Part shown: positions 1-64,000 of the stretch, piece by piece
Position numbering within the stretch: position 1 is the first letter of the stretch
Layout: the number at the start of each line of letters is the position of its first letter
Source: an uncultured Coriobacteriia bacterium
GTDB taxonomy: Bacteria; Actinomycetota; Coriobacteriia; Coriobacteriales; QAMH01
Reading direction: 5' to 3'
DNA length: 64,000 nt
NCBI GenBank assembly: GCA_902475535.1
Contig: CABRZR010000008.1
Location: 12,217 to 76,216 of the forward strand
Notes under the pieces: model-generated
What the model was told of the DNA's origin: nothing
Database searches by the model: none
What the model saw: only the letters and a program-made list of their open reading frames with translations
Position numbers and translations under genes: made by a program

Positions 1-932
1 TCCGGGTTTCGACCGGTTGTGATCGCGGATCCTCGCTGTTCTACGGCATGAACGCCCTCGAGCGCGTGAGCGTGGGCGATGGCTGGACCTTCCAGGGCAG
101 TGGCGGTTTGGGGACTTCGCTGCCCACGGCCACCTGGCTCTCCGGTGCCACCTCCAAGACCTTCACCGCCCGCCAGATTGCCGACGAGCGAAACAACATG
201 GCCGACGTGTATGTGAAGTATCGTCCCTCCACGCCGGGGCCCATCATCAGCTATGGTAATGGCCAGAACTGGGCGCATGGTTCCATGGGCGGCGCGGCGT
301 TTCGTTCGACGGGCAAGCTCGCCGATCTCTCGTGCGTGCGCGTGGACGGCAAGATCATCGCCCGCGGCAACTATGACCAGCGCGATGACGAGGGGTCGAC
401 GCTCGTCACGCTTAAGCCCGCATATCTGGAGACGATTGACAACGGGACGCACACGATCGATCTCGTGTTTGCCACGGGAACGGCGAGCGCCAGCTTTAGC
501 GTGAGCGGCAACACGTCGGGTACGGTTCTCGATCCTGTCACCATGTTCCGCTTGTACAACCCCAACAGCGGCGAGCACTTCTACACCTCGAGCACCGTCG
601 AGCGTGACAACTGCGTGAGCGTCGGTTGGAACGACGAGGGTGTGGGCTGGGTGGCGCCTGCCGCCGGAGACCCGGTCTACCGTCTCTATAACCAGTACGG
701 TGGCGAGCACCATTACACGACGAGCGTCGTGGAACGAGACAACCTCATCAGCGTGGGCTGGAACGACGAAGGCGTGGGCTGGTACTCGGGTGGATCCGTG
801 CGCCTGGACCGCCAGTACAACCCCAACGCCTATGCGAACAACCATAACTACACGTCAAGTACCGTCGAGAAGGAGAATCTCCTGAGCCTGGGCTGGCAGG
901 ACGAAGGCACCGCCTGGTACGGCGTGCAGTAG
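1..932 (+). CDS. 3' part of a secreted/cell-surface protein gene whose start lies upstream of the window. The C-terminus carries three DUF5648-like ~35-aa repeats.
   Basis: The frame of listed ORF 48..932 stays open back to base 3 (RVSTGCDRGSSLFYGMNALERVSV..), so the gene is 5'-truncated by the window. Three tandem repeats are present: FRLYNPNSGEHFYTSSTVERDNCVSVGWNDEGVGW, YRLYNQYGGEHHYTTSVVERDNLISVGWNDEGVGW and RQYNPNAYANNHNYTSSTVEKENLLSLGWQDEGTAW. The family name is from memory of this motif. Confidence 0.6.
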   Translation, partial: RVSTGCDRGSSLFYGMNALERVSVGDGWTFQGSGGLGTSLPTATWLSGATSKTFTARQIADERNNMADVYVKYRPSTPGPIISYGNGQNWAHGSMGGAAFRSTGKLADLSCVRVDGKIIARGNYDQRDDEGSTLVTLKPAYLETIDNGTHTIDLVFATGTASASFSVSGNTSGTVLDPVTMFRLYNPNSGEHFYTSSTVERDNCVSVGWNDEGVGWVAPAAGDPVYRLYNQYGGEHHYTTSVVERDNLISVGWNDEGVGWYSGGSVRLDRQYNPNAYANNHNYTSSTVEKENLLSLGWQDEGTAWYGVQ

Positions 933-948
933 GCTTGCAAGAGCGGCT

Positions 949-1233
949 CTACGCCGGATCGGCGGCGTTGAGCCGCAATGCGCAGGCCTGAAGCTCGTCG
1001 GCGAGTGCAGGTGTGATGGGTTCGGAGAGTTCCCCGCCCGATTGCAGGGCATCGTCGAGGGCGAGCATGCGACGCACGAAGGCCTCGTTATCGGCATCGA
1101 ACATGCGCAGGCGCCGTGCAGCGGCAAGACCGGCGTCGATGTCGTTTGACTGCGCGACACGGCGCAGGTGCAAGATCACCAGGTTGACCGAGCCGTGAAA
1201 GCGGCGCTCGATGGGGACTTCGGTCTGGGGCAT
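949..1233 (-). CDS. hypothetical small protein (94 aa)
   Basis: The ORF lies 15 bp downstream of the thiM / thiamine-binding gene pair on the same strand. It has no recognisable motif. Confidence 0.3.
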   Translation of the reverse strand: MPQTEVPIERRFHGSVNLVILHLRRVAQSNDIDAGLAAARRLRMFDADNEAFVRRMLALDDALQSGGELSEPITPALADELQACALRLNAADPA

Positions 1234-1248
1234 GCGTGCTCGCCTCCC

Positions 1249-1545
1249 TTAATCGAGGATAGCGTCGATTTTGGCGACCTTGCTCGTCATGGTATTTGTG
1301 TGACCAGGTCGGATGTCAGCCTTGAGGATGACCTCGGTGCGGATGCCGCGCTCCGCCAGGACGAAGGTCGCGTCCTTCACGACCCGCATGACCTCGTCAT
1401 ATTCGCCCTCTATCTCGGTAAACATCGAATTGGTGCGCGAGGGGAGTCCCGAATCGCGGATGACGCGGATGACCTCGGCCACGTATTCGGACAGCTCCTC
1501 GCCTTCGCCGAAGGGCGCGATGGCGATGGCAACAAGCGTGTTCAT
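1249..1545 (-). CDS. MTH1187/YkoF-family (DUF77) thiamine-binding protein
   Basis: The 98-aa product MNTLVAIAIAPFGEGEELSEYVAEVIRVIRDSGLPSRTNSMFTEIEGEYDEVMRVV.. has the size and pattern of this family. It sits 1 bp downstream of thiM. Confidence 0.7.
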   Translation of the reverse strand: MNTLVAIAIAPFGEGEELSEYVAEVIRVIRDSGLPSRTNSMFTEIEGEYDEVMRVVKDATFVLAERGIRTEVILKADIRPGHTNTMTSKVAKIDAILD

Positions 1546-1546
1546 G

Positions 1547-2398
1547 CTAGGCCTCCTCGAGCGTCAGGGGATTGGCGGCGATGTCTTCGGGTGTGGCGCG
1601 ATACAGCTCGTCGAGGAATGCGACCTTGAAGCTTGCGGGTGCGTCCGTGTGACTGGCTGCGCGGGTTGCGGCGAGGTTGAAGGCCGCACTCGCGGTGAGG
1701 GCAGCGGTGAAGGGGTCAGCGCAGGCGGCGTATACGGCGGCAACGCCTCCAAGTGCACAGCCGAAGCCGGTCACTTTCTCCATGAGAGGGGAGCCGCCTT
1801 GCGAATGGGCAACTAGCTTCCCATCGGTGATGAGATCGATGGGCCCGGATACGGCGACGGCACCTTTGATGTGGCGAGCGAGTGCGATGGCAGCGTCACG
1901 GGCACCATCGACGCTGTCGGTGGAGTCGACGCCCTTAACGCCACTGGTTGCATAGTTGCCTTCGAGCCCCCAGAACTTGGCGAGCGCGATGGCTTCGGAG
2001 GCGTTACAGCGGATGATGGTGGGCGTGTGTTCCTTCATATGTGCAAGGATGTGTCCGCGCACCTCACCCAGGCCAATGCCGACGGGATCGAGCACCCAGG
2101 GTGTTTCATGCTCGCAGAGGGCAGTTGCGGTACGGCACATTGCCTCCTCGTGGGAGGGCAGCAGCGTGCCCACGTTGATGTAGAATGCCCCGGATTGCGC
2201 ACCCAGGGCCTCGCCCTCGTCGGGCAGATAGACCATCGCGGCAGACCCACCAGCTGCAAGCTGAGCATTTGCGACAAAGTCGACGGTTACGTAATTGGTG
2301 ATGGAGCCCGCAAGCGGAGCGGTCTCTTTGACGGCGGATACGGTGGCGAGGATGCGTTCGCGGGTTTGGTCGAGAGATTGCATCGGGTTTATCTCCAT
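1547..2398 (-). CDS. thiM: hydroxyethylthiazole kinase
   Basis: The 283-aa product contains ..SITNYVTVDFVANAQLAAGGSAAMV.. and ..KVTGFGCALGGVAAVYAA.., which is a typical ThiM layout. Confidence 0.9.
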   Translation of the reverse strand: MEINPMQSLDQTRERILATVSAVKETAPLAGSITNYVTVDFVANAQLAAGGSAAMVYLPDEGEALGAQSGAFYINVGTLLPSHEEAMCRTATALCEHETPWVLDPVGIGLGEVRGHILAHMKEHTPTIIRCNASEAIALAKFWGLEGNYATSGVKGVDSTDSVDGARDAAIALARHIKGAVAVSGPIDLITDGKLVAHSQGGSPLMEKVTGFGCALGGVAAVYAACADPFTAALTASAAFNLAATRAASHTDAPASFKVAFLDELYRATPEDIAANPLTLEEA

Positions 2399-2575
2399 TC
2401 TAGGTGGGAATGCGAGCTCTCATTCTAGCGCACGGGGGAGATTTCTCCACTTCAGGGGAGCGTGTCCGGCACGCTGTCTCAAATCACGGTCAAACGGGAT
2501 GAATTGGCTCGTTTTTGAGACAGCATGCCAGGCACGCCGTCCGCCGTCTAAGCGTTGTCTGGTAGACTGCGACGC

Positions 2576-2848
2576 ATGGACGACAAGCCGGCATATGAGT
2601 ATCCGTTCTTCTCGCATGAGTCGTGCGAGTACTTTCCCTGTCACGAGGGCATCGCCCCGGACGAGTTCAATTGCCTGTTTTGCTACTGCCCTCTCTATGC
2701 GCTCGGACCGCGTTGCGGCGGGGATTTCACCTATACCGATGCCGGTGTCAAGGACTGTTCTGCGTGCGCGTTGCCGCATCGCGCAGATGCCGGCACGCGC
2801 TTGGTGATGGAACATTATGACGAGCTCAAGGCACTTTCGAAAAAGTGA
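2576..2848 (+). CDS. cysteine-rich small-domain protein (putative metal-binding)
   Basis: ATG at 2576 gives MDDKPAYEYPFFSHESCEYFPCHEGIAPDEFNCLFCYCPLYALGPRCGG..CSAC, the C..FPCH....F.C.FCYCP signature of the cysteine-rich small domain. The track start at 2555 is a TTG. Confidence 0.6.
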   Translation: MDDKPAYEYPFFSHESCEYFPCHEGIAPDEFNCLFCYCPLYALGPRCGGDFTYTDAGVKDCSACALPHRADAGTRLVMEHYDELKALSKK

Positions 2849-2947
2849 TAAAGGTTGCCTATGTCATTCATCGGAGAATAATACGCGTAAACCGATTTTT
2901 TGCATGTATTTGCCGCTGCTAACACACATATTATTAAACTAGATTAC

Positions 2948-3817
2948 ATGGAAGACGCGGGGAAGACAGACAAGGTGTTTCAATCGATCGAGTGCTCGGA
3001 TGCTCTCGAACGCTTTCTCTCTTCCGATGAAGGTGCTGGGTCGGGTTACGGTGTCGCCGCATACGTCGGCACGAGTTTTGTCATCTGCCGCATTTACGAT
3101 CTCCAGACAAACGAGTTGCTCGCCACGCTGCAAAAATCAGGTGACTTTGCCTCGCTTTCGGGCACGAAGCTCAAGAACACGCTGGCTGATGTGCTCGATG
3201 AGCTTGCCGAGCAAGCGCATGTCCCGCTTTCCAAGATTAACGTTGCCGTCGTGAGTGGCACGACGGCCATGGAAAGCAAGGTTGCCGGTCTCGAGCAGCC
3301 CGAGCTTCTGCATGACCTCGAGGAGGAGCTGGGGGAGTTCGGCCGCGATGTCGAGTACATGCTCGCCGGCTCAAACTCGATTGCCGTCGGACAAGCCTAC
3401 TTCGTGCCGTGTCTTGCCGCGGAGGTGGGCGGCGATGTCATCTGCAACTTGCTCGCCATCGACATACTCGGTGCCGATAAGCCACAGCTCATCGTCAACA
3501 CGGGCTCGCGCGGGACGTCCGGCATCGTGCTCGTGTACGGCAGCAAAGACAAGCTTTCGGTATGCGTCGTCCCCGACGGCGTCAGCACCAAGGACGCCAT
3601 GGGTCGCCTGCTTGACGTGTGCCAGGCCGAGCTTGGGCATATCGAGCGCATGCTCGTGTCGGGCGATGTCGATGTTGAGGTTCCGTCTGAGCTCAGCGAC
3701 AAGGCGCAGCGTGTGCCCGATGTTGCGATTGAGGGAACGAGTGCCGTGCTGCTGAGCGAGGCGGCCGAGGACGAACTCTGCCGCATCGTATCCTCGTGCA
3801 ATATCATCGAGGTATAA
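2948..3817 (+). CDS. hypothetical protein, possibly a degenerate ASKHA-fold (DUF4445/RACo-like) protein
   Basis: The motifs GVAAYVGTSFVICRIYDL, VAVVSGTTAMESKVAGL, FVPCLAAEVGGDVICNLLA and LIVNTGSRGTSGIVLV loosely parallel the phosphate/adenosine motifs of DUF4445 ATPases. The first motif lacks the usual Asp. The start could be ATG 2948 or TTG 2900. Confidence 0.4.
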   Translation: MEDAGKTDKVFQSIECSDALERFLSSDEGAGSGYGVAAYVGTSFVICRIYDLQTNELLATLQKSGDFASLSGTKLKNTLADVLDELAEQAHVPLSKINVAVVSGTTAMESKVAGLEQPELLHDLEEELGEFGRDVEYMLAGSNSIAVGQAYFVPCLAAEVGGDVICNLLAIDILGADKPQLIVNTGSRGTSGIVLVYGSKDKLSVCVVPDGVSTKDAMGRLLDVCQAELGHIERMLVSGDVDVEVPSELSDKAQRVPDVAIEGTSAVLLSEAAEDELCRIVSSCNIIEV

Positions 3818-3844
3818 CAAGCTGCAGAAATAATAGGTATACTC

Positions 3845-3870
3845 CATCACTCTACTGTGGTAGAGTGATG
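3845..3870. promoter_or_regulatory. 10-bp perfect inverted repeat (CATCACTCTA-N6-TAGAGTGATG) just upstream of a TATAGT box (3881-3886). Candidate operator/promoter of the his operon.
   Basis: Read directly from the sequence. It lies in the 101-bp gap before hisZ. Confidence 0.3.
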
Positions 3871-3918
3871 CATGTTGCGCTATAGTGTGCAATCACGCGA
3901 TTTGAAGGAGAACGCACG

Positions 3919-5037
3919 ATGATTCCCAAAACGCCGCGCGGCTTTCGCGACGTGCTGCCCACCGAAGCGGCATGGCGACGCTCGACGAGCGATGTCGTTT
4001 GCAGGCAGTTTGAGCTATGGGGCTATCAGCCCATCGAGACGCCGGCCGTGGAGCTTGCCGCCGTGCTCGACGATGCGCGTAGCCTCGATAACACGGCCGC
4101 ACAGTTTACGACGAGTGCCGAAGCGCCATTCCGCTTCTTCGACAGTGACAGCAACCTTGTCGTGTTGCGTCCGGATGTGACCATTCCCGTGGCACGCTTG
4201 GCCGCGACGCGCCTGCGCGAGAAACCCGGCCCGTTCCGCTTTTACTATAGCGAACCCGTCTTCACCGAGCGCGCGTCCACGTATGGCCAGGAGCGCCAGT
4301 TCACGCAACTGGGCATCGAGTTCATCGGGCGTGCGGGCTATATCGCCGATGCCGAGGTCTTGAGCGTGTGCATGGAGGCGCTCGCGGCAGCCGGCGTGCG
4401 CGACTTCACCGTGGCCATAGGCACGGTCGGCGTGCTCAACGCGCTCGTGCGCTCGGCATGCGACGATGATGCGTGGCGCGATCAGGTGCTGCGCGCCTTC
4501 CACAAGTCCGACATGGTCGCTGTGGATGCGCTCAGCTGCGCCGATGGGGTCAAGTCCGCGTATGGTCAGGCCATCGCCAAGCTCGCGCGCACGCGCGGCG
4601 GGGCAGAGGCGTTCGAGGCCTGCCGTGCGATTTGCGAGCCGCTCGGCTGCGTCGATGGACTCGACGAACTCGAGAAGACCTACGAGCTGGTCGTCGCCAA
4701 TACGCGGAGTGGCAAGCTCATCGTCGATTTTTCGATCGTCTCGTCCTTCGACTACTACACCGGTCTCGTCTTCAAGGCGTACGCGCCGCAAGTGCCGGCT
4801 TCGCTTGCAAGCGGCGGGCGCTACGACACCACGCTTGCGGCCTTTGGACGCAATGAGCCGGCTGCTGGCTTTGCCATCGGCCTGGAGCGCGTCTTGGCCG
4901 CCATCGAGGCCCAGGGTGCTACGCCACCGGATACACGCGCACAGGAAACGCTGCATGGCAATGATCCCTATGAACTCTTCGCGCAGGCGGCACGCTTGCG
5001 CGGGCAGGGCATTCGCGTCGAGTTGGGTGGTGAGTAG
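3919..5037 (+). CDS. hisZ: ATP phosphoribosyltransferase regulatory subunit (HisRS paralogue)
   Basis: MIPKTPRGFRDVLPTEAAWRR.. shows a HisS-like catalytic core at 372 aa with no anticodon-binding domain. A short-form hisG follows immediately. Confidence 0.85.
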   Translation: MIPKTPRGFRDVLPTEAAWRRSTSDVVCRQFELWGYQPIETPAVELAAVLDDARSLDNTAAQFTTSAEAPFRFFDSDSNLVVLRPDVTIPVARLAATRLREKPGPFRFYYSEPVFTERASTYGQERQFTQLGIEFIGRAGYIADAEVLSVCMEALAAAGVRDFTVAIGTVGVLNALVRSACDDDAWRDQVLRAFHKSDMVAVDALSCADGVKSAYGQAIAKLARTRGGAEAFEACRAICEPLGCVDGLDELEKTYELVVANTRSGKLIVDFSIVSSFDYYTGLVFKAYAPQVPASLASGGRYDTTLAAFGRNEPAAGFAIGLERVLAAIEAQGATPPDTRAQETLHGNDPYELFAQAARLRGQGIRVELGGE

Positions 5038-5038
5038 C

Positions 5039-5701
5039 ATGGAGCGGAGAAACTTGCGCATCGCCGTGTCGAAGGGCTCGTTGTTCGGCGACGCGGTGGA
5101 GCTGCTGACCGAGGCGGGACTCGATACCACGGGCCTGGCCGATCCGGGTAGGCGTCTCATCATCTCGAACCCCGGCGTCGATTTCATCATCGTGCGACCG
5201 ACGGATGCCCCGGTCTTCGTCACCTACGGCGGAGCCGACTGCGGCATTTGCGGCAAGGATACGCTTGTCGAAGCGGGGCTTTCGGTCATGGAGCTCGTGG
5301 ACCTCAAGTTCGGATACTGTCGCTTCATCGTGGCCGAGCCCGAGGAGCGCCGTGGCATTGCCGAGGAGAATTACGAGCGTCTCGGGGTGCTGCGCATCGC
5401 CACGAAGTACCCCAACATTACGCGCTCCTTCTTCGAGAAGAAGGGCGTGCAGGTCGATATCATCAAGATGCATGGCAACATCGAGCTCGCGCCGCTTGTG
5501 GGCATGGCCGACCGTATCGTCGACATCACGGCGACGGGTACGACGCTGCGTGAGAACAATCTGCGTATCGTTGACGAGGTGCTTTCGTCAACGGCGCGTT
5601 TCATCGCGAATTCCGCATCTGTGCGCACCGATGCGCGCGTGCGCGAACTGGCGACGCGACTCGAGGATCTGACGCGGGATCGTGACGTGAGCTTGAGTTG
5701 A
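5039..5701 (+). CDS. hisG: ATP phosphoribosyltransferase, short form
   Basis: ATG 5039 gives MERRNLRIAVSKGSLFGDAVELLTEAGLD..FIIVRPTDAPVFVTYGGADCGICGKD. The start is 1 bp after the hisZ TAG. The track ORF 4466..5701 is an upstream extension of the same frame. Confidence 0.9.
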   Translation: MERRNLRIAVSKGSLFGDAVELLTEAGLDTTGLADPGRRLIISNPGVDFIIVRPTDAPVFVTYGGADCGICGKDTLVEAGLSVMELVDLKFGYCRFIVAEPEERRGIAEENYERLGVLRIATKYPNITRSFFEKKGVQVDIIKMHGNIELAPLVGMADRIVDITATGTTLRENNLRIVDEVLSSTARFIANSASVRTDARVRELATRLEDLTRDRDVSLS

Positions 5702-5734
5702 GACAACGGGCAACGTGCCTGGCACGCTGTCTCA
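5699..5734. repeat. palindromic element, family P1 (TGAGACA...TGTCTCA)
   Basis: TGAGACAACGGGCAACGTGCCTGGCACGCTGTCTCA. Its first TGA is the hisG stop codon. Confidence 0.85.
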
Positions 5735-5778
5735 TATTGTGGACAAATGACTCGTTTTGACGAGGGAAGGGACGGAAG

Positions 5779-7140
5779 ATGAGGACGATCGTACTGGAAG
5801 AGGGGCAGAGCTTCGATGCGTCGTTGCTCGAGAGGGACAGCGCATTCGATGCCGAAGCGCTCAAGGCGGCCACCGACATCGTCGACACCGTGCGCCGCGA
5901 GGGCGATGCGGCCCTGCGCGCGTATTCGGAGCGCTTCGACGGCGTGACGCTCGGGGAGCTCGAGGTGAGCGACGAGGAAATCGACGCCGCGCTCGAGACG
6001 GTGGACGAGGAGTTCCTGCGCTCGATCGAGTATGCGGCCGACAACATCGCCGAGTTCCATCAGCGCCAGCTGCAGCAGTCGTGGTTCACGACGCGCGATG
6101 ACGGTGCCATCACCGGTCAGCGCTTCACGGCCCTCGAGCGTGCGGGCATCTACGTGCCCGGCGGGCGCGCCCAGTACCCTTCGACCGTGCTCATGAACGC
6201 GATTCCGGCATCTGTGGCCGGTGTGGACGAGATCATCATGTGCACGCCTCCGTCCAAGGATGGCACGGTCAATCCCTATACGCTCGCTGCCGCGTCCGTG
6301 GCCGGCGTGGATCGCATCTTCAAGGTGGGCGGAGCCCAGGCCGTCGCCGCCATGGCCTACGGCACCGACACGATTCCCAAGGTCGATAAGGTGACGGGGC
6401 CGGGCAATGCGTTCGTTGCGGCTGCCAAGAAGCTCGTCAACGGCGACGTTGGTATCGACATGATCGCCGGCCCCTCTGAGGTGTGCGTGGTGGCCGACGA
6501 GAGCGCCGTGCCCGAGTTCATCGCCATCGACCTCATGGCGCAGGCCGAGCATGATCCAAAGGCAACTTGTTACTTAATCACGACCGAGGAGGGCATGCTC
6601 GATGACATCGACGCCGCGCTCGAGACGCTGCTCGAGCAGTCTCCGCGCCGCGAGATCACCGAGGCATCGCTCGAACACGGACTCGTCGTCGTCTGCAAGA
6701 CGCTTACGCAGGTCTTCGAGACGGTCAACGTGATCGCGCCCGAGCACCTCGAGATCAACATGTCTGATCCATGGGAGCTTCTGGGGGCGGTGCGCAATGC
6801 CGGCGCCATCTTCCTCGGCTCCTGGACGCCCGAGGCCGTGGGCGATTACGCGGCTGGTCCCAACCACACGCTGCCGACCGGCGGCACCGCCGCGTTCTCG
6901 AGTCCGCTTTCGGTCGATGACTTCGTGAAGCGCTCCTCGGTGCTGAGCTATTCCTTCGATGCGCTCGAGGCCGATGCCGACGCCGTCATGACCATGGCAG
7001 CTCGCGAGGGACTCTGGGCGCACGGACGCTCGGTTGACCTGCGTCTCAAGTTCATGGAGTACGTGACCGAGCAGCTGGCTGGCGAGGACGAAGAGCACGA
7101 ATGCGGTTGCGGTTGCGACCATGACCACGGCAAGGAGTAG
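5779..7140 (+). CDS. hisD: histidinol dehydrogenase with a C-terminal His/Cys-rich tail
   Basis: The 453-aa product has typical HisD motifs (..[18 protein letters not shown].., ..QAEHDP.., ..[13 protein letters not shown]..). It ends in [16 protein letters not shown]. Confidence 0.9.
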
Positions 7141-7146
7141 ACGCGC

Positions 7147-8232
7147 ATGAGAGAGGTGCGGCGTAGCGCCGACGCGCTCGTGGGGATGCTTCCCTACGAT
7201 CCCAAGTACAAGAAAAGCAACACATTGCTTTCTGCAAACGAGAGCCCGCTCAACGTGCCCGATGAGGTGCTTGAGGCGGTTATCGAGCGCATGCGTACGC
7301 TCGATTTCAACCGCTACCCTGATCCGCTCGCCAATGCGCTGCGCGTTGCGATCGCCGAATGGCATGGCCTCAAGGCGGCTAACGTGCTCGTTGGCAATGG
7401 TGGTGACGAGCTGCTCTACGACATCTTCGCCGCCTGGGGAGGGCCGGACCGCGCGCTCTTGAACTTTCCGCCCACGTTCTCGGTGTACGAAACGAATGCC
7501 GTGCTCACGTCCACGCAGGTTGTCAACCTGCCGCGTAGCCAGGATGACTGGTCCATTGACGTGGATCGCGCATGTGAGCGCCTGGCCAAGGGCGACATCG
7601 ACATCGTCGTCATCACGAACCCGAACAACCCGACGGGCACGCTGACGCCGCTCGAGGACATTCGCCGCATTCTGGACGCGAGTGATGCGCTCGTGCTCGT
7701 GGACGAGGCATACGGCGAGTTTGCGGATGAGAGCGCGGCCAAGCTGCTCGACGAGTACGAGAACCTGCTCATCTTGCATACCTTCTCGAAAGCGTACCGC
7801 TGCGCAGGTATCCGCCTAGGGTATTTCCTCGGCAATCCGAGCGTGATCAACGAGTTCAAGAAGGTGCGCCAGCCTTATTCGGTCGATGCGATCAGCCAGA
7901 TCGTGGGCGAGGAGGTCGTGCGCCATCGCGAGCTGTTTGCAGAGGGTATTGCGCAGACACGCGTCGAGCGCGATCGCCTTATTGCGGCACTCTCGCAGCT
8001 CGACAAGGTCACGGTGTATCCGAGCGAGGCTAACTTCGTGATGCTCAAGCTCCCGTTTGCGGTGCGCACCTGGAACGACCTGGACGAGAAGCATTCGGTG
8101 CTCGTGCGCAACGTGTCGGGGGAGAATCACCTGGCTGGTTGCCTGCGCGTGACGGTGGGCACTCCCGAGGAAAACGATCGCTTCCTCGACGCGCTCAAGA
8201 CCGAGCTCGACGACCTGGCGAATCAACGATAG
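7147..8232 (+). CDS. hisC: histidinol-phosphate aminotransferase
   Basis: The product contains LSANESPLNVPDEVLEAV..YPDP..NPNNPTG..FSKAY, a class II aminotransferase pattern in his operon context. Confidence 0.9.
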   Translation: MREVRRSADALVGMLPYDPKYKKSNTLLSANESPLNVPDEVLEAVIERMRTLDFNRYPDPLANALRVAIAEWHGLKAANVLVGNGGDELLYDIFAAWGGPDRALLNFPPTFSVYETNAVLTSTQVVNLPRSQDDWSIDVDRACERLAKGDIDIVVITNPNNPTGTLTPLEDIRRILDASDALVLVDEAYGEFADESAAKLLDEYENLLILHTFSKAYRCAGIRLGYFLGNPSVINEFKKVRQPYSVDAISQIVGEEVVRHRELFAEGIAQTRVERDRLIAALSQLDKVTVYPSEANFVMLKLPFAVRTWNDLDEKHSVLVRNVSGENHLAGCLRVTVGTPEENDRFLDALKTELDDLANQR

Positions 8233-8253
8233 GGACGCAGGAGGGGTTCACAT

Positions 8254-8844
8254 ATGGGACGTTGCTCCGAGATTACGCGTACGACGCGCGAGACGGACAT
8301 CACGATACGACTTGACCTCGATGGCACGGGGGTTACCGATATCGACACTGGCGTGCCGTTCTTCGATCACATGCTCGACGCCTTCGGGCGTCACGGGCTC
8401 TTTGACCTTACCGTGCACGCTACGGGCGACGTGGATGTCGAGGCGCATCATACGGTCGAGGATTGCGGCATCGTGCTCGGGCAGTGCTTTGCGCAGGCGC
8501 TTGGCGATTGTCGCGGCATCGTGCGCTACGGTTCGATCATTCTGCCGATGGACGAGGCGCTCGTCATGGCGGCGGTCGACATTTCCGGCCGCGGCCAGTT
8601 GCACTACGACGTCGAGATGACCTGCCCGCTGCTCGGCAGCTTCGACGTGACGCTCGCGCAGGAGTTCTTCATCGCGCTGGCTGCCAATATGGGCGCTACG
8701 CTCAACATCCGCTCGGTGACCGGGCGCAACATGCATCACATTCTCGAGGCGGCCTTCAAGGCGGCAGCGCGTGCCATCAGCGCGGCCGTGGCCATCAACC
8801 CGCGCATCGCCAACGAGGTCCCCTCGACCAAGGGCGTGCTGTAA
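8254..8844 (+). CDS. hisB: imidazoleglycerol-phosphate dehydratase
   Basis: The product reads ..TRTTRETDITIRLDLDGTG..DTGVPFFDHML..HHTVED..HHILEAAFKA. Confidence 0.9.
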   Translation: MGRCSEITRTTRETDITIRLDLDGTGVTDIDTGVPFFDHMLDAFGRHGLFDLTVHATGDVDVEAHHTVEDCGIVLGQCFAQALGDCRGIVRYGSIILPMDEALVMAAVDISGRGQLHYDVEMTCPLLGSFDVTLAQEFFIALAANMGATLNIRSVTGRNMHHILEAAFKAAARAISAAVAINPRIANEVPSTKGVL

Positions 8845-9515
8845 TGGCCGCCACGATTGCCGTCGTCGACTACTGCAAGGGCAATTTGGCTAGCGTGCAG
8901 CGTGGCCTTGCCGATGCGGGTTACGATGCGCGTATCACCGACAGCCCCGCTGACATCCTGGCCGCCGATGGCGTGGTGCTGCCCGGTGTGGGCGCTTTCA
9001 CCGATGCGATGACGACAATGGAGGGGACGGGGCAGGCTGACGCATTGCGTACGGCCGTAGCCGATGGAGTGCCGTTTCTGGGGATTTGCCTCGGCATGCA
9101 TCTGCTCTTCGATTGGGGCGACGAGGGTCAGCCTGAGGGCGAGCGCCTGGCGGGATTGGGTGTATTGCCCGGCCATATCGAGCGCATGGCGGCGTTCGAC
9201 GCGACGGGGGTTAAGCACAAGATTCCGCACGTGGGCTGGAACTCGATCGAGTTCGTTGACGGTCTTGCAGGGCGTGCGGATGTCGCACGCCTCTTCGACG
9301 GCATCGAAGATGGCGAACACTTCTACTTCACGCATTCCTATTGCGCAGTTCCCGATGACCAGGGCGATTTGGTGGCGACGAGCGAACACGCGCGGCGTTT
9401 TGCCTGCGCCGTGGCGCGTGACAATGTCTTTGGCGTGCAATTCCATCCCGAGAAGTCCTCTCACCTGGGATTACGGCTGCTCGAGAACTTCGGCGGGATT
9501 GTCGAAAGCGCATAA
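8844..9515 (+). CDS. hisH: imidazole glycerol phosphate synthase, glutamine amidotransferase subunit
   Basis: ATG 8844 overlaps the hisB TAA (TAATG). The product reads MAATIAVVDYCKGNLASVQRGL..LPGVGAF..GICLGMHLLF..HSY. Confidence 0.9.
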   Translation: MAATIAVVDYCKGNLASVQRGLADAGYDARITDSPADILAADGVVLPGVGAFTDAMTTMEGTGQADALRTAVADGVPFLGICLGMHLLFDWGDEGQPEGERLAGLGVLPGHIERMAAFDATGVKHKIPHVGWNSIEFVDGLAGRADVARLFDGIEDGEHFYFTHSYCAVPDDQGDLVATSEHARRFACAVARDNVFGVQFHPEKSSHLGLRLLENFGGIVESA

Positions 9516-9589
9516 AGCTGCTCAGAATTAGATGTTTTGACTAAGAAAGTGCATTTGACCAAGATACGGGAAGAAACGGCAGGTAGATC

Positions 9590-10330
9590 ATGATTCTCGT
9601 CCCCGCAATCGACATTCTCGATGGACGTGCAGTGCGTCTGAGGAAAGGCGACTACGCGCAGGTGACCGTCTACAACGATGATGCCGTGGCGCAAGCGCAC
9701 CTCTTTGAGGAAGCGGGAGCGCAGCGCATCCATATCGTTGACCTCAATGGTGCCCGTGATGGAGCGCCCACTAATATGAACATCATCGCGCGCATCGCCC
9801 GCGAGACAAACGTCGAGATCGAGATCGGCGGCGGCATTCGCAGCATGGAGACGATCGAGCGCTATCTCGATGCAGGGGCGACGCGGCTCGTGCTCGGCAG
9901 TGCGCTCGTGCGCGATCCCGCGTTTTGCGAGGCGGCCGTTGCGGCGCACGCCGACAACATCGTCGCCGGCATTGACGCCAAGGATGGCATGGTGGCCATC
10001 GAGGGCTGGTGCGAGGGGACGAGCACGCCGGCGGCAGAGCTCGTGGCCGAGCTCAAGGACCGGGGCATTCACGAGCTCGTCTACACTGACATCGCGCGCG
10101 ATGGCATGCAGACGGGTATCGATGCAGCTGCCTATGGGCGGCTTGCGCAGGTCGCGGGTTTTCCGATCACGGCATCCGGTGGCGTGGCCACGCTTGCGGA
10201 CATCTACGCGCTCGGAGAGCTTCCCGCAGGTAGCATCGATGGTGTCATTACCGGTCGTGCCATCTATGAGGGCGCCTTCACCGTTGAAGAGGGTGTCGCG
10301 GCATGCAAGGAGGCGAGCGCACGATGCTGA
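9590..10330 (+). CDS. hisA: ProFAR isomerase
   Basis: The product begins [31 protein letters not shown].. and shows (beta/alpha)8 HisA motifs. Confidence 0.9.
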
Positions 10331-11088
10331 CGAAGCGCGTCATCCCATGCCTGGACGTGAAGGACGGGCGCGTCGTCAAGGGCGTGAACTTCGTCAACTT
10401 GCGCGATGCGGGCGATCCGGTAGATTTGGCAAATGCGTACGACGAACAAGGTGCCGACGAGGTCATCTTCCTCGATATCACGGCGACCCACGAAGGACGT
10501 AAGACGACCATCGCAATGGCATCGCGTGCGAGCGAGGAAGTGCACATTCCCTATGCCGTGGGCGGCGGTTTCAAGTGCGTCGATGATATGCGGCAGATGA
10601 TTGCCGCGGGCGCTGACAAGGTGTCGCTCAACTCGGCCGCGCTGGCCGACCCCTCGATTATCACCGCAGGGGCGCTTGCGTTTGGTAGCCAGGCGATTTT
10701 GGTCGCTATCGATGCCAAAAGGGCATCGGATGGCTCAGATAAGTGGACAGCGTATGTGCATGGGGGTCGTAAGGACACGGGTATCGACGCCATCGAATGG
10801 GCCCGCGAGGCGGCACGTCGCGGTGCCGGCGAGATCTTGCTTACGAGCATGGACTGCGACGGCTCCAAGGACGGTTTCGACATCGCGCTCACGCGCGCGG
10901 TCGCACGCGCAGTGGATATCCCGGTCATCGCGAGCGGTGGCGTGGGCAAGCTCGAGCACTTCGCCGAAGGCATCATCGAGGGCGAGGCCGATGCCGTGCT
11001 TGCGGCGAGCGTCTTTCACTTTGGCGAGCTCACGGTGCGCCAGGTGAAGGAGTACATGGCGAAGCAGGGGATACCCGTGCGGCTGTGA
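10324..11088 (+). CDS. hisF: imidazole glycerol phosphate synthase, cyclase subunit
   Basis: ATG 10324 gives [33 protein letters not shown].. and overlaps the hisA stop (ATGCTGA). Confidence 0.9.
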
Positions 11089-11193
11089 TGCGGATACGGG
11101 GTATCTGCTGAGGCTCGCGGTAAGCGTGACATCATCACCTCGAATATGCCATGTCATCCGCACGGGTACACTACTTTGCCATATAGGGTGAAT

Positions 11194-11226
11194 AATGAGA
11201 CAGTTGCTCAGAGACATTGTCTCATT
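11194..11226. repeat. palindromic element, family P1
   Basis: AATGAGACAGTTGCTCAGAGACATTGTCTCATT, between hisF and the SDR gene. Confidence 0.85.
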
Positions 11227-11347
11227 GAAGCGAAGAAATCTCCTTGCGCATCATTGTGTAAAGGATAAGGATGTGCACGTTGCTGCTTCGTCATGAGGAC
11301 ATGATGGGGTATTGTTCTTCTCATCGTATATATCGAAGGGGGTCAAC

Positions 11348-12103
11348 ATGAAGATTCTGGAAGGTAAGAATGCCGTTGTCACCGGCGGGACGCGTGGAAT
11401 CGGCCTGGCCATCGTGCGTACCATGCTCGACACGGGCGCGAACGTTGCCGTCGCCGGTTCGCGCATGGAGACGGCCGAGGTCGCGGTTGCCAAGCTCATC
11501 GAAGAGGATCCGGCGCTTGCCGACCGCCTGATCGCCATCGCTCCCAACCTCAACGACCCCGATGCCGTCGCGGCGGCATTTGACGAGGTCGTGAACGCTT
11601 TCGGGAGTCTCGATATCCTATGCAACAACGCGGGCGTGAGCTCACGCACGCCGCTCGTGGACTACACGGTCGAGGAGTTCGAGCGCATCGTGGACCTCAA
11701 CCTCAACGCGGTGTTCGTCTGCTCGCAGGCCGCGGCGCGCATCATGATCGAGCAAGGTGGTGGCGTCGTCATCAACACGAGCTCGATGGTTGGCCGTGAC
11801 GGACAGCCTGCCGGTTGCGCCTATCCGACGACGAAGTTCGCCGTCAACGGTCTTACGCTGTCGCTGGCGCGCGAGCTTGCCGGCAAGGGAATCCGCGTGA
11901 ATGCCGTCGCGCCGGGCGTCATCCACACCGACATGGTCGACGCGCTGCCCGACGAGGTCATCAAGCCGCTTATTGCGACGATTCCGCTTGGTCGCATGGG
12001 CGAGCCCGAGGACATCGCCGATGCCGTCGTGTTCCTGGCAAGTGACATGGCGAGTTATATCTCCGGCGTCGTGCTGCCCGTCGATGGTCTGGCGCGTACG
12101 TAG
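11348..12103 (+). CDS. SDR-family oxidoreductase (FabG-like)
   Basis: ATG 11348 follows GAAGGGGG. The product reads MKILEGKNAVVTGGTRGIGLAI.. (TGxxxGIG), with NNAG and a ..Y...K-type core. Confidence 0.8.
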   Translation: MKILEGKNAVVTGGTRGIGLAIVRTMLDTGANVAVAGSRMETAEVAVAKLIEEDPALADRLIAIAPNLNDPDAVAAAFDEVVNAFGSLDILCNNAGVSSRTPLVDYTVEEFERIVDLNLNAVFVCSQAAARIMIEQGGGVVINTSSMVGRDGQPAGCAYPTTKFAVNGLTLSLARELAGKGIRVNAVAPGVIHTDMVDALPDEVIKPLIATIPLGRMGEPEDIADAVVFLASDMASYISGVVLPVDGLART

Positions 12104-12135
12104 GGATAGCTCAGCGTAACGAACGATCCTCCCCT

Positions 12136-12262
12136 TGTCATTTCGACCGAAGCATGGGGTACCTCCCTCGTCATTTCGAGTGGAGCGAAGCGGAGTCGAG
12201 AAATCTCCCGCATCGAGATCTCTCCATTCCGCGGCTTTGCAGCCGCTCCAGTCGAGATGACA
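12136..12262. repeat. foldback repeat, family FB (GTCATTTCGA...GAGAAATCTC units)
   Basis: It contains TGTCATTTCGACCGAAGC, GTCATTTCGAGTGGAGCGAAGCGGAGTCGAGAAATCTC and the inverted GAGATCTCTCCATTCCGCGGCTTTGCAGCCGCTCCAGTCGAGATGACA. Confidence 0.85.
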
Positions 12263-12296
12263 GGGGACACCGTGTTCCGGATACCTTGTGACGGAG

Positions 12297-13103
12297 TTAC
12301 ACGGTGACGCCGGCGAAGCGTTCGGCATTGCGCCAGAGCATGGCGTCGAACTCTTCGTCGGTGAAATCGAGGGCGCGGAAGGCCTCGTATTCGCTGATGG
12401 GACTCCACATCGGGTGGTCGCTGCCCCACATGACGCGGTCAACACCCCACATGCGTACGAGTTCTGCCGTGTGACGGTCGCCCATGAGCGGCTGCGAGCT
12501 TGAGGTATCGATGAAGAGGCTGTCGTATTTCCCCAGGTAATCGTAGCCTTGGTCATAGATTGACCAGCCTCCGAAGTGTGCCGCATCCACGACAAGGTTC
12601 GGGAACGCGTCAAGCATGCGCGCGAGTCTGCGCGGATGCGAGAAGTCGTGGCGATAGTCGCCGGTGTGGATGGTGATGGGCAATCGGCCGGCGATGATCT
12701 CGTAGAACTCCATGAGACGCGGGTCATCCGTATCGACCATCTGCGTGTCGGGGTGGATCTTGAAGCCGTGCAGGCCAAGCTCTATTGCGCGTTCGACCTC
12801 GGCTTCCTTGTCCTCGAAATCGGGATGCATGGTGCCGAAGCCGATGAACTCGGGATGCGCGTGCGCTTGCTCGGCGATGAAATCGTTGATGCTCGTCACG
12901 GCATGGGGCGTCGTGGCAACCGAGTGGACGATGAAGTGCGTGATGGGGGAGGTATCCGCGCAGGCAAGCAGCGCCTCGGGTGTACCGGGGCTGCAGGTGC
13001 CCCCGTCGAACATCTCGACACCGTAAAATGCGCCGACTGCTTCGACGGCTCTCGTTGCTATTTTCTCTGGATAGATATGCGCGTGTGCATCGATAACTGC
13101 CAT
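12297..13103 (-). CDS. metal-dependent amidohydrolase (Amidohydro_2-type TIM barrel)
   Basis: ATG at 13103 is preceded by AAGGAGAAACC. The product begins MAVIDAHAHIYPEKIA.., an HxH metal motif. The track start at 13211 is an upstream extension. Confidence 0.75.
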   Translation of the reverse strand: MAVIDAHAHIYPEKIATRAVEAVGAFYGVEMFDGGTCSPGTPEALLACADTSPITHFIVHSVATTPHAVTSINDFIAEQAHAHPEFIGFGTMHPDFEDKEAEVERAIELGLHGFKIHPDTQMVDTDDPRLMEFYEIIAGRLPITIHTGDYRHDFSHPRRLARMLDAFPNLVVDAAHFGGWSIYDQGYDYLGKYDSLFIDTSSSQPLMGDRHTAELVRMWGVDRVMWGSDHPMWSPISEYEAFRALDFTDEEFDAMLWRNAERFAGVTV

Positions 13104-13228
13104 GGTTTCTCCTTCAACATGCAGCATCCTACCCCAATCATGAAGTTTGGGGAAGATAAAAGGCGAAAAGTCGGGTAATGGACGTTCTGGACGAGTGGCT
13201 ATTCTAGACATGGCGACCAGAATAGGAA

Positions 13229-13318
13229 GGGGACGGGATGAGACAGTTGCTCAGGGACGTTGTCTCATTCGTCAGAAAATGAGACAACGTCCCTGAGCAA
13301 CTGTCTCATCCCGTCCCC
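13229..13318. repeat. double P1 element forming a 40-bp-arm perfect inverted repeat
   Basis: GGGGACGGGATGAGACAGTTGCTCAGGGACGTTGTCTCAT - 10 nt - ATGAGACAACGTCCCTGAGCAACTGTCTCATCCCGTCCCC, in a divergent promoter region. Confidence 0.9.
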
Positions 13319-13327
13319 CGTGCCCTC

Positions 13328-13873
13328 ATGTACACTGGACCCATGGAATACACGCGACATATCCACGAGATCGAGCCGGTATTCGATGGGCGCTCACGTG
13401 TCTTGCTGCTTGGCAGCTTTCCCTCGCCCAAGTCGCGGGAGCTTGGCTTCTTCTATGGTCATCCGCAAAACCGCATGTGGAAGGTGCTTGCTGCGGTGAC
13501 GGGCGAAGACGTGCCACAGACTGTTGCCGAGCGCCGCGCTTTTCTGCTGCGCAACGGTATCGCGATGTGGGATGTGCTCGCCAGCTGTGCCATCAAGGGC
13601 GCATCGGATGCGAGCATCCAGGATGCCGTTCCCAACGATTTGTCGCGCGTCCTCGACACGGCGCCCATCGAGCGCGTCTACGCGACGGGCGCAAAGGCGC
13701 ATGAACTCTATCGGCGCTACTTGGAGCCCGTATATGGGCGAGAGTGCACGCGCCTGCCTTCGACGAGTCCGGCGAACGCGGCAATGGGACTCGACGAGCT
13801 TATCGAGGCGTACCGGGTGATTTGCGAAGTGAGAACGCCGCGGCTGCGACGCGCAAAAATGGCCAATGTCTAG
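13328..13873 (+). CDS. uracil-DNA-glycosylase-superfamily enzyme, DNA-deoxyinosine (hypoxanthine) glycosylase type
   Basis: The product contains ..VLLLGSFPSPKSRELGFFYGHPQNRMWKVLA..TSPANA, the family-6 UDG pattern. Confidence 0.7.
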   Translation: MYTGPMEYTRHIHEIEPVFDGRSRVLLLGSFPSPKSRELGFFYGHPQNRMWKVLAAVTGEDVPQTVAERRAFLLRNGIAMWDVLASCAIKGASDASIQDAVPNDLSRVLDTAPIERVYATGAKAHELYRRYLEPVYGRECTRLPSTSPANAAMGLDELIEAYRVICEVRTPRLRRAKMANV

Positions 13874-14062
13874 GGTCAGGGGCATGCAAACGCACAAAAA
13901 TAGCCGATGTCTAGGGCTGCTTGAGAGCAAAGGCTAGACATTCGAGATTATTGCGTATCAGAAGTGTTGAGACGCTAGACATTTGCCGTTTTTGCGCGGG
14001 AAGCGCCGAAAAAGCTTTGGCCAGGCCGCGCAAATCCTAGACACCTGCGGTTTCCGTGCACG
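13851..14062. repeat. cluster of five ~24-bp repeats (GCAAAAAyGGCnAATGTCTAGGG), two forward and three inverted
   Basis: The forward copies are at 13851-13875 and 13891-13916. The inverted copies are at 13932-13955, 13973-13998 and 14036-14062. The cluster lies between convergent genes, and copy 1 encodes the last codons and the TAG of the glycosylase gene. Confidence 0.75.
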
Positions 14063-14077
14063 TATGGTGTCGCTGGC

Positions 14078-15337
14078 CTATGCAGAGAGCATGTCGAGGG
14101 CCCATTGGGCGGCAATGGTCGCGCCAGGAGCCAGGACGCTCTCATCGATACGATACAGGCAGCTGTGCTGTGGATGGGTGGCGCCGATATCGGGATTGTT
14201 GATGCCGGTGAAGACGAAGACACCGGGTACGTATTGCAGATACTCGGCAAAATCCTCGCCTGACAGCGTGCCGTGATACGTCCCGACGGCTTCCTCGCCG
14301 AGCGTCTTCTCGATGGCCTGCGCCGCGACGCGGGTCACGGCCTCGTCGTTTACCACGGCAGGGTTGCCGGGCGTGTACTCGATGTTGATACTCGCACCGT
14401 ATGCGCTGCCAATGCGACCGCCCATCTGCGAGAGCCTCTCCGCGATGAAGTCACGCGTCTTCTTGTTCCACGTACGCACGGTGCCGGTGATGTAGGCGCT
14501 CCCGGCCATGATGTTGCGGGCCGTACCGCCGTGAATTTCGCCAACGGTGACGACGACGGGCTCGAAGGGCGACGATCGACGGCTCACGAGCAATTGCAGC
14601 GCGTCGACGATCTCGCAGGCGACGACGATGGCGTCCAGGCCCTTGTGGGGCATCGAGCCATGGGCGCTTACGCCTTCGATGTCGATGCGGAACCAGTCGG
14701 TGTTACCCATGCGGCTGCCCGGCTCGGCGGAAAACGTCCCCGCATCGACCTCGCTCCACACGTGCTGGCCAAAGATGGCGTCCACGCCGTCGAGCGCACC
14801 GGCAGCGATCATATCGCGTGCGCCGATGGAGATTTCCTCGGCAGGCTGGAAGATGAGGCGGACCTCGCCATGCAGCTGGTCGCGCATGTCCATGAGGATT
14901 CGCGCGGCACCGAGTTGCATGGCCATGTGGCAATCATGGCCGCAGGCATGCATGACCCCGTCGTTCTGTGACGCGAAGGGCAGGTCGGTCTTCTCGGTGA
15001 CAGGCAGCGCATCCATGTCGCAGCGCAGGGCGACGCGCTTGGCGGGATTGCCCTGGCTATCGTAGGCGTCCGGTGCCTCGCCGCGTATGGTCGCGATGAT
15101 GCCGGTGCCGATAAACTCGTCACGCTCCTCGCGCTTGTCTTCGGGGTGTGGCCCGGTAATGCGCTCGTAGGGGATGCCGAGCTCGTCGAGATACGCGCAT
15201 ATGTAGTCGCTCGTGGCATGCTCCTGGGCGGAGAGCTCGGGATGCTGGTGGAAGTGGCGCCGCAGGGCGATGATGTCATCGGCGTAGCGCTCGCCTAGCT
15301 TGCGGGTAACTTGTGCTGTATCGGCTGTGTCGGACAT
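14078..15337 (-). CDS. M20-family amidohydrolase (N-acyl-amino-acid / hippurate hydrolase-like)
   Basis: ATG 15337 follows GAAGGAG. The product contains ..RRHFHQHPELS..MHACGHDCHMA.. motifs. Confidence 0.8.
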   Translation of the reverse strand: MSDTADTAQVTRKLGERYADDIIALRRHFHQHPELSAQEHATSDYICAYLDELGIPYERITGPHPEDKREERDEFIGTGIIATIRGEAPDAYDSQGNPAKRVALRCDMDALPVTEKTDLPFASQNDGVMHACGHDCHMAMQLGAARILMDMRDQLHGEVRLIFQPAEEISIGARDMIAAGALDGVDAIFGQHVWSEVDAGTFSAEPGSRMGNTDWFRIDIEGVSAHGSMPHKGLDAIVVACEIVDALQLLVSRRSSPFEPVVVTVGEIHGGTARNIMAGSAYITGTVRTWNKKTRDFIAERLSQMGGRIGSAYGASINIEYTPGNPAVVNDEAVTRVAAQAIEKTLGEEAVGTYHGTLSGEDFAEYLQYVPGVFVFTGINNPDIGATHPQHSCLYRIDESVLAPGATIAAQWALDMLSA

Positions 15338-15417
15338 GCTCGGCTCCTTCATCGGAAATCGCAGCCCTATGATACAGCGATTGCGGGATACGGATGAATG
15401 AGACAAGTGACGCCCAT

Positions 15418-15530
15418 TGTCATTTCGAGCGAAGCGAACGAAGTGAGCGGAGTCGAGAAATCCCGATCTTTGGCAGCGACGGGTGAGATTTCTCCACTCC
15501 GGCGCTTGCGCGCCTCCGGTCGAAATGACA
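15418..15530. repeat. foldback repeat, family FB (complete A unit + spacer + B unit)
   Basis: TGTCATTTCGAGCGAAGCGAACGAAGTGAGCGGAGTCGAGAAATC ... GAGATTTCTCCACTCCGGCGCTTGCGCGCCTCCGGTCGAAATGACA. The terminal inverted repeats are TGTCATTTCGA/TCGAAATGACA. Confidence 0.9.
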
Positions 15531-15539
15531 GGGGGCGGC

Positions 15540-17642
15540 CTACCTCAGCAGCTTGGTGAGCTTTCCGTTGGCGACGAGCGTGACCTTCTTGGTTGCGCGT
15601 GATATCGCGGTGTAGAGGCGGTGACGCGCGAGTGTCTCGTCGGGGTAGGAGCGATTGCCCGCATCAGGCACAATGACCTGGTCGAACTCGAGGCCCTTGG
15701 CAAGCTTGATGTCGAGCAGCAGCACGCCGTGTTCGGGCATGGTCTCCTTGCCGGCGCCCGTGACGATGGGCAAGTCTTCGAGCAGCTGCTCGAGCTTGGC
15801 CAGACGGCGTGCATCGGGGGCGATGATGGCGGCCAGGCACCTGGCTTCGAGCGCCTCCTCGACTGCCGTCTTGAGCTGCACCTCATAGTCGAGGTCATCG
15901 GCGCATTCGATGATGACCGGCTCGATGCCTGCCGGCTGGACAGACTCGACGCGCACGCGCTCCTCGTTATCGAGCAGGCTCGTGAACAGGGCCGTAATCT
16001 CCGGTGACGAACGGTAGCTCGTCATGAGCTCGCAGTTGTCGACCGAGCCGCATGCACGCGTGAAGACCTCGCGAATCTCGTCGAAGCTCGCCGTGCCTTC
16101 CCGGATGGCCTGGTTCTCGTCGCCGAGCATCATGAAATGCGCCTTGCCGAAGTAACGTGCCAGGCACATGAGCTGCGCGGCGCTATAGTCCTGGACCTCG
16201 TCGATCATAACGTAACGCGCGTGGCGCATGCCGCCACCGACGAGCGCGAGCTTGAGGTAGAGCCACTCGATGGCGCTCAGGTTTTCCGAGCCGGTCAGGC
16301 GCATGCCAATGGCGTCGAGACGCAGCCAGCGGCCCTCCGCGATCTCGTGTTCGACATCTGCATAGCGCCAGCGTAGGAAACGTTCTGTATAGCTCACGAG
16401 TTCGGCTTCGTCCATGTCGCCGATGTAAACGTTCTCGCCAAAGCACTCGATTTGCTCGGCATCGGACATGTCGCTGATCATGTCCTGGTATTTCTCGGAC
16501 TTGGCCAGACGCTTGATGCGCTGCTCAAGACGATCGAGGAGGTCATCGATGACGAGCGCGCTGCGATGCGAGCCGGTGGGGAGGTTCTTGAGCTTGCTCC
16601 ACGCTCCGTGCGCCTGAGCTGCCGTGATGACGGGCTCGCCTTCAATGCGGATGTCGGTAAAGTCGCCCTGCTTGAGCTTGAAGTCGGGGAGTTTCTCGTC
16701 AATGGCGCGCAGCGCGTCGGCGCTTACCTCACGCCCGAGGTCGCGGCTACCGAGACCGAGACCGCACATGAGCGATTCGAAGGTAATCGACGAAGGGTTG
16801 CTCTCGCCCATCTCGGGCAAGACGTTCTCGATATAGCGTTGGAACACCGGGTTGGGCGTGATGAGGAAGACGTCCTCGGGCTTGAGCGTGTCGCGCTGCC
16901 GGTAGAAGAGATAGGCAATGCGTTGCAGAAGTACCGAGGTCTTGCCAGAACCCGCGATGCCGCTGACGAGCAGCGCCGGGACATCCTCATGGCGGATGAC
17001 CTCGTTTTGCTCCTTCTGGATAGTTGCCGTAATGGCCGACAGGCGCGAGGAACGGTTCTGCGCGAGCGCTGCAAGCAGCATTTCGTCCTGGATGGCGACG
17101 GTGGTGTCAAAGAGGGCCTTGAGCTGGTCGCGCTCGATGTCGAACTGGCGGCGCAGCTTGAGTTCGCAGTCGATGGTGCGACCGTTGGCTTCGTAGCTTG
17201 TCTTGCCGTTGTCCTGGTTGTAGTAGACCTCGGCGATGGGACTGCGCCAATCGACGATGAAGTGACGGTAGTCGTCGTCGGTCATGCCGACGTTGCCGAT
17301 GTAGACGTCCTTGGGCTCGCTGCCAGGCTTGAACTGGAGCGTGACCTTGGCGAAGTAGGGCTGCTTGAGGAGGAGCTGCGCGCGATGCAGGCGCTCGGTC
17401 GTGACGTCGGCCGCGATGTTGTAGGTGTCGATGATGCGGTTGACGGCCTCGAGCTCGGCCATGGTCTCGACGTGGATGTCTGCGTCGAAGTCGAAGTTGA
17501 GCTCGTCGGTGATGAGGTCCTTCTCGGAAGCGACCTCGCTGAAGATGCTCGCGAGCTGCTCTCGCAGGCTGCGCTCGATGCTCTGGAGCTTCGCGTATGT
17601 CGTGCTCAGGTGCTCTTGTTCGGCTTCGAATGTCTTGTCCAT
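15540..17642 (-). CDS. helD: UvrD-like helicase IV / HelD-type RNA-polymerase-associated ATPase
   Basis: The 700-aa product has an N-terminal coiled segment (MDKTFEAEQEHLSTTYAKLQSIE..), a Walker A motif (GIAGSGKTSVLLQRIAYL) and a C-terminal UvrD_C segment (..LYTAISRATKKVTLV). Confidence 0.75.
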   Translation of the reverse strand: MDKTFEAEQEHLSTTYAKLQSIERSLREQLASIFSEVASEKDLITDELNFDFDADIHVETMAELEAVNRIIDTYNIAADVTTERLHRAQLLLKQPYFAKVTLQFKPGSEPKDVYIGNVGMTDDDYRHFIVDWRSPIAEVYYNQDNGKTSYEANGRTIDCELKLRRQFDIERDQLKALFDTTVAIQDEMLLAALAQNRSSRLSAITATIQKEQNEVIRHEDVPALLVSGIAGSGKTSVLLQRIAYLFYRQRDTLKPEDVFLITPNPVFQRYIENVLPEMGESNPSSITFESLMCGLGLGSRDLGREVSADALRAIDEKLPDFKLKQGDFTDIRIEGEPVITAAQAHGAWSKLKNLPTGSHRSALVIDDLLDRLEQRIKRLAKSEKYQDMISDMSDAEQIECFGENVYIGDMDEAELVSYTERFLRWRYADVEHEIAEGRWLRLDAIGMRLTGSENLSAIEWLYLKLALVGGGMRHARYVMIDEVQDYSAAQLMCLARYFGKAHFMMLGDENQAIREGTASFDEIREVFTRACGSVDNCELMTSYRSSPEITALFTSLLDNEERVRVESVQPAGIEPVIIECADDLDYEVQLKTAVEEALEARCLAAIIAPDARRLAKLEQLLEDLPIVTGAGKETMPEHGVLLLDIKLAKGLEFDQVIVPDAGNRSYPDETLARHRLYTAISRATKKVTLVANGKLTKLLR

Positions 17643-17674
17643 GTTGCCCCTTTGGCGTTGGTGGTGTGTGCGGT

Positions 17675-17753
17675 GCCGGGATGAGACAGTTGCTCAGGGA
17701 CGTTGTCTCATCGGGAATGAGACAACGTCCCTGAGCAACTGTCTCATCCCGGC
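17675..17753. repeat. double P1 element forming a 37-bp-arm perfect inverted repeat
   Basis: GCCGGGATGAGACAGTTGCTCAGGGACGTTGTCTCAT - CGGGA - ATGAGACAACGTCCCTGAGCAACTGTCTCATCCCGGC, between divergent helD and the spermidine-synthase-like gene. Confidence 0.9.
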
Positions 17754-17849
17754 GGCACCCGTCTCGTCCTACCGTGGTCCAATCAAAACATGGCAATCAA
17801 TTGTACGCGAGTGCGATGAATGTGACCATGCCGCCCAGGGGATTTCTCA

Positions 17850-18776
17850 GTGAGCTATCATACGGACATGGATCCGATCTGGCTCATAGGTGGATGCGTG
17901 CTGGCGGTCGTGGCTGTTGCCGCGGTCGTGGCCGTCGTTCTCGTTCGCCGATATAGGCGTCAACGGGAGATCTTCATCAAGTTTGACACGATGGCGGGGC
18001 CGTGCCGTATCTTCACGATCGAGCGCAAGGATGGTTTGGTGCGCGTGATGAACGTGGCGGGTACCATGCAGTCTGCCACCTATCTCGATGATGACACGTA
18101 CTGCGATCTTCCCTATGCCTACACGCGCGACTACGACAGCATGTTCTTCGCCGGGGTTCCCGTGCGTGATGTGCTGGTTTTGGGTGGTGGCGGGTATTCG
18201 TATCCCAAGCACCTGATTGCGCATCATCCGGAGACATACGTGACGTGCGTTGAAATAGACCCGGTCATCACGGCGATTGCGTGTCGATACTTCTTCGTGG
18301 ATCGTCTTTTCGAGGAATATGACCTCGATGAAACGGGGCGCCTGCAGCTCGTCGAGGGCGATGCGCGGGAGTTTCTCGAAGAAACGGACGAGCGCTACGA
18401 TGCGATTGTAAACGACTGCTTCAGTGGCATGAGCCTCGTCGAGAGCCTCGTGACGCGAGAGGCCGTGCAGCTGTATCACGAACATCTGCGCGAGAATGGC
18501 GTCTATCTGGCCAACGTGATTGGCGCGATAGAAGGGCCGCGCTCACGCATGATGCGTCGCATCATGCGCACGCTTGCGAGCGAGTTCGCACATGTCTACG
18601 TGCTACCGGGACAACCCGATATTCTCTCGAATTGCGACAACAACGTTGTGATAGCGACAGACGGTCCATGGCGTTTCGCAGGTGCGATCGAGCTTGCGAC
18701 CTGGGAGCTTTCGGATGCCGAGTTGCTGCTCGACGCAAACACGGCCGAGGAGGATTGGACCGTGCTCAGGGCGTAG
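17850..18776 (+). CDS. membrane-anchored spermidine-synthase-like methyltransferase-fold protein
   Basis: It has an N-terminal TM helix (IWLIGGCVLAVVAVAAVVAVVLV), then VLVLGGGGYSYPKHLIAHHPETYVTCVEIDPVI and YDAIVNDCF motifs. The start is GTG 17850, with ATG 17868 as an alternative. Confidence 0.65.
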   Translation: MSYHTDMDPIWLIGGCVLAVVAVAAVVAVVLVRRYRRQREIFIKFDTMAGPCRIFTIERKDGLVRVMNVAGTMQSATYLDDDTYCDLPYAYTRDYDSMFFAGVPVRDVLVLGGGGYSYPKHLIAHHPETYVTCVEIDPVITAIACRYFFVDRLFEEYDLDETGRLQLVEGDAREFLEETDERYDAIVNDCFSGMSLVESLVTREAVQLYHEHLRENGVYLANVIGAIEGPRSRMMRRIMRTLASEFAHVYVLPGQPDILSNCDNNVVIATDGPWRFAGAIELATWELSDAELLLDANTAEEDWTVLRA

Positions 18777-19976
18777 TTACAGGCGTGCGGCCACCGCTTC
18801 GATAAAGCCCTCGGTGCTGAGCACGGTGGGGTTGGGTAGGGTCGTGATGCGCGCAAGATCGCCGGTCATCTGGCCATCCTCGATGCACGAGAGCGTTGCC
18901 TGCTCGAGTCTGTCTGCGAAGGCCATGAGCTCGGGTATGCCATCGAGCTCGCCGCGCTTGCGCAACGCGCCGCTCCACGCGAAGATCGTCGCGACGGAGT
19001 TGGTCGAGGTCTCCAGCCCCTTGAGATGCTTGTAGTAATGACGCTGCACCGTGCCATGGGCAGCCTCGTATTCGTAGTAACCGTGCGGGGAAACGAGCAC
19101 GCTCGTCATCATCGCGAGGCTACCGAAGGCGCTCGAGACCATGTCGCTCATGACGTCGCCATCGTAGTTCTTGCAAGCCCAGATAAAGCCGCCCTCGGAC
19201 TTCATCACGCGTGCGACCGCATCGTCGATGAGCGTGTAGAAATACTCGATGCCGGCCTGTTCGAAGCGCGCGCGGTACTCGGTCTCGAAGACCTCGGCGA
19301 AGATGTCCTTGAAACGGTGGTCGTAAATCTTCGAGATCGTGTCCTTGGTCGAAAACCACAGGTCCTGTCCGGTTTCGAGTGCGTACTCGAAGCAGCTTTT
19401 CGCGAAGCTCTCGATGGAGGCGTCGAGGTTATGCTGGCCTTGCACGACGCCAGGGCCGGTAAATGTATGCACCAGGGTGCGTACTTGCTCGCCACCATCG
19501 GCTGGCGTAAAGACGAGCTCGACGCTGCCGGGGGCTTCGATACGCATCTCGGCGTTCTTGTAGACGTCGCCGTAGGCATGGCGAGCGAGCGTGATGGGTT
19601 TCTTCCAGCAGCGCACGCAGGGCTCGATGCCCTTGACGACGATGGGCGCGCGAAAGACCGTGCCGTCGAGCAGGGCGCGGATGGTGCCGTTGGGGCTCTT
19701 CCACATCTGCTTGAGGTCATACTCCTCGACGCGTGCGGCATTAGGTGTAATGGTTGCGCATTTGACGGCAACGCCAAGGCGCTTGGTTGCCTCGGCGGCA
19801 TCGATGGTGACTTGGTCATCCGTAGCGTCGCGGTGCTCGAGGCCGAGGTCGTAGTATTCGGTCTTGAGGTCAATATGCGGAATGAGCAGCTCCGATTTGA
19901 TCAGCTGCCAGATGATGCGGGTCATCTCGTCGCCGTCCATCTCGACAAGCGGGGTCTTCATCTCGATTTTGCTCAT
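18777..19976 (-). CDS. icd: NADP-dependent isocitrate dehydrogenase (subfamily II, eukaryote-like ~400 aa)
   Basis: The product reads [51 protein letters not shown]. Confidence 0.9.
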
Positions 19977-20105
19977 GGCACTCTCCGGTATTCGCGTGGG
20001 TGATGCGTCAAGGGGTCAGGCCCTTTGGCACGTTTGCGTGTATTGGTTGGTCATTGTAGCGGTAATGGGCGCGGCGTGCGCGGCAGATGGGCTATAGTTA
20101 ATCGC

Positions 20106-22436
20106 ATGGAAATCTTCGGCGACACTCTCATGTTTGGCAGCGTGCGCTCTGTGCCCGAAGATCTTGACCTCAGCGAGCTCGAGGTCAAGACGGGGCAGGA
20201 CGCCATCGCGGTCATTACCGAGGTCATGGATCGTCAGCGTCGTGAGCTTGCGGAGCGTCGCGCACGCGAGGAGGAGCGTTGCTCCGAGCTGCGCCATGAG
20301 ACGATTGACGGCGTGACCTGGGAGTATGTTGTCGTTGATGGAGCATTCGCCCGCATCGTAGGCTGCGAGCTGCCGGATGCCAGCATGCGCGAGCTTACGG
20401 TGCCGAGTGAGTTAGACGGCCTTGTCGTGCTCGAGTTGGCGCCCGGCGCCTGCGAGCAGCTTGTGGGTGTGGAGCGCATCGTCTGCGCCGATTGCATCGA
20501 GGTAATCGGCCCGTCGGCGTTCAGGTCATGCCGCGACCTGCGCAGCCTCGTTCTGCCACGCATGACGGCAAGCTTCGATTCGAGTTGGGTCAACCAGTGC
20601 CGCAATCTCGAGGAGCTGACGTTACCGGGCATGCTCGAGCGCGTGGGGCTGGAAGTGCTGAGCGTGAATGGACTCAAGCGGCTTACGATAGGAATGGGGA
20701 CGCGCACGGCAGAGCCCGGTGCTTTCGTGAATAGCACGCTCGAGAAAATCCACGTTGACGACCACAATCCCTTTTTAGCAACAGATTGCATAAGTATTTT
20801 CGAACGCGCGTGCCCAGATGAAGATGATGCCGGGTTGCGGCTTGCGGCGGTTGCCGTGCCGGTCGAGGAGTACGAGGTACCGGCTCGTTGCATCGAAATC
20901 GGTGCCAAGGCGTTCGCATGCTGCCCGGAGCTGCACAAGGTAACATTTGCAGGTGGCGTCCAGTCGATTGGTGCCCATGCGTTTTCGCGCACTAGGTTGC
21001 GTAAGTTCACAGCTCCTCCGAGCTTGCGTCGCATCGAGAAGCGCGCGTTCTTCCGCTGTCGCGAGCTCGAGAGTGTCACACTCAACGAAGGGCTCGTCGA
21101 GATTGGCGAGGAGGCATTCGCCGAGAGCGGTGTCACCGGGCTACGTGTGCCCGCGAGCGTACGGCAGCTGGCCTGCGACTGCGTAGCACGCACGGGCGTA
21201 CGCTGCGTCATCGAGGATGGTGGGACGCTCCGACTTGACGAGCATGGTGTGCTGTACGCGAAAGACTGGGACAAATGGACAGGTCATTTGTCCCACTTGT
21301 TGCCGGCGTATGCCGATACTGGGACAAACGACCTGTCCATTTGTCCCACCCGCATCTTGGTGGGCGCGATGGAGCCCGAACTCGTGCAGTACGCCATTGC
21401 TCCCGGCTGCGAGATTGTCTGCGAGCGCGCGTTCGCGAACATGCCACGTCTGCAGCAGGTGACGCTTCCCGAGGGACTCGTCGAGATTGGCGATGCGGCC
21501 TTTCGCGGCTGTCGCAACTTGCGACGGGTGCGTTTTCCGGAGACCCTGCATTTCATCGGCGACGAGGCGTTCTTCGACACGGCGCTCGAGGGTATCTACT
21601 TGCCCGCGGATTTCGAGCATCTGGGCAAGCTCGCGCTCGTCACGGCTGGCGCGCGTGATATCGGTGGCAGACCTTCTCTCGTGAACGTGCAGGTCAATCC
21701 CAACTGCGAGCGTTTCTACCATACGGGTGGCTTGCTTTGCGAGCGCATGAATGATGGTGCGTCGCGCGTCGTGCTCTACGACGAGGGCAGGCCTGACGTC
21801 GCCATTCCGCGCGAGGTCGACACGCTCGCACCGTTCGCATTCGGCAACGCAACGATGCTTTCCTCGCTCACGATTGGGACAAACGTGCGGCACATTCAAG
21901 ACCGCGCCCTCAACGTGAACTGCCTCATCGAGCATATTCACGTTGATTTCGTCGAGCCCATCCAAGGACACGATTGCATTGACCTGCACTTTCCCGTCAC
22001 CTTTCGTAGCCTCAACGAGATCGTGCGCGGATTCAACTCGATGACCTACTTCAATGCCGAGGCGCTGCTCGCACGTTATGACGCGTGCGTGGTCAACATG
22101 CATGACTACGATGCGAAGAGCATGGCGCCCATCGATTTGTATGGCCAGCTTACGCGCATTATCGAGCGGTTGCGTGACCCGCTGTTCTTGAGCGAGAACA
22201 CGCGTCGCATGTACGGGCAGATCCTTCGCGACAATCTCGTGGACATGTGCGTTGCCGCTGCGCGTCACGATGACCGTGCGAGCGTCGATGCGCTTGTCGG
22301 GCTCGGCTACCTCGATCGCGAGACGCTGCTACCGGTTATCGAGGCGGTCACCAAACTGCAAGATGCTGCCATGACGGGATACCTGCTCGAGTTGCAGCGG
22401 CGGCTCACGGGCCGTGCGGTCGATTTCGAGCTGTAG
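20106..22436 (+). CDS. BspA/LRR_5-type leucine-rich-repeat protein with no signal peptide
   Basis: ATG 20106 gives MEIFGDTLMFG... It has repeated ..IG..AF..C..L..V.LP..L..I units, such as CIEIGAKAFACCPELHKVTFAGGVQSIGAHAFSRTRLRKFTAP. It carries an in-frame palindromic insertion at 21267-21348. Confidence 0.7.
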   Translation: MEIFGDTLMFGSVRSVPEDLDLSELEVKTGQDAIAVITEVMDRQRRELAERRAREEERCSELRHETIDGVTWEYVVVDGAFARIVGCELPDASMRELTVPSELDGLVVLELAPGACEQLVGVERIVCADCIEVIGPSAFRSCRDLRSLVLPRMTASFDSSWVNQCRNLEELTLPGMLERVGLEVLSVNGLKRLTIGMGTRTAEPGAFVNSTLEKIHVDDHNPFLATDCISIFERACPDEDDAGLRLAAVAVPVEEYEVPARCIEIGAKAFACCPELHKVTFAGGVQSIGAHAFSRTRLRKFTAPPSLRRIEKRAFFRCRELESVTLNEGLVEIGEEAFAESGVTGLRVPASVRQLACDCVARTGVRCVIEDGGTLRLDEHGVLYAKDWDKWTGHLSHLLPAYADTGTNDLSICPTRILVGAMEPELVQYAIAPGCEIVCERAFANMPRLQQVTLPEGLVEIGDAAFRGCRNLRRVRFPETLHFIGDEAFFDTALEGIYLPADFEHLGKLALVTAGARDIGGRPSLVNVQVNPNCERFYHTGGLLCERMNDGASRVVLYDEGRPDVAIPREVDTLAPFAFGNATMLSSLTIGTNVRHIQDRALNVNCLIEHIHVDFVEPIQGHDCIDLHFPVTFRSLNEIVRGFNSMTYFNAEALLARYDACVVNMHDYDAKSMAPIDLYGQLTRIIERLRDPLFLSENTRRMYGQILRDNLVDMCVAAARHDDRASVDALVGLGYLDRETLLPVIEAVTKLQDAAMTGYLLELQRRLTGRAVDFEL
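21267..21348. repeat. two inverted copies of palindromic family P2 (TGGGACAAATG...CATTTGTCCCA) inside the LRR gene
   Basis: TGGGACAAATGGACAGGTCATTTGTCCCA spans 21267-21295 and TGGGACAAACGACCTGTCCATTTGTCCCA spans 21320-21348. The region is translated as DWDKWTGHLSHLLPAYADTGTNDLSICPTR. Confidence 0.85.
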
Positions 22437-22503
22437 GGAGCGCTCGACGGCGGGGGTAGTACAATGGGGCGAACCGTGAACGCAAACACGAAACGCGAGA
22501 CAA

Positions 22504-23400
22504 GTGAGGAATCCCGTGTACGATAACTTGGAAAGCCCTGGCCGCAACGATGAGTGCTGGTGCGGCAGTGGCAAGAAGTACAAGAAGTGCCATCTCGACT
22601 TCGATCATCGCTTGCAGGAGCTATATGATGCGGGCGAGATCGTCCTCGGGCGCGACCTACTCAAAACGCCCGAGGAAATCGAGGGCATCAAGGCATCGGC
22701 CAAGGTCAACATTGGAGCACTCGATTACGTGGCCGAGCATATCGGCCCAGGCGTGAGCACCGAGGAGATCGACCGCTGGGTACACGACTACTGCATCGAG
22801 CATGGTGCCATTCCCGCTGACCTCAATTACGAGGGCTTTCCCAAGAGCGTATGCACCTCCATCAACGAGGTCGTCTGTCATGGCATTCCGAGCGAGGACG
22901 ATGTGCTCGCTAGTGGCGACATCGTCAATGTCGATATGTCGACAATACTCGACGGGTACTTCTCGGACTCGTCGCGCATGTTCTGCATTGGCGAGGTCGA
23001 CGAGGAGAAGCGTCGGCTGGTCGAGGTCACCCGTGAGGCCGTCGAGGCCGGTCTTGCGGCTGTGAAGCCATGGGCGCACCTCGGCGACGTGAGCGTGGCG
23101 GTCAACAAGGTCGCGACGGATGCGGGCTTCTCGGTCGTCGTCGAGTTCGGCGGGCATGGTATTGGCCTCGAGTTCCACGAGGATCCGTTCGTGAGCTTTG
23201 TGGCGGCTGCGGGGACGGGTCCCGTGCTCGTTCCCGGAATGTGCTTCACGATCGAGCCCATGGTCAACATGGGTGCGGCGAAAATTGACATGAACGACCC
23301 GAATGGCTGGACCGTGCGCACGGCCGATGGCTCGCCGTCGGCGCAGTGGGAGGTGCAGATCGTCGTCACCGAGGATGGCTACGAACTGCTGTGCTGGTAG
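22504..23400 (+). CDS. map: type I methionine aminopeptidase with N-terminal SEC-C zinc motif
   Basis: The product contains NDECWCGSGKKYKKCH, then a MetAP core (..VCHGIP..DIVNVD..GHGIG..FTIEP..WEVQIVVTE). It starts with GTG. Confidence 0.9.
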   Translation: MRNPVYDNLESPGRNDECWCGSGKKYKKCHLDFDHRLQELYDAGEIVLGRDLLKTPEEIEGIKASAKVNIGALDYVAEHIGPGVSTEEIDRWVHDYCIEHGAIPADLNYEGFPKSVCTSINEVVCHGIPSEDDVLASGDIVNVDMSTILDGYFSDSSRMFCIGEVDEEKRRLVEVTREAVEAGLAAVKPWAHLGDVSVAVNKVATDAGFSVVVEFGGHGIGLEFHEDPFVSFVAAAGTGPVLVPGMCFTIEPMVNMGAAKIDMNDPNGWTVRTADGSPSAQWEVQIVVTEDGYELLCW

Positions 23401-23420
23401 CCCCGTCGTTTCGGGCGCAG

Positions 23421-23511
23421 GAGATCTCTCCATTCCGCGGCCTTGCGGCCGCTCCGGTCGAGATGACAGGCATGTCATTTCGACCGGAGCGGAGCGAAGT
23501 CGAGAAATCTC
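23421..23511. repeat. foldback repeat, family FB (B unit then A unit)
   Basis: GAGATCTCTCCATTCCGCGGCCTTGCGGCCGCTCCGGTCGAGATGACA-GGCA-TGTCATTTCGACCGGAGCGGAGCGAAGTCGAGAAATCTC. Confidence 0.9.
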
Positions 23512-23535
23512 AGTTCTTGCACGTCGACACACGAA

Positions 23536-23559
23536 AAAGGGACCCCGAAGGGTCCCTTT
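23536..23559. terminator. bidirectional rho-independent terminator (AAAGGGACCC-CGAA-GGGTCCCTTT)
   Basis: It is a perfect 10-bp stem with a 4-nt loop. It is flanked by an A-run upstream and T-rich sequence downstream, between convergent map and the small membrane-protein gene. Confidence 0.75.
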
Positions 23560-23580
23560 CTTCATGCTATGTTGCCGCGC

Positions 23581-23757
23581 CTATGCGCCGATGGCGGCAA
23601 TTAGGAAGAAGCAGGCGATCACGGCGATCGAGGCGATGTAGCCAGCGGTCGTGGTGAGAATGATTTCCTTGAAGCCGCGCTTCTTGGGGGTGACGGGGGA
23701 ACCGTACTGAGCCTGCATGGCGGAGCGCTCCAGAGCCTTTTCGGGGTTGAGTATCAT
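23581..23757 (-). CDS. small tail-anchored membrane protein (58 aa)
   Basis: ATG 23757 follows GAAGGA. The product is MILNPEKALERSAMQAQYGSPVTPKKRGFKEIILTTTAGYIASIAVIACFFLIAAIGA, with one C-terminal TM helix. Confidence 0.45.
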   Translation of the reverse strand: MILNPEKALERSAMQAQYGSPVTPKKRGFKEIILTTTAGYIASIAVIACFFLIAAIGA

Positions 23758-23889
23758 TGTCTCATCCTTCTCTCTAGGCGGCACGCTGCCGCCGGATTTC
23801 ACACTTCATGCGATGATAAAGCTTCGCGAGAACCTGCGCAAGAGCGTGTCGGTGGGTGCGCTAAAGGACCTGACACCTTGGCGCGCAAC

Positions 23890-26484
23890 TCATCCATCGA
23901 GGACCTGCTGGGCGATACGAACGGAGGCTGCCGCGTCATCGGCGTAATAGTCTGCGCCGATGCGTTGCGCATAGTCCTCGGTGAGCACGGCACCGCCCAC
24001 CATGATGCGGGTTTGGGGCGACTGCTCGCGCAGCAGCGCGATGGTGCGCTCCATCGCGGGCAGTGTCGTGGTCATGAGAGCCGAAAGACCCACAAGAGGG
24101 GCGTTGGCATCGAGCGTCGCATCGACGATGGCTTGCGGAGCTGCATCACGACCGAGGTCGATGACCGTGTAACCGTAGTTCTCGAGCAGCATTTTGACGA
24201 TGTTCTTGCCGATATCGTGAATATCGCCCTCGACTGTAGCGAGGATGATTGGCAATGTATTGCGTTTTGCAGCGCCAGCCGAAGCGCTTGCTTCGCTGAG
24301 CACGTCGAAGGCCGATTTGGCGGCCTCGGCTGAGGCCATGAGCTGGGGAAGAAAGTATGTGCCCTCGTCATAACGCACCCCGACCTCGTCAAGGGCGGGT
24401 GCGAGGACGTCTCCTGCGATGGAAGCGACATCGCTGGTTGCGAGCATGGTGCGTGCGGCTTCGGCGGCGGCATCACGCTGACCGGTGAGAATCGCCTCGT
24501 GAAGGGTAGTAGCGCTGTCATTTCGACTGGAGTCGCCGTTAGGCGACGCAGTGGAGAAATCTTCTCCGTCGATGTCACCGGAATGCGAAAGGCGAGATTT
24601 CTCGACTTCGCTCGTTTCACTCGCTCCGCTCGAAATGACAGGTGGGGCGCTCGCTCCGCTCGAAATGACAGGTGGGGTGCCCGCTGCGTCCGCTTTGCTC
24701 GAAATGGCATGCTGCATCGCGTGCACGTATTCCAGGCAACCGGCATCCTGGCCGTTGATGATGCGGAAGGCCGCAACGGCCTCGCGGTAGCGCGGTTCGA
24801 GCGGGTTGATGATGGGCAGATCGAGCCCGCAGGCAAGCGCAGCCGTGAGGAAACTCGCGTTGAGGACGGGACGTGCGGGCAGTCCGAAGCTCACGTTGGA
24901 GATGCCGAGCACGGTGCGCACGCCGAGGCGCTCCTTGCAGAGTCGTACGGCTTCGAGGATCTCGGGGATTTCGGGCTGGTTGGTGGCTGCGGCCATGACG
25001 AGGCAATCGATTGCGATGTCCTCGAGCTGCAGACCAGCCGAAAGAGCGGCATTGATGATGCGCTCGGCAATGGCGAGGCGCCCCTCGGCAGACGGCGGGA
25101 TGCCGTCTTCGTCGAGCGTGAGGCCAACGATGGTCGCGCCGTAGCGTGCTGCAATGGGCAACACGGCGGCGAGGCTTTCGGCCTTGCCGTTGACTGAGTT
25201 GATGAGGGGACGTCCCGCATAGCCGCGGCAGGCAGCTTCGAGTGCGTGAGGGCTGGCGGAGTCGAGTTGCAGGGGCGCTGACACGGTAGCTTGCAGGCGC
25301 TCGCTAAGCTCACGCAGTGCGCGCGGCTCGTCAATGCCCGGCACCCCGACGTTGACGTCGAGTATGTCGGCCCCGGCCTCGATCTGCGCGACGGCTTCGG
25401 AGATGGCGAGGTCATAGGAACCGCTGGCAAGCGCCTCCTTGAGGCGCGGCTTTCCCGTGGGGTTGATACGCTCGCCGATGGTCGCGACCGTGGGTGCGCC
25501 TGGCACGAGTTCGATTAGCTCCTGGGCGCTTGTCACGACAAAGGAGGGCCGATAGTCGGAAACGCTGGCGTGCAACCAGTTGCCATCATCGATGAGCTGA
25601 CGCAAAGCGGCGATGTGCGCGGGCGTTGTGCCGCAACAACCGCCGACGATGTGAGCGCCGGCTTCCAGGATGGCACCCATGGCCTGCGCGAATCTTGCGG
25701 AATCGACATCGTAGACCGTAGAACCATCTTCGGTGATGCGCGGGAGCCCCGCATTGGGCTGCACCATGAGCGGGCAGCGGGCGTGTGGGGCCATCTGCGT
25801 GACGAGAGGCGTGATCTCGCTCGGGCCGAGCGAGCAGTTGATGCCAACGGCCGAGGCACCGAGTGCGGAGAGCGTGGCGGCGGCAACGGCGGGTGTCGTG
25901 CCCATGAAGGTGCGGCCATCCTCGCCGAAGGTCATCGTCACGAAGACCGGCAACGGCGTGTTGTCGAGGCAGGCGAGCAGCGCCGCCTTGGCTTCGAGCA
26001 GGTCGGCGAAGGTTTCGAGAAAGATGAGATCGCAGCCGGCTGCGCAGGCGGCGCGGGCTTGCTCGGCGAAGATATCGTAGGCCTCCTCGAAGCCGAGCTC
26101 CCCGAGCGGGGCAAGCAGCGACCCGGTAGGACCGATGTCACCGGCAACGAGCGGTGCTCCCGCATCACGTGCGATCTGGGCTGCGGCTGCGTAGAGCTCG
26201 TCGACGCTCGCGTCATGATTCGCGAGCTTGAGGCGGTTCGAGCTGAAGGTATTGGTGGCGATGCAATCGCTGCCCGCCTCGACATACCCGCGCTGCAAGG
26301 TGCATATGTCGCTTGCGTGCGTGAGGTTGAGGAGGTCCGGCACATCGTGGATTTGCGAGAGGCCCGCCTGCTGGATGAGGCTTCCCATGCCGCCATCGGC
26401 AAGCATGATCGCCTGACCGCACATGACCTGGTTGAGAAGCTCGGATGAAATCTTGGGCGTTCGCGGGGTTGCCACGTACATCAC
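23890..26484 (-). CDS. metH: cobalamin-dependent methionine synthase core (Hcy-binding + pterin-binding + B12-binding domains; no fused activation domain)
   Basis: The product has ADGGMGSLIQ.. (S-methyltransferase), ..INSVNGK.. (pterin binding) and EGDIHDIGKNIV (DxHxxG B12 motif). A ~64-codon repeat-derived insertion lies in the linker at 24516-24709. Confidence 0.85.
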   Translation of the reverse strand: MMYVATPRTPKISSELLNQVMCGQAIMLADGGMGSLIQQAGLSQIHDVPDLLNLTHASDICTLQRGYVEAGSDCIATNTFSSNRLKLANHDASVDELYAAAAQIARDAGAPLVAGDIGPTGSLLAPLGELGFEEAYDIFAEQARAACAAGCDLIFLETFADLLEAKAALLACLDNTPLPVFVTMTFGEDGRTFMGTTPAVAAATLSALGASAVGINCSLGPSEITPLVTQMAPHARCPLMVQPNAGLPRITEDGSTVYDVDSARFAQAMGAILEAGAHIVGGCCGTTPAHIAALRQLIDDGNWLHASVSDYRPSFVVTSAQELIELVPGAPTVATIGERINPTGKPRLKEALASGSYDLAISEAVAQIEAGADILDVNVGVPGIDEPRALRELSERLQATVSAPLQLDSASPHALEAACRGYAGRPLINSVNGKAESLAAVLPIAARYGATIVGLTLDEDGIPPSAEGRLAIAERIINAALSAGLQLEDIAIDCLVMAAATNQPEIPEILEAVRLCKERLGVRTVLGISNVSFGLPARPVLNASFLTAALACGLDLPIINPLEPRYREAVAAFRIINGQDAGCLEYVHAMQHAISSKADAAGTPPVISSGASAPPVISSGASETSEVEKSRLSHSGDIDGEDFSTASPNGDSSRNDSATTLHEAILTGQRDAAAEAARTMLATSDVASIAGDVLAPALDEVGVRYDEGTYFLPQLMASAEAAKSAFDVLSEASASAGAAKRNTLPIILATVEGDIHDIGKNIVKMLLENYGYTVIDLGRDAAPQAIVDATLDANAPLVGLSALMTTTLPAMERTIALLREQSPQTRIMVGGAVLTEDYAQRIGADYYADDAAASVRIAQQVLDG
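24516..24709. repeat. family FB composite inserted in-frame in metH
   Basis: TGTCATTTCGACTGGAGTCGCCGTTAGGCGACGCAGTGGAGAAATCT, then GAGATTTCTCGACTTCGCTCGTTTCACTCGCTCCGCTCGAAATGACA, then two further ..GCTCGAAATG(A/G)CA units. Confidence 0.85.
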
Positions 26485-26528
26485 CCTTTTCGCAGACGGA
26501 AACAGTACTGCACCTATTGTACGCGAAG

Positions 26529-27203
26529 CTATGGCGTAGTCGTTGCGCGTGAGTGCGTGGGCTTGAGGCCGACTATCGCGGTGACGCTCTTCATCGGCGT
26601 CATGAGGTGCGAGCTTGCGGTATGGATGCCGAGTAGCTTGCCGGCATCAATCGCCTGGAGGAAAGTGTCTTGCAGCTCGAGAGGCAGGTCACCAAAGCCG
26701 GGGCTAAAGCGTTTCGTGGGTACGAGGTCGACCTTATCGGCAAGTTCAGCGATGCGCCGAGACGCGGCCTGGGCGGCCTCCTCGGCCATTGACGAGGCGC
26801 ATGCATCGAAGAGTAGCGCGTCAAGCGGGTTCGTAGCCTGCAAGCGTGCGATCGTGCGCTCGCTTTCCATGCCGAGGGTGACCGCGAGCAGGCAGGCAAG
26901 CGTGCAACCATCGAGATGGCGGGCAATGTTGTGGCCGGTCAGGACGAGGCTGCTGCCCTCGAGCACGATGCCGTCGGGGTGTTCGCGGTCAATCGTGAAG
27001 CTGCGCGCGACGCCGCGCGGCTGGGCGACGCGTTCGCAAAGGCGGATGGCGTCCTGGAAGCGAGCTGCGAGCTCGTCGGTGAGCTCGTGGCCGCGCTGCC
27101 CGAGATACTTGAGGGCGCGGAACTCGTCAACGTGGCAGGAGAGCGCTTCGGGACCGAAGCGCACGACGCGCAATCCGCCTATGTCTCCCTCATCTGTGCT
27201 CAT
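26529..27203 (-). CDS. stand-alone methionine-synthase activation (reactivation) domain protein
   Basis: The 224-aa product reads ..DEFRALKYLGQRGHELTDE..RFSPGFGDLPLELQ... This pattern matches the separate Met_synt_B12 proteins found next to short metH genes. It lies directly upstream of metH. Confidence 0.7.
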   Translation of the reverse strand: MSTDEGDIGGLRVVRFGPEALSCHVDEFRALKYLGQRGHELTDELAARFQDAIRLCERVAQPRGVARSFTIDREHPDGIVLEGSSLVLTGHNIARHLDGCTLACLLAVTLGMESERTIARLQATNPLDALLFDACASSMAEEAAQAASRRIAELADKVDLVPTKRFSPGFGDLPLELQDTFLQAIDAGKLLGIHTASSHLMTPMKSVTAIVGLKPTHSRATTTP

Positions 27204-27232
27204 AAGCTACGGTTGGTCCCTTCACGACTCAT

Positions 27233-27265
27233 AATGAGACAGTTGCTCTGAGCAAGTGTCTCATT
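27233..27265. repeat. palindromic element, family P1
   Basis: AATGAGACAGTTGCTCTGAGCAAGTGTCTCATT. On the minus strand its TGA (27261-27263) is the pyrE stop codon. Confidence 0.85.
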
Positions 27266-27941
27266 TTTTGGCGCCGTATTGCTCGTAGTAGGCGTCGAGG
27301 GCGGCCTTGAGCGTGTCGTCGATGACCACGCGGCTACCGCACTCCTGGTTATGCAAGTAGCCGATGACCTCGTCCATCGTCACGATGGCGGCAGTGGGAA
27401 AGCCGTACTTCTCGCTTACCTCGTCAATGGCGCAAATCGTGCCGCTCGGGCCGACCTCCTGACGATTGAGCGAGACCATGAGCCCCACGACTTCGACATC
27501 GGCGATGCTCTTGAGCAGGGGATACGTCTCATCAATCGACTTGCCCGAGGTCGTAACGTCCTCGACCATGACCACGCGATCGCCGTCGTGCAACTCGGCA
27601 CCGAGCAGGATTCCCGCATCGCCGTGATCCTTGGCCTCCTTGCGGTTGGAGCAGTAACGCGCTTCCTTGCCGTAGAGCTCCTGCAGACCGATGCAGGTCA
27701 CGACCGAGAGCGGAATACCCTTGTAGGCGGGGCCGAAGACGATGTCGAAGTCCAGGCCGAAGGCGTCGTGGATGGCCTGTGCGTAGTAGAGACCAAGTTT
27801 ATGCAATTGATTGCCTGTTACGTAGGCGCCCGCGTTCATGAAGAACGGGGACTTACGCCCGCTCTTGAGCGTGAACTCCCCGAACTTGAGCACATCGGAA
27901 TCGACCATGAAGTCGATGAACTCCTGCTTGTAAGCTTCCAT
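27261..27941 (-). CDS. pyrE: orotate phosphoribosyltransferase
   Basis: ATG 27941 follows GAGGAGAATC. The product reads MEAYKQEFIDFMVDSDVLKFGEFTLKSGRKSPFFMNAG..VVMVEDVTTSGKS. Confidence 0.9.
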   Translation of the reverse strand: MEAYKQEFIDFMVDSDVLKFGEFTLKSGRKSPFFMNAGAYVTGNQLHKLGLYYAQAIHDAFGLDFDIVFGPAYKGIPLSVVTCIGLQELYGKEARYCSNRKEAKDHGDAGILLGAELHDGDRVVMVEDVTTSGKSIDETYPLLKSIADVEVVGLMVSLNRQEVGPSGTICAIDEVSEKYGFPTAAIVTMDEVIGYLHNQECGSRVVIDDTLKAALDAYYEQYGAKK

Positions 27942-28020
27942 GATTCTCCTCGTCTTCCCTGATAATGAGACACTTTCGTTTGTCCAATCTGTCCCATAAC
28001 TTCCTCCTCTGGCTAAGATA

Positions 28021-28049
28021 TGAGACAGCGTGCCAGGCACGTTGTCTCA
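28021..28049. repeat. palindromic element, family P1 (near-perfect 29-bp palindrome)
   Basis: TGAGACAGCGTGCCAGGCACGTTGTCTCA. On the minus strand its TGA (28047-28049) is the dapL stop codon. Confidence 0.9.
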
Positions 28050-29267
28050 GAAGGAGAGGTCCTCGATGCGGCGCATGGCTTCCTTGGTGGCCTCGGCATC
28101 GCCGAAGGCGGTGAAGCGGATGTAGCCCTCACCAGCCGGTCCGAAGCCCGCGCCTGGCGTGGTGATGACGCCGCAACGCTCGAGCAGGATATCGAAGAAC
28201 TCCCACGAGCTGATGCCTCCAGGGGTGCGACACCACACATACGGGCTGTTCACAGCACCGTACACTTCGTATCCGCAGGCTTCGAGTGCGTTCTTGATGA
28301 CGCGGGCGTTTTGCTGATAATAGGCAATCGTTTGCATGACCTGTTGCTTGCCCTCGGGCGTGTAGATGGCAGCCGCGCCTTTCTGGATGACGTAGCTCGC
28401 GCCGTTGAACTTGGTCGTCTGGCGGCGGTTCCACATGGCGTTGAGGCTCTGGCCATCGCGCTCGAGCGCCTTCGGCACCACGGTGTAGCCGCAGCGTGCG
28501 CCCGTGAAACCGGCTGTTTTGGAGAACGAGCGGAACTCGATGGCGCAGGTCTTGGCGCCCTCGACCTCGAAAATGGAGTGCGGCACGCCTTCCTCGACGA
28601 TGAAGCGCTCGTAGGCAGCATCGAAGAGGATGACGGAGTCATGCTCGTTGGCGTAATCGACCCAGGCCTTGAGTTGGTCGTAGCTGAGTACGGTGCCCGT
28701 GGGGTTATTGGGGGAGCACAGGTAGATGAGGTCGACCGGGGTTTCGGGCAGCGCTGGGCAGAAGTCGTTCTCCGCGGTCGTGGGCATGTAGACGATGTCG
28801 GTCCAGCCCTCCGTCGTCTCGTCATAGAAGCCTGCGCGGCCGGCCATAGCGTTGGTGTCGACGTAGACGGGGTAGACCGGGTCGCATACGGCAACGCGAT
28901 TGTCGATGGCGAAGATGTCACCGATGTTGCCGCAGTCGCTCTTGGCACCGTCGGAGACGAAGACCTCGTCGACGGCAATGTCCACGCCGCGGGCCGCGAA
29001 GTCGTGCTCGACGATGGCCTCGCGCAGGAAATCGTAGCCTTGTTCGGGGCCGTAGCCGTGGAAAGTGTCCACATGGGCGAGGTCGTCAACGGCGGCGTGC
29101 ATGGCCTCGACAACGGCAGGAGCGAGCGGACGCGTCACGTCGCCGATGCCCATCTTGATGAGCTTGATGTCCGGATGGGCCGCGGAGAAGTCGGCCGTAC
29201 GATGGGCAATCTCGCTGAAGAGGTAACTGCCGGGGAGTTTCTGATAGTTCTCGTTGACTGTGGCCAC
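28047..29267 (-). CDS. dapL: LL-diaminopimelate aminotransferase
   Basis: The product reads MATVNENYQKLPGSYLFSEIAHRTADF..IKMGIGDVTRPL..SFSKTAGFTG. Confidence 0.85.
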   Translation of the reverse strand: MATVNENYQKLPGSYLFSEIAHRTADFSAAHPDIKLIKMGIGDVTRPLAPAVVEAMHAAVDDLAHVDTFHGYGPEQGYDFLREAIVEHDFAARGVDIAVDEVFVSDGAKSDCGNIGDIFAIDNRVAVCDPVYPVYVDTNAMAGRAGFYDETTEGWTDIVYMPTTAENDFCPALPETPVDLIYLCSPNNPTGTVLSYDQLKAWVDYANEHDSVILFDAAYERFIVEEGVPHSIFEVEGAKTCAIEFRSFSKTAGFTGARCGYTVVPKALERDGQSLNAMWNRRQTTKFNGASYVIQKGAAAIYTPEGKQQVMQTIAYYQQNARVIKNALEACGYEVYGAVNSPYVWCRTPGGISSWEFFDILLERCGVITTPGAGFGPAGEGYIRFTAFGDAEATKEAMRRIEDLSF

Positions 29268-29348
29268 AACGGGTCCTTTCGTGTGGGAGTAAATCGTAAC
29301 CTGTAAGTGTACAACGAGAAGCGGCCGTGATTGTGGCAGAATAGCGCC

Positions 29349-30077
29349 ATGAAAAAACGCATCGCATATATGGCCATCGCCGTGCTCGTGGGCGCTTGTG
29401 CGCTTGCGGGCTGCACGTCGGGAGCCGAGACGTCCACCGTGTCATCGGCAACGGGTACCGCACCGGCGATGACCGGCAACAAGGCGGCGCAGGCAGCCGA
29501 CGTCGTCGAGGCGCAGCTCGAACGCCTGGATATCATGGAGGACATGCGCCCTGCGTTCGATCACGGCGAGAAGGGGCGGGAGTTTCAACGCTATGTCGTC
29601 TTGCATGACACCGAAAGCGAGGCCGATGCCGCGAGCATCGTCGAATACTGGGACCAGGCGGGCACGGGCGTGGCGGCGCACTTCATCGTCAACCGAGACG
29701 GCAGCATCGTGCAGTGCGTGCCGCTTGACCGCATCGCGCATCATGCCGGCTTCGGCGATACCGGTCACAACGAGCTCTACGGCGTTATGGACGAGTCGCG
29801 CGACGATAAGGTGGGGACGGTCCCCATTGGTGGCGATATGGCCGATTACGGGATGAACTCGTATTCGGTTGGCATCGAGATGGCGCATGTGGGCGGACAG
29901 GATTACCCCGAGGCGCAGCTCGAGGCCGTGGATGCGCTCATCGCCTACATCGATGGCTACTATGGCTTCGAGAGCCGCATCATCGACCACAAGGGCTGGC
30001 GCACGGGCAATTCGGACACGAGCCCGGAGTTTGCGGCATATCTGGCCAACTACCAGGCTAAGGGTACGCATTTGTAG
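29349..30077 (+). CDS. N-acetylmuramoyl-L-alanine amidase (Amidase_2) lipoprotein
   Basis: The product begins MKKRIAYMAIAVLVGACALAGCTSG (lipobox LAGC) and contains ..AAHFIVNRDGSIVQCVP..AHHAG..NSYSVGIEMAH. Confidence 0.8.
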   Translation: MKKRIAYMAIAVLVGACALAGCTSGAETSTVSSATGTAPAMTGNKAAQAADVVEAQLERLDIMEDMRPAFDHGEKGREFQRYVVLHDTESEADAASIVEYWDQAGTGVAAHFIVNRDGSIVQCVPLDRIAHHAGFGDTGHNELYGVMDESRDDKVGTVPIGGDMADYGMNSYSVGIEMAHVGGQDYPEAQLEAVDALIAYIDGYYGFESRIIDHKGWRTGNSDTSPEFAAYLANYQAKGTHL

Positions 30078-30094
30078 GGTGGCCTTCGCTGGTC

Positions 30095-31885
30095 TCATTT
30101 GCGAATGAGGCATTTGGGCCCGGAGCCGATGAGGTCGCTGCGCCCGGCCTTGAGAAGCGCTTCTTTCACAAGCTTGCGATTCTTGGGGTTGCGGTACTGG
30201 ATGAGCGCGCGTTGCATGGCCTTTTCGTGCGGCGTTTTTGCCACGTAGATAGGCTCCATCGTGCGCGGGTCAAGTCCCGTGTAGTACATGCAGGTCGAAA
30301 TCGTCGAGGGCGTGGGATAGAAATCCTGGACCTGCTCGGGGTTGTAGCCCATGTCGCGCACGAATTCGGCAAGCTCGACGGCATCGGCGAGCGTTGCACC
30401 GGGGTGCGATGACATAAGATAGGCAACCAGATACTGTTTGAGTCCGGCTTTCTTGGTTGCCCGCTTGAACGCGGCGGCGAAGCGCTTGAAAACGCTGATG
30501 GGCGGTTTGCCCATGGTCATGAGCACCGCATCCGATGCATGTTCGGGTGCGACGCGAAGCTGGCCGCTCACATGGTGCTCCACGAGCTCGCGCAGGAAGC
30601 TCGGGTCATCATCGAGCATCATGTAGTCGAAGCGCAACCCGCTGCGTATAAAGACCTTCTTGACATTGGGTAAGGCGCGAAGCTTGCGCAGCAGGGCGAG
30701 ATAATCCTCATGCGTGACGCGCAGGTTCTTGCATGGCTTTGGTGACAGGCAGCGCTTGCCCACGCAGGCACCGGTTTTGAGTTGCTTGTCGCAGGCGGGT
30801 ATGCGGAAGTTTGCCGTGGGGCCGCCGACGTCGTGAATGTAGCCCTTGAAGGCGGGGTCTTCGGTCATGAGTCGTGCCTCGTCGAGGATGGACTCATGGC
30901 TCCGGGCTTGGATAATGCGGCCTTGGTGGAAGTTGAGCGAGCAGAAGGAGCAATCGCCGAGACAGCCGCGATTGCTCGTGATCGAGAAGCGCACTTCGGC
31001 AAGGGCAGGGACGCCTGTCGTGTACGAGGGATGCACTTCACGGGCATAGGGCAGCGCGTAGATGGCATCCATCTCGGGCATGGAGAGCGGCTTTGACGGT
31101 GGGTTCTGCACGACGAAAACATTGTGCGGGTATTCCTCGGCAAGAATGTGCGCGGAGAAGGGATCGAGGTTTTCGTACTGCGTCGCGAAACTCGTTGCAT
31201 ATTTGCTCGGGTCCTGCTGCATCTCCTCGAAGCTTGGCAAAACGATGGCATCGTCGGGAAGGTGATCGAGCGAGCGCACTTTGTAGACGGTACCGTCAAT
31301 GAAACTCAGGTCATGTACCGAGAGGCCGCTGGCCAGGGCATCTGCTATCTCGATAATGGACCGCTCGCCCATGCCGTACGAGATGAGATCGGCCCCCGAA
31401 TCGAGCAGGATGGAGCGCTTGAGGCTATCCGACCAGTAATCGTAATGCGCGAGACGACGCAGACTCGCCTCGATACCGCCGAGGATGACGGGCGTCTTCT
31501 TATACGTGCGGCGAATGAGATTGCCGTAGACGACGCAGGCGCGATCGGGGCGCAGGCCAGCCGTGCCTCCAGGTGAGTATGCATCCGAATGGCGACGCTT
31601 CTTGGCGACTGTGTAGTGGTTGACCATCGAGTCCATGTTGCCCGCCGAGACGAGGAAGCCCAGCCGCGGCTCACCCAGAATGGTAACGGAGGATGGATCG
31701 CGCCAATCGGGCTGGGCGATAACGCCGACGCGATAGCCGTGGGATTCGAGCAGACGGGTGATGATTGCGGCCCCGAAGGAAGGATGGTCGACATAGGCGT
31801 CGCCGCTCACGTAGACGAAGTCAAGCTCATCCCAACCGCGCTCGCGCATATCGGCGCGGGTCATGGGTAAAAAGCCGCTTGTCAC
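30095..31885 (-). CDS. ygiQ: YgiQ-family (UPF0313) radical SAM protein
   Basis: The product reads MTSGFLPMTRADMRERGWDELDFVYVSGDAYVDHPSFGAAII..NRGCLGDCSFCSL. Confidence 0.85.
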   Translation of the reverse strand: MTSGFLPMTRADMRERGWDELDFVYVSGDAYVDHPSFGAAIITRLLESHGYRVGVIAQPDWRDPSSVTILGEPRLGFLVSAGNMDSMVNHYTVAKKRRHSDAYSPGGTAGLRPDRACVVYGNLIRRTYKKTPVILGGIEASLRRLAHYDYWSDSLKRSILLDSGADLISYGMGERSIIEIADALASGLSVHDLSFIDGTVYKVRSLDHLPDDAIVLPSFEEMQQDPSKYATSFATQYENLDPFSAHILAEEYPHNVFVVQNPPSKPLSMPEMDAIYALPYAREVHPSYTTGVPALAEVRFSITSNRGCLGDCSFCSLNFHQGRIIQARSHESILDEARLMTEDPAFKGYIHDVGGPTANFRIPACDKQLKTGACVGKRCLSPKPCKNLRVTHEDYLALLRKLRALPNVKKVFIRSGLRFDYMMLDDDPSFLRELVEHHVSGQLRVAPEHASDAVLMTMGKPPISVFKRFAAAFKRATKKAGLKQYLVAYLMSSHPGATLADAVELAEFVRDMGYNPEQVQDFYPTPSTISTCMYYTGLDPRTMEPIYVAKTPHEKAMQRALIQYRNPKNRKLVKEALLKAGRSDLIGSGPKCLIRK

Positions 31886-31890
31886 GGTGG

Positions 31891-32703
31891 CTACTCTTCG
31901 TCTTCGGGAAGCTCGAAGGCGATGAAGTCGATGAAATCGTACTGCTCGTAGCGCTTGTTGATCGCCTTGATCGCGTCGGCGCGCGTTGCGAGCTTGTCGA
32001 GTATCTCGCGGCGACGGCGAAACGCCAGGCGACCGAGCGTGCCGTATTCCTCGCGCAGCGCGTCGTATTCCTTGACGTAGGACATGACGTCGTCCTGGTA
32101 CTCGGCGATGATTTCGTCGTTCGTCTCCTCCTGATCGCCCGCCTTGGCGTCCTGAGCGGCTGCCATGAGCTCCGCATGCTGGCGCGTGAGGTAGTTGATA
32201 TCGGTGAGGCGCTGGCGCAGCTCGGTCTCGAACTTGTCGAGCTGAGCGGCCTTGGAGCGCGTGAAGGGCGTCATTGTGCTCGTGAAGCGTGCCCAGAACG
32301 ACTCCATGAGCTGCTGGAGGGCAGTGACCTTCTTCACGAAGTCCTTGCCGAGCAGGCCGACTTCACGGCGGATGTTCTCGTGTTTGACCTGGTCGAAGAC
32401 CTGGAGCGCCGTGAGCTCGCCGGCAAATTGGCGGCCAAGCAGCTCCTCGCGCTCGGTGACGTGCTCGGGGTCATACGTACCCGAACCTTCGGGCGCGTAG
32501 GGCTTGTTTCCGATGACGGAGATCTCGTCACCGACCTCCTTGACGAGGTCAAGGAACTCGAGGATGCGTACGACGGTATCGTCCACGCTCTCCTTGCGGC
32601 GACGGAGGGACTCGGGCAGCGACTTGTAGGCGTAGCGCTCGGCGGCCGTCATCTCGGGCCGGGGCGGGACGTACTTTCCACCTTTCCGCTGCTCTGCGGG
32701 CAT
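31891..32703 (-). CDS. hypothetical, predicted all-helical acidic protein
   Basis: ATG 32703 follows AAAGGAG. It ends 5 bp upstream of ygiQ, so it is probably co-transcribed. No motif was recognised. Confidence 0.5.
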   Translation of the reverse strand: MPAEQRKGGKYVPPRPEMTAAERYAYKSLPESLRRRKESVDDTVVRILEFLDLVKEVGDEISVIGNKPYAPEGSGTYDPEHVTEREELLGRQFAGELTALQVFDQVKHENIRREVGLLGKDFVKKVTALQQLMESFWARFTSTMTPFTRSKAAQLDKFETELRQRLTDINYLTRQHAELMAAAQDAKAGDQEETNDEIIAEYQDDVMSYVKEYDALREEYGTLGRLAFRRRREILDKLATRADAIKAINKRYEQYDFIDFIAFELPEDEE

Positions 32704-32830
32704 CTCATCTCCTTTGCACATAGGTTCAGTCTATTCTACGCCCCAAAATGGTCGTCGGTAAATGGGGTTTCGGACAAACGTGCCTGGCACGCTGTCTCAA
32801 AAATGAGTCAATTGACGGGATATGGCAGGC

Positions 32831-33379
32831 TTATGAGTCAGTGTGCCTGGCACGCTGACTCTTGTTCGAGGCGATGCGGTTGCTGAAATAGACGCCGAGT
32901 AGACCCGCGAGAGTACCGATGATCGCGCCGGCAAGCACGTCGGTGGGGAAGTGCACGAAGAGGTAGAGACGCGAGAACGCGATGGCAACGGCCATGACCC
33001 AGGCGGCAATCTTCCAACCACGGGCGACGGGCGCGCGCGTGATCACGGTGGCGGCGAGGAACGAGGAGAGCGCGTGGCCCGAGGGAAACGAGAAGCTGGC
33101 CGGAGCCGCGATGAGGAGCATATAGCTGGAATCGACGATGAAGGGGCGGGGACGGGCGACGAGGTTCTTGGCGCCAAACTCGCAGATGGCCCAGGTGATG
33201 GCAAGGGTCACGAGTAACGTGACGCCCCAACGGCGTGTCTTGGGAAAGATAAGCAACAAGATGCCTGCTATGATCCAAATCAGGCCGTGATCGCCACACG
33301 CGGTGACGACGGGCATGAGCGCATCGAGAAACGGGCAGCCGAGCAAGTCCTGGATACCGTAGAGTATGGCGAAGTCCAT
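32831..33379 (-). CDS. PAP2-family phosphatase (undecaprenyl-diphosphatase-like), membrane
   Basis: ATG 33379 gives MDFAILYGIQDLL... It has ..RPRP.., ..PSGHALSSF.. and ..SRLYLFVHFPTDV acid-phosphatase motifs. Confidence 0.8.
   Translation of the reverse strand: MDFAILYGIQDLLGCPFLDALMPVVTACGDHGLIWIIAGILLLIFPKTRRWGVTLLVTLAITWAICEFGAKNLVARPRPFIVDSSYMLLIAAPASFSFPSGHALSSFLAATVITRAPVARGWKIAAWVMAVAIAFSRLYLFVHFPTDVLAGAIIGTLAGLLGVYFSNRIASNKSQRARHTDS
32834..32861. repeat. P1 variant (TGAGTCAG...CTGACTC) inside the 3' end of the PAP2 gene
   Basis: TGAGTCAGTGTGCCTGGCACGCTGACTC. A further degenerate copy lies at 32772-32799, and degenerate halves lie at 2461-2541. Confidence 0.7.
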
Positions 33380-33526
33380 GCGGGTCCTTTCGGGATGATT
33401 GCTGGCATTGTGCCATATGGACACGGTGATTGAAACGGCATGGTGCGCATTCCGAAAGGACACGCGATGGGGGAGAGGGGGAGTGGTAGTATGTGCGGCA
33501 TCTATCGTCGCAGACTAGGAGCGCCC

Positions 33527-34372
33527 ATGTACATCTCCGATTCGTACCTCGAAGAACTCATCAGCGAGGATGTCCCGAGTGTCGACTTGACCACGCACGT
33601 GCTGGGCATCGGCGGGCGTCACGGCTGCATAGAATACTTCACGCGTGATGCTGGCGTGCTGTGCGGTACCGAGGAAGCCGAGCGCATCTATCACATGCTG
33701 GGTGTCGAGCGTGTCGAAATCCAGCCTTCGGGCACCCAACTTGCGCCCGGCGACGTCTTCATGCGCGTCTGGGGGCGAGCGGAAGTCCTGCACATGGGTT
33801 GGAAGTGCTGCCTTAACATCTTCGAGTACTACAGCGCGCTGGCGACCAAGACGCGTGCCATGGTCGATGCGGTGCATGCGGAGAACCCCCGTTGCGAGGT
33901 GCTGACGACGCGCAAACGCATGTCGGGTACCAAACCGCTCGATACGAAGGCAACGCTTGTGGGCGGCTCCTTCCCGCATCGCCTGGGACTTTCCGAGACC
34001 GTGCTCATATTTGCGCAGCATATTGCGTTTTATGAAGGTGGCGTTGATGCCCTCATCGCCGACATTCCCGAGCTTAAGGCACACTGTTGCGAGAAGAAGT
34101 TCTTTGTCGAGGCCGATGCCTCCGATGCGGTGCGCTTTGTCGAGGCGGGTGTTGACGGCATCCAGCTCGACAAGGTTCCCGTAGACGAACTCGCGCAGCT
34201 CGTGAGCACTCTCAAGGGCATCAATCCCCAGGTCACGGTTGTCGCAGCTGGCGGTGTCAACATGGAAAACGCCCGCGCGTACGCGGCGAGCGGCGTCGAT
34301 GGCATTGCGACAACCTGCCTGCACTTCGCCAAGCCGCTTGATATGAGCGCCCGCATGGTGGCGGATGTCTGA
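33527..34372 (+). CDS. modD: ModD-type quinolinate-phosphoribosyltransferase-family protein
   Basis: ATG 33527 gives MYISDSYLEELISEDVPSVDLTTHVLGI... The TIM-barrel C-terminal half fits the QPRTase fold. Confidence 0.65.
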   Translation: MYISDSYLEELISEDVPSVDLTTHVLGIGGRHGCIEYFTRDAGVLCGTEEAERIYHMLGVERVEIQPSGTQLAPGDVFMRVWGRAEVLHMGWKCCLNIFEYYSALATKTRAMVDAVHAENPRCEVLTTRKRMSGTKPLDTKATLVGGSFPHRLGLSETVLIFAQHIAFYEGGVDALIADIPELKAHCCEKKFFVEADASDAVRFVEAGVDGIQLDKVPVDELAQLVSTLKGINPQVTVVAAGGVNMENARAYAASGVDGIATTCLHFAKPLDMSARMVADV

Positions 34373-34898
34373 CATGTCGATGGATGCCGCGGTTTCCGAG
34401 AGGGCGCACGAGGCGCTCGAGCGCCTGCTTGCCGCGCATGAGGCGTACTTTGACGTCGAACGCGACTATTCGTTTGCGGGACGCGATTTTGCGGGGTATG
34501 CCGAGCTGCATTCGAGCGCGTCGCAATACGTGCTGGTAAAACGCGCCAAGCTCTGGGAGACCACTTCCCATGAGTATCTGTTCTTCAAGCTTGCGCCTCA
34601 TTTGGATACCGCAACGTTCGATGAGCTCGTGACGTTCATGAAAGAGGAGGCCATTGCCAAAGTCTCGCTTGGGCCTGATCACATGAACTCGTTTCTCTCG
34701 CTCGTCATCATCGCCGATTCCATGGATGCGGACCTTGCACGGCATGTGCGAAGGACGCATTTTCGAAAGAGCTTCATGCTTGGCCTCAAGGGTTGGGCTG
34801 ACCTGCGTGCATGCGTTGTCTGCTTGGACGAGAATACGGTATATGCCAACGCGATGGGAGCCGATATGGTGCCCACGCTCGAGGCGAACGCATTCTAG
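34365..34898 (+). CDS. hypothetical protein (177 aa)
   Basis: It overlaps the modD stop by 8 nt, which suggests translational coupling. No motif was recognised. Confidence 0.45.
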   Translation: MSDMSMDAAVSERAHEALERLLAAHEAYFDVERDYSFAGRDFAGYAELHSSASQYVLVKRAKLWETTSHEYLFFKLAPHLDTATFDELVTFMKEEAIAKVSLGPDHMNSFLSLVIIADSMDADLARHVRRTHFRKSFMLGLKGWADLRACVVCLDENTVYANAMGADMVPTLEANAF

Positions 34899-35017
34899 GC
34901 GTATCCCCCGCTTCCATTGGTTCTCATAAGAATTAGCAGTGGTTAAATTTTTTCTTCCATCTGCTGCCAAAAGTACTAAAATCCCTGCATTATCGAATGG
35001 ACGAGAGGTGAGTTTCG

Positions 35018-36868
35018 ATGAATGCAATGCTGATTCTGCTGGTCTCCATAGTGGTCCTGGTTTTGGGCTACATCTTCTATGGCGGGTGGCTCGCCAAGCA
35101 ATGGGGTGTCAAGGCCGAACGTGTCACGCCTGCTCACGAGTTTGAGGATGGCCGTGACTACGTTCCCGCGCCGCCGTACGTCGTGCTCGGCCACCATTTC
35201 TCGTCGATTGCCGGCGCCGGTCCCATCAACGGTCCCATCCAGGCTGCCATCTTTGGCTGGGTGCCCGTACTGCTGTGGGTGCTCATCGGCGGCATCTTCA
35301 TTGGCGCCATGCATGATTTTGGCGCGCTGTTTGCATCGCTCAGGCACAAGGGCCAGACGCTTGCGACCGTCATCCAGGAAAACGTCGACGGCATGGCCAA
35401 GAAGCTCTTCTGCATCTTCGCATACCTCACGCTCATCCTCGTGGTCGCGGCTTTCGCATCTATCGTTGCCAGCACGTTTGCCGTCACTCCGGTCCCGGCC
35501 GATGCCGCCAAGGCGGCTACCGTCGAGATGACGAACCTCGCCAATACGCGCACCGCCATGATTTCGATGCTGTTCATCGTCGTCGCGGTCATCTTTGGCC
35601 TGGCCACGCGCGGGCGCAAAATTCCCACGGCCATAAACGTTGTCTCGGCGCTTATCATCATCGTCCTCGTCGTTGCGTTGGGCTTTCTCTTCCCGGTTAT
35701 CGCGCTCGATAACACCACGTGGATGATCATCATCGGCGTCTACATCCTGCTTGCCTCGGTCGCACCCGTCTGGATTTTGCTGCAGCCGCGCGATTACCTT
35801 TCGAGCTACCTGCTCTATGGCATGATCGTGCTTGCGCTCATCGGCATCGTGGGGTCGGGCATCATGGGAGGCTCGACCGACCTGTCGATTCCCGCGTTCA
35901 CCGGCTTCACCGCCACTGCCGGCACCTCGAAGGTCGCGACGAGCGGCTTCCTCTTTCCCGCGCTGTTCATCACCATCGCCTGTGGTGCCATTTCGGGCTT
36001 CCATAGTCTCGTGGCCTCGGGTACGACTTCCAAGCAGCTTGATCGCGAGAGCGAAGCGCAACCCATTGCGTACGGTGGCATGCTGCTCGAGTGCCTGGTC
36101 GCCGTCATTTCGCTATGCGCCGTGGCGTTTGTGTTCTCGGGCTACATGGATGGCACCTATACCTCGCCCACGCAGGTCTTTGCCGCGGGCCTTTCGCAAA
36201 TGCTTGGCATGATTCCGGGGCTTGCCGGTGCCACCGACATCGCATACGCGCTGCTCATCCTTGCCGTTTCGGTGTTTTGCCTGACCTCGCTTGACACGGC
36301 GACTCGCCTGGCGCGCTATATGTTCCAGGAGCTCTTCACGCCGCAAGGCGTCGAAATCAAGGACCTGACCGGATGGCGTCGCGTCGTGACCAATCCCTGG
36401 TTCGCGACGATCGTCACCGTCGTCCTGGGCGTGTGGCTCGGCATGACGGGCTATCAGCTCGTATGGCCGCTGTTCGGCGCCGCAAATCAGCTTCTCGCCG
36501 CCCTGGGCCTGCTCGCCGTGTGCGCATGGCTCGGCAATGCGGGACGCAACAACAAGATGTTCTACGTGCCCATGGCGTTCATGCTCGTCGTGACGCTGAC
36601 GTCCCTCGTCATGACGCTGTACGCCAAATGCATGGCGCTTGCCGGTGGCGCATTGGATGCGGCGACCATTCTGCAGCTCCTCATTGCGCTGCTGCTCATC
36701 ATCTTGGCCATCATCCTGGCCGTGAAGGGACTCAGGACGATCTTCGGCGCTCGCAAGGGCGGATCGGGGACGTCGGGTGGCGACTCAGCGAATGCGGACG
36801 TGAAGGCGAATCCGGCTGACGAGCCTTTCGAGCATGCTGACCTGGGGTTTGATGATTTGAACATATAG
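35018..36868 (+). CDS. cstA: carbon starvation protein A (peptide/pyruvate transporter family)
   Basis: The 616-aa polytopic membrane protein reads MNAMLILLVSIVVLVLGYIFYGGWLAKQWGV..HHFSSIAGAGPINGPI. Confidence 0.9.
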   Translation: MNAMLILLVSIVVLVLGYIFYGGWLAKQWGVKAERVTPAHEFEDGRDYVPAPPYVVLGHHFSSIAGAGPINGPIQAAIFGWVPVLLWVLIGGIFIGAMHDFGALFASLRHKGQTLATVIQENVDGMAKKLFCIFAYLTLILVVAAFASIVASTFAVTPVPADAAKAATVEMTNLANTRTAMISMLFIVVAVIFGLATRGRKIPTAINVVSALIIIVLVVALGFLFPVIALDNTTWMIIIGVYILLASVAPVWILLQPRDYLSSYLLYGMIVLALIGIVGSGIMGGSTDLSIPAFTGFTATAGTSKVATSGFLFPALFITIACGAISGFHSLVASGTTSKQLDRESEAQPIAYGGMLLECLVAVISLCAVAFVFSGYMDGTYTSPTQVFAAGLSQMLGMIPGLAGATDIAYALLILAVSVFCLTSLDTATRLARYMFQELFTPQGVEIKDLTGWRRVVTNPWFATIVTVVLGVWLGMTGYQLVWPLFGAANQLLAALGLLAVCAWLGNAGRNNKMFYVPMAFMLVVTLTSLVMTLYAKCMALAGGALDAATILQLLIALLLIILAIILAVKGLRTIFGARKGGSGTSGGDSANADVKANPADEPFEHADLGFDDLNI

Positions 36869-36878
36869 ATGGGAGCGG

Positions 36879-36976
36879 GAGATTTCTCGACTGCGCTCAC
36901 TGCGTTCGCTCCGCTCGAAATGACAGGAGTGGGAGCGAGAGATTTCTCGACTGCGCTCGCTCCGCTCGAAATGACA
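36879..36976. repeat. family FB, two tandem units
   Basis: GAGATTTCTCGACTGCGCTCACTGCGTTCGCTCCGCTCGAAATGACA and GAGATTTCTCGACTGCGCTCGCTCCGCTCGAAATGACA, immediately after the cstA stop. Confidence 0.9.
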
Positions 36977-36991
36977 GGAATGGGAGCGGAA

Positions 36992-37022
36992 GTGGGACAA
37001 ATGACCTGTCCATTTGTCCCAC
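36992..37022. repeat. palindromic element, family P2
   Basis: GTGGGACAAATGACCTGTCCATTTGTCCCAC, adjacent to the FB units downstream of cstA. Confidence 0.85.
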
Positions 37023-37117
37023 TAGGGGAATCGTGATAGAATAACCGCAATAAGTTGCACAAGATGTGTTAGGGGCCTGATTCCCTGGCACGGAACTTAT
37101 CCAGGAGGACGATTATC

Positions 37118-37570
37118 ATGCAGCGCAGCGAACGGGGACAGTACGAGCAATTCGTCATCGGTGCCATCTCGATTCTGTCGAATCGCTTCAATCGCTTTGC
37201 CGACTCGTTGCATTCGGATATCACCTTCAAGCAGTGGTACCTCATGATGATGATTTCGCGCATGGAGGACGAACCCAAGAACGTGCGTGATATTGCCGAG
37301 TTTACCGGCACCACGCGTCAGAACGTCAAGAAGATGCTCGCGGCGCTCGAGGAGAAGGGCTATGTCACGTGTAGCCGTTCGAGTGCCGATGGCCGCGCCC
37401 TGGATGTCGAGCTTACGCGCAAGGCGTACACGTACTTCTCCGATAACGGAGCCGCCGCAGAGCGCAAGATCGACGAGCTCTTCGCAAATGTGTCGGATGC
37501 CGAGCTCATGTCCATCGTAAAGGGAATCCAGAAGCTCACCGAGTGCCTGGACGAGCTCGAAGAAGAGTAA
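37118..37570 (+). CDS. MarR-family transcriptional regulator
   Basis: The 150-aa product has a winged-helix segment: ..VRDIAEFTGTTRQNVKKMLAALEEKGYVTCSRSSADGRALDVELT. Confidence 0.8.
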   Translation: MQRSERGQYEQFVIGAISILSNRFNRFADSLHSDITFKQWYLMMMISRMEDEPKNVRDIAEFTGTTRQNVKKMLAALEEKGYVTCSRSSADGRALDVELTRKAYTYFSDNGAAAERKIDELFANVSDAELMSIVKGIQKLTECLDELEEE

Positions 37571-38854
37571 CTAGAGAACTTCAAGCCCCACTTCACGCAG
37601 GTAACGGCCCTGATCGTCACGTTCAAGCACGTTATAGGAGACGACGGGCGTGCAACGCGTGCCCGCGAGCGCGTCCACAAAGCCTAGCGGAAAAGCAAGC
37701 GAATGCTCGTGCGTGCTCTCGATGTAATCGGTGCATCCGGCAGCTTGAAGGCGCTTGAGGGCTACCTCGACGTCCTTGCCGAAGACCTTGCCCGACTTGA
37801 GGAAGAAGTCCTCTTCGTCGAAGCTGAAGCAGGGATGCATATCGCGCCCGACCTCGTTCATCTGGCGCATCTCGCTGCGGTGCTTGTTGTCGAGCGAGCA
37901 ATAATGCATGCCGAAGGAAAGCCCCTCGTCCATCGCCCAGAGCATGAGCTCGAGTGCAAGTTGCTCGCTACCATCGATGGCCAGCCCGCCGGAGTAGTTG
38001 TAGTCGTACATGACGTCAAAGGGAGGATTGCGCAGCTCGAAGCCACGCTTGGCGAACTCCTCCCAGCTGTGGAAGGGGAAGCAGAACTCGAGGAGGTTCA
38101 TGCCATCGATGCCCGCCTCGTCAAAGCGTCGCATCCAATCGCGCATCGCATCGTCTGTACCGGGGATGATGGGCATCTCGACCATGACCGATGGAATGTA
38201 TTCGGTGGCCATCTGCATGTTGGCGAGCACGCACTCGCGCTGCTCGTCGGTGTCGTCCTGTTTGATCGAGAAGCGAATCTCGTCAAGACCGGCATCACGC
38301 AGCTGCCCGGCCATCTCACGCGTGAGCAGATCTCCCGAGGTATACATGCGCTTGTGGGCGTCACCGAAGAGCTCATGGGCGCGGGCGAGGAAGGCGAGCG
38401 TATCGTCGAAGTTGAGCAGCGGCTCCCCGCCGGTCAGGCCAACGACGGCCATCTTTCCGCCGGTTGATTGCGCAGCCTGTTGCATAACTTCTTCCCATGG
38501 GCAGCCTTCCTCGACGAACTTGTCGTAATCGGCGAGGTTGTAGTTGAAGCAGAAGTAGCAATCGCGGTGGCATTTGAAGGTGGTCGAGAAGGTCTCGCTG
38601 CCGTTTGCGCCGGTACATTCGACGCAGGCGGGAGAGAGCCAACCCACGCGAATGCTCGCGCCGCCGTTGCGCATCTCGGCGCCCCGATTGGCCAGTTGCC
38701 TGCGCAACTCGTCGATCGCATCATGACGTGCGTTTGCATCGGCAAAGGTCAGGCCCTTTTCACGCAGGGCCTCGATGTAGTTTTCCTCGGTGCGCTCGAA
38801 AACACGCAGGGCGTTGCGCAATGACTGGTTGTTCATAAGGTTCCATATCCACAT
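37571..38854 (-). CDS. radical SAM enzyme (PFL-activase-related, uncharacterised subgroup)
   Basis: The product has a CHRDCYFC (CxxxCxxC) cluster motif followed by VGLTGGEPLL. The start could be 38854 or 38836. Confidence 0.75.
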   Translation of the reverse strand: MWIWNLMNNQSLRNALRVFERTEENYIEALREKGLTFADANARHDAIDELRRQLANRGAEMRNGGASIRVGWLSPACVECTGANGSETFSTTFKCHRDCYFCFNYNLADYDKFVEEGCPWEEVMQQAAQSTGGKMAVVGLTGGEPLLNFDDTLAFLARAHELFGDAHKRMYTSGDLLTREMAGQLRDAGLDEIRFSIKQDDTDEQRECVLANMQMATEYIPSVMVEMPIIPGTDDAMRDWMRRFDEAGIDGMNLLEFCFPFHSWEEFAKRGFELRNPPFDVMYDYNYSGGLAIDGSEQLALELMLWAMDEGLSFGMHYCSLDNKHRSEMRQMNEVGRDMHPCFSFDEEDFFLKSGKVFGKDVEVALKRLQAAGCTDYIESTHEHSLAFPLGFVDALAGTRCTPVVSYNVLERDDQGRYLREVGLEVL

Positions 38855-39064
38855 AGACGGCTTTCCACTGGCGATTATAGAGCCACCGAAGGGTGGCGTG
38901 GTGTGGGAAGTGCCGATATACTGTACGAGTTCGCGCCTGGGAGGGATGCGAAGACGCCTGCCATGCTCATGGCAGGCGCGGAAAGCCGCGCGAGCGCTAC
39001 GCGGCTTTTCTCGTATAGGCGCGGGTCTGCAGGAGGGCCGACCCGCACGAACAGGGGGAATTAC

Positions 39065-40081
39065 ATGAAACCTTATAAGACCGTGTTCTACAGCTTCTGC
39101 GTGGGCGGCGTTCTCGCCCTTATCGCGCAGGCCATCTTGTCATTCTGGCAGTTTGCGCTGACCGGTACGCCGATGGAATTCTTCACGGGTGGTGCCACTC
39201 TGGTGAGCATGGGCCTCATCGGCTGCGTGCTCGGTGGTTTTGCGTGCTACCAGTACGTCGAGGAATGGGCTACGTTTGGTGCCTTGCTGCCGTTCTCCGG
39301 TTTCGCGATGGCCGTCGGCATGAAGGGCGTTGGTCCGTGGACCAAGGAAAACGCCTCGATGGGCAAATGCGTCTGGAACTGCGTCTGGTTCGTCATCTGG
39401 TTTAACGTCGTGTTCATGCTCGTGTGCGTCGTGATTGGTTACGTGTGCGGCATGATGGGCGTCCAGCCTGGTCAGAACCTGGGTGTGGCGAAGACCGAGG
39501 GCGGCATGCTCTTCTTCAACGCACTGTGGGTGGGCGGCTTGCTCGCCGCGTTCTTCCAGATTCTGTTCCTGGTCTGCAAGTCCATCACTTCCAAGACGAC
39601 GCCGCTCCACATCCTGATGACGGCATGGATGCTGGGTGCGATCCTCGCGCCCTTCGGCATTTCCGGTGCGCTTGCGAACTTCGCCGGTCAGGGTTTTTCG
39701 GTCATGATCACCGTTGGTGGCTACAACACCTACAACATCGGCATGGACCTGTTCCTCGGTGGCGAGCATGCCATCGCCGGTCTGGTTCACCTGGGTTCCT
39801 TTGCGCTGGCCGTGTGTGGCCTGGCGCTCACGGCGCTGTTTACCTTCTGGATCTACAACGCCATCTTTGGCCGCAAGCCCATCAACGAGGTGCATGCCGA
39901 GAAGGCGCTGCATTCGCTCGAGGAGCTTGGTTATGACGCCTCCATGGTCAAGGTTGCCAAGGTCGAGGAGCAGGAGGGCTTCGATGAGGGGGCCGATGGC
40001 ACGCCCATGGGCACGGGTGGTGCAGTCGATGCCAATGACGATGGCATCGTTGATGTGACCGGAGATGTCATCGATAAATAA
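39065..40081 (+). CDS. polytopic membrane protein resembling a tandem SpoVAC/SpoVAEb-family duplication, with an acidic C-terminal tail
   Basis: ATG 39065 follows GGGGGA. FCVGGVLALIAQ...FGALLPFSGFA in the first half is echoed by LWVGGLLAAFFQ...FAGQGFSVMITVGG in the second. The family assignment is from motif memory only. Confidence 0.5.
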   Translation: MKPYKTVFYSFCVGGVLALIAQAILSFWQFALTGTPMEFFTGGATLVSMGLIGCVLGGFACYQYVEEWATFGALLPFSGFAMAVGMKGVGPWTKENASMGKCVWNCVWFVIWFNVVFMLVCVVIGYVCGMMGVQPGQNLGVAKTEGGMLFFNALWVGGLLAAFFQILFLVCKSITSKTTPLHILMTAWMLGAILAPFGISGALANFAGQGFSVMITVGGYNTYNIGMDLFLGGEHAIAGLVHLGSFALAVCGLALTALFTFWIYNAIFGRKPINEVHAEKALHSLEELGYDASMVKVAKVEEQEGFDEGADGTPMGTGGAVDANDDGIVDVTGDVIDK

Positions 40082-40108
40082 CAGGTTGCGTAAAGGCAAC
40101 TGGTTTTG

Positions 40109-40171
40109 GCGTCGAGGCGTCCGCAATTCCTCAGAAACCCATTCGGAATTGTCGGGCCCCTCGACGCTTTT
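40109..40171 (+). terminator. long imperfect hairpin (GCGTCGAGG...CCTCGACGC) followed by TTTT
   Basis: The outer stem is 9 bp and the inner stem is 7 bp (CAATTCC/GGAATTG), followed by a T-run at 40168-40171. It lies downstream of the SpoVA-like gene. Confidence 0.55.
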
Positions 40172-40250
40172 GCGTAGCCGCAGGTAGTTGACGCAGAATG
40201 AATCCAGTGTAATAATGCAATAGGTAGCGTATGGTGGTTAGCGATGATAG

Positions 40251-41741
40251 TTAGCGATGGTAGTACGCGCGGCGCTCGAAGACGGGCTCGCAGCAGACGT
40301 TGATGCCGAGATTTGCGTAGGTTTTCTCATCTGTCGAGGAGATGATGACCGAGAAATAGGCATCGCAGCCGCGTAGGGCCTCGGTTGCATCGATTGCCCT
40401 CTGGGCGAGAGGGTCGGTGGCCGAGCTAATGGAAAGGGCAATAAGTGTCTCATCTGAGTGAAGACGCGGGTTAATGCTGTGCAGATGCTCGGTCTTGAGA
40501 TGGCAGATGGGCTCGAGGGCCGCATCACTCACGATATAGGTGCTGTCATCGATGCCGGCCACAACCTTGAGGGCGTTGAGCAGGAGCGATGAGGCAGCGC
40601 CAAGGAGCTCCGAAGTCTTGCCGGTGACGAGCGACCCATCGGGAAGTACCAGGGCGCCAGCGGGTAGGCCCGAGACTTCAGCTTTGGCGAGTGCGGCCTG
40701 GTGAGCGGGGGAAAGGTCGACATCGACACCCGCGTCCTTCATGAGAAGTTCGAGCTTGCCGACCTCCTCTTTGCCGGTGCCGACGCGTGCGAGCTGCTCG
40801 CGGGCACGGAAGTAGCGGCGTACGACCTCGTTGCGGGCTGCATCGCTGCAGACCTCATCGTCACAGATGCAATTGCCTACCATATTAACGCCCATATCGG
40901 TGGGGGATTGGTAGGGGCTTTCTCCCAGGATGCTCTCCATCATGGCCTTGAGCACGGGAAATGTCTCGACATCACGGTTGTAGTTGACGGCGATGCTCCC
41001 GTAGGCCTCGAGATGGAACGGATCGATGATGTTGTTGTCCTCAAGATCTGCCGTGGCGGCCTCATAGGCAATGTTGACCGGGTGCTTGAGCGGGAGGTTC
41101 CAGACCGGGAAGGTCTCGAACTTGGCATATCCGCAGGTGACGCCATGCTTGTTCTCGTGATAGAGCTGGGAGAGGCACGTTGCCAGCTTGCCGGAGCCCG
41201 GACCAGGGGCCGTGACGACGACAAGCGGGCGTTCCGTCACGATGTAATCGTTTTTGCCAAAGCCTTCATCGCTCACGATATGCTCGATATCTGACGGATA
41301 GCGGTCAATGACATAGTGACGGTAGCATTTGATGCCCATGGACTCCAGGCGGCGTTGATATGCCTCTGCATGGGGCTGGCCGGTGAATTGCGTGATAACG
41401 ACGCCGCCGACGAGCAGGCCCATCTCGCGATATACATCCATGAGACGCAGAACATCCTCGGAGTAGGCAATGCCGATATCTGAGCGATGCTTATTGCCCT
41501 CTATATGATTAGCGTTGATCGCAATGACGACCTCTGCATCATCGGCCAGGGTCATGAGCATGCGGACCTTGGAATCAGGCTCGAAACCAGGAAGCACGCG
41601 TGAGGCGTGGTAATCGTCGAAAAGCTTGCCACCGAATTCGAGATACAACTTGCCACCAAATTGCGCAATACGCTCCCTGATGCGAGCGGCCTGCATTTCG
41701 ATATACATGTCGTTGTCGAATCCGATGTGCATGCCATACAA
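40251..41741 (-). CDS. DUF1846 / UPF0371-family protein
   Basis: The 496-aa product reads ..MHIGFDNDMYIEMQAARIRERIAQFGGKLYLEFGGKLFDDYHASRVLPGFEPDSK.., matching the conserved N-terminus of this family. Confidence 0.8.
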   Translation of the reverse strand: MYGMHIGFDNDMYIEMQAARIRERIAQFGGKLYLEFGGKLFDDYHASRVLPGFEPDSKVRMLMTLADDAEVVIAINANHIEGNKHRSDIGIAYSEDVLRLMDVYREMGLLVGGVVITQFTGQPHAEAYQRRLESMGIKCYRHYVIDRYPSDIEHIVSDEGFGKNDYIVTERPLVVVTAPGPGSGKLATCLSQLYHENKHGVTCGYAKFETFPVWNLPLKHPVNIAYEAATADLEDNNIIDPFHLEAYGSIAVNYNRDVETFPVLKAMMESILGESPYQSPTDMGVNMVGNCICDDEVCSDAARNEVVRRYFRAREQLARVGTGKEEVGKLELLMKDAGVDVDLSPAHQAALAKAEVSGLPAGALVLPDGSLVTGKTSELLGAASSLLLNALKVVAGIDDSTYIVSDAALEPICHLKTEHLHSINPRLHSDETLIALSISSATDPLAQRAIDATEALRGCDAYFSVIISSTDEKTYANLGINVCCEPVFERRAYYHR

Positions 41742-42228
41742 CCTTCCACTCGAAATTTTTCATCATCATACACGACAGCCGAGACACGAAAAGCAGAGCG
41801 ATGCATTGAATCGGTTGGCGCGTCTCCACAAGAATCCACAAGAAAAGTGACCAAGATATTTTGGCAGAAATTTGGGTCTAACAGAGTGCCAAACGAAGGA
41901 AGATTTCCGGCCCCAAAAAACGAGGCTTCAGAATCGCGCCTGTGGCACTTTTAGAGACTGATTAGCATCGAAACACAGAGAGCAGTCAGAGGGGCTGAGA
42001 AGGCAGTATTTTGCACGAGAGAGCGAATTCAAAATCTGGAAGCAATAAGAGAGAATTTGAAAGCAAAATATTTAGCCCGTACCAGTTGAAGATATGTTAT
42101 TAAGTTGCATAAATAAGGAAATTTGAGAGTGACAGAAAGATCCATGTGGAAAAAGACGGGAGGCCCGAATTATCTGATTTGGAAATAAAAAATTATCAAT
42201 AAATAGATAATCAATATATCCGAATTTG

Positions 42229-43090
42229 AGATAAAGAACTATCTGAGAACAGAATAATAGAGCATATGAAGCCTCGTATTATTAACTGGCACCAGTTAAT
42301 AATACGAGGCTTCTGTTCATTATTTCGTATCAAGAATATATAATTATCAAAATTAAGATAAAGAAAATTAAATCGAGCAAAATTTGTGTTGAAGCAAAAC
42401 TATCCAAATATGAGATAAAACATTATCTAAACAATGAATAGATTAATTCTGATTGGCAAAATATTGATTCTCAGGTGAATTAACTATTAATCAGATAAAG
42501 ATTTATCAGAAGAAGGAATAATAAGATCGGACGAGAAATCAAAATCGGAAAGAGAAGAATCAGCGGGTACCAATAAAAAATATGCATTGTTTTAATCTAG
42601 ATTAGAGATAAAAGAGTTATCTAAAAATCAGTTAATGTTATATCTACAAATAAGATAAAGAATCCTCAGTTGATGATTTTCGCGAGTTCGAAAATACAAA
42701 CGGGAACAAATTGGAATCCTGTTGAAAAAGTCTGGAGGCTCTCTGAGGCACGAGAATCAATTTTGAGCCGTTTTAGTCTCTGCGAAGTCTGTGAGTCCGA
42801 GATGGTTTTCCAGAACGTCTTGAGGCCCAAAATAATCGCTCAAATTTTCAATGCCCAAGATCGAAATTATTATCTGTATTGTGAATAAAGATTTTCAGAA
42901 AATGATTGGATCTGATTTTTCGTTCCTCCTTCGAAACTTTATTATATAAACAGATAAAGATGGCCTGAATCAAAAGTATGGCAAATTAACTCAAATTTAG
43001 ATAAAGATTTCTCTTCAAACAAGCTTTAATAATTCTGCATTGAGAATAATAAAGGAACTCTATCTTAATCTTATTTAATGATAAAGTCTA
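42229..43090 (+). repeat. iteron-like array of nine same-strand AGATAAAGA-type motifs
   Basis: Exact AGATAAAGA occurs at 42229, 42356, 42493, 42653, 42952 and 42999. Variants occur at 42413 (AGATAAAAC), 42606 (AGATAAAAG) and 43079 (TGATAAAGT). One more exact copy lies at 46338. Several extend to AGATAA-N4-5-TTATCT palindromes. Confidence 0.75.
42268..42313. repeat. perfect 22-bp inverted repeat with a 2-nt loop
   Basis: GAAGCCTCGTATTATTAACTGG-CA-CCAGTTAATAATACGAGGCTTC, verified base by base. Confidence 0.9.
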
Positions 43091-43511
43091 ACAGGGTTGT
43101 CCGAAAAATCAGGAATCGAGTTGTGATCGAATCATGAATCGGCTGTTACCCAAACTCTCCATTCACGATAAAAAATCTTTGCGGAAATCTGCTAGAAACA
43201 CTCAAAAAATTAGGATAGCTATCGCGGGATTCAGCCCCCAAAACAAAGGCCTTAGAAGGGCTTAGAATCGCTTGTAGATATACCGTGAAAGCAAGCATCG
43301 ATTTTGTATAGAAAAATGTATATATTGCCTGATAAATCGCTGATATCATCAATTTGCTAACCAGGAGATAACACAGCTAAATCAGGCGTTAGCGCGGCTA
43401 CTGAATCACCTTCGCTATGCGTCTTGGAAATTGGGCCGTGAGAACCACTCAGAAGCCACAGAAAGCGTCAAGCTATCAATTTGTATTTTTTATAGATTTG
43501 CGTATATCACT

Positions 43512-43522
43512 TGGTATATAAT
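43512..43522 (+). promoter_or_regulatory. candidate extended -10 promoter (TGgTATATAAT) for the RHH gene
   Basis: Read from the sequence about 70-85 nt upstream of the RHH ORF. No good -35 box was found. Confidence 0.25.
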
Positions 43523-43590
43523 CTCAAAGACTTTAGATGAGTCAGATCGTCTAGTTACTCGCCAAGAATGTTCTCAAAAATGTAGGTTAG

Positions 43591-43845
43591 GTGGTTGAGT
43601 TGAGTTCAAAAGTCAAACAGGCGAACTTCCGTTTACCCCTCGAGTACATGTCGATGATTGATGATTTCGCGCATCGCGAAAACATCACCAAGGCGGCTGT
43701 CATCACCCGCGCCCTGGATTGCATGCAGGCATCGTACGACTCGGGTAACAACGGAATGCCCGTCACTGATTCCGGTTCGGGTATTTCCGAGCAGGAATTC
43801 AACGATCTTAAGAATCAGCTGAAGCAGGCGGAGGAGCGCGCGTAG
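43591..43845 (+). CDS. ribbon-helix-helix (CopG/Arc/ParG-like) DNA-binding domain protein, terminated by TAG 43843-43845
   Basis: The product reads ..KVKQANFRLPLEYMSMIDDFAHRENITKAAVITRALDCM.., a beta-strand/helix/helix RHH pattern. The start is GTG 43591 or TTG 43600 (after AGGTGG). Confidence 0.6.
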   Translation: MVELSSKVKQANFRLPLEYMSMIDDFAHRENITKAAVITRALDCMQASYDSGNNGMPVTDSGSGISEQEFNDLKNQLKQAEERA

Positions 43846-44508
43846 GCCGCAGAGCAGCGTGCGAACGACGCCGTTTTGGCTCGCGATGCCGCCGAGGCGA
43901 AGGCTCGCGAAGCGGTGGCGGATGCAAGCGTCGCAGCCCCCATCGTTGCCGCAGTCAACTCCGTTTCGGACGACGAGATCGAGCGCCTCAAGGCACTGGT
44001 TGCCAAGCAGGAGGCAAGCCTCGAAGAGAAGACAAAGGCACTTGCCGCCAAGGAAGCCGAGGTTGCAGCAAAGGAGGCGCAGATTGCCGAGCGCGACGCT
44101 CGCATCACGTCTCTGAGCGAGCAGCTCGGTGCGGCAAATGCCAAGGCTCAGCTGGCCGCCACCGCTCAGACCGTGAGCGTCGCACCCATAGATGGTGGTG
44201 GTTCACCCGGAGAAGATTCAACCCGTGCGCTGACCATGCTTAACATGCTTGGCGGTGTCATGGGTGCATTCCAGCAGCAGGTCGACGACGCTCGCCAGGT
44301 GGGTGAGCAAGAAGGCCGCTCGGCTGTTCAGAAAGAGCTCGAGGATATGATCAATAGGGCTCGCAACGATGGTTATCGTGACGCAATGACATATCTCGAT
44401 GACCGTGTCACAACCGCACGTGAGTCTGGGGCCAAGGAGGAAAGAGCACGTATCGCCAACATGGGATTCTTCGAACGCCGCCGTTACCTCAAGATTCACT
44501 TAGCCTAA
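43846..44508 (+). CDS. Ala/Glu-rich coiled-coil protein in the same frame as the RHH ORF, directly after its TAG (possible second half of one gene)
   Basis: The frame is identical to 43591 (43876-43591 = 285). The sequence across the stop reads AEERA*AAEQRANDAVLARDAAEAKAREAV..AKEAEVAAKEAQIAERDARITSLSEQL. No ATG occurs near the 5' end, and the track uses TTG 43876. Confidence 0.5.
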   Translation, partial: AAEQRANDAVLARDAAEAKAREAVADASVAAPIVAAVNSVSDDEIERLKALVAKQEASLEEKTKALAAKEAEVAAKEAQIAERDARITSLSEQLGAANAKAQLAATAQTVSVAPIDGGGSPGEDSTRALTMLNMLGGVMGAFQQQVDDARQVGEQEGRSAVQKELEDMINRARNDGYRDAMTYLDDRVTTARESGAKEERARIANMGFFERRRYLKIHLA

Positions 44509-44575
44509 AGGAAGCATCAAACACACACCAGGTTTCACCACTTACCACGACTTCCGCACTTCCCTTACAACCCTC

Positions 44576-44613
44576 CAGCGACTCCGGATCCACCTACCGG
44601 GGTCGCTGTTTTT
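44576..44613 (+). terminator. rho-independent terminator (CAGCGACTCCGG...CCGGGGTCGCTG + TTTTT)
   Basis: It has a stem of about 11 bp, a 9-nt loop and a T-run at 44609-44613, about 70 nt after the coiled-coil ORF stop. A second hairpin ATGCCTGC-N14-GCAGGCAT + TTTT follows at 44614-44647. Confidence 0.6.
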
Positions 44614-44695
44614 ATGCCTGCAAACGCTCAAGGCGGCAGGCATTTTTGCTGTCAAAATCCTGCGCTGCTCGGGTCGCCGTGGGTGCTCGGGGCAT

Positions 44696-45019
44696 GAGAT
44701 TTCTCCACTTCGGCGCTGCGCGCCTCCGGTCGAAATGACAAGGGGGCGGGCTGCGTCCCGTGCTCGAAATGACGGGGAAGCGGGTCCCGCTCGTGCTCGA
44801 AATGACAGGGGAATGGGCTGCGTCCCGTGCTCGAAATGACGGGGAAGCGGGCCCCGCCCGTGCTCGGAATGGCAGGGGAGCGAGTCCCGCCCGTGCTCGA
44901 AATGGCAGTGCGGCGGGATCATTTTGATTGCTTGCGAAACGCGGATTGATGGCGAAATGGAGGGGCGGTTTTTGTCATTTCGACCGAAGCGAGCGTAGCG
45001 AGCGGAGTGGAGAAATCTC
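44696..45019. repeat. family FB composite: B unit + five tandem 33-34-bp units + inverted A unit
   Basis: GAGATTTCTCCACTT..GGTCGAAATGACA spans 44696-44740. The tandem units span 44741-44773, 44774-44806, 44807-44840, 44841-44873 and 44874-44906, each ending GTGCTCG(A/G)AATG(A/G)C. TGTCATTTCGACCGAAGCGAGCGTAGCGAGCGGAGTGGAGAAATCTC spans 44973-45019. Confidence 0.9.
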
Positions 45020-46656
45020 TCACGCCGCGCATCCGAAAGGGTTCTCGAAGCGTTTGGGAACACCACTTTTTGGTTCGCGTCGGTGACTCGATACGATAAT
45101 TGACTGGTACCAGTGATAGCGAAACGAGACGTTCTGGGCGGAAGGAAAATGAGAGTCGAAACGGTGATAGTGATAGGTCGATTTTAGGGTTTGCGAGTGC
45201 CTGATTTTGCTACTCACGAGAGGGCTGGGAAGCTGATATTTCGATGAGAATGTCGGTCAGTTGAGGCGTGCGAATGGGGCCGTGGCTTCTGTATCGGGAG
45301 CCGATTTTGAATCTAGGATTATGATGCGACGCCGCCAAAATCAGCTCATTATTTGAGCGATTCATGATGGAGAGCTGAAGCAAAATTGGCGGCGCGGGAG
45401 AATCGTGGAAGTCTGCCGAGGCTCCCGCGATTTCGTCTCAGGTTCCGCGCCAGCAAGTTTATGAACCGATTTTATTGGAGCGGGGGTTCCGCGCCTTGGC
45501 GCGGAGATGCGCGCTAAATTGCCGCGCGATGCCGTGGTCGTTTTTTGGAGCGCGGCGAGGCATACGGAGGATGGATTAGGGCGTGTGGTTGGTTGGTGGT
45601 TTTCGGGGGTGTGTTGGTCGTTGACGCGTGGAGAATATGGCTGTTGGGCACCATTGTCTTAGGGGTGGCTGCTGAACCGAAATGACCAAGATACTTGAAG
45701 TGAATAGGGAGGGGTAACGCGAGGCGCTATCTTGGTCTGGTGATGAGGATCCAAGGGGATTGCGATAGGTCGGTTGGTGCGTCTGGAGAAGCCCGAATTG
45801 AGTTGAATCGCTATAACGAATTGCCTCAAATGAGGAGAGGGTTGGGCGATTTCAGCCGAATCGCTATATGCAGAACGCGGTTTGGGAATGCGTGATTGGA
45901 TTTTTGGGAACGTGTGGAGGGATGGATGGGTCGCGTAGGTGTCTCCTAGAGCTGTTTTTGGCTCTGCAGCGAACGGCTTGGCTTCCTTGCGCAGCGAGGA
46001 CGAAAAACGATGCGTCAGAATCGATTCTAAGGCGTTTTGCCCGTATGGCAGGTATCCGAATGTGCCAGAAGAACATAAAAGGGCTTAAAACGCCTTAAAA
46101 TGCGCCAAATGTCTCCCAGGCTTGATTTGGAAGCCTTGGATGAGAATTGAGCGGCGCGAAAGGGGTTTCGAGCCCAATCTGGACCCCGATTCTCCTTCAG
46201 GGGAATCCAAATCGGACCGAAATCACGAAAAAGGGCCTCGATGCATAGTAGCGTCAGAATTGTCAATCATTTTTTCGCAAAGAGAGACGAGCAACTCAGA
46301 GAAGATAAGAAAATCCGTGCGAATATATCTAGAAATAAGATAAAGAATTTGAATGTTTGGCTGGTGAGGGCGCGAAAAATGCGCAATTGGTTTCGTGAAG
46401 AACTTGCCAACCAAATGTGGAGGAATTGTGAAGACGAAAAATAGTTTTGAGCTTGGGTTTTGCTTGCAAATGGCTAGAAATGGCCAAAATTCAACCCTTG
46501 CTGCTACCAAAATGCCTTAGCAGTCTAATTTACGTGTTTATCCAGGAGTTCTATAGACACTCTATACAAATGTAGCGCAAAAGCTATGTAATGCTTGCAG
46601 GGTGGTAGAAGCTGCTAAACCCGCAGGTAGATGGCACAATTGCCAAAGTTTCTCGC

Positions 46657-46685
46657 TTGCAAGGCAAAACGCGATTTTGTACATT
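46657..46685 (+). promoter_or_regulatory. candidate sigma-70-type promoter of the giant gene (TTGCAA-17 nt-TACATT)
   Basis: The hexamers lie at 46657-46662 and 46680-46685 with a 17-nt spacer, 32 nt upstream of ATG 46718. Confidence 0.35.
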
Positions 46686-46717
46686 GCGCATGCCGGTGAG
46701 TGAGGAAAGTAATACGA

Positions 46718-49700
46718 ATGATCCAAAGCAACGAAAATATCTTTCGCGATGCACGTGCGTTACGCGCGCGTGCGCGCGTTATATATATGGTCGTTGCAGC
46801 GATCTTCCTCAGTCTCACCATTTCGGCAATTTCCGCCACGGTTTTCACCCCCGCCGCTTTTGCAGACGATACGCTCCTGGTTGCCCAAAGCGCCACGAGC
46901 GATGATGCTGTAAACGCGGGCGCGGATGATTCCGCCGGCACTCCTGTTGACCAGGCGATTCCTGGCGCGGAAGGTGGAGATTTCTCGACTCCGCTCACCG
47001 CGTTCGCTTCGCCCGAAATGGCAGGGGAGGGCGCTGTTGCCGAAAATGGCGCGGAAGACTTCTCCGAAGATGCTTCTGACCAGCAGATTTCTGGCGCGGA
47101 AGATCAGTCCGGGGAGCCGCTGAACGGCGAGGGCCAGCCTACCGAGAATTCGGCCGAGGAGACGGCCGACGAAGATCCCGCCGTCACGGAGAACGTCGAG
47201 AATCCCACCCCCGAAGAAACCACTACCGTTGAGGAGGAGACCACTCCCGACCAGGTCGACGTGCCTGGCGTCGAGGAGCCCGAGGAACCGAACGCCGGGG
47301 TCTATGGCCCGGTGCGTTATCTGGCCGCTGCATCTGCCCCGGTCATTGCGCCTGCTGCAGGCACCAATGCATTCTCGGACAACGCAAACATCACCTGGGA
47401 GTACAAGAATCATGTGCTGACGATCACCGCCGGTGGCAGTGACAAGCAGCTCACGACTTCCCTGACCGGATCGAACCTGCCCTGGCTTACCTCGACGACG
47501 AGCGCTGTCAGCCGTGCCGACATCCATAGTATTAAGTTCGTGGCCAATGGCTCGGGTGGCAAGGTCGCCCCGCTGGACCTGACGAGCTGGTTTGCTGATT
47601 ACACGGCACTCACCACCATCGACGTGACCAATCTGGACGTCTCCAAGGCCGTGAGCTTCGACAAGATGTTCCAGAACGCGAAGGTGCTCACCACCATTAC
47701 GGGTATGGAGACCTGGAAGACCGACAGCGGCATCTCGTTCCAGGACATGTTTGCCAACGTCGAGAAGCTCGAGACCCTCGACCTTTCGGGAGTCTATACT
47801 GCGACAGGTTCCGGCAGCAATGTTGCTGACGGTACCGAGAAGAATAGGCTCGACATGTTGGCCGGCATGAAGTCCTTGCGCACCATTACATTGCATCCTG
47901 ACACCGCGCTGACCGATACGGGCATCGAACGCATCTCCTCGCGCAATGACGACCTCGGTTACTGGATGGCCACGCGCGTCGTCCAGGGCGAGATCAACGT
48001 CTGGCAGGGCAAGCCCTCCGAGCTGATCCAGCGCTGGGGTACCAACGGTGCGGCGGACAACGGCCTCAAGGCGAACTTCACCCTCAACTTCTTCCCCGAG
48101 GGTTACTTCACTAGTAATAGTGCAATCAAGTGGTCCTACAACTGGAATCGCAAGACGCTCGAGATCGAGCTTGATCCGAGCATCGCTCATACGGACTTCG
48201 CCGTCACCGAGACCGCCAGCCAGCTGCCCTGGCTGCGTGCCGTTCCGAGCGACCTCATCAACATCATCACCTTCCACGAGACGATCGACGGCACTAATAC
48301 ATATAAGATGGTTGCACCCGCATCGATTGCGAACTGGTTTGCCGACTACGTCAACCTGAGCGTCTTCAGGGGTTCCGGCCTCGATGTCAGCAACGTCACG
48401 GACTTCAGCGGTCTGTTCAAGGGCTGCATCAACGCCGCGAACATCGACATGACGGGTTGGGTCATGGGCGCGTCGGCAAACATCTCCGAGATGCTCGGGG
48501 ACTGCCGCTCGCTCAAGACCATCACCGTCTCGGATACCACGCGCATTGCCGGTGCCGGCCTGCTCAACATCTCGTCGATGAACAAGGCCAACGGCGTCTG
48601 GGAGCGCTACGACGACAAGGGCAAGGTCAAGGATCCCTGGTTTGGCACGACCGACAACCTCGAGCGTCGTTACAACGGCACCATCCTGGGCGCTGCCCAC
48701 GGCGATGCCACCTATCGTTTCAACACCATCCTGCGTGGCGGTCGTTTTGACAACGACAACACCTGGTGGAAGTTCGACAACGTCAACAACATCCTTTCCA
48801 TCGGTGCCGACGATGATGAGGATGGCGAGACTCTGGGCAAGCTCATCAGCGAGACCGCCAGCGCCAACGGCACCCGTTACATGCCGTGGCTCGAGCAGGT
48901 CGATGGTCAGCCCATCGTCACGATACGCAACGTGGAGCTGATCAAGACCTATAACGGTGCCCAGCCTGCTGACATGTCCTATTGGTTCAAGGACTTCGTG
49001 AAGCTCTTCGACTTTGACGGTACCAGTCTGGACACGAGCCAGTGCGTTGGGTTCACGGGCCTGTTCATGAACGATGTCAATCTTGGTGGCATCAACAATG
49101 GCGTTCTCGACATCAGCTCCTTTGACATGAGCCACAGCATGAGCGCCAATCGCGCCGACATGTTCAAGGGTGTCAACAAGTTGCTTAATATCAAGCTGGG
49201 CCCCAAGGTGCAGCTCATCGGCTCCGGTCTGGACAAGCTCGACCTCCATGACCAGACGAGTGGTACCTGGGTGCGCAAGGGCTCCGATACCGACTACTGG
49301 ATCGGCACCTCCGCCAGCTTGCTGAATCGCTACGGCAACGCCGCTTCCGAGGGCGCCGCCCTGGGCGAGGCCGCACTCTACTTCTGGGATGTCACGTTGC
49401 TGCGCAACGTCTTCCAGTCCAATGGCAACATCTGGTGGGAGTATGACTCCGATGCCGCAATGCTGCGCATCGGTGCCACCAACCCGAGTGGCAACGTCAC
49501 CATCACCGAGCGCCCCGACCCCGTCAACGTGCAGAACGACCAGCCTTGGCTGCTCGTCATCGGCAAGGCCGCCGGTAGCGGCGAGCCCGCCCGTGCCCTG
49601 GGCCGCTCCTCGATTCGCTATATCGTCTTCGAGGACAAGCTCCACATGCTGTATCCGGCCGACTGGTTCAAGGACTACGTCAATCTCGAGAACCTGCGCT

Positions 49701-52700
49701 TTGCCAAGGGCATGGACTTCACGGGTGCCACGAGCCTCGCGAACTTCTGCGCCAATTGCACGGCAATGCACACCATCTCGGGTATGGGCAACTTCACTAA
49801 TACTACGGGGATCACCTCCGTGGCCCATATGTTCGATGGCACGAGGTTTGCCACCTTGGCCGGCGTCGATGTCTTCGACACTTCCAACGTGACGGACTTC
49901 AGCTACTTCCTCGCCAACAACACGGTACTGCGCACCTTCGACAAGGCCGCAGCCTGGAACACCTCCAAGGGCACCAACTTCAGCTACTTCTTCTACAACA
50001 ACCGCTCCCTGTCCACGCTCGACATCTCCGGTTGGGACATGAGCAAGGCGACGACCGCGAGCTCGCGCGAGAACTTCCTCGCAGGTCTCAATTCGCTCGA
50101 GATGCTGTTCCTGGGCGACAAGATCATCCTGACCAATTCTGGTCTGGGCGACGCCACGCTCGCCCCGGATCGTGCCCAGGACAAGGGCAGCTTCCAAGCC
50201 AGCACCTTCGATCCCTCGACGGCCACCAATGCCAGCGTGACCCACAAGTGGCTTGGCCCCTCGGCCGACCTCGAGCGCCGCTATCCGGTCACCAGCCGCA
50301 ACTACGGGAGCAACTTCCTCTACGAGTGGAGGGCCCGTAACTACTCCGGCCGCTTCAGCGATGCCAACGGCGGTGACATGGCCTGGTGGAAGTACGATGC
50401 CGTCACGGGCATGCTGACCGTGGGCACCGACACCACCAATCCCATCCAGCTCGCCCTTGACCCGACCGAGGCCGAGGCCGCCTGGATTCCCGTCATCGAC
50501 GCCATCTACGAGGCCGAGAACCAGTACGACGGCCTGGCCAACGTCAAGTCCTTCGTCGCCGAGGCCCTCAACGGTAACCCGACCATCCGCCTGTCGGCCT
50601 GGAGTCTCGCGAACCTCTTCGCCACCTATTACACCGGGCTCACGAGCTTCAACGGCGCGGGTCTGGCAACGGACCTCGTGATCAGCCTCGCCTCCATGTT
50701 CGAGGGCTGCGACTCGCTCGTCAGCTTCACCGGCGTGGAGAACTGGGACACGGGCAAGGTCACCACCGTAAACTCCATGTTCAAGGACACCAAGAGCGCC
50801 ATCCAGATCGAGGGCACCCAGAACTGGAACACTTCGGCGGTCACCGACTTCTCCTCGATGTTCGAGAACGCCACCGGTGTCGAGAGCATCCTCAACATCG
50901 GCACCTGGGACGTCTCGGCGGGCACGACCTTCGAGAACATGTTCAATGGTGCCACGAGCCTCAAGTACCTCAACATTGCCTTTACCCCGGCTGCCGGTGG
51001 TCACATGAACGTCGCGGCCAACCGCAACGGCATGCTCGCCAACGCACCGGCCATCCTCGAGCTCACGGTCGGCAACAACTCCTACCTGGCCGACACGGGC
51101 ATCGATGACAACCACAAGTCGTCGCGCGGCTCCTGGGAGCGTCGCGACGAGTCGTTCACCATCGTGTGGTTTGGCACGACGAAGAACCTCATGGTGCGCT
51201 ATCCGGTGTCTGACCCGGCAAGCGACCTGGGCGTCGTCAAGTACACCTGGGAAGAGGGCACGCTGCGCGGTCGCTTCACCAACGAGAACGCCTGGTGGCA
51301 GTTCACCTACACCGATGACGAGAAGACCCATGGTGACCTCATAATCGGCCTCATCGACACGAGCACCGGTGCCGACCACGTCATTACCGAGACGGCTGCC
51401 GAGCTGCCCTGGGCCGACGCCTTTGGCGACAACAGGGTTTCGGCCATCACGATGCAAAACGGCGTCACCTTCGTGGGCAACAACCTCGAGGGTTGGTTCG
51501 AGAACTACACCGCGCTCGAGCACTTCGATGGCACCAGCATGAACGTCAGCGGCGCCACGAGTCTCGCCAACCTCTTCAAGGGCGATGACAAGCTCATCGT
51601 CGTCGAGGGCCTCTCCAACTGGAGCGTCCACAACGTGCTCAGCTATGACTCGATGTTCGAGGGCTGCGCATCGGTCACCTCCATCGACGTCCACGGCTGG
51701 GAAATGAACGTCAACGCCACGCGCGTCAACATGTTCAAGGGCCTCGATTCCATCATCTCGCTGTACCTCGGCCAGTACATCAGCCTCGAGGGCACCGCGC
51801 TGTTCGATTCCGACACGCGCAACGCCACCATGGGCTCCTGGATGCGCGCCACCAAGGACGCGGACGCCGTGCTCTATGCCGATGATCCCTGGTTTGGCAG
51901 CTCCGATGACCTCGTACGCCGTTACGAGAACCCTGCCGGCAACGACCACGGCTGGAAGAACACCGACACCTATGGTGCCTACTATTACTGGCAGACCGGC
52001 GTGTTCCGCGGCCGCTTTGGCGAGAACGACAACGCCTGGTGGTCCTATGACCGCGGCACGCTGACCTTTGGCATGGACCTGCCCGAGGTGTGGTCGAGCG
52101 AGAACACCGTCGAGCCCGTCGTGACCGACCGCTCCATCTACGAGGCCGACACCATCGACCATGAGACCGGCAAGGTCGTCAAGGGCGAGCACAGCTCGCA
52201 GCTGCCTTGGGAAAAGGCCTCGAGCGTGGACGGCATGTTCAACGCCTGGACCGACGTGGTCTCCGTCACGGCGCAAACCACCGAGTACAACGGTGTCACC
52301 TACAAGATCAACCCGCGCAACCTCTCCTTCTGGTTCAAGGACTACAAGGGCCTCAAGAGCTTTGATGGCGTCAACATCAACATGAAGTCCGACGAGCAGT
52401 CCTTCGAGTCGCTGTTCGAGGGCTGCACGAGCCTCGCCGTCCTCAACTTCTCCGGTTGGGAATGGGATGGCGACATGGAGCGCACCAACATGCTCGCCAA
52501 CCTGCCGGCGCTCTCCAGCCTCACCATCAAGCGCGTCGTGCTCGAGGGCACGGGCCTGGGCCTCGATGTGAACGGCAAGGAGCTTGCCGCCCGCGCCGCC
52601 AACGTGGGCCGTTGGGTCATGGACAACAACATCGTCCATGACGTGCCGTGGTTTGGCCCCACCGCCAAGCTCGTGAGCCGCTACGACGTGATCCTGTCCG

Positions 52701-55700
52701 TCGCCATCGACGACGAGCACCTGTACACCTGGGACTCCAAGTACGCCGGTAGCCGCGTGGACAACAACCCCAATGCCTGGTGGATCTTCTCGCTGGTCGA
52801 TGACGAGGAGAACGACGTCAAGAAGGGCACGCTCATCATGGGGTCGGATGCCAGCGAGGATCGCGACATCCACAAGTCCGGTACGGCCACCTTGGTGGAC
52901 GGCAAGATGGAGTACAGCGGCTCCACCCTGCAGTGGGCGCTGTCGCCGGGCACCACGGTCGTCAAGACCGGCACCCTCGACAACATCGTCGAGATCACCG
53001 AGGACCTCATTGCCGGCATCCCCAACATTGCGGCTGTCAAGCATGTCAGCACCTTCTCGACTCTGGTTCCGCAGGACACGATGCTCGGCTGGTTTGCCAA
53101 CATGGTGAACCTCGAGAGCTTCGACGGCACCTTCCTGGACGTCTCCCATGTCACCAACTTCAACGGCCTGTTTGCCGGCTGCAAGAAGCTCGCCTACGTC
53201 AAGATCGGCAACTGGATCATGCATGATGCCGGCCGCGATGCCGACGTCACCGACATGTTCCGTGACTGCCAGTCGCTCTACAAGCTCACCGTGGGCAAGG
53301 GCGTCGTGCTCTCGCAGGCTTCCGGCCTCAGCGAGACGCTGACGAATCGCGAGCCCGACAAGGGCACCTGGATCTACAACCTGTGGTTTGGCTCCTCGAG
53401 CGACCTGGCCGACGACTACACCAACGCCGGTGTCTCGAGCGCGGCCGACGCCCTCTACACCAGCGGCTCGGTCGTCTCGACCGAGATCACCTACACCTGG
53501 GACGAGGGTAACCTGGGTGGCCGCTTCCCGAGCAACCCCAACGTCTGGTGGCGCTACACGGGCGTCGTGCGCGACGGCATGGTCGGCCTGCGCGTGGGCC
53601 TGCTGCGCATCGGCAGTGACTCCGAGGACAACAACGCCATCACCGAGACCTCCGTGCAGCTGCCCTGGCGCAAGCTGCTCAAGAACGTGAACACCATCAC
53701 CGAGGTGCGCACTGCCGCCGACGGCAGCTATCCCGTCTCGGTCAAGGACCTCTCCGGTTGGTTTGGCACCTACCTGGCCGCCGACAACTCGACCCGCGCC
53801 CATACGGGCCTGGACACCTTCAAGGGCGAGGGCTTCATCCTGGACAAGCCCGGTAACGAGTGCATCAGCCTCGAGAGCATGTTCGATGGCGCGAACAAGC
53901 TTGCCAAGGCCACGGGTATGGAGCACTGGAAGACCTCGACCGTGCGCAGCTACGTGCGCATGTTCTATGCCTGCTACGTGCTCTACGACCTGGACATCCA
54001 GGATTGGGACATGACCACGGCGCACATCCAGAACACGCCCACCACTCAGGACATGTTCCATGGCATGGGAACCTACCAGATGAAGCTCAACAGCTTGACG
54101 CTTGGTCCCAATGCCGTGCTCGAAGGCACCAACCTGTGCAAGCTCGTCGATTCCCAGCAGGGTGGTCGCACCTTCCACAACACCGGTGACGGCGTGTGGG
54201 TCATGGGCGATGCCCTCAATTCCGATGCCATCACCGGCGATACCGACACGCCGTGGTGGGACACCACCGAAGCTTTCATCGCCCGTTATGCTCTCGACAA
54301 GACCGCTCAGAGGACCGCGGCTTCTATTGCATCGCCCACCGTGGCCGCTACCGTGGCTCCGCCTGCTGATCTCATCCACAAGTACGTCTGGAATGCAGGC
54401 ATGCTTGGCGGCAATTTTGAGAGCAACGCCAACGTGTGGTGGAAGATTGACCAGGAAACGCGTGATCTCACCATTGGCGTGCACAACAAGGACCTTTGCA
54501 ACGTGGTGACTGAGTACAACCACCTCGTCGATGGCAAGGTTGTCGACGGCTATAAACAGTACATGACTCCGTGGTACAAGATCGGCGCCGCCATCTCCAG
54601 CTTCAAGGTCGATACGAAGAACGGCAAGGTCGCTCCGCTCTCGCTCGAGGGCTGGTTCGACGAGGATTGCCTCTTCCAGGAAGGTGGTCTGGGGGGCCTG
54701 CTCGGCACTCATGCCTGGAACGCCAACAACGTCATGGACGAGTGGCAGCGCTACGTAAACGAGATGTGGATTGACCTCGATTACGAGTCCACTGCTCAGG
54801 GCGTCAAGCCGTCCGATGGCTACAACATGACCGATTCCGTGCGTCCCTACTGGGAGAGCTGGAAGTGCTTCATCGCTGCCTGGGAGTATGGTGGAAATCG
54901 CTGGGAGGGCGATGCATATAACCCCTGCGTCGAGAAGATCTTCACGCCCGTGTACCTCGAGGCCGGCGAGACTTACTATCTCTCGCTCGACTACACCATG
55001 ACCTACTATTACTGGGGCGCGGGCAACTTCGGTTTCGAGATCTACGATAACGTCGTTCCGCGTACGGGCTCGAGCCGCCTTGCCGGTGTCGTGTTCCCCA
55101 ACTACGAGTACATGAACAATACCGAGCTCAGGCACGGTTACGTCACCTACACGGCTCGCAGGACCGGCATCCACTACGTGGGCTTCAACGGCCAGAACTT
55201 CCATTGCTACAATGGTGATTGGACCTTCACCTTCAAGGACCTCTCCCTGGCCAAGTACACGAAGTTCACCTATTTCGATGGCTCGGGCCTGGACACGACC
55301 AACACCACGTCCACGGAACGCATGTTCAACAACGCCGTGTTCCTGCGTGACATCATCGGCGTCGACGATTGGGACACCACGCGCGTCACCACCATGCAGT
55401 CCACCTTCCGCAACACCAAGGTGCTCACGACGCTCGACTCCATCAAGGAGTGGAATGTCTCCAACGTCGTCAACTTCAGCCGTATGTTCGAGGGCATGCA
55501 GTCCATGGACGCTACGCTCAACCTCGACTGGGTCACCACCTCGGCCGAGGACCTGAGCTACATGTTCCTTAACAACACCTTCGTCCCCAACACCAACTAC
55601 CTCAAGCTGTGGGACGTCTCCAAGGTCACCAATTACACGGGCATGTTCAAGAACGCTTCGGCGCTCGAGGACGCGGCCGCCATCTCCGACTGGCGTCTGG

Positions 55701-58700
55701 GCATCGACGTCACGAGCGACCTCACCGAGATGTTCATGAACACGCCGGCGCTCGTCGCCATCGACACACGCGGCTGGAACCTGGGCAGCCCCACCATCAT
55801 CGACCGCATGCTCTGCAACGCCACGGCCCTGCGCTCCATGGCCTTTGGCGTCACCACCTCGCTCAAGGGCGCTTACCTGGGCCTCAACGAGGAAGGCAAG
55901 CAGTTCCCCTCGCGCAATGCCCGCGCCGGTGGTTGGATACGCCTCAACGCCTCCAAGGATTGGTTCGGCTCCACGGCCGACGTCGCGGCCCTGTACCCGA
56001 CGCTCAACTGGGGCGACACGGTCGAAGGCCCCTACACCTACATCTGGACCGACGAGCAGACCGGCGGCAACTCCTTCCCCAGCAACGAGTACGCCTGGTG
56101 GAAGTACATGAAGGACTCCAAGACCCTCATCATCGGCATCGACGAGGAGAAGGCCAATAACCCCGACTTCGTCAACTACCACACCTGGGTCACCGAGACC
56201 TTCGAGGAGCTGCCCTGGTTCGTCTCCGAGGACGGCACCGAGAACCTCATCTACACCCCCGAGGAGATCGAGAACGTGCAGTTCGTCTCCAACGTGCACG
56301 TGATCAACCCCTCGCGCTGGTTTGCCGGCTACGTGAACCTGCACTCGGCCGACCTCTCCGGCATGCGCATCGACCTGGCCGGTGACATCTCCGGCCTGTT
56401 CGATGGCGACGTCAAGCTCCAGAGCGTCATCGGCTTGGACGACTGGTACAACGAGATCGGTGCTGCCACGGATGCCGCCATCGACGAGGCCAACCTCACG
56501 CTGCCCACCGACAAGCAGCTCGTGAAGGACGACACGATCATCACGTCCTTCGAGAACCTCTTCAAGGACAATACGCTGCTGCGCGAGCTCGAGACGCTCG
56601 AGAACTGGGACGTCTCCACGGTCACCAACATGGCCGGCATGTTCTGGGGTGCCGCCACGCTCAACGACATCTCGCAGCTCAACAACTGGACGACCGCGCA
56701 GGTCACGACCATGGAGAACATGTTCCGCGGCATGCTCAAGCTGCGCAAGGTCGATGCCGTCGTCAACTGGGACACCTCGTCGTGCGCCAACTTCGACGGT
56801 ATGTTCCAGGATTGCAAGACCGTCGTCTCGGTGGACCTCACGAGCCCCAACTGGAACACGGACGCGGCCATCTTCCCCAACGGCGACGGCACCAACCGCC
56901 TGCAGGCCATCAACATGCTCGCGGGCATGGATGCCCTCAAGTTCCTCTACGTGAAGCCCACGACCATCCTCACGGGCACGGGCTTGGAGAAGTCCGACAC
57001 GCATGAGGGCCGCGATGGCCGTTGGACCCTGCAGACCATCAATGGCTACGTGCCGTGGTGGGGTAGCGCCACCGACCTCGTGGAGCGCTATCCGATGGAG
57101 TACAACCCCGAGCTCGACCCGTTTGGCGGCCCCGACGGCATGAACCTCACCTACCGCTTCGAGTTTGGCAAGCCGGGCGGCCGCTTCGAGAGCAACAAGT
57201 TCGGCTGGTGGTACTTCGACAACGATCCCGAGTCCGAAACCTACAAGACGCTCGTCATCGGCGTTGACACCGAGTGGGTGCAGGTCACGGTCACCAAGGA
57301 TGGCTCCGGCAACAAGAGCTTCAGCTACACGAAGGTGCCCGTCGATAACTTCGTCGTGACCGAGACCGCCGACTATCTGCCGTGGCTCACGCCGGCATCC
57401 GGCGCCATCGAGCTCACGCCCGAGGCGGCCCGTCCGCTCATCGAGCATATCTCCTTCAACAACAACGGCATCACGCCGACGGACATCTCGCGTTGGTTCT
57501 ACGGGCTCACAAACCTCAAGGACGCCGACCTAGCCGGTGTCGAGATGAGCCAGACGCGCTCTATCGCCGGCCTCTTCGAAGGCGACGCCAAGCTCGAGAC
57601 GCTCAACACGGGCAATAAGGGCCAGCGCTGGGCCGCCATGCCCAATGTCACGACTGCCGCCTCCATGTTCAAGGGCTGCGCGATGCTCGGTGCCGTCACG
57701 GGCATGGAATACTGGGATATGGCCCAGGTGCTCAACTTCTCGTCCATGTTCCAGGGCTGCACCGTGTTGCCCAACCGCATGATCGAGCAGGCGGGCAAGT
57801 GGCAACTCAACACCGATACCGCCACCACTGTGAGCATGGCCAACATGTTCCAGAGCTGTGCCACCATCACCACCCTCGACGGCCTGCTCGACTGGAACAC
57901 GAGCCGCGTCAACACCTTTGCCTACATGTTCGAGAACTGCGCCTCGCTGCTCTATGCCAACGGCGTGCGCAATTGGACCACCGACATCTGCATGGACTAC
58001 ACGGCCATGTTCCAGGGCGACCGCGCCCTCAAGGAGTTCAACGCCAAGAACTGGGTCGTGGACCGTGGCTGCGCCTACGAGAACACCTTCTACCTGTGTA
58101 TGGATCTCAACCGCTGCGTGCTGGGTGAGGGGTGGTCCACCATCAAGGAACCGACCCGCGTCGATCCGTTCCAGAACATCGTCAATGTCACGCTCGATCC
58201 CGGTCAGTCCTACAGCTGGAAGTTCACCGCCCCGCAGTGGGCCGACGGCTTCTACGTCGAGATCTTCAACTACATCTTCGACAGCCACTATCCGAGCTGC
58301 CCGGCTACTCACGGCTACATCTACGGTGCCGAGAAAGAGGGCATGCCCCTGACGATGTTCTGGACCGACTACAGGCATGGTTCCACGAGCGCTCTTATCG
58401 ATGGCCGCTTCTGCCAGATCGATATCGTCGTGCCCGGTGGCTGCGCTGCTAAGTCCTACATCAACTTCCAGGTGCACTACGTCTATCCCGAGAAGATGAT
58501 CTGGGAGTGCGAGGAGGACCATTGGACCGGCACCTGGGATAACATCAACGAGGGCTTTGACAAGTACCAGGCAACCATGGCCGGCACCTACGTGTGGGGC
58601 GACTTCAAGGCCGGCGCGCGCTTTGACTCCAACGACCGTGCCTGGTGGACCCTCGAGATTCGCGACGACAGCTACGAGCTTGTCATCAGCCTCGACGAGG

Positions 58701-61700
58701 GCGACAGCACCCGCGGCAAGGTCAACACCGACCCGGCCAAGGGCCTGACCGTCACCGAGACCCGTTTCTACGTGGATGAGGCGCTCAAGTCCCAGCTCGG
58801 CTGGTCGCCCTGCAGCCGCTTCAAGGATTACGCGCGTTACGTCAAGAAGGTTAGCACCTATAACGGTGTTAACGTGCTATATCCCAATAGCTGGTTCGAG
58901 AACAACGTCAAGCTCGAGAGCTTCGACGGCTCGGGCCTGACCGTGGGCGATGCCACGGATATGAATCGCATGTTCAATAACGACGGCAAGCTCTCGAGCT
59001 TCACGGGTGCCGAGAACTGGGATGTCTCGCACGTTCTCGACTTCAGCTACATGTTCAACATGTGCGCCTCGCTCGGGGACATCAGCCCGCTTGTCGGCTG
59101 GCATCTCAATACCGATACGGGTAATACCATCAACATGACCCACATGTTCTATGGCACGCGCATCGTGGACCTCAACCCGCTGGCCGCGCCGCAGCCCGGC
59201 CAACCCACCGGTTGGGACATGTCGCACGTCCTGGACACGAGCTACATGTTTGCCGAGAACAAGTTCCTCGTGGACCAGACGCCCATTGCCCATTGGGATA
59301 TGTCCACCAATGTCAACTTCAGCTTCATGTTTGCCAATGACAGCGCGCTTGCCACGATGGATCTCTCACGCTGGCAGATGCGTCGCGTCGTGAGCACGAG
59401 TCCGTACTATGCCGTCAACCTCGAGAACATGCTCGTCGGGCTTTCGAGCCTCGGTCAGCTCACGGTGGGCGAGTCGTCCCTGCTGCAGGGCACGGCGTTC
59501 AACAATAGCCTGTCCAATCACGGCCCAACAGACGGCATGTGGCAACTCACGTCTACGCGCGACGGCATCGAGGATGGCCTGCTCTTTGCCGACGGACGTA
59601 GCCCCTGGTTTGGCGACACCTCCAAGCTCGCCGCACGCTACACCAACGACCCCTATTCGGCCGACGCCCTCGTCTTCAAGTGGGTTCCCAAGCAGCTGGG
59701 CGGCCGCTTTGACAGCAATCCGTACGCCTGGTGGCGCTACGACAAGGACCCGGAGTCGGATACCTACGGCACGCTCACCCTGGGCGTGGACGACCACGAC
59801 AGCACCACCAAGTACGTGGCTGCCGATGACGACACGACCGTTTACGGCAAGAACGTGACCGAGCTTTCCGGCACCGTCGATGGCATCGAGTACGTCCTTC
59901 CCTGGTTGCAGGTCACCGACGACGAGGCCACCATCACCGACACCTCGCTTCCCACCACCCCCAATCTCGTCACCAAGACGATCATGGCCGTGACCGACGT
60001 CAAGAACGTCGTCAGCTTCAACGGTCTACTCATCGACAATCCCGCCAACTGGTTTGCCGGCTACTCCGCCATGGAGAGCTTCGACGGCACCCAGATGGAC
60101 GTCATCAACGCCACGGACATCTCCCACATGCTGCAGGGGACGAGCTCGCTCACCTCGCTCACGGGCAACTGGAACGTCTCCAACGTGACCGACATGTCCT
60201 ACTTCCTGAATGGCGCGAGCTCGCTCGAGTCGATCGCGGCGCTCACCAACTGGGACGTGACCAAGGTCACCACCATGGCCCACAGCTTCGACGGCATGAA
60301 GAGCCTGCCCAATCTCGACGAGATCGGCTCCTGGCAGATCAACAGCCTCGAGGATGCCTCCTACGCCTTTGCCAACACGGGCATCACCAACCAGCTCGCC
60401 ACCATGCACTGGCCTATTCTGGGCACCATGAACCTCACGGGCATGTTCGCCGGCAGCCATGAGCTCGCCACCGTGGACATCTCCTACTGGGATACGACCA
60501 ACTGCACCGTGACCGACATGTTCAAGGAGCTGCGCAGCCTCGGTGCCGATACCGGCTACCTCAAGGTCTCCGGCTTCAGCACCCTGATGGGCACGAGCCT
60601 TGACGGTATCTCGACGCGCCTTGCCAACCAGGGCATGTGGGTGCGCCAGGAGACCACGCCCATCGAGTGGTTTGGCAACGGCAACTCGCTCATCAAGCTG
60701 TATCCGGCCACGGGCAAGGGCGTCAACGAGGATACCAACGTCTTCACCTACAGCTGGGACCCGACCCGTCTGGGTGGCCGCTTCGAGAGCAACCCGTACG
60801 TCTGGTGGATCTTCTATCCCAACGCCCTGGGCGACCATGCGGCCAAGACCCTGACCATCGGCTCCGACCCCGGTTGCCCGAGCACCGAGGTGACCGAGAC
60901 CAACACCGGCACCACCGATGAAGCCGGTAACGTGACTAACTTGCTGCCCTGGCTCGTCTACAACGAGCACATCGATGGCCCCATCGTGCCCAAGGGCAAC
61001 GTCGTGCATTTCGCCGCCGAGAGCGAGGTCACGCCGGTGGACGCCGCAGGACTGGCGGCCGAGAGCCGCGGCAAGAGCTTTGAGGGCTGGTTCAGCGGCT
61101 ACAGCGTGCTCAAGGACTTCGATGGCAAGGGTCTCGTGATTGGCAATAGCATCACGTCTTTCAAGGACCTGTGGAACGGGGACTCGAGCCTTACCAGCAT
61201 CAGGAACATCTCGCACTGGGATGTCTCCAACATCACCAATATGGCCAACTTGCTCAAGGACAACAGCTCGCTCGAGACCTACGGCGAGTTTGGCACCTGG
61301 GCTGCTGGTCTGGGCACGGGCAAGCTCGTCAACATCTCCGGCCTGCTCTACAACAACGACAAGCTCACCAACGACGACCTGGCCTACTTTGGCAGCTGGG
61401 ATGTCACGGGTGTCACCGACATGAGCTACCTGCTCTACGATACCGATGCCATCACGACGCTCGTCAACCTCGAGAACTGGCGCGCGAGCAGCCTGCAGAC
61501 CATCAACTACGCCTTCGCCGAGATGGAGGAGCTCACCACGCTCGACGGCCTGGCGGATTGGGCACCGGGTCGCGGCGGTGCCGTCTCGCTGTTCACCATG
61601 GCCCACATGCTCGAGAACGACCTCAAGCTCTCCGACGTGACGGCCATCACCGGTTCTGCGGCCGGCGGATCGTTCTGGGACGTCTCCAACGTCACGGACT

Positions 61701-64000
61701 TCAGCGCGCTCTTCAAGAACATGGGCCGTAACGTCTGGGCCCAGAAGGTCACCAAGCTCGACCTATCGCGATGGGACATGCGTAGCATGACCCATCGCTC
61801 GGTGCTGCCGACCGTCACCGATATGATGCTCCTGGGCACCATCACCGCCGAGGATATGGACTTCTCGAACTTCGTCGAGCTCACGCTCGGACCCAACGTC
61901 ATCCTGGAGGGCACTGGCCTTGACAAGAGCGGTTGCCAGGCTGGCGACTACGGCGTGTGGGTCAAGAACGATACGAGCATCGGCAGCAGCGTGCCCGTGG
62001 GCAACACCAGCGACCTGGTGCGCATGTATCCGGCCTCCACTTCGGCGACCGGTCCTGTCGACGTCACCGTCTACACCTGGGACACCACGCACCTGGGCGG
62101 CACCTTCGACTCCAATCACAACATCTGGTGGACCTATGCCAAGGAGAACTTCTCCAACGGCGAGAAGACCGGCACCATCACGCTGGGCGCCATCGACCGC
62201 TCCAAGCCCCTCTACACCTTCGAGGTGGCCGCGGACGTGCCCTGGAAGCGCCTGCAGGAGACTGTGAGCGCCTTCACCGTCAACGACGTGAACGGCAAGG
62301 TCGCCCCCGTCAGCCTGGCCGAGTGGTTTGCCGAGTACCCGGCACTCGAGGACTTTGACGGAAGCAAGCTCGATGTCAAGGACGTCAACAGCTTCTACCA
62401 CATGTTCTACAAGACGCCGTCCCTGCTCACCTTCAGCGGCACCGAGAACTGGAACACGAGCAGCGCGGCCACCTTCGAGGGCATGTTCCAGGAATCTCCG
62501 CAGGTTATCGAGATCCACATGGAGAGCTGGGCCATGCGCTACAACCACGCCAAGGTCACGACCCTGCAGCCCGACGGCTCCACGAGGACCGAGTACACCT
62601 GGGTCGTGCCGAAGCTCACCAACATGTTCCTGGGCACCGAGCATCTGCGCGTGCTGGGCCTGGGCGAGAGCTCCGTGCTCGAGGGCAGCGGCATGACCGA
62701 CATCGTGGCCGTGGGCCCGACGCGCCGCGGCTTCTGGTACCAGGACACCGATGACGTGGATGCGCCCGGTGTCAACAAGTACCTGACGAGCGAACTTGCC
62801 AACCACTATCGCGCCGGCCTCACCGACATTCCCGGCACCCACGTGTACTACTGGGTGTACAACTCTGCGTTCAAGAACGAGAACGTGTGGTGGCGCTACG
62901 ACAACAAGACCTACACCCTGGTCATGGGCGTCTACGACCCGCTGGGCAATTGCGTGGTCGAGGAGTTTGGCGATGACCTGCCCTGGAAGGGCTCCATCGA
63001 CACCGAGGCCTCCAACCGCGTCGAGAACGTCGTGACCTACAACGTCAACGGCGGCCGCATCGCGCCCAAGTCCCTCGAGGGCTGGTTCGATAACTACAAG
63101 AGCCTCATCACCTTTGACGGCACGGGCCTGCGTGTCGATGACACGGGCAGCTTCGAGCGTCTGTTCAAGGGTGACGACAAGCTCGAGACCGTCGACATCT
63201 CCAACTGGGTCATGGTCACCGGCCCGCGCTTTGCGCAGGCCACTGATGCCACGCTCACCACGCTCGACCCGAGCGTCACCGACATGTTCACCAACTGCAC
63301 CTCCATCCGCGAGCTCTCGACGCGCTACACCGTCAAGCTCGACGGCAGCGGTCTGAACCGCAAGGACGGCATGTGGGCAACGGGCAACTTCACCGACAAC
63401 CACACGCCGGACGACACCCTGTGGTTCCTCACCTCCGAGCGCCTGCGCAAGAACTATCCGAGCGCCACCATCGAAGAGGCGAGCAATGCCAAGACCGGAT
63501 CCATCCGCTTCAACGAGCACGCGGTGTACTACTTCGTCAAGGGCTCCGGCAACATGCTGCACGACAACCAGGATGCTGCCTGGGCCGTGGTGCTCGAGGA
63601 CACCGTCGTGGGCAACACGACGCTGCATGCCAACGAGATGTACATCGGCGTGCGCCCCGAGGCCGAGAACAAGGAAATCAGCGGCATGCGCTGGAGGCCC
63701 TGGGGCCCCTACACCGAGAAGGTCACGGACATCAAGACCTATGGCTTGCTGTCGCCCGACTACATGTACGACTGGTTCAACAACTCGCGCTACGCCTACA
63801 CGCAGCCCCTCGAGGAGGGCACGTACCTCATCCATGCCGAGAATCCCCAGTACAACGGATATCTGTACTATGCCTTTGAGTCGGGCCATAGCTACGGTGG
63901 TGGCTATTGGGAATATTGGTATGGTGGCTTGGGCAGCCGCAACCAGGGCTGGTACATCAAGTACATGGGTACCGACCCGACCTACGGCCACTACTACGAG
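46718..64000 (+). CDS. giant secreted modular surface protein (DUF285/BspA-type LRR modules), 3'-truncated by the window with more than 5,760 codons visible
   Basis: ATG 46718 follows GAGGAAAG and an in-frame TGA at 46697. The N-terminus MIQSNENIFRDARALRARARVIYMVVAAIFLSLTISAISATVFTPAAFADD is signal-peptide-like. No listed + ORF between 46.7 and 64 kb lies in this frame (codon starts = 2 mod 3), as expected for an ORF with no stop. Spot translations at 47381, 50702, 54941, 57422, 58082, 60767, 61562 and 63842 all give open, protein-like sequence with W(D/N)(T/V)S.VT.(M/F)..MF repeats. Confidence 0.9.
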   Translation, partial: MIQSNENIFRDARALRARARVIYMVVAAIFLSLTISAISATVFTPAAFADDTLLVAQSATSDDAVNAGADDSAGTPVDQAIPGAEGGDFSTPLTAFASPEMAGEGAVAENGAEDFSEDASDQQISGAEDQSGEPLNGEGQPTENSAEETADEDPAVTENVENPTPEETTTVEEETTPDQVDVPGVEEPEEPNAGVYGPVRYLAAASAPVIAPAAGTNAFSDNANITWEYKNHVLTITAGGSDKQLTTSLTGSNLPWLTSTTSAVSRADIHSIKFVANGSGGKVAPLDLTSWFADYTALTTIDVTNLDVSKAVSFDKMFQNAKVLTTITGMETWKTDSGISFQDMFANVEKLETLDLSGVYTATGSGSNVADGTEKNRLDMLAGMKSLRTITLHPDTALTDTGIERISSRNDDLGYWMATRVVQGEINVWQGKPSELIQRWGTNGAADNGLKANFTLNFFPEGYFTSNSAIKWSYNWNRKTLEIELDPSIAHTDFAVTETASQLPWLRAVPSDLINIITFHETIDGTNTYKMVAPASIANWFADYVNLSVFRGSGLDVSNVTDFSGLFKGCINAANIDMTGWVMGASANISEMLGDCRSLKTITVSDTTRIAGAGLLNISSMNKANGVWERYDDKGKVKDPWFGTTDNLERRYNGTILGAAHGDATYRFNTILRGGRFDNDNTWWKFDNVNNILSIGADDDEDGETLGKLISETASANGTRYMPWLEQVDGQPIVTIRNVELIKTYNGAQPADMSYWFKDFVKLFDFDGTSLDTSQCVGFTGLFMNDVNLGGINNGVLDISSFDMSHSMSANRADMFKGVNKLLNIKLGPKVQLIGSGLDKLDLHDQTSGTWVRKGSDTDYWIGTSASLLNRYGNAASEGAALGEAALYFWDVTLLRNVFQSNGNIWWEYDSDAAMLRIGATNPSGNVTITERPDPVNVQNDQPWLLVIGKAAGSGEPARALGRSSIRYIVFEDKLHMLYPADWFKDYVNLENLRFAKGMDFTGATSLANFCANCTAMHTISGMGNFTNTTGITSVAHMFDGTRFATLAGVDVFDTSNVTDFSYFLANNTVLRTFDKAAAWNTSKGTNFSYFFYNNRSLSTLDISGWDMSKATTASSRENFLAGLNSLEMLFLGDKIILTNSGLGDATLAPDRAQDKGSFQASTFDPSTATNASVTHKWLGPSADLERRYPVTSRNYGSNFLYEWRARNYSGRFSDANGGDMAWWKYDAVTGMLTVGTDTTNPIQLALDPTEAEAAWIPVIDAIYEAENQYDGLANVKSFVAEALNGNPTIRLSAWSLANLFATYYTGLTSFNGAGLATDLVISLASMFEGCDSLVSFTGVENWDTGKVTTVNSMFKDTKSAIQIEGTQNWNTSAVTDFSSMFENATGVESILNIGTWDVSAGTTFENMFNGATSLKYLNIAFTPAAGGHMNVAANRNGMLANAPAILELTVGNNSYLADTGIDDNHKSSRGSWERRDESFTIVWFGTTKNLMVRYPVSDPASDLGVVKYTWEEGTLRGRFTNENAWWQFTYTDDEKTHGDLIIGLIDTSTGADHVITETAAELPWADAFGDNRVSAITMQNGVTFVGNNLEGWFENYTALEHFDGTSMNVSGATSLANLFKGDDKLIVVEGLSNWSVHNVLSYDSMFEGCASVTSIDVHGWEMNVNATRVNMFKGLDSIISLYLGQYISLEGTALFDSDTRNATMGSWMRATKDADAVLYADDPWFGSSDDLVRRYENPAGNDHGWKNTDTYGAYYYWQTGVFRGRFGENDNAWWSYDRGTLTFGMDLPEVWSSENTVEPVVTDRSIYEADTIDHETGKVVKGEHSSQLPWEKASSVDGMFNAWTDVVSVTAQTTEYNGVTYKINPRNLSFWFKDYKGLKSFDGVNINMKSDEQSFESLFEGCTSLAVLNFSGWEWDGDMERTNMLANLPALSSLTIKRVVLEGTGLGLDVNGKELAARAANVGRWVMDNNIVHDVPWFGPTAKLVSRYDVILSVAIDDEHLYTWDSKYAGSRVDNNPNAWWIFSLVDDEENDVKKGTLIMGSDASEDRDIHKSGTATLVDGKMEYSGSTLQWALSPGTTVVKTGTLDNIVEITEDLIAGIPNIAAVKHVSTFSTLVPQDTMLGWFANMVNLESFDGTFLDVSHVTNFNGLFAGCKKLAYVKIGNWIMHDAGRDADVTDMFRDCQSLYKLTVGKGVVLSQASGLSETLTNREPDKGTWIYNLWFGSSSDLADDYTNAGVSSAADALYTSGSVVSTEITYTWDEGNLGGRFPSNPNVWWRYTGVVRDGMVGLRVGLLRIGSDSEDNNAITETSVQLPWRKLLKNVNTITEVRTAADGSYPVSVKDLSGWFGTYLAADNSTRAHTGLDTFKGEGFILDKPGNECISLESMFDGANKLAKATGMEHWKTSTVRSYVRMFYACYVLYDLDIQDWDMTTAHIQNTPTTQDMFHGMGTYQMKLNSLTLGPNAVLEGTNLCKLVDSQQGGRTFHNTGDGVWVMGDALNSDAITGDTDTPWWDTTEAFIARYALDKTAQRTAASIASPTVAATVAPPADLIHKYVWNAGMLGGNFESNANVWWKIDQETRDLTIGVHNKDLCNVVTEYNHLVDGKVVDGYKQYMTPWYKIGAAISSFKVDTKNGKVAPLSLEGWFDEDCLFQEGGLGGLLGTHAWNANNVMDEWQRYVNEMWIDLDYESTAQGVKPSDGYNMTDSVRPYWESWKCFIAAWEYGGNRWEGDAYNPCVEKIFTPVYLEAGETYYLSLDYTMTYYYWGAGNFGFEIYDNVVPRTGSSRLAGVVFPNYEYMNNTELRHGYVTYTARRTGIHYVGFNGQNFHCYNGDWTFTFKDLSLAKYTKFTYFDGSGLDTTNTTSTERMFNNAVFLRDIIGVDDWDTTRVTTMQSTFRNTKVLTTLDSIKEWNVSNVVNFSRMFEGMQSMDATLNLDWVTTSAEDLSYMFLNNTFVPNTNYLKLWDVSKVTNYTGMFKNASALEDAAAISDWRLGIDVTSDLTEMFMNTPALVAIDTRGWNLGSPTIIDRMLCNATALRSMAFGVTTSLKGAYLGLNEEGKQFPSRNARAGGWIRLNASKDWFGSTADVAALYPTLNWGDTVEGPYTYIWTDEQTGGNSFPSNEYAWWKYMKDSKTLIIGIDEEKANNPDFVNYHTWVTETFEELPWFVSEDGTENLIYTPEEIENVQFVSNVHVINPSRWFAGYVNLHSADLSGMRIDLAGDISGLFDGDVKLQSVIGLDDWYNEIGAATDAAIDEANLTLPTDKQLVKDDTIITSFENLFKDNTLLRELETLENWDVSTVTNMAGMFWGAATLNDISQLNNWTTAQVTTMENMFRGMLKLRKVDAVVNWDTSSCANFDGMFQDCKTVVSVDLTSPNWNTDAAIFPNGDGTNRLQAINMLAGMDALKFLYVKPTTILTGTGLEKSDTHEGRDGRWTLQTINGYVPWWGSATDLVERYPMEYNPELDPFGGPDGMNLTYRFEFGKPGGRFESNKFGWWYFDNDPESETYKTLVIGVDTEWVQVTVTKDGSGNKSFSYTKVPVDNFVVTETADYLPWLTPASGAIELTPEAARPLIEHISFNNNGITPTDISRWFYGLTNLKDADLAGVEMSQTRSIAGLFEGDAKLETLNTGNKGQRWAAMPNVTTAASMFKGCAMLGAVTGMEYWDMAQVLNFSSMFQGCTVLPNRMIEQAGKWQLNTDTATTVSMANMFQSCATITTLDGLLDWNTSRVNTFAYMFENCASLLYANGVRNWTTDICMDYTAMFQGDRALKEFNAKNWVVDRGCAYENTFYLCMDLNRCVLGEGWSTIKEPTRVDPFQNIVNVTLDPGQSYSWKFTAPQWADGFYVEIFNYIFDSHYPSCPATHGYIYGAEKEGMPLTMFWTDYRHGSTSALIDGRFCQIDIVVPGGCAAKSYINFQVHYVYPEKMIWECEEDHWTGTWDNINEGFDKYQATMAGTYVWGDFKAGARFDSNDRAWWTLEIRDDSYELVISLDEGDSTRGKVNTDPAKGLTVTETRFYVDEALKSQLGWSPCSRFKDYARYVKKVSTYNGVNVLYPNSWFENNVKLESFDGSGLTVGDATDMNRMFNNDGKLSSFTGAENWDVSHVLDFSYMFNMCASLGDISPLVGWHLNTDTGNTINMTHMFYGTRIVDLNPLAAPQPGQPTGWDMSHVLDTSYMFAENKFLVDQTPIAHWDMSTNVNFSFMFANDSALATMDLSRWQMRRVVSTSPYYAVNLENMLVGLSSLGQLTVGESSLLQGTAFNNSLSNHGPTDGMWQLTSTRDGIEDGLLFADGRSPWFGDTSKLAARYTNDPYSADALVFKWVPKQLGGRFDSNPYAWWRYDKDPESDTYGTLTLGVDDHDSTTKYVAADDDTTVYGKNVTELSGTVDGIEYVLPWLQVTDDEATITDTSLPTTPNLVTKTIMAVTDVKNVVSFNGLLIDNPANWFAGYSAMESFDGTQMDVINATDISHMLQGTSSLTSLTGNWNVSNVTDMSYFLNGASSLESIAALTNWDVTKVTTMAHSFDGMKSLPNLDEIGSWQINSLEDASYAFANTGITNQLATMHWPILGTMNLTGMFAGSHELATVDISYWDTTNCTVTDMFKELRSLGADTGYLKVSGFSTLMGTSLDGISTRLANQGMWVRQETTPIEWFGNGNSLIKLYPATGKGVNEDTNVFTYSWDPTRLGGRFESNPYVWWIFYPNALGDHAAKTLTIGSDPGCPSTEVTETNTGTTDEAGNVTNLLPWLVYNEHIDGPIVPKGNVVHFAAESEVTPVDAAGLAAESRGKSFEGWFSGYSVLKDFDGKGLVIGNSITSFKDLWNGDSSLTSIRNISHWDVSNITNMANLLKDNSSLETYGEFGTWAAGLGTGKLVNISGLLYNNDKLTNDDLAYFGSWDVTGVTDMSYLLYDTDAITTLVNLENWRASSLQTINYAFAEMEELTTLDGLADWAPGRGGAVSLFTMAHMLENDLKLSDVTAITGSAAGGSFWDVSNVTDFSALFKNMGRNVWAQKVTKLDLSRWDMRSMTHRSVLPTVTDMMLLGTITAEDMDFSNFVELTLGPNVILEGTGLDKSGCQAGDYGVWVKNDTSIGSSVPVGNTSDLVRMYPASTSATGPVDVTVYTWDTTHLGGTFDSNHNIWWTYAKENFSNGEKTGTITLGAIDRSKPLYTFEVAADVPWKRLQETVSAFTVNDVNGKVAPVSLAEWFAEYPALEDFDGSKLDVKDVNSFYHMFYKTPSLLTFSGTENWNTSSAATFEGMFQESPQVIEIHMESWAMRYNHAKVTTLQPDGSTRTEYTWVVPKLTNMFLGTEHLRVLGLGESSVLEGSGMTDIVAVGPTRRGFWYQDTDDVDAPGVNKYLTSELANHYRAGLTDIPGTHVYYWVYNSAFKNENVWWRYDNKTYTLVMGVYDPLGNCVVEEFGDDLPWKGSIDTEASNRVENVVTYNVNGGRIAPKSLEGWFDNYKSLITFDGTGLRVDDTGSFERLFKGDDKLETVDISNWVMVTGPRFAQATDATLTTLDPSVTDMFTNCTSIRELSTRYTVKLDGSGLNRKDGMWATGNFTDNHTPDDTLWFLTSERLRKNYPSATIEEASNAKTGSIRFNEHAVYYFVKGSGNMLHDNQDAAWAVVLEDTVVGNTTLHANEMYIGVRPEAENKEISGMRWRPWGPYTEKVTDIKTYGLLSPDYMYDWFNNSRYAYTQPLEEGTYLIHAENPQYNGYLYYAFESGHSYGGGYWEYWYGGLGSRNQGWYIKYMGTDPTYGHYYE
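46977..47023. repeat. family FB single unit inside the giant gene (in-frame)
   Basis: GAGATTTCTCGACTCCGCTCACCGCGTTCGCTTCGCCCGAAATGGCA is translated as ..GDFSTPLTAFASPEMA.. in the N-terminal linker. Confidence 0.8.
48737..62893 (+). repeat. intragenic module array with 15 in-frame TGGTGG (Trp-Trp) module-start motifs in conserved G-G-R-F-x-S-N-x-x-x-W-W context
   Basis: TGGTGG occurs at 48764, 49433, 50384, 51293, 52037, 52778, 53546, 54437, 56096, 57206, 58643, 59729, 60803, 62126 and 62888, all with codon starts = 2 mod 3. Examples are GGRFDNDNTWWKFDN and LGGRFESNPYVWWIFYP. Two degenerate earlier copies lie near 47390 (NITWEYKNH) and 48130. Confidence 0.85.

Follow-up and report, generated by a model that had tools for sequence, protein, structure and literature searches.

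The window, by which we mean the whole 64-kb stretch of DNA analysed here, carries one family of short repeat units at eight loci, of which five are intergenic (four of these downstream of a stop codon) and two lie inside coding sequence (Table 1). A census allowing one mismatch returned 13 complete units of 37–47 nt, together with one degenerate complete unit (46977–47022), approximately eight head-only modules and one decayed unit (2438–2487). With at most one mismatch, GTCATTTCGA was found 26 times in the window against 4.85 expected, a count reached in none of 100 shuffles; GAGAAATCTC was found 17 times against 3.9 expected, and the whole unit, GTCATTTCGA-N15-45-GAGAAATCTC, gave eight exact matches against 0.00 expected. 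These counts confirm that the family is real, as chance predicts no complete unit in the window. The first-pass annotation had reported at least seven loci of one abundant family with two core variants, at 12136–12262, 15418–15530, 23421–23511, 24516–24709, 36879–36976, 44696–45019 and 46977–47023 with a fragment at 2438, mostly past stop codons but in part within coding sequence. All were recovered at those positions.

Table 1. Repeat units, their arrangements and the associated host features in the 64-kb window.
Feature	Coordinates	Strand	Remarks
Decayed B-type unit	2438..2487	-	Head GTGATTTGAG, GC mini-hairpin core, intact tail GAGAAATCTC; divergent intergenic region
Head-only module (GTCATTTCGACCGAAGC...)	12137..12169	+	Immediately 5′ of unit 12170..12207
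Complete A-type unit	12170..12207	+	36/37 identical to a unit flanking the GIY-YIG gene of a Kiritimatiellae MAG (L108)
Complete B-type unit	12215..12261	-	Head GTCATCTCGA, core GCGGCTGCAAAGCCGC
Inverted doublet	12170..12207 + 12215..12261		Between two convergent genes
Complete A-type unit	15419..15464	+	Tail GAGAAATCCC
Complete B-type unit	15485..15529	-	Core GGCGC-N4-GCGCC; partner decayed in related contig L133
Complete B-type unit	23421..23467	-	Follows Map stop codon; shared by window, L133 and L214 but lacking from L135 and L137
Complete A-type unit	23474..23511	+	Head-to-head with 23421..23467; absent in same-species contig L214
MetH-like methionine synthase (host gene, 864 aa)	23890..26484	-	Repeat block corresponds to aa ~592–656
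B-type unit in MetH-like ORF	24517..24563	+	Antisense to the gene; translated as DFSTASPNGDSSRND
Complete A-type unit in MetH-like ORF	24594..24639	-	Sense orientation; translated as VISSGASETSEVEKS
Two tandem head-only modules	24640..24708	-	30-nt period unit GTCATTTCGAGCGGAGCGAGCGCCCCACCT and degenerate GCCATTTCGA copy; in frame, MetH linker
Empty site	30077..30095	.	~17-bp intergenic gap between convergent amidase and radical-SAM genes
Complete A-type unit	36879..36924	-	After CstA stop codon
Complete A-type unit	36939..36975	-	Direct tandem with 36879..36924, period 51
Complete B-type unit	44696..44739	-	3′ end (- strand) of head-only array 44740..44906
Tandem array of five head-only modules	44740..44906	-	Period 33–34: GTCATTTCGAGCACG, small GCGGG/CCCGC hairpin, C-rich tail
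Complete unit, mixed A/B core	44974..45019	+	
Degenerate complete unit	46977..47022	-	Head GCCATTTCGG; in-frame translation DFSTPLTAFASPEMA in giant DUF285 surface protein

The consensus of the window unit is T-GTC-AT-TT-CGA...(variable core)...GAG-AA-AT-C-TC, which follows the general scheme (pyrimidine-rich flank)-T / GTC / AT-NN-C ... variable core ... G-N'N'-AT / C-TC. All 13 complete units begin with GTCAT, which gives the unit its orientation, and all end ...AAT-C or ...GAT-C, with a C directly after the palindrome. In 242 copies from other genomes the base before GTC, a position outside the search pattern, is T in 80% of cases and G in 1%. The A-type and B-type cores were found as previously described, including the GC mini-hairpin of the B-type core, but the description of B as the plain inverted partner of A has to be replaced: the two are core variants of a single oriented unit, and each occurs alone, in tandem or inverted. 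Core lengths of A-type units increase stepwise by about 9 nt, falling into classes of 26/27, 35–37, 43–45 and 51. Units are arranged as singles, inverted doublets, a direct tandem and head-only tandem arrays, and both orientations relative to the neighbouring genes occur.

Fold-back of the inverted pairs, another feature noted at first reading, is strong: the doublet at 15419–15529, folded as 15410–15540, reaches −39.5 kcal/mol (z −5.5), and B-type units and doublets form stable folds. Single A-type units fold no better than shuffled sequence (z 0 to +1.4), the corresponding value for the NTS hairpin introduced below being z −5.5. The stem of A-type units is nevertheless supported, by covariation and not by folding energy. 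Among 331 distinct units gathered without requiring complementarity, both NN pairs were Watson–Crick in 312, against 172 expected, across eight dinucleotide classes, and 82 of the 98 units with a head other than TT were complementary.

As well as occupying gene-end spacers, the repeats are translated within two proteins. The copies at 24517–24708 fall within the MetH-like ORF between the Pterin_bind (aa 337–559) and B12-binding_2 (aa 660–729) domains, and the copy at 46977–47022 falls within the giant DUF285 ORF, in an acidic N-terminal linker just past the signal peptide. In both proteins the resulting peptide strings derive from repeat DNA and are not conserved protein sequence. We propose that copies inside genes persist only where their length preserves the reading frame and the protein tolerates insertion into a linker.

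The repeats also vary between strains. We compared the window with same-species contigs (L214, L247 and L261), with the related contigs L133 and L135 and with contig L137. Approximately 31 kb could be aligned to the same-species contigs at 97–98% identity, and repeat modules made up six of the ten indels of at least 12 bp, so that most strain indel differences in the examined region are traceable to repeats. Within the MetH block, L214 and L247 have an extra 36-nt head module at 24517–24563, and a 30-nt copy-number difference at 24640–24708 separates the window from L214. Contig L261 has one of the two tandem units at 36879–36975, the 51-bp indel being bounded by GGGAGCG repeats, and one module fewer in the array at 44740–44906. 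The comparison of occupied and empty sites that had been suggested could be made at 30077–30095, where the window and L133 have no insert whereas L135, L214 and L247 have a 140–182-bp inverted doublet. This insert, the one case of its kind (n=1), is flanked by an imperfect direct repeat of approximately 6–10 bp (GGCCRC..T), of which the empty site has a single copy. Assemblies break at the repeats: L247 ends at one, and many of the Ssn-like proteins described below sat on very short contigs.

Although the first-pass annotation did not assign these units to a named family, they share head, stem and tail with the NTS of Neisseria and the Ssn-related motifs (SRMs) of which it is the prototype, short DNA hairpins that in other bacteria surround the gene for a small nuclease of single-stranded DNA, Ssn (Chenal et al., Nat Commun 2025, PMC11893778). 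Ssn is a single-domain GIY-YIG nuclease of about 100 aa that recognizes the DNA hairpin, not its RNA counterpart, on just one of the two strands, and cuts that single strand a few nucleotides 5′ of GTC (PMC11893778). In the NTS, CGTC-ATTCCCGCG-MAVG-CGGGAAT-C, the GTC before the palindrome controls cleavage and the C after it is critical for binding (PMC11893778). Ssn nucleases (CDD family cd10448), of which only four have been tested, are the first described site-specific single-strand DNA endonucleases. Most of their homologues are reported from Gram-negative bacteria (PMC11893778). The window unit, TGTC-ATTTCGA...TCGAGAAAT-C, has the same determinants, namely the GTC head, the AT..AT palindromic stem and the C that follows it, and this C is also kept in each stem class recovered beside Ssn-like genes.

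The kinship extends from the repeats to the gene. More than 15 phyla have units with these termini, and the cores reach 36/37 identity to those of the window. In 10 unrelated genomes or metagenome contigs, units of this type tightly flank a single-domain GIY-YIG gene of about 100 aa on both sides. Among 120 genome loci chosen by the unit pattern alone, two-sided flanking by TTTCGA-type units is seen in Mucilaginibacter (L036), a member of the Bacteroidetes (L090) and the Kiritimatiellae (L108), and it recurs in metagenome loci L215, L218, L228 and L271. The flanked proteins are 100–106 aa long and match PF01541 with E-values of 1e-16 to 1e-19; their nearest solved structures are UPF0213 proteins, at only E 3e-10. 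In the reverse direction, the genes P0148, P0136 and P0129, fetched solely by the 68–75% identity of their products to the L108 protein, lie within arrays of GTCAT-NN-CGAGC..TCGAG-N'N'-ATCTC units (loci L139–L159). A profile of the Ssn-like proteins led to 54 viral-contig loci, 35 with close homologues and 19 with distant GIY-YIG genes. A GTC-hairpin unit lies within 400 bp of 33 of the 35 close homologues, and on both sides of 25, with 3.5 units per kb near the gene against 0.23 per kb far from it, whereas only 3 of the 19 distant genes have a unit nearby. Several of the units flanking the homologues are canonical NTS, GTCATTCCCGCGAAGGCGGGAATCC.

Because homologues of the flanked protein are themselves flanked elsewhere by canonical NTS, we consider it likely that the window repeats are a subfamily of the SRMs, and that the copies are putative sites of an Ssn-type enzyme encoded elsewhere, or remnants of such sites. 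Our data are consistent with a model in which each unit is an oriented element that would form a hairpin once the DNA is single-stranded, to be recognized by an Ssn-type nuclease encoded elsewhere in this Eggerthellaceae genome, or left behind by one. Such units would pile up in short gene-end spacers as mosaics of singles, inverted doublets and head-only tandems, and would turn over quickly between strains, with doublets inserting whole and modules being duplicated or deleted. By analogy with the characterized system, Ssn may cleave these sites in the host organism and may thereby limit recombination of incoming single-stranded DNA.

The published SRM pattern, HGTCWYN(0-2)YYVSBRHN(0-5)WNVSBRGN(0-2)RNCYNB, matches none of the window units; its single match in the window (11097–11131, which holds no repeat unit) is at chance level, with 0.6 expected. 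The NTS passes it, but neither the minimal form of 26 nt nor the A unit of the window does. This pattern is a search heuristic drawn from 29 genomes and is no criterion of mechanism. As it misses the subfamily, SRM counts to date are probably too low, particularly in Bacteroidota, Clostridia and Actinomycetota, and a subfamily whose inner stem is different and whose core is long and modular would add candidate specificities to the Ssn/SRM catalogue.

A further step, which we offer only tentatively, is that GTCAT-TTCGAG-type units and the Ssn-like gene form a currently active module that moves between phyla, generates most of the structural differences between strains of this gut Eggerthellaceae species and delivers strain-variable in-frame peptides into an essential enzyme, MetH, and the giant surface protein. 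Near-identical units of 37–45 nt do occur in Coriobacteriia, Kiritimatiellae, Bacteroidota, Clostridia and candidate-phyla bacteria. Under such a module, the head-only tandem arrays might be scars left where single strands were repeatedly nicked 5′ of the GTC head and then mis-repaired; if so, Ssn activity in vivo could be read from the genome.

It is rather unlikely, though it deserves to be weighed, that the units are relics of an Ssn–SRM system whose nuclease was lost or never encoded, and that they change only by slippage and recombination with no dedicated partner. The 64-kb window has no GIY-YIG ORF, and none was found in three contigs of the same species (L214, L247 and L261), in two that probably belong to the same genome (L231 and L238) or in three Coriobacteriia genome loci (L024, L055 and L097); 19% of SRM-rich genomes are without an Ssn homologue (PMC11893778). 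In most cases strains differ by having gained or lost tandem modules with short direct repeats at their edges, a pattern expected of slippage, and the growth of A-type cores in steps of about 9 nt points the same way. However, the searched sequence that is from, or likely from, the host genome amounts to approximately 88 kb. Genomes of this type are so much larger (the share is about 3%) that absence of the nuclease from the genome does not follow. The appearance of a whole 140-bp inverted doublet in a formerly empty spacer of about 17–19 bp is beyond slippage alone, and the combination of intact heads and tails (eight exact full units) with variable cores suggests ongoing selection or recent spread.

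Transposon-type readings fare worse. The first-pass annotation likened the inverted doublets to MITEs. On such a reading they would be non-autonomous transposons with terminal inverted repeats TGTCATTTCGA/TCGAAATGACA, mobilized by a DDE transposase whose gene lies elsewhere, and would generate target-site duplications. Strong folding of the doublets and the imperfect direct repeat at both edges of the insert in the sole clean empty/filled comparison speak for this, but we judge it highly improbable: the supposed terminal repeat is the head of each oriented unit, and a transposase dependent on terminal inverted repeats leaves unexplained the units that are single, in direct tandem (36879–36975) or in head-only arrays (44740–44906 and 24640–24708). 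Spacers and cores of the doublets vary by locus with no fixed internal sequence, the candidate target-site duplication is a single imperfect case, and the gene tied to the units across genomes encodes a GIY-YIG nuclease and not a transposase. The window itself encodes no transposase or other mobilizing enzyme, in line with the first-pass statement that a cognate transposase is missing there.

REP elements carry a GTAG-type head. The window units have a GTC(A) head instead, yet in organization they resemble REP, BIME and REPIN elements closely, with short oriented hairpins whose 5′ head is conserved, fold-back inverted doublets and mosaics at gene ends, a parallel that Chenal et al. also note (PMC11893778). 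The SRM-ssn-SRM architecture seen elsewhere likewise recalls the single-copy RAYT gene, which has its own repeats on either side. Spread by a Y1 (HUH) transposase of the RAYT or IS200/IS605 TnpA type is nonetheless scarcely credible for the window units, as the enzyme differs in kind: each flanked gene recovered, in 10 of 10 cases, is GIY-YIG, Pfam scans of 30 window proteins found no Y1/HUH domain, and no RAYT was seen in the window or beside the units examined. A primary role in RNA, as transcript-end stabilizers, terminators or processed small RNAs, could account for the four of five intergenic loci just past stop codons, the long RNA hairpins expected from doublets and the covarying stem, but is equally hard to sustain given units in both orientations relative to neighbouring genes, unstable single units, no T-run (the canonical terminator that adjoins them at 23.5 kb is conserved separately), no Rfam match at gathering thresholds across the window or, at E≤1, on the largest cluster (44600–45100), and the binding of NTS as DNA, not RNA (PMC11893778).

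Set against known systems, the window units are most readily understood as SRMs of a distinct type. Like NTS/SRM repeats, they are oriented, have a GTC head and place a C directly behind the AT...AT palindromic stem; also shared are over-representation in the style of hundreds of copies, intergenic mosaic clustering, in the window also beside a surface-protein gene, and, in other genomes, the flanking of ~100-aa GIY-YIG genes on both sides. They differ in their inner stem (TTCGAGC/..TCGAGAA against TCCCGCG/CGCGGGA), in length (26 to 66 nt and mostly 35–66, with a long modular core, against 28 nt), in the weak closing stem and head-only tandem arrays, in the share within coding sequence (two of eight loci against 2% for NTS), and in their Gram-positive Coriobacteriia host, in which the cognate gene was unseen in the ~88 kb searched. 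The 20-bp palindromic core of the Neisseria dRS3/NIME repeats, ATTCCC-N8-GGGAAT, is the inner part of the NTS, and these repeats too bracket variable segments and cluster by surface-protein genes. Their stem sequence and host phylum are different, and the dRS3 definition leaves out the oriented head and tail that are both conserved in the window units. Lastly, the Rickettsia palindromic elements insert in frame into protein-coding genes and add peptide segments at tolerated positions, much as the repeats in the MetH and surface-protein linkers do here. Those elements are 100–150 bp long and lineage-specific, whereas units of the window type are 26–66 nt long, occur across phyla and are linked to Ssn-type genes.

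Each repeat unit in the window is an oriented element that opens with the head GTCATTTCGA and closes with the tail GAGAAATCTC. Both 10-mers, named in the first-pass annotation, are strongly enriched: the head, with at most one mismatch, occurs 26 times against 4.85 expected and the tail 17 times against 3.9, and joined as GTCATTTCGA-N15-45-GAGAAATCTC they give eight exact matches in the window and 0.00 in shuffles. All the loci listed in that annotation are present where it placed them, and, with one mismatch allowed, the census counts 13 complete units (37-47 nt), besides one degenerate complete copy, approximately eight head-only modules and one decayed copy. Units lie alone, in direct tandem, as inverted doublets or as head-only tandem arrays. 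Window GC is 59.7%, and housekeeping genes in the window include a his operon, thiamine genes, methionine aminopeptidase, a MetH-like synthase, a UvrD-like helicase and CstA. The closest named relatives of the MetH-like protein are from Parvibacter (66%) and Adlercreutzia (58%), which places the source among uncultured Eggerthellaceae (Coriobacteriia). A tRNA scan of the window found none, and an exact-protein look-up of the SDR protein adjoining locus 12136 returned no record.

Positions of repeat units and neighbouring features in the window
Feature	Position	Remark
Direct tandem units	36879-36975	period 51
Inverted doublet	12170-12261	
Inverted doublet	15419-15529	
Inverted doublet	23421-23511	
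Head-only tandem array	44740-44906	period 33-34
Head-only tandem array	24640-24708	period 30
Degenerate complete copy	46977-47022	in giant DUF285 ORF
Decayed copy	2438-2487	
Repeat block	24517-24708	in MetH-like ORF
Largest cluster	44.7-45.0 kb	
SRM-module indels	~30076, 24685, 24531, 36939, 44678, 44812	same-species alignment
GGGACAAATGACCTGTCCATTTGTCCC repeat	21268-21294, 21321-21347, 36994-37020	
BspA-type LRR_5 ORF	20025-22436	
9-mer AATGAGACA/TGTCTCATT	11194/11218, 13261/13278, 15397, 17716, 27233/27257, 27964	
AT-rich island	42000-43500	GC 0.29-0.38
Two ORFs after island	43591-44508	
Giant DUF285 ORF	46787-64000 (+)	runs past window end

Read in orientation, a unit consists of T-GTC-AT-TT-CGA, a variable core and GAG-AA-AT-C-TC. 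In A-type units the core is a low-complexity GAGCGRAGCG string, and in B-type units it carries a GC-rich mini-hairpin, for example GGCGCGCAAGCGCC. Core lengths across genomes cluster at 26/27, 35-37, 43-45 and 51 nt, which suggests growth by steps of about 9 nt. Folded as single-stranded DNA, B-type units are stabilized by the inner mini-hairpin, and the inverted doublets fold back on themselves as had been proposed (-39.5 kcal/mol, z -5.5 for a doublet). Single A-type units are not stabler than shuffled sequence (z 0 to +1.4), and because their hairpin is not significant, our structural claim is based on covariation. From all retrieved loci we collected 331 distinct units, using a search pattern blind to complementarity. 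In 312 of these, both NN pairs of the closing stem AT-NN-C/G-N'N'-AT are Watson-Crick, against 172 expected with independent arms, and the stem dinucleotides fall into eight classes (TT/AA, CT/AG, CC/GG, TC/GA, GT/AC, GC/GC, AT/AT and GA/TC). The closing stem is therefore real, despite the insignificant folding energy of single A-type units. A CRISPR-like reading of the 33-nt array was ruled out: it has no unique spacers, each period being a repeat head plus mini-hairpin.

A literature search with the exact unit termini returned primer matches only; a search with related sequences of other genomes led to Chenal et al. 2025. The Neisseria hairpin repeat NTS, CGTCATTCCCGCGMAVGCGGGAATCYRG, belongs to a wider class, the Ssn-related motifs (SRM), and motifs of this class flank the ssn gene, whose product is a single-domain GIY-YIG nuclease of 94 aa (PMC11893778). 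Ssn binds the hairpin in single-stranded DNA only, and on one strand only, and makes its cut upstream of the motif, at a distance of a few nucleotides; cleavage depends critically on the three nucleotides before the palindrome, and binding on the C just after it (PMC11893778). The window unit has exactly the same features, in the order GTC, AT...AT, C. The published degenerate SRM pattern matched no unit, and gave one chance-level match in the window, because the units differ at one 5′-arm position, have a different 3′ arm and carry a long core. The earlier view that this is not a recognised named family must accordingly be revised: the termini and the flanking of Ssn genes place the units among the SRM and not in an unknown class. 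The repeats are a previously uncharacterized subfamily of Ssn-related hairpin repeats in a Gram-positive gut lineage, to which they add a stem type that the published pattern does not find, insertion polymorphism between strains and copies translated in frame.

The unit termini extend far beyond this lineage. A breadth scan by unit pattern, with one genome per species, returned at least 120 loci from Clostridia, Bacteroidota, Verrucomicrobiota, Planctomycetota, Chloroflexota, Acidobacteriota, Patescibacteria, Omnitrophota, Cloacimonadota, Spirochaetota, Ignavibacteriota, Desulfobacterota, Alpha- and Gammaproteobacteria, Bifidobacterium and Coriobacteriia, and units were also present on 12 viral contigs. 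Among the matches listed, 120 genome loci for which the unit pattern was the sole criterion, a profile search found five GIY-YIG ORFs; the four scanned against Pfam are of 100-106 aa and match PF01541 (E 1e-16 to 1e-19). Units of the TTTCGA type lie closely on both sides of the GIY-YIG gene in three loci (L036, L090 and the Kiritimatiellae locus L108), and one unit of L108 is identical to window 12170-12207 at 36 of 37 positions. A metagenome scan added four more genes flanked on both sides (L215, L218, L228 and L271), and the units around the L218 gene match window 12170-12207 equally well (36/37).

The flanking of Ssn-type genes in other genomes is systematic, and it was recovered in reverse. 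Every gene chosen solely for the 68-75% identity of its product to the L108 protein lies within an array of GTCAT-NN-CGAGC...TCGAG-N'N'-ATCTC units, the stems of which carry compensatory changes. A profile built from these GIY-YIG proteins (A2) returned 54 viral-contig loci, comprising 35 close homologues and 19 distant GIY-YIG genes. A GTC-hairpin unit lies within 400 bp of the gene in 33 of the close homologues, on both sides in 25, as against 3 of the 19 distant genes with a unit nearby, and unit density in these loci is 3.5 per kb near the Ssn-like gene against 0.23 per kb elsewhere. Since several of the units flanking close homologues are the canonical NTS, GTCATTCCCGCGAAGGCGGGAATCC, units of the window's type flank the genes of homologues of the NTS-associated Ssn. 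Stem sequence varies with protein clade, examples being TTCCCGCG (NTS), TCCCCGCG, TGGCCGGG, TTGCCGGG, TTGCGAGG, TTCCAGCG and CCCCGGCC, and several stem classes can coexist around one Ssn-like gene (L309, many Bacteroidota loci; L280-L314); this variation is raw material for predicting Ssn specificities. In locus L190 (1568-1787) stop codons and a frameshift disrupt an Ssn-like gene, and the units immediately upstream of it are intact; here the enzyme has decayed and its repeats have been kept.

Within this lineage, no GIY-YIG ORF was found in the window, in the same-species contigs L214, L247 and L261, in L231 and L238 (same assembly, similar coverage) or in three Coriobacteriia genome loci; for this genome, or what is likely this genome, the search covered about 88 kb. 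The metagenome scan with the lineage-typical head pattern returned the same three same-species contigs and no ssn. The Ssn-like gene of L271 was rejected as belonging to this lineage, its neighbouring genes not being Eggerthellaceae-like, and the other four Ssn-like genes of that scan were set aside solely on lower GC content. That the units are orphan relics, persisting with no enzyme, is the rival that keeps most weight, at a low but appreciable probability.

Units turn over rapidly between strains. We compared same-species syntenic contigs (L214, L247 and L261; 97-98% nucleotide identity) and syntenic contigs of related strains (L133, L135 and L137; MetH 86-93% identical). In approximately 31 kb of same-species alignment, SRM modules account for 6 of the 10 indels of at least 12 bp. 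The convergent amidase/radical-SAM spacer (~17 bp, 30077-30095) is empty in the window and L133, and filled by a 140-bp inverted doublet in L135 and by a 182-bp version in L214 and L247, which additionally duplicates a 36-nt segment of host flank, head and 5′ arm. The Map-MetH spacer holds both an A and a B unit in the window; in L214 the A unit is missing and the head of the B unit is duplicated, and the B unit is absent from L135 and L137. Older copies decay: the L133 counterpart of unit 15485-15529 is degenerate but still recognizable. A 186-bp insertion in L261 (5627-5781; window ~40175) is not an SRM but a different duplication, a partial copy of neighbouring sequence (TAGCCGCAGGTAGTTGACGCAGA...) that includes the TGTCTCATT motif.

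The amidase/radical-SAM insert is edged by an imperfect direct repeat, GGCCRC..T, present as a single copy at the empty site, as a DDE-type MITE would leave; however, this single candidate target duplication, from one insertion, is too little to favour a transposase-like mechanism, and we consider such an origin improbable. Mobilization by a REP/RAYT or IS200/IS605-type system has a slighter chance still. A primarily RNA-level role is equally doubtful, as Rfam gave no match in the whole window or in a permissive scan of the largest cluster.

We favour recognition by a nuclease. When replication, repair or DNA uptake leaves a unit single-stranded, an Ssn-type enzyme of the host would recognize its top strand and place a nick 5′ of GTC; a doublet would present a site on both strands. 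For head-only modules, which always span upstream flank, head and 5′ arm, the simplest reading is that they are products of slippage or mis-repair at the hairpin base or nick site.

As first proposed, copies also lie inside coding sequence, and they persist in frame in linkers. The block in the MetH-like ORF follows Pterin_bind (aa 337-559), precedes the B12-binding cap (aa 660-729) and is translated as ...PPVISSGAS APPVISSGAS ETSEVEKSR...DFSTASPNGDSSRND. Close MetH homologues (86-97% identity) vary precisely in module number, with lengths of 804 to 889 aa, and as the DNA differences are of 30 and 36 nt the reading frame is kept. Modules are lacking in P0021, P0022 and P0024 (76% identity) and present in P0031 and P0034 (about 75%). 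In L139 (3001-6170; ENA assembly ERZ15185949, GC 0.66), an Ssn-like gene bracketed by SRM arrays lies directly upstream of metH, probably a coincidence with respect to the copies in the window metH linker. The degenerate copy in the giant DUF285 ORF is translated as DFSTPLTAFASPEMA, in an acidic linker after the signal peptide.

The window holds other repeats. A second, unrelated palindromic repeat, GGGACAAATGACCTGTCCATTTGTCCC, has three copies against 0 expected; a pair is in frame within a BspA-type LRR_5 ORF (...DWDKWTGHLSHLL...) and is missing from L214 (an indel of roughly 80 bp), and the third directly follows the SRM tandem at 36.9 kb. Nine copies of a 9-mer, AATGAGACA (or TGTCTCATT on the other strand), stand against 0.44 expected, mostly as intergenic inverted pairs 15-25 bp apart, and a 40-bp indel containing it distinguishes strains at ~27231; an operator site is one possible reading, a third small palindromic repeat another. 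The AT-rich island lies in a genome of 60% GC. After it come an 84-aa ORF, ribbon-helix-helix-like by eye, and a 210-aa alanine- and glutamate-rich ORF, coiled-coil-like by eye, neither with a Pfam match; island and ORFs together may be a mobile-element remnant.

The giant protein exceeds 5700 aa and carries many DUF285 repeats with a common 81-nt spacing, and the largest SRM cluster lies upstream of its ORF, an arrangement reminiscent of Neisseria, where NTS copies cluster near genes for surface proteins. In their translation inside genes, the copies resemble the Rickettsia palindromic elements. By contrast with N. meningitidis, where 2% of NTS copies lie inside genes (PMC11893778), in-frame copies occur here in two genes of a single window.

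Follow-up and report, generated by a model that had tools for sequence, protein, structure and literature searches.

Palindromic repeats that lie in frame within housekeeping genes and are translated have been described in Rickettsia (Ogata et al. 2000, Science 290:347, as reviewed in PMC10969869). In the account given by that review, these Rickettsia palindromic elements (RPEs) are dispersed repeats of ~100 to 150 bp that are frequently genic, are found in unrelated housekeeping genes, and are translated as an extra peptide that is compatible with the fold of the host protein and kept across species. The parts of the review that deal with intragenic ERIC/IRU and MITE fusions (Delihas 2007; BOX, Anabaena MITEs; PMC10969869) describe imperfect palindromes of ~127 nt with open frames that occasionally provide new peptide segments. 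REPINs and REPs (Bertels & Rainey 2011, PMC3116915; PMC3337134) are built from two inverted palindromic units around a spacer, giving a long hairpin, and they occur as solo units and clusters with long vertical persistence; REPs are defined as extragenic. In-frame insertion of a palindromic repeat is already known from RPEs and intragenic ERICs, and the metH case reported here is a new instance of it. It concerns a segment whose role has been described in Thermus thermophilus MetH, where the stretch that joins the folate domain to the B12 cap, Linker II, works as a hinge with interconverting helix and loop forms (bioRxiv 10.1101/2024.08.29.610163).

The window analyzed here (the whole stretch of 64 kb) carries a metH-type gene on its minus strand, with the following features.

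23890..26484, minus strand: metH-type gene, intact, 864 aa, with modules Hcy, Fol, Cap, and Cob and without the AdoMet activation module
24808..25476, minus strand: pterin-binding (Fol) domain, aa 337-559 (Pfam PF00809, Pterin_bind, E 7.5e-25)
24298..24507, minus strand: B12-binding cap domain, aa 660-729 (Pfam PF02607, B12-binding_2, E 7.6e-17)
23926..24249, minus strand: cobalamin-binding Rossmann domain, aa 746-853 (Pfam PF02310, B12-binding, E 4.2e-27)
26529..27203, minus strand: upstream 224-aa ORF with a sub-threshold Met_synt_B12 match over aa 104-215, syntenic in all relatives

The ORF check of the window gave a single, uninterrupted MetH-type reading frame, and we found no frameshift of the kind that would make this metH a pseudogene. 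Together with S-methyl_trans (PF02574, aa 28-297, above cut-off), the Pfam matches follow the short-form MetH order of Hcy-binding, pterin-binding, B12-cap, and B12-binding modules, all four full length. The top PDB matches of the ORF were T. maritima MetH and Thermus MetH, and the TIGR02082 metH model matched only partially, which fits a short-form MetH. Residues C217, C283, C284, D754, H756, G759, S801, L803, G830, and G831 were invariant across 14 relatives; by reference to E. coli MetH, we take C217/C283/C284 to be the Zn ligands and D-x-H-x-x-G / S-x-L / G-G to be the cobalamin motif. The AdoMet-dependent reactivation module was missing from the 864-aa ORF in the Pfam domain search. The upstream 224-aa ORF matched Met_synt_B12 weakly (E 1.6e-3, 18.4 bits, cut-off 25) and had no match in the NCBIfam search; it is probably a separately encoded MetH activation domain.

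The preliminary description had placed repeat DNA within this gene at 24516-24709. These coordinates were correct to within 1 nt, the refined insert being 24515-24709, and the linker peptide quoted for it is the exact minus-strand translation within the one uninterrupted ORF. The insert comprises 195 nt, or 65 codons (aa 593-657), with no stop. Read 5' to 3' on the coding strand, it consists of three parts (24709->24671, 24670->24641, and 24640->24515).

24671..24709, minus strand: first left-end unit, degenerate, 39 nt, GCCATTTCGAGCAAAGCGGACGCAGCGGGCACCCCACCT, following the native ..AMQH codons without a gap
24641..24670, minus strand: additional left-end unit in tandem, 30 nt, whose 10 codons supply the second PPVISSGAS
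24515..24640, minus strand: complete palindromic element, 126 nt, 42 codons, identified by a full-model nhmmer match and its long-hairpin fold

The 39-nt unit is common to all carrier orthologues and marks the left junction. The tandem 30-nt end unit produces the duplicated PPVISSGAS that had been attributed to a repeat unit; it appears as an exact 26-nt repeat at 24620-24645 and 24650-24675, spaced by 30 nt, and it is missing in the closest relatives (P0001/L001), while a similar one is found in P0010/L082. The 126-nt element is laid out as a left arm (TGTCATTTCGAGCG..GTCGAGAAATCTC), a loop, and a right arm in which GAAGATTTCTCCAC and CTCCAGTCGAAATGACAG enclose a mini-hairpin, TCGCCTAACGGCGA. 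It forms a long hairpin, both as DNA (-30.8 kcal/mol, z -3.6) and as RNA (-53.4 kcal/mol, z -4.1). One tryptic peptide predicted from the insert and junction region is SRLSHSGDIDGEDFSTASPNGDSSR, of which orthologue variants exist.

Because the Pfam domains end at aa 559 and resume at aa 660, the insert is interdomain, which bears out the location proposed for it, past the pterin-binding domain and ahead of the B12 cap; the cap domain begins 3 codons past the end of the palindromic element. The earlier figure of ~64 residues of linker agrees with the 65 codons of the insert but overstates the net lengthening, which is ~45 residues: measured from one fixed pair of anchors, the linker has 74 aa here and 28 to 29 aa in the shortest close relatives. 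In the AlphaFold2 model, the domains were modelled confidently, and the helices of the Fol domain ran on to about aa 600 (564-576 and 581-600). A further helix, 652-667, was modelled at the start of the cap region, which places the insert between helices 581-600 and 652-667. Residues 598-654 had a pLDDT of 25 to 33 and no secondary structure, so that the insert is predicted to be disordered. The linker thus occupies the same Fol:Cap position (Linker II) as in Thermus thermophilus MetH (PDB 8SSC, 9CBO-9CBR) but differs in that the Thermus linker has ~17 residues with a defined helix-loop transition, whereas here ~57 of the 74 residues are repeat derived and predicted to be disordered. An intein, an intron, or programmed excision was rejected as a reading of the 65-aa segment, which had no Hint-like or intron signature and no Rfam match.

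The insert belongs to a dispersed repeat family. Its 26-nt unit CCACCTGTCATTTCGAGCGGAGCGAG had 4 copies in the window at <=3 mismatches, against 0.00 expected from shuffles, and the end motif GTCATTTCGA occurred 26 times at <=1 mismatch, when 4.9 occurrences were expected. A profile for nhmmer based on just two intergenic copies (15418-15531 and 12170-12263), with the metH copy left out, matched 24640->24515 over the whole model (positions 1-116, E 1.2e-22), and a wider profile matched the metH copy with an E value of 5e-38. The match was orientation specific (80 bits forward versus 39 bits reverse), and a column-by-column alignment of the insert with the intergenic copies gave 75 to 84% identity. 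The shuffle counts, the nhmmer matches, and the open ORF agree with the original proposal of a dispersed repeat family inserted in frame and without a stop. On average, ~3 of the 6 frames are open in the intergenic copies, so a stop-free insertion is not improbable. Further copies in the window are as follows.

12137..12263, plus strand: solo left-end unit followed by a full copy (12170-12263), intergenic, from the repeat search
15418..15531, plus strand: canonical full-length intergenic copy, 114 nt, filling the spacer between two convergently listed genes
23410..23521, plus strand: right and left arms arranged tail to head, located downstream of both metH and the small gene that comes next
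36873..36976, minus strand: two left-arm copies, intergenic, from the repeat search
44694..45026, plus strand: intergenic cluster of a right arm, ~6 tandem right-end units (periods 33-34 nt), and a left arm
46970..47022, minus strand: left-arm fragment in frame (..GGDFSTPLTAFASPEMAGEG..), nhmmer E 1e-10

The spacer orthologous to 15418..15531 contains no element in L085/L086; the comparison of filled and empty sites between this copy and L085 is a single one and too diverged to define the element ends. The arms at 23410..23521 are kept in relatives of the window clade and missing at the same site in L085. The fragment at 46970..47022 lies within the N-terminal low-complexity region of a giant plus-strand gene that starts at 46718 and whose frame is open to the end of the window; it is a second in-frame fragment of the family, in a disordered region of the giant protein. 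No sufficiently close orthologues of the N terminus of this protein were found.

Copies of the family are 94 to 126 nt long and non-coding, with ends TGTCATTTCGA..../....TCGAAATGACA and arms complementary over 18 to 20 nt. Their small size, lack of coding capacity, and terminal inverted repeats are those of MITEs, and they are also REPIN-like, with a hairpin within each arm and pairing between the two arms. No consistent direct repeat was visible on inspection of the sequence flanking the copies at 12170, 15418, 23410, and 24515; a frequent pattern is a C-rich left flank facing a G-rich right flank, which lengthens the palindrome. We found neither a target-site duplication nor a partner transposase in the 64-kb window, and neither the window nor the Eggerthellaceae loci yielded an autonomous parent that shares these ends. 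The canonical copy had no match in plasmid and phage collections. Rfam 15 gave no gathering-threshold match anywhere in the window, nor did a relaxed limit of E <=1 bring one up near the metH copy or the canonical one, and a literature search with sequence strings returned unrelated primers only. We also considered the metH linker as the source of the dispersed repeats and rejected this idea, because intergenic copies of the same architecture occur in Gordonibacter, another Eggerthellaceae MAG, and numerous unrelated metagenomes.

Compared with the described systems, the family shares with REPINs the two inverted palindromic units around a spacer, the solo units, the clusters, and the long persistence but differs from them in that no RAYT gene was seen in the window or the metagenome loci. 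Its end motif is TGTCAT... rather than the GTAG/CGTC tag that PMC3733652 gives for REP super-families, and one copy lies within metH, whereas REPs are extragenic. The resemblance to RPEs extends to a dispersed family with intergenic copies, a host ORF that is open with its domains intact, a position in a linker, and the existence of insert-free relatives. Unlike RPEs as reviewed, which are alphaproteobacterial and frequently genic, this family resides in an actinomycetotal host (Coriobacteriia), has most of its copies between genes with two in-frame cases in 64 kb, and shows tandem end-unit expansions in the metH copy. Since the host is an Eggerthellaceae bacterium, we claim no membership in RPE families 1-10 and expect no sequence relationship to them, and the likeness is meant as an analogy alone. 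The ERIC/IRU and MITE fusions involve other families and hosts; here the insertion is fixed in several species and lies in a mechanistically defined enzyme hinge.

The orthologue alignment that had been suggested as a check delimits the insertion and shows the same element, frame, and junctions in the carriers. The metH element was present, with identical frame and junctions, in at least 24 orthologue clusters of uncultured gut Eggerthellaceae from ENA and Logan assemblies (clusters at 90% identity, some with 50 to 324 member sequences), which form two clades that are ~78% identical. All carrier sequences are metagenome assemblies; the insert was checked on DNA in L001, L002, L082, L083, L087, L088, L085, L086, and L009. 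An empty or decayed site was seen in L003, L004, L007, and all more distant Eggerthellaceae, which have no detectable element; L003 may be either, since a 16/17-nt match there (uncorrected p 0.002-0.004 for each comparison; nhmmer E 9) is the one possible sign of a copy that was lost. No element remnants were detected in L004 and L007. L005/P0018 is without the right arm, half of the element being deleted in P0018/19, and L085/P0031 is without its right end and retains metH; the hairpin z-scores of these two lineages fall to values of -0.9 and +0.6. Across 84 Eggerthellaceae loci, the linker ranges from 28 to 99 aa. The copy number of the end units in metH varies, always in multiples of three: all 10 tandem-unit spacings within metH are 30, 36, or 39 nt, against 33 to 34 nt in the intergenic arrays. 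None of 200 bootstraps of a MetH tree computed without the linker grouped the carriers together, and all 200 placed the element-less P0022/P0029 lineage as sister to the window clade. Carriers are thus not monophyletic, and a single gain requires at least two losses.

Searches with the peptide itself returned little. A 45-aa consensus of the insert found no candidate sharing enough words in an index of 5.8 billion proteins, and HMMER with the 65-aa insert against 1.84 billion cluster representatives gave 3 matches, namely, 2 unrelated repetitive proteins and 1 spurious ORF through a repeat array; clustering at 50% identity hides carriers whose representative is without the insert.

Codon differences in the insert had N:S ratios of 1.9 to 15, compared to 0.26 to 0.71 in the flanks (15/15 pairs; Fisher p 0.012 to 3e-8), the latter reflecting strong purifying selection, and second codon positions were the least conserved in the insert. 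As substitutions in the insert are mostly nonsynonymous, the codons indicate that its peptide is not under selection. Between the carrier clades, third positions of the insert reached 77 to 87% identity, compared with 57% for the flanks (p 3e-5 to 0.01, 8/10 pairs), in a comparison of 33 to 44 codons only that excludes the indel-rich parts and therefore inflates the identity of the insert. Such an excess across a deep split is not predicted by pure neutral drift since one old insertion. Within the window clade, insert identity was 0.92, 0.91, and 0.83, and flank third-position identity was 0.95, 0.87, and 0.79. The flanking codons showed no recombination tract.

We consider it probable that a palindromic repeat was inserted in the Fol:Cap linker of MetH and is translated, tolerated, and drifting. 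A non-coding, dispersed, MITE/REPIN-like repeat of ~115 to 126 nt, with two inverted arms that each have their own small hairpin, would have entered the linker in the ancestor of a group of uncultured human-gut Eggerthellaceae. By chance, the inserted copy would have been a multiple of three in length and stop-free in the frame used, and it would have landed in a segment needed only as a flexible tether between rigid domains, so that the gene stayed functional and the element was translated as an unstructured linker extension. Later, terminal units would have expanded and contracted by slippage-like events filtered for frame alone, the insert codons would have drifted regardless of their amino-acid meaning, and some lineages would have deleted part of the insert, possibly all of it. 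The mechanism of insertion, the production of an active protein, and a single ancestral gain followed by losses are what we infer from the sequences. Of the two outcomes named in the preliminary description, tolerated insertion is favored by an intact gene with conserved catalytic and cobalamin motifs, an insert predicted to be disordered, and codons without peptide constraint. Exaptation is not supported: L005 and L085 kept the gene after losing half of the element in one case and its right end in the other.

An exapted peptide, needed as a longer tether or as a docking segment, e.g., for the separately encoded activation protein, would be in keeping with the position of the insert in Linker II, which drives MetH domain movements, with an activation domain that is apparently encoded separately in these organisms, and with the persistence of the insert in several species. 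We nevertheless regard it as very unlikely, since the N:S of the insert (2-15) is at or above the unconstrained expectation, its length spans 39 to 82 residues in close relatives (with the half deletion in P0018/19), close relatives with linkers of 28 to 40 aa have the same gene set and synteny, and the segment is predicted to be fully disordered. It is also doubtful, if somewhat less so, that the insert is retained for a function of the nucleic acid, either a stable hairpin in the metH mRNA between the Hcy-Fol and Cap-Cob halves (ribosome pausing, mRNA stability) or a palindrome corrected against itself or other copies. The third positions of the insert (0.77-0.87, versus 0.57 gene-wide, the adjacent flanks not being raised) would fit this, as would an mRNA segment that in the window clade folds at -53 to -71 kcal/mol (z -4 to -7.8) and one mini-hairpin pair with T-A, C-G, and C-A states among genic copies. 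L085 and L086 retain the metH copy with no other family copy in the 22 kb available (part of the genome), which argues against gene conversion there. On the other hand, the outer stem is deleted in L085 and L005 with the gene still intact, the insert diverges within the window clade at about the synonymous rate, as neutrality expects, and the elevated third-position identity is inflated by the choice of codons. A consensus scan found no promoter-like or terminator-like site in the insert, and an internal promoter or terminator was rejected on this basis. Equally improbable in our judgment is a broader version, in which the retained copy is an intragenic nucleic-acid signal and the Fol:Cap hinge a recurrent landing or retention site for a cross-phylum double-hairpin superfamily, possibly mobilized by small GIY-YIG nucleases; if true, the very stable hairpin in mRNA or DNA would act, e.g., by pacing translation between the enzyme halves, and would have been co-opted as nucleic acid and not as peptide.

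With regard to its history, the two carrier clades may have gained the element independently, or the segment may have moved between them, which would imply a target preference and an insert younger than the species split. This is consistent with carriers that are never monophyletic, with an L086 insert as similar to the intergenic copies of the window clade (0.71-0.81) as to the window metH copy (0.78), and with a divergence of the insert that is low compared to synonymous sites. In addition, separate insertions into this linker occur in other lineages. The same MetH linker contains sister-family pieces in L081, where nhmmer gave E 2.9e-5, in L034 (Gordonibacter sp. Marseille-P2775), whose piece is 93% identical to intergenic copies across 45-48 nt, and in L046 (G. 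faecis), with a match of 31/31 nt, so that the MetH linker takes up such repeats repeatedly. Those pieces, however, are at different linker positions and, where compared, in different frames, whereas the junctions of the two carrier clades coincide (on the left M-Q plus 1-2 codons, on the right GGT CCY GCY TCC), as do frame and orientation, and the first unit has a common GCG GAC GYA GCG variant. Neither a donor copy in the 22 kb of L085/L086 nor a recombination tract in the flanking codons was seen, and we judge independent gain to be unlikely. The preliminary description had also allowed for orthologues that lack the repeats and share the same linker; L085 and L086 come near to this in having no other copy in 22 kb, yet their linker is a recognizable full palindromic element and not a native one. 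A pseudogene status of metH, or a repeat-induced misassembly of the insert, is already largely refuted. Metagenome assemblies are the source of all data, several relatives have short gene-bearing contigs (3.3-4.7 kb) that suggest repeat-induced breaks nearby, and the exact window allele with two left units is absent from the protein database, its best match being 97% identical. Against this stand the uninterrupted ORF, the complete domains, flanks under purifying selection (N:S 0.26-0.7), and the recovery of the same insertion by different assemblers and projects, including on contigs of 47 to 150 kb.

Tolerated insertion would make this metH a clear, naturally replicated case of selfish palindromic DNA absorbed by an essential enzyme outside Rickettsia. 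The range of 28 to 99 residues in one bacterial family amounts to a natural linker-length experiment that bears on the limits of tether length and disorder within which the catalytic cycle still works. In genome annotation, the family accounts for odd low-complexity stretches (VISSGAS..EVEKS..DFST..GRND) in otherwise conserved proteins and for contig breaks near such genes. A hairpin duplication in the Adlercreutzia linker was considered separately, and blastn against its flanks gave no support for a dispersed origin.

Among 80 metagenome loci, ORFs within 2.5 kb of the elements included no recurrent neighbor gene besides GIY-YIG, and in 3 of the 80 the arms bracket a GIY-YIG ORF (PF01541, E 1e-14 to 1e-15). 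The same element architecture recurs in metagenomes that differ widely in GC content, in some cases enclosing a GIY-YIG gene, and this may be the more interesting lead.

metH is a single unbroken ORF of 864 codons (23890-26484, minus strand), and its Pfam domain order is that of short-form MetH, the nearest solved structures being those of Thermotoga and Thermus MetH:

aa 28-297, homocysteine S-methyltransferase domain
aa 337-559, pterin-binding domain
aa 660-729, B12 cap domain
aa 746-853, B12-binding domain

No AdoMet activation module was found within this ORF. The ORF immediately upstream (26529-27203, minus strand) gave a weak, sub-threshold match to such a module, and its product could be a separately encoded one, which would fit a split system. 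Between metH and an M24 peptidase gene we observed a conserved 58-codon gene (MILNPEKALERSAMQAQYGSPVTPKKRGFKEIILTTTAGYIASIAVIACFFLIAAIGA; 23575-23751, minus strand) encoding a C-terminal hydrophobic helix and followed by a GC-rich, terminator-like hairpin. It is kept at the equivalent position in L083, L085, L087, and L088, four of the loci compared on DNA.

The peptide that the preliminary description had attributed to repeat DNA corresponds exactly to MetH residues 593-657, between the pterin-binding domain and the B12 cap. In an AlphaFold2 model based on a 44-sequence alignment (mean pLDDT, 79.5), the domains were confident and helices lay on either side of the insert (581-600, and one beginning at 652), while residues 598-654 had a pLDDT of 25-33 and no secondary structure. 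The equivalent segment in Thermus MetH, Linker II, acts as a hinge of about 17 residues; its switch between helix and loop goes with movements of 30-45 Å (bioRxiv 10.1101/2024.08.29.610163). Over 84 Eggerthellaceae loci, the linker spanned 84-297 nt between fixed anchors, so that its length is evidently unconstrained in Eggerthellaceae MetH.

The insert proved to be dispersed-repeat DNA, as proposed: its 26-nt unit and its 10-nt end motif both occur in the window far more often than expected, and copies were found there at the following positions:

~12137-12263, repeat copy
~15418-15531, repeat copy
~23410-23521, repeat copy
~36873-36976, repeat copies
~44694-45026, repeat copies
~46970-47022, repeat copy, left-arm fragment

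A canonical copy is an imperfect palindrome of 94-126 nt (TGTCATTTCGAGCG..GTCGAGAAATCTC, loop, GAGATTTCTCCAC-[mini-hairpin]-CTCCGGTCGAAATGACA) that folds into a long hairpin (z-scores, -3.6 to -4.5). A profile made from two intergenic copies only matched metH across the entire model in an orientation-specific manner (24640->24515; E 1.2e-22). The composite insert totals 195 nt (65 codons) and is made up, on the coding strand of metH, as follows:

24640->24515, complete element, 126 nt
24641-24670, extra left-end unit, 30 nt, upstream of the 126-nt copy
24671-24709, extra left-end unit, 39 nt, upstream of the 126-nt copy

The closest named relatives belong to Parvibacter and Adlercreutzia (58-67% identity); among genome representatives, the nearest are MAGs of uncultured Coriobacteriia from the human gut (HGM04055, 95%; MGYG-HGUT-02714, 88%; MGYG-HGUT-04247, 85%). 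In the linker alignment, 24 protein orthologue clusters harbored the full element and two (P0018/19) a truncated one; clade P0020-P0030 (75-78% identity) and every more distant relative lack it. On DNA, the element was confirmed in L001, L002, L082, L083, L087, L088, and L085/L086/L009, with identical orientation and frame. These carriers also share both the left junction (ATG CAG and one or two further codons) and the right one (GGT CCY GCY TCC). Some carrier alleles stand for dozens to hundreds of assembled sequences, which excludes an assembly artefact.

Gene order around metH is kept between the window clade and the second carrier clade (L085/L086), and their metH loci are therefore orthologous. 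In a MetH tree computed without the linker, carriers formed a clade in 0 of 200 bootstraps, and in all 200 the element-less P0022/P0029 lineage branched as sister group of the window clade. Two separate gains at one spot may have occurred, but the junctions are identical between carriers, which favors a single old gain that would have been followed by losses. A 16/17-nt match to the first unit in L003 (p 0.002-0.004 per comparison before correction) is only suggestive of a leftover of that unit, and nhmmer detected no significant element in L003. The intergenic copies near metH in the window clade are missing from the orthologous L085/L086 sites, and these loci contain no further copy of the family in 22 kb.

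Among close relatives, both left-end and right-end units vary from one to three copies. The right arm is gone from L005/P0018, the right end of L085/P0031 is shorter by 15 nt, and in L002/L087 a shortened left arm leaves a 108-nt core. All 10 tandem spacings within metH were 30, 36, or 39 nt, versus 33-34 nt in intergenic arrays. In one such array (44694-44910), about six right-end units (CTCGAAATGAC plus ~23 nt) lie head-to-tail with periods of 33-34 nt and no matching left arms, which shows that end units multiply independently outside genes; within metH they likewise do so, in multiples of three. About half of the six frames of intergenic copies are stop-free; an insertion that leaves the gene open is thus no rare event. 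We also observed that the metH contigs of L001, L002, L003, L082, and L088 measure 3.3-4.7 kb and that in many assemblies the metH contig stops at most 1-2 kb from the gene, beside repeat copies. The repeat family is probably a cause of fragmentation when these genomes are assembled from short reads.

In each of the 15 pairs tested, codon differences within the insert were chiefly nonsynonymous (N:S of 1.9-15, compared to 0.26-0.71 in the remainder of the gene). Purifying selection therefore does not act on the peptide, and its suggested exaptation as a protein segment is unsupported. Among members of the window clade, divergence of the insert is close to the synonymous rate. Between this clade and L085/L086, third positions of the insert were 0.77-0.87 alike, versus 0.57 gene-wide, a comparison resting on only about 40 codons; likeness was not raised in the adjoining flanks. 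Nucleotide-level constraint could account for this, but a required hairpin is at odds with the loss of the outer stem in two lineages that still keep the gene, and the sample is small. The palindrome could equally have been corrected on its own template or homogenized by other copies, or the insert could be younger than the split.

Pieces of sister elements were found in frame in the same metH linker of three other lineages:

L081, 2862-3056
L034 (Gordonibacter sp. Marseille-P2775), 9714-9971
L046 (G. faecis), 9714-9902

The L081/P0040 linker contains GGGATTCCTCGAC..CTCGGAATGAC and then GTTACCCCGAGCG..GAGTCGAGGGATCC (nhmmer E 2.9e-5). That of L034 harbors a right arm plus an additional end unit, sharing 93% identity with intergenic copies of its own flank, and that of L046 a left-arm piece with 31 nt identical to an L034 intergenic copy. 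Intergenic matches to these pieces occur in Gordonibacter and another MAG. The linker pieces encode ..IPRLRAFGSSLGMT..VTPSERSESRDP.., ..DPSTPALRACAQDDKGAALRAYAQDDS.., and ..PSERSAESKDPVRC.., and since they occupy other linker positions than the window insert, partly in other frames, they represent separate events. The left-arm fragment at 46970-47022 is likewise in frame, at about aa 85-104 of a giant gene (GGDFSTPLTAFASPEMAGEG), within a low-complexity stretch near the N terminus. A survivorship filter would be the simplest interpretation, insertions into coding DNA lasting only in disordered, length-tolerant segments.

The giant plus-strand gene, with its start codon ATG at 46718, has a signal-peptide-like N terminus and is open to the window end at 64000 (at least 5761 codons); a minus-strand ORF (46760..57448, 3562 aa) was rejected as its antisense shadow. 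In L010 (Adlercreutzia rubneri, 9816-10112), the 99-aa metH linker contains a perfect 9-bp hairpin, CCCGTWGGGGGCGACCTTGGTCGCCCCTC (peptide PVGGDLGRPS), twice, and the L010 flanks yielded no dispersed copies of it; the GISTAG and GARNND motifs of this linker bear a faint likeness to the element ends. In another group of relatives (L039, L043, L067, L035, and L060), the linker has a different, non-repeat expansion whose conserved motif looks helical (..DVDQEKLAQGLALIAQATGG..), which suggests that this hinge has received a structured segment.

That palindromic repeats can insert in frame is established from the RPEs of Rickettsia, and such cases also occur with ERIC, BOX, and some cyanobacterial MITEs (review PMC10969869). 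The metH insert works like an RPE, without our claiming family membership. The element resembles MITEs and shares two inverted hairpin units with REPINs; no RAYT gene was found alongside it, nor target duplications at its copies, nor a parent transposon.

No Rfam family corresponds to the element or to the double-hairpin superfamily, of which a literature search found no description. At least 120 metagenome stretches (contig GC, 0.38-0.71) contain an exact match to the left-arm signature GTCATTTCGAGCG-N(8-38)-GTCGAGAAATC. About half of the metagenome matches listed had the complete double-hairpin palindrome; its mini-hairpins differ in sequence from copy to copy but keep their self-complementarity. 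The family therefore reaches far beyond Eggerthellaceae. In 3 of 80 metagenome loci, a left arm and a sister-type right arm (..CTCGACATGACA or ..CTCGGAATGACA) flank a reverse-oriented ORF of ~100 aa that encodes a GIY-YIG catalytic domain (PF01541; E 1e-14 to 1e-15):

L096, reverse complement ~1546-1990
L101, 473-900
L125, reverse complement ~592-1010

This ORF may be an autonomous partner of the small elements.

Follow-up and report, generated by a model that had tools for sequence, protein, structure and literature searches.

The question raised by this locus is what a 5-kb, partly AT-rich island does directly upstream of a giant gene in a gut Coriobacteriia bacterium. The window analysed here is a 64-kb stretch of DNA in which the island lies between a DUF1846 gene and the 5' part of a giant surface-protein gene. 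At a probability of about 0.5, the island is read as a regulatory module for the giant gene whose regulator, here called RHH-CC, is repeatedly knocked out; we infer both which way the regulation runs and what protein occupies the palindrome array. The island would be a regulatory region shared roughly across a genus and built around one small gene, as part of a two-gene module of RHH-CC followed by the giant gene.

Boundaries, composition and coding content

The island is bounded by the following features:
40251-41741, - strand: DUF1846 gene (Pfam), left flank, pointing away from the island
41742-41990, no strand: DUF1846 upstream region, with a tandem repeat and a patch conserved between species
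46718-64000, + strand: giant surface-protein gene, 5' part, ATG at 46718, running past the window end

The reading frame of the giant gene runs uninterrupted through 5761 codons until the window stops; the gene has a signal-peptide-like N-terminus, the ribosome-binding site AGGAAAG and a DUF285 repeat match. Full-length homologues in related contigs have 14,254-15,435 aa (another, at a contig end, has 10,832 aa); the product is taken as a surface protein of roughly 15,000 residues. As the gene is on the + strand from 46718, the island is indeed upstream of it, as an earlier, sequence-only reading had stated. A 3562-aa minus-strand ORF at 46760-57448 was rejected as a shadow ORF of the giant gene, whose GC3 is 0.87. 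The DUF1846 gene, whose N- and C-terminal Pfam domains match at E 4e-175 and 5e-59, served as synteny anchor. Its upstream region carries the tandem TCCACAAGAA twice at 41825-41844 (TRF) and a patch of ~35 nt at 41916-41950 that is conserved in a four-species alignment.

In a computed profile, 500-bp windows outside the island have a GC of 0.608 ± 0.027 (minimum 0.506) and the island overall has 0.473. The island had been described as AT-rich. GC falls from 0.61±0.03 to 0.24-0.42 only at 41990-43600 and 46200-46717; the part between is near genome GC. The G+C counts quoted for two lines of sequence, 12/60 at 42181 and 36/60 at 6001 in hisD, were reproduced. The segments are:
41990-43600: GC 0.34
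43600-44508 (RHH-CC gene): GC 0.58
44509-45050: GC 0.61
45051-46200: GC 0.53, GC skew +0.29
46201-46717: GC 0.42

The island had also been called essentially non-coding, which holds for ~4.0 of its 4.94 kb, where conserved coding signal is absent, and fails for 43600-44508, a real conserved gene. Six-frame comparison of the spacers 41742-43599 and 44509-46717 with three related species gave only short matches, in all frames, coinciding with spots conserved at the nucleotide level. The sole spacer ORF scanned, a 174-aa minus-strand frame in the second spacer (spacer B), had no Pfam match.

Gene order in related species

The layout DUF1846, AT-rich array, RHH-CC, spacer and giant gene is shared by five or more related species of gut Coriobacteriia, with gene maps reading rSAM, SpoVAC-like, DUF1846 (-), gap, RHH-CC (+), gap, giant gene (+). 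Positions 41825-42087, 42566-42643, 42744-42834, 43038-44625 and 46413-46796 of the window are collinear with L002, L003, L083, L084 and L085. The linkage to a giant gene extends to three further loci:
L086: RHH-CC 70% identical, giant ORF next, IS200-type transposase in the same gap
L087: RHH-CC 57% identical, giant ORF next, FitA-type toxin-antitoxin pair upstream
L088: RHH-CC 49% identical and in two paralogues, giant ORF next, NikR upstream

The giant genes of these three loci are 35-49% identical to that of the window over more than 1000-2300 aa. RHH-CC is therefore immediately 5' of homologous giant genes, on the same strand, even at 49-57% identity and with another left neighbour.

The RHH-CC gene and its product

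The gene and its signals, all on the + strand, are:
43248-43599: promoter and leader; Shine-Dalgarno AGGTGG, start TTG at 43600
43493-43498 and 43512-43520: candidate promoter with -35 TAGATT and extended -10 TGGTATATA, putative hexamers read from the sequence
43600-44508: RHH-CC gene, 302 codons, split by an in-frame TAG at 43843-43845
44576-44613: intrinsic terminator, stem CAGCGACTCCGG / CCGGGGTCGCTG then T5, recognised by reading the letters

The RHH/coiled-coil frame noticed earlier is present, and it is really one 302-codon gene split by the TAG. This is codon 82, which is CAG (Gln) in an uninterrupted ORF in relatives (window and L002 translated); TAG is an ordinary stop in this genome and ends 13/30 ORFs. 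Disruption here of a frame intact in relatives was thus found for RHH-CC and not for the rest of the island. Among 194 homologues none is named. Intact alleles have a dN/dS of 0.04 within one clade and 0.09 between species, and the gene is found on contigs of 0.2-1.1 Mb among housekeeping genes. Strong purifying selection acts on RHH-CC, a genuine and conserved gene of the chromosome.

The final 150 nt before the gene have a mean identity of 91% among four species, compared with 72-88% for the RHH-CC coding sequence and 88% for DUF1846. A TAGATA element occupies the -35 position in 6 of 8 divergent lineages, where 1.3 would be expected (P~0.001). The terminator overlaps a scan match at 44587-44604, has a folding z of -4.7 on the + strand and is inside a block 80% conserved to L002, L083 and L085.

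In family alignment A1 the protein comprises an RHH-like N-terminal domain, a Gly/Ser linker, a variable coiled coil and a near-invariant C-terminal domain of ~95 aa. Its AF2 model (mean pLDDT 73.7) has an unstructured N-terminal segment at residues 1-9 (pLDDT below 50), helices at 14-27 and 31-47, and then long helices. The best Foldseek PDB matches are RHH proteins, although all at E>1, with VapB, CdbA, Arc, CopG, AtaR, MatP and AmrZ in the top list. Residues 5-41 of three divergent members match phrog_3887, a 'transcriptional regulator', at E 7e-5 to 4e-4; searches for Pfam and NCBIfam domains gave neither, and Pfam RHH models were silent even at E up to 10. The weak PHROG match and the non-significant fold matches suggest an N-terminus that is RHH-like. 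The long coiled coil and conserved C-terminal domain are atypical for simple repressors.

The palindrome array

The AT-rich spacer upstream of RHH-CC contains, without assigned strand:
42171-43086: AT-rich core, GC 0.24-0.42, with ~12 copies of the 19-bp palindrome TTATCT-N7-AGATAA(AG)
42268-42313: perfect hairpin, two 22-nt arms (inverted repeat I2, 100% complementary) around a 2-nt loop
42744-42834: conserved non-coding patch with core GAGGCACGAGAATCRATTYTGAG

The palindromes are partly arranged in tandem units of 23-24 bp. A 20-nt palindrome pattern with ≤2 mismatches gave 17 matches vs 0.4 expected by chance, all within 42171-43086 or at 46323-46345. AGATAA/TTATCT is found 59 times where 8.8 are expected (z 13.8), 13-17 of these hexamers falling in each of four species, and both half-sites, at 60-84%, emerge in a weight matrix built on 65 instances drawn from five species. 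Motif density is kept across related species despite non-alignable, turning-over surroundings, and species alignments show some sites conserved in position. The arrays are restricted to the clade sharing the locus layout of the window; they are absent from L087, L088 and a clade with 58% identical RHH-CC, even though the RHH domain hardly varies. The array does resemble iterons, which leaves room for a centromere-like role.

The hairpin is terminator-like in both directions, was listed by the terminator scan and has a folding z of -11.3 on the + and -7.1 on the - strand; it is species-specific, as no equivalent was found in the other species. The patch is 77-94% identical to L002, L003 and L083, its flanks do not align, and frame-specific conservation was not found in it.

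The upstream region of the giant gene

Immediately 5' of the giant gene are:
46320-46717, + strand: conserved upstream region (four-species alignment A3)
46326-46345: array motif, present once, at a conserved position ~375 bp before the gene
46416-46434: TGTGGAGGAATTGTGAAGA, within this region
46529-46557, + strand: candidate promoter TTTACG-17-TATAGA
46562-46567: second CTATAC

Conservation of these last ~400 bp is patchy and includes the one array motif. Upstream of five giant genes no hexamer is more enriched than CTATAC/GTATAG (7 occurrences against 0.6 expected), and the GTATA/CTATAC boxes common to the RHH-CC and giant-gene promoters could simply be -10 elements. The promoter and leader of the giant gene itself look like only ~400 bp. 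The earlier suggestion of a very long regulatory region for the giant gene therefore survives in part: the linkage of RHH-CC across lineages with differing upstream flank and the conserved ~400 bp with its array motif favour it, but the extent is not 5 kb.

Natural inactivation of RHH-CC

Among 49 natural copies of RHH-CC, 20 were scored as intact (one of these, L100, is really a C-terminal frameshift), 10 as nonsense, 17 as frameshift and 2 as C-terminal frameshift, so that nonsense or frameshift alleles make up 29/49 (~60%). At least 23 distinct disruption events were resolved in three clades, and nearly all knock-outs arose separately, each confined to one or two contigs. Of 116 copies of seven neighbouring genes, 113 are intact. 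Out-of-frame tails are also found in 38/120 RHH-CC cluster representatives of the protein database. Nucleotide diversity of RHH-CC equals that of its neighbours, and the gene is therefore not hypermutable.

In clades 2 and 3, 14/16 copies of the 0.9-kb gene are disrupted, whereas ~100 kb of RHH-CC-adjacent giant ORF from 14 loci is open to the locus end, with interruptions in L094 only. In the commonest clade (58% identity; L081, L082, L096-L110) RHH-CC sits between Zip transporter and 5-FTHF cyclo-ligase genes, and no giant gene was found within 8-10 kb of it. RHH-CC is disrupted there too; therefore what is selected may be a phenotype unrelated to the giant gene.

The regulators mucA, rpoS, lasR and agrC are repeatedly inactivated in natural or host-adapted populations. 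RHH-CC resembles them in being long conserved with many independent nonsense and frameshift alleles at tree tips, and differs in its gut commensal lineage, its uncharacterised protein and a very high frequency of inactivation.

Proposed mechanism

RHH-CC is a predicted DNA-binding regulator that probably regulates its own strongly conserved promoter and would control the giant gene, repression being the likeliest mode. Such a repressor role is suggested by the target sizes, a 0.9-kb gene being disrupted and ~100 kb of giant ORF open. Knock-outs would be selected because they alter expression of its targets. The palindrome array may be a platform for many copies of a dimeric DNA-binding protein, which could be RHH-CC or some other factor. 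RHH-CC could bind the array because the half-site TAGATA is also at the -35 of its promoter in most lineages; it may not, since L087, L088 and the 58%-identity clade have no arrays.

A close parallel for such a role is the autoregulated RHH repressors (Arc, CopG, MetJ, omega, AmrZ), whose operators consist of repeated subsites. RHH-CC is like them in its small N-terminal domain with RHH proteins as best fold matches, its own promoter, which is strongly conserved and repeats a TAGATA/GTATA element, and repeated short half-sites nearby. However, Arc/CopG-type repressors have 45-100 aa, whereas RHH-CC, at 300 aa, extends into a long coiled coil and then a conserved C-terminal domain, lacks a Pfam RHH match and has DNA binding that is predicted.

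Alternative explanations

An unlikely alternative is a DNA-organising or segregation module, with RHH-CC as a DNA tether like RacA, RocS, pSK1 Par or MatP, the array as centromere-like loading site and the giant-gene linkage secondary. RacA, RocS and pSK1 Par have an N-terminal DNA-binding domain, a coiled coil and a C-terminal anchor, and such single-protein systems act on centromere-like repeats without a dedicated NTPase partner (PMC11500499). RHH-CC is likewise three-part, no ParA or ParM gene adjoins it, and in this clade the array is directly 5' of the gene, as in pSK1 par and type Ib/II par loci. DNA binding in the known proteins is by a MerR-type winged HTH, and RocS and Par also have DUF536 and an amphipathic helix (PMC11500499), whereas RHH-CC has an RHH-like domain, does not match DUF536 and has a C-terminal helix that, read by eye, is not clearly amphipathic. 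Most gene-carrying lineages have no array, and inactivation in ~60% of wild copies would be odd for such a factor. MatP, which organises the Ter region of enterobacteria through matS, is, like CdbA, among the fold matches and also combines RHH, coiled coil and palindromic sites. The matS sites are scattered across hundreds of kb, whereas the palindromes here are clustered in 1 kb. The apparent GC-skew switch at the locus is explained by giant-gene codon usage (GC3 0.87, GC3 skew -0.32), so nothing puts the locus at the terminus.

Equally doubtful is the proposal that a general AT-preferring nucleoid protein, Lsr2-like or other, binds the AT-rich core and silences or insulates the adjoining promoters, with the palindrome as its nucleation site. 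The sharp drop to GC 0.24-0.42 in a 0.61 genome, beside a very large surface-protein gene, is like H-NS/Lsr2-silenced regions 5' of adhesin and virulence genes, and the array motif includes GATAAA, resembling the high-affinity H-NS site TCGATAAATT. However, the region is syntenic and vertically inherited rather than recently acquired, and the precise 6-7-6 palindrome with half-sites at 60-84% fits a sequence-specific dimer better than Lsr2.

Spacer B contains:
44649-45035, no strand: foldback of 5-6 tandem 33/67-bp units (44730-44908) between inverted arms (repeat search, TRF)
45051-46280, + strand: G-rich, C-poor, fast-evolving spacer in which no conserved coding signal was found

The foldback is a species-specific minisatellite that varies among strains: L111 (~95% identical over the locus) is without 44649-44972 and L089 has one unit fewer. 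The unit was not found elsewhere in the window, and among the other loci it occurs only in the 99%-identical strain L089, as the homologous array and two stray 12-mer matches. The equivalent G-rich spacers of L002, L083 and L085 are unalignable, yet have a skew of +0.16 to +0.23 on the giant-gene sense strand. In the preferred reading too, the stretch at 44.6-46.3 kb is fast-evolving filler without sequence conservation.

That the whole island is mostly functionless filler is nevertheless very unlikely. It would be a recombination- and insertion-prone gap, with repeats from AT-biased mutation and local duplication and, in present-day hosts, relaxed selection behind the RHH-CC knock-outs. Both spacers are largely unalignable between species, the minisatellite differs between strains and L086 carries an IS insertion, but the motif enrichment (z 13.8) recurs in each species of the clade, some sites are positionally conserved, a dN/dS of 0.04 among intact alleles does not equal relaxed selection, and nearly all knock-outs are separate and private.

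A remnant of an integrated plasmid or mobile element, as the sequence-only reading had suggested, has very little probability left. The array would descend from iterons or a partition site, and RHH-CC from a plasmid protein for centromere binding or copy control; RHH proteins are common regulators of plasmids. The iteron-like units of 23-24 bp, the DnaA-box-like TCCACA repeats close by (14 in the spacers from four species, against 1.7 expected) and the transposase in the corresponding gap of L086 would suit it. Against it, blastn searches of 72,556 plasmids and 50,697 phages were negative, a motif scan of viral contigs gave single chance matches only, and no mobile-element gene, rep, par NTPase, integrase or tRNA gene was found in the island of the window. 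Gene order is conserved in several species, motif density is held while sequence turns over, and the embedded gene is chromosomal, among housekeeping genes, with a dN/dS of 0.04-0.09.

Unrecognised structured RNAs in the spacers, also proposed earlier, or a very long giant-gene leader are highly improbable: four local hairpin regions reach z ≤ -3 (42220-42340, 44500-44660, 45340-45460 and 45980-46180, the last two in the G-rich spacer) and the G-rich, C-poor sense strand of spacer B, a poor Rho substrate, recurs in four species, but mean folding z is just -0.6, Rfam gave 0 matches at gathering score and noise alone at E<1 (tRNA searches of the island were likewise empty), spacer B is unalignable between species, so that no conserved structure is possible, an intrinsic terminator is 3' of RHH-CC and a promoter-like conserved block is <200 bp from the giant-gene start. 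The short repeats, hairpins and foldback element that had been pointed out in the island were all recovered by the repeat search and TRF.

Composition of the island

The region at 41760-46700 (the island), between the DUF1846 gene on the - strand and the giant gene, is real and unusual, but it is composite rather than a single non-coding AT-rich block. GC content in 500-bp windows outside the island is 0.608 ± 0.027 with a minimum of 0.506, and the island averages 0.473. The sequence-only reading had claimed an abrupt drop from two lines with 12/60 and 36/60 G+C; a recount of both lines agrees, and the computed profile confirms the drop. The description as AT-rich applies to the two ends, 41990-43600 and 46201-46717, but not to the segments between them (0.53-0.61), and the drop is uneven. 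The repeats, hairpins and foldback said to be dense in the island were all found. It had further been described as one non-coding block with a single open frame. The spacers indeed carry no conserved coding signal, but the frame is a conserved gene, referred to as RHH-CC. The parts of the composite are an AT-rich palindrome array, this gene for a predicted regulator (conserved, but broken here) and its strongly conserved promoter, a variable minisatellite, a G-rich spacer and about 400 bp of conserved sequence upstream of the giant gene.

Features of the island
41990-43600, segment with GC 0.34, 200-bp windows as low as 0.24
43600-44508, +, RHH-CC gene, segment with GC 0.58
44509-45050, segment with GC 0.61
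44576-44613, intrinsic terminator 3' of RHH-CC
44649-45035, minisatellite of 33/67-bp units between inverted arms
45051-46200, segment with GC 0.53, GC skew +0.29
46201-46717, segment with GC 0.42
46320-46717, +, patchily conserved upstream region of the giant gene

Hidden or decayed genes were sought in the two spacers (DUF1846 to RHH-CC, 41742-43599; RHH-CC to the giant gene, 44509-46717, spacer B) by six-frame tblastn across four species, which gave short hits only, scattered over all frames. Across the window (1-64000), cumulative GC skew reaches its maximum near 46-47 kb, in a terminus-like manner. A replication terminus or origin at the island was considered from this change of sign and rejected: one gene occupies the right half, and its codon usage (GC3 0.87, GC3 skew -0.32) accounts for the switch; the unconstrained spacers stay positive in skew, as does the left flank.

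Synteny and age of the locus

The closest relatives of the DUF1846 gene on the left flank (94-96% protein identity) are found in uncultured gut Coriobacteriia or Coriobacteriaceae MAGs. Homologous loci from four related species or strains are collinear with the island (L002; L003, cut off by a contig end; L083/L084; L085), with aligned blocks at 41825-42087, 42566-42643, 42744-42834, 43038-44625 (80-82% identity) and 46413-46796. The gene order in these relatives is a radical-SAM gene, a SpoVAC-like gene, DUF1846 (-), a gap of about 1.9-2.2 kb, a small gene (+), a gap of about 2 kb and the giant gene (+), called at 14,971-15,435 aa. Collinearity of the island extends over loci L002, L003, L083-L086, L089 and L111. 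Gene order and aligned blocks therefore identify the island as an old inherited feature of the clade and not as a strain-specific insertion. The proposal of a decayed mobile or plasmid-derived segment lacks support, as there is no plasmid or phage similarity; blastn of 41760-46700 in distant mode against plasmid and phage collections gave zero matches. Three of the four closest contigs (L001, L003, L004) stop 160-1975 bp upstream of DUF1846, at or inside the palindrome array; the array seems to break short-read assemblies.

The RHH-CC gene and its product

ORFs 43591-43845 and 43876-44508 share one frame and are separated by a TAG at 43843-43845. The relative L002 has CAG (Gln) at this position and an unbroken ORF of 312 aa. 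The start is TTG at 43600, preceded by AGGTGG. Database searches returned 194 homologues, none of them named and a few with precomputed coiled-coil-type Pfam hits. Among them, P0001 is an intact 302-aa protein with 99% identity, and P0017 is a 210-aa C-terminal fragment as expected of the window's allele. For annotation, this means that automatic gene callers split or overlook a real gene inside a “non-coding island”. The contigs that carry the gene are chromosomal and reach 1.1 Mb.

The family alignment shows four parts: a conserved N-terminal domain of about 50 aa, a Gly/Ser linker, a coiled coil of variable length and a near-invariant C-terminal domain of about 95 aa. In the AF2 monomer model (mean pLDDT 73.7), two short helices (14-27 and 31-47) are followed by long helices (64-108 and 124-193), the latter with coiled-coil-type matches in PDB and NCBIfam; no secondary structure is assigned ahead of helix 14-27, and pLDDT is below 50 for residues 1-9. 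Of the top 20 Foldseek PDB hits, 15 are RHH proteins, every one at E>1; the matches, all at E>1, include VapB, CdbA, Arc, CopG, AtaR, MatP and AmrZ. In three divergent members, residues 5-41 are matched by phrog_3887, a small family of phage “transcriptional regulator” proteins (E 7e-5 to 4e-4). Pfam gave no RHH match to the 57-aa N-terminal domain up to E 10, and nothing for fragments; sequence searches of Pfam, NCBIfam, PADLOC and PDB returned coiled-coil noise only. The RHH label is a supported guess rather than a demonstrated membership. We infer that RHH-CC binds DNA and regulates in a manner coupled to the giant gene.

Recurrent knock-outs of RHH-CC

Copies of RHH-CC that retain both end motifs, 49 in all (window 43600-44508; loci L081-L132 and L002), were classified. 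Intact copies number 20, nonsense copies 10, frameshifts 17 and C-terminal frameshifts 2, so that 29/49, or about 60% of the sampled natural copies, are broken; L100 (399 aa), although counted as intact, proves to have a C-terminal frameshift as well. Within three clades, at least 23 distinct events could be told apart by alignment, and the gene is broken almost always by a different mutation in each copy, despite strong long-term constraint. Nonsense changes convert CAG, CAA or GAG to a stop at codons 43, 73, 82, 86, 198, 240, 248 and 275, and the indels comprise deletions of 1, 2, 5, 25 and 103 bp and one insertion. Within the window's own species, Q82* is carried by the window and L119 and Q86* by L111, and L089 is intact. 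Out-of-frame tails are also present in 38 of 120 cluster representatives in the protein database.

Three other explanations were rejected. Assembly noise would not spare the surroundings, and of 116 complete copies of seven neighbouring control genes, taken from the same contigs, 113 are intact. Hypermutation does not agree with the nucleotide diversity of RHH-CC (0.033-0.049), which is the same as that of its neighbours. Recoding or read-through of TAG is contradicted by its use as the commonest ordinary stop in the window, where it terminates 13 of 30 ordinary ORFs, and by the knock-outs themselves, which include TAA stops and are mostly indels. The simplest reading is a recurrent, short-lived and selected loss of RHH-CC function. 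Among intact alleles dN/dS is 0.04 in within-clade comparisons and 0.09 in those between species; the within-clade value, set against the proportion of copies that are disrupted, speaks for strong selection in the gut, recurrent and acting over the short term. This knock-out hotspot in a conserved gene tied to the giant gene is the most interesting result of the analysis, and it was absent from the sequence-only reading.

Codon 36 has lost 2 bp, and codon 43 has changed from CAG to TAG (about 43705-43728), independently in each of two clades that are only about 58% identical to each other; these positions may be local mutational hotspots. The loci L083 and L084 share a 2-bp deletion (at about 10790) that replaces the last 28 or so conserved residues with a 162-aa out-of-frame tail.

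The giant gene and its link to RHH-CC

The island had been placed directly upstream of the giant gene, correctly: this gene lies on the + strand with its ATG at 46718 and a signal-peptide-like N-terminus, and is open for 5761 codons to the window end. A 3562-aa ORF on the opposite strand (46760-57448, -) was rejected as a gene, being an antisense shadow of the giant gene with its GC3 of 0.87. In three lineages beyond the window's clade, too, RHH-CC immediately precedes a giant ORF that is encoded on the same strand.

RHH-CC and giant genes in three further lineages
L086, RHH-CC at 70% identity; IS200-type (Y1_Tnp) transposase gene (1625-2467) between DUF1846 and RHH-CC, at the position of the AT-rich spacer
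L087, RHH-CC at 57% identity; FitA-type toxin-antitoxin pair upstream; giant gene of 14,254 aa
L088, RHH-CC at 49% identity; NikR upstream, two RHH-CC paralogues; giant gene of 10,832 aa, running off the contig

The giant genes of these loci are homologous to that of the window (35-49% identity over >1000-2300 aa). The two paralogues of L088 (7810-8685 and 12145-13068) are separated by 3.4 kb of AT-rich non-coding DNA and share a single giant gene downstream. Giant proteins of the distant loci L087 (49%) and L088 (46%) are more similar to that of the window than are those of the closest relatives, L083, L085 and L002 (36-39%), a pattern of identities that suggests fast diversification or exchange of giant-gene alleles. 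The exception to the linkage is the commonest clade (58% identity; L081, L082, L096-L110), in which RHH-CC lies between Zip transporter and 5-FTHF cyclo-ligase genes and no giant ORF occurs within 8-10 kb of it. The suggestion that the island is a very long regulatory region for the giant gene is partly supported by the linkage of RHH-CC and by the conserved sequence immediately upstream of the giant gene.

The palindrome array

In the DUF1846-to-RHH-CC spacers of four species the motif AGATAA/TTATCT occurs 59 times against 8.8 expected from dinucleotide shuffles (z 13.8), with 13-17 copies per species. A weight matrix built on 65 instances, drawn from five species, recovers a second half-site at fixed distance, and the unit is therefore a 19-bp palindrome, TTATCT-N7-AGATAA. 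With up to two mismatches, a 20-nt pattern gives 17 matches (about 12 sites) in the window against 0.4 by chance, every one within 42171-43086 or 46323-46345. The distance from RHH-CC to these roughly 12 upstream sites is 0.5-1.4 kb, and some of them form 23-24-bp tandem units. The spacer itself is mostly unalignable between species (415/1742 columns identical), yet motif density is kept; a few sites are conserved in position, one of them about 375 bp upstream of the giant gene. Arrays are confined to the clade with the DUF1846/RHH-CC/giant layout, and none was found in L087, L088, the 58% clade or upstream of DUF1846 in other genera. An exact scan of viral contigs for TTATCT-N7-AGATAAAG gave isolated chance matches and no arrays.

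Possible regulation of the giant gene

Genes for giant surface proteins (10,000-15,000 residues) rank with the costliest in bacteria, and to our knowledge almost nothing is known of their control in gut Actinomycetota. We favour the reading that RHH-CC acts as a repressor of the giant gene: it would repress the giant gene, and mutations that break it would relieve the repression. The rival reading is that loss of the giant protein is itself the advantage. The repressor is favoured because such an advantage should place mutations mostly in the 45-kb ORF. About 100 kb of giant ORF across 14 loci is open, with the single exception of L094, where the start looks interrupted (12474-15557), and in clades 2 and 3, which have RHH-CC next to the giant gene, 14 of the 16 copies of this 0.9-kb gene are disrupted. 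Against the repressor stands the 58% clade, which has no adjacent giant gene and shows the same knock-out pattern. Further weak points are the RHH assignment and the GTATA/CTATAC boxes shared by the RHH-CC and giant promoters, which may be only -10 elements.

In its fullest form, RHH-CC and the array would be a new mutation-driven population switch for a surface protein of about 15,000 residues, to which we give roughly one chance in five. A strongly conserved, dedicated repressor would be knocked out repeatedly within human hosts, every knock-out would turn the giant adhesin on or re-tune it, and knock-out lineages would be purged in the long term. Binding of the array by RHH-CC is made less likely by the presence of arrays in only part of the family's range, and for the same reason the array may be bound by another factor. 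The regulatory reading of the region is partly supported.

Several known systems resemble the locus in part. Autoregulated RHH repressors with multi-subsite operators are alike in their parts. The tethers RacA, RocS and pSK1 Par share the order of DNA-binding domain, central coiled coil and C-terminal domain (PMC11500499); they differ in having a MerR-type winged HTH, whereas the fold hits of RHH-CC (E>1) are RHH, and RocS and Par end in DUF536 with a membrane-binding amphipathic helix, whereas the C-terminal 96 aa of RHH-CC gave no Pfam hit, DUF536 included, up to E 10. MatP is similar in protein architecture, but a MatP-like placement at the terminus fails because the GC-skew signal is a codon-usage artefact. 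Plasmid centromeres are similar in having repeats upstream of a gene, and type Ib/II partition loci in having a short-repeat array adjoining the gene of a binding protein. No ORF in the island and no Pfam annotation within 10 kb of RHH-CC in L081-L088 indicates a ParA- or ParM-type NTPase, and unlike these mobile loci RHH-CC is chromosomal and has no plasmid or phage similarity. The locus falls outside the tether, MatP and plasmid-partition groups as these are defined. A target of xenogeneic silencers of the Lsr2/H-NS type would agree with the low GC of 0.34 over 41990-43600, but not with an island that is collinear in relatives rather than recently acquired by horizontal transfer. Literature searches on giant adhesins in Collinsella, on RHH, coiled coil and giant gene, on within-host evolution and on Lsr2 in Coriobacteriia found nothing on this locus.

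The locus offers a conserved, uncharacterised, predicted DNA-binding protein genetically linked to giant genes, a defined 19-bp palindrome array and, from human gut metagenomes, at least 23 knock-out alleles that arose naturally and independently. Comparison of intact and broken strains could reveal what RHH-CC controls.

Spacer B, promoters and smaller repeats

Extragenic palindromes of the dispersed REP/BIME type would have many copies scattered over a genome; the minisatellite unit is confined to its array within the 64-kb window. Of the remaining loci, L089, a strain with 99% identity, is the only one to carry the unit, and no locus from a different species has it. L089 has four copies in the homologous array, one unit fewer, and two stray 12-mer matches elsewhere in the locus; L111, about 95% identical over the locus, lacks 44649-44972. 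The adjoining 45051-46280 is unalignable between species, yet it is G-rich on the sense strand of the giant gene in all four (skew +0.16 to +0.23). The further suggestion of unrecognised structured RNAs lacks support: Rfam 15 gave no match at gathering score in the whole window and only noise at E<1 in the island, a tRNA/tmRNA scan was empty, and a folding z-score scan found local hairpins only (mean z -0.6).

The 150 nt 5' of the RHH-CC start are 91% identical in four species, compared with 72-88% for its own coding sequence and 88% for DUF1846, and TAGATA occupies the -35 position in six of eight divergent lineages. Judged by its sequence, TTTACG-17-TATAGA within 46320-46717 is a plausible promoter of the giant gene. 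A scan for sigma-70 promoters and terminators gave site numbers not above those of shuffled sequence. The enrichment of CTATAC/GTATAG at the RHH-CC and giant promoters is real, yet the boxes are located where -10 elements are expected and may be merely these.

TGTGGA/TCCACA direct repeats with a 10-11-bp phase occur upstream of both DUF1846 (41825-41844) and the giant gene (46416-46434), in the same orientation relative to each gene and kept in relatives; they could be binding sites of the response-regulator type. The sequence TGACCAAGATAYTT at 41848-41862, near the DUF1846 promoter, is kept in L002 and L085, and two further copies form an inverted pair in spacer B (45686-45700 and 45728-45742). 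An element of about 35 nt resembling GAGGCnnCAGAATCGnnnnTGnGGCnnTTTTAG occurs three times (41916-41950, 42753-42785 and 46003-46038), and two of these copies fall within patches conserved between species.
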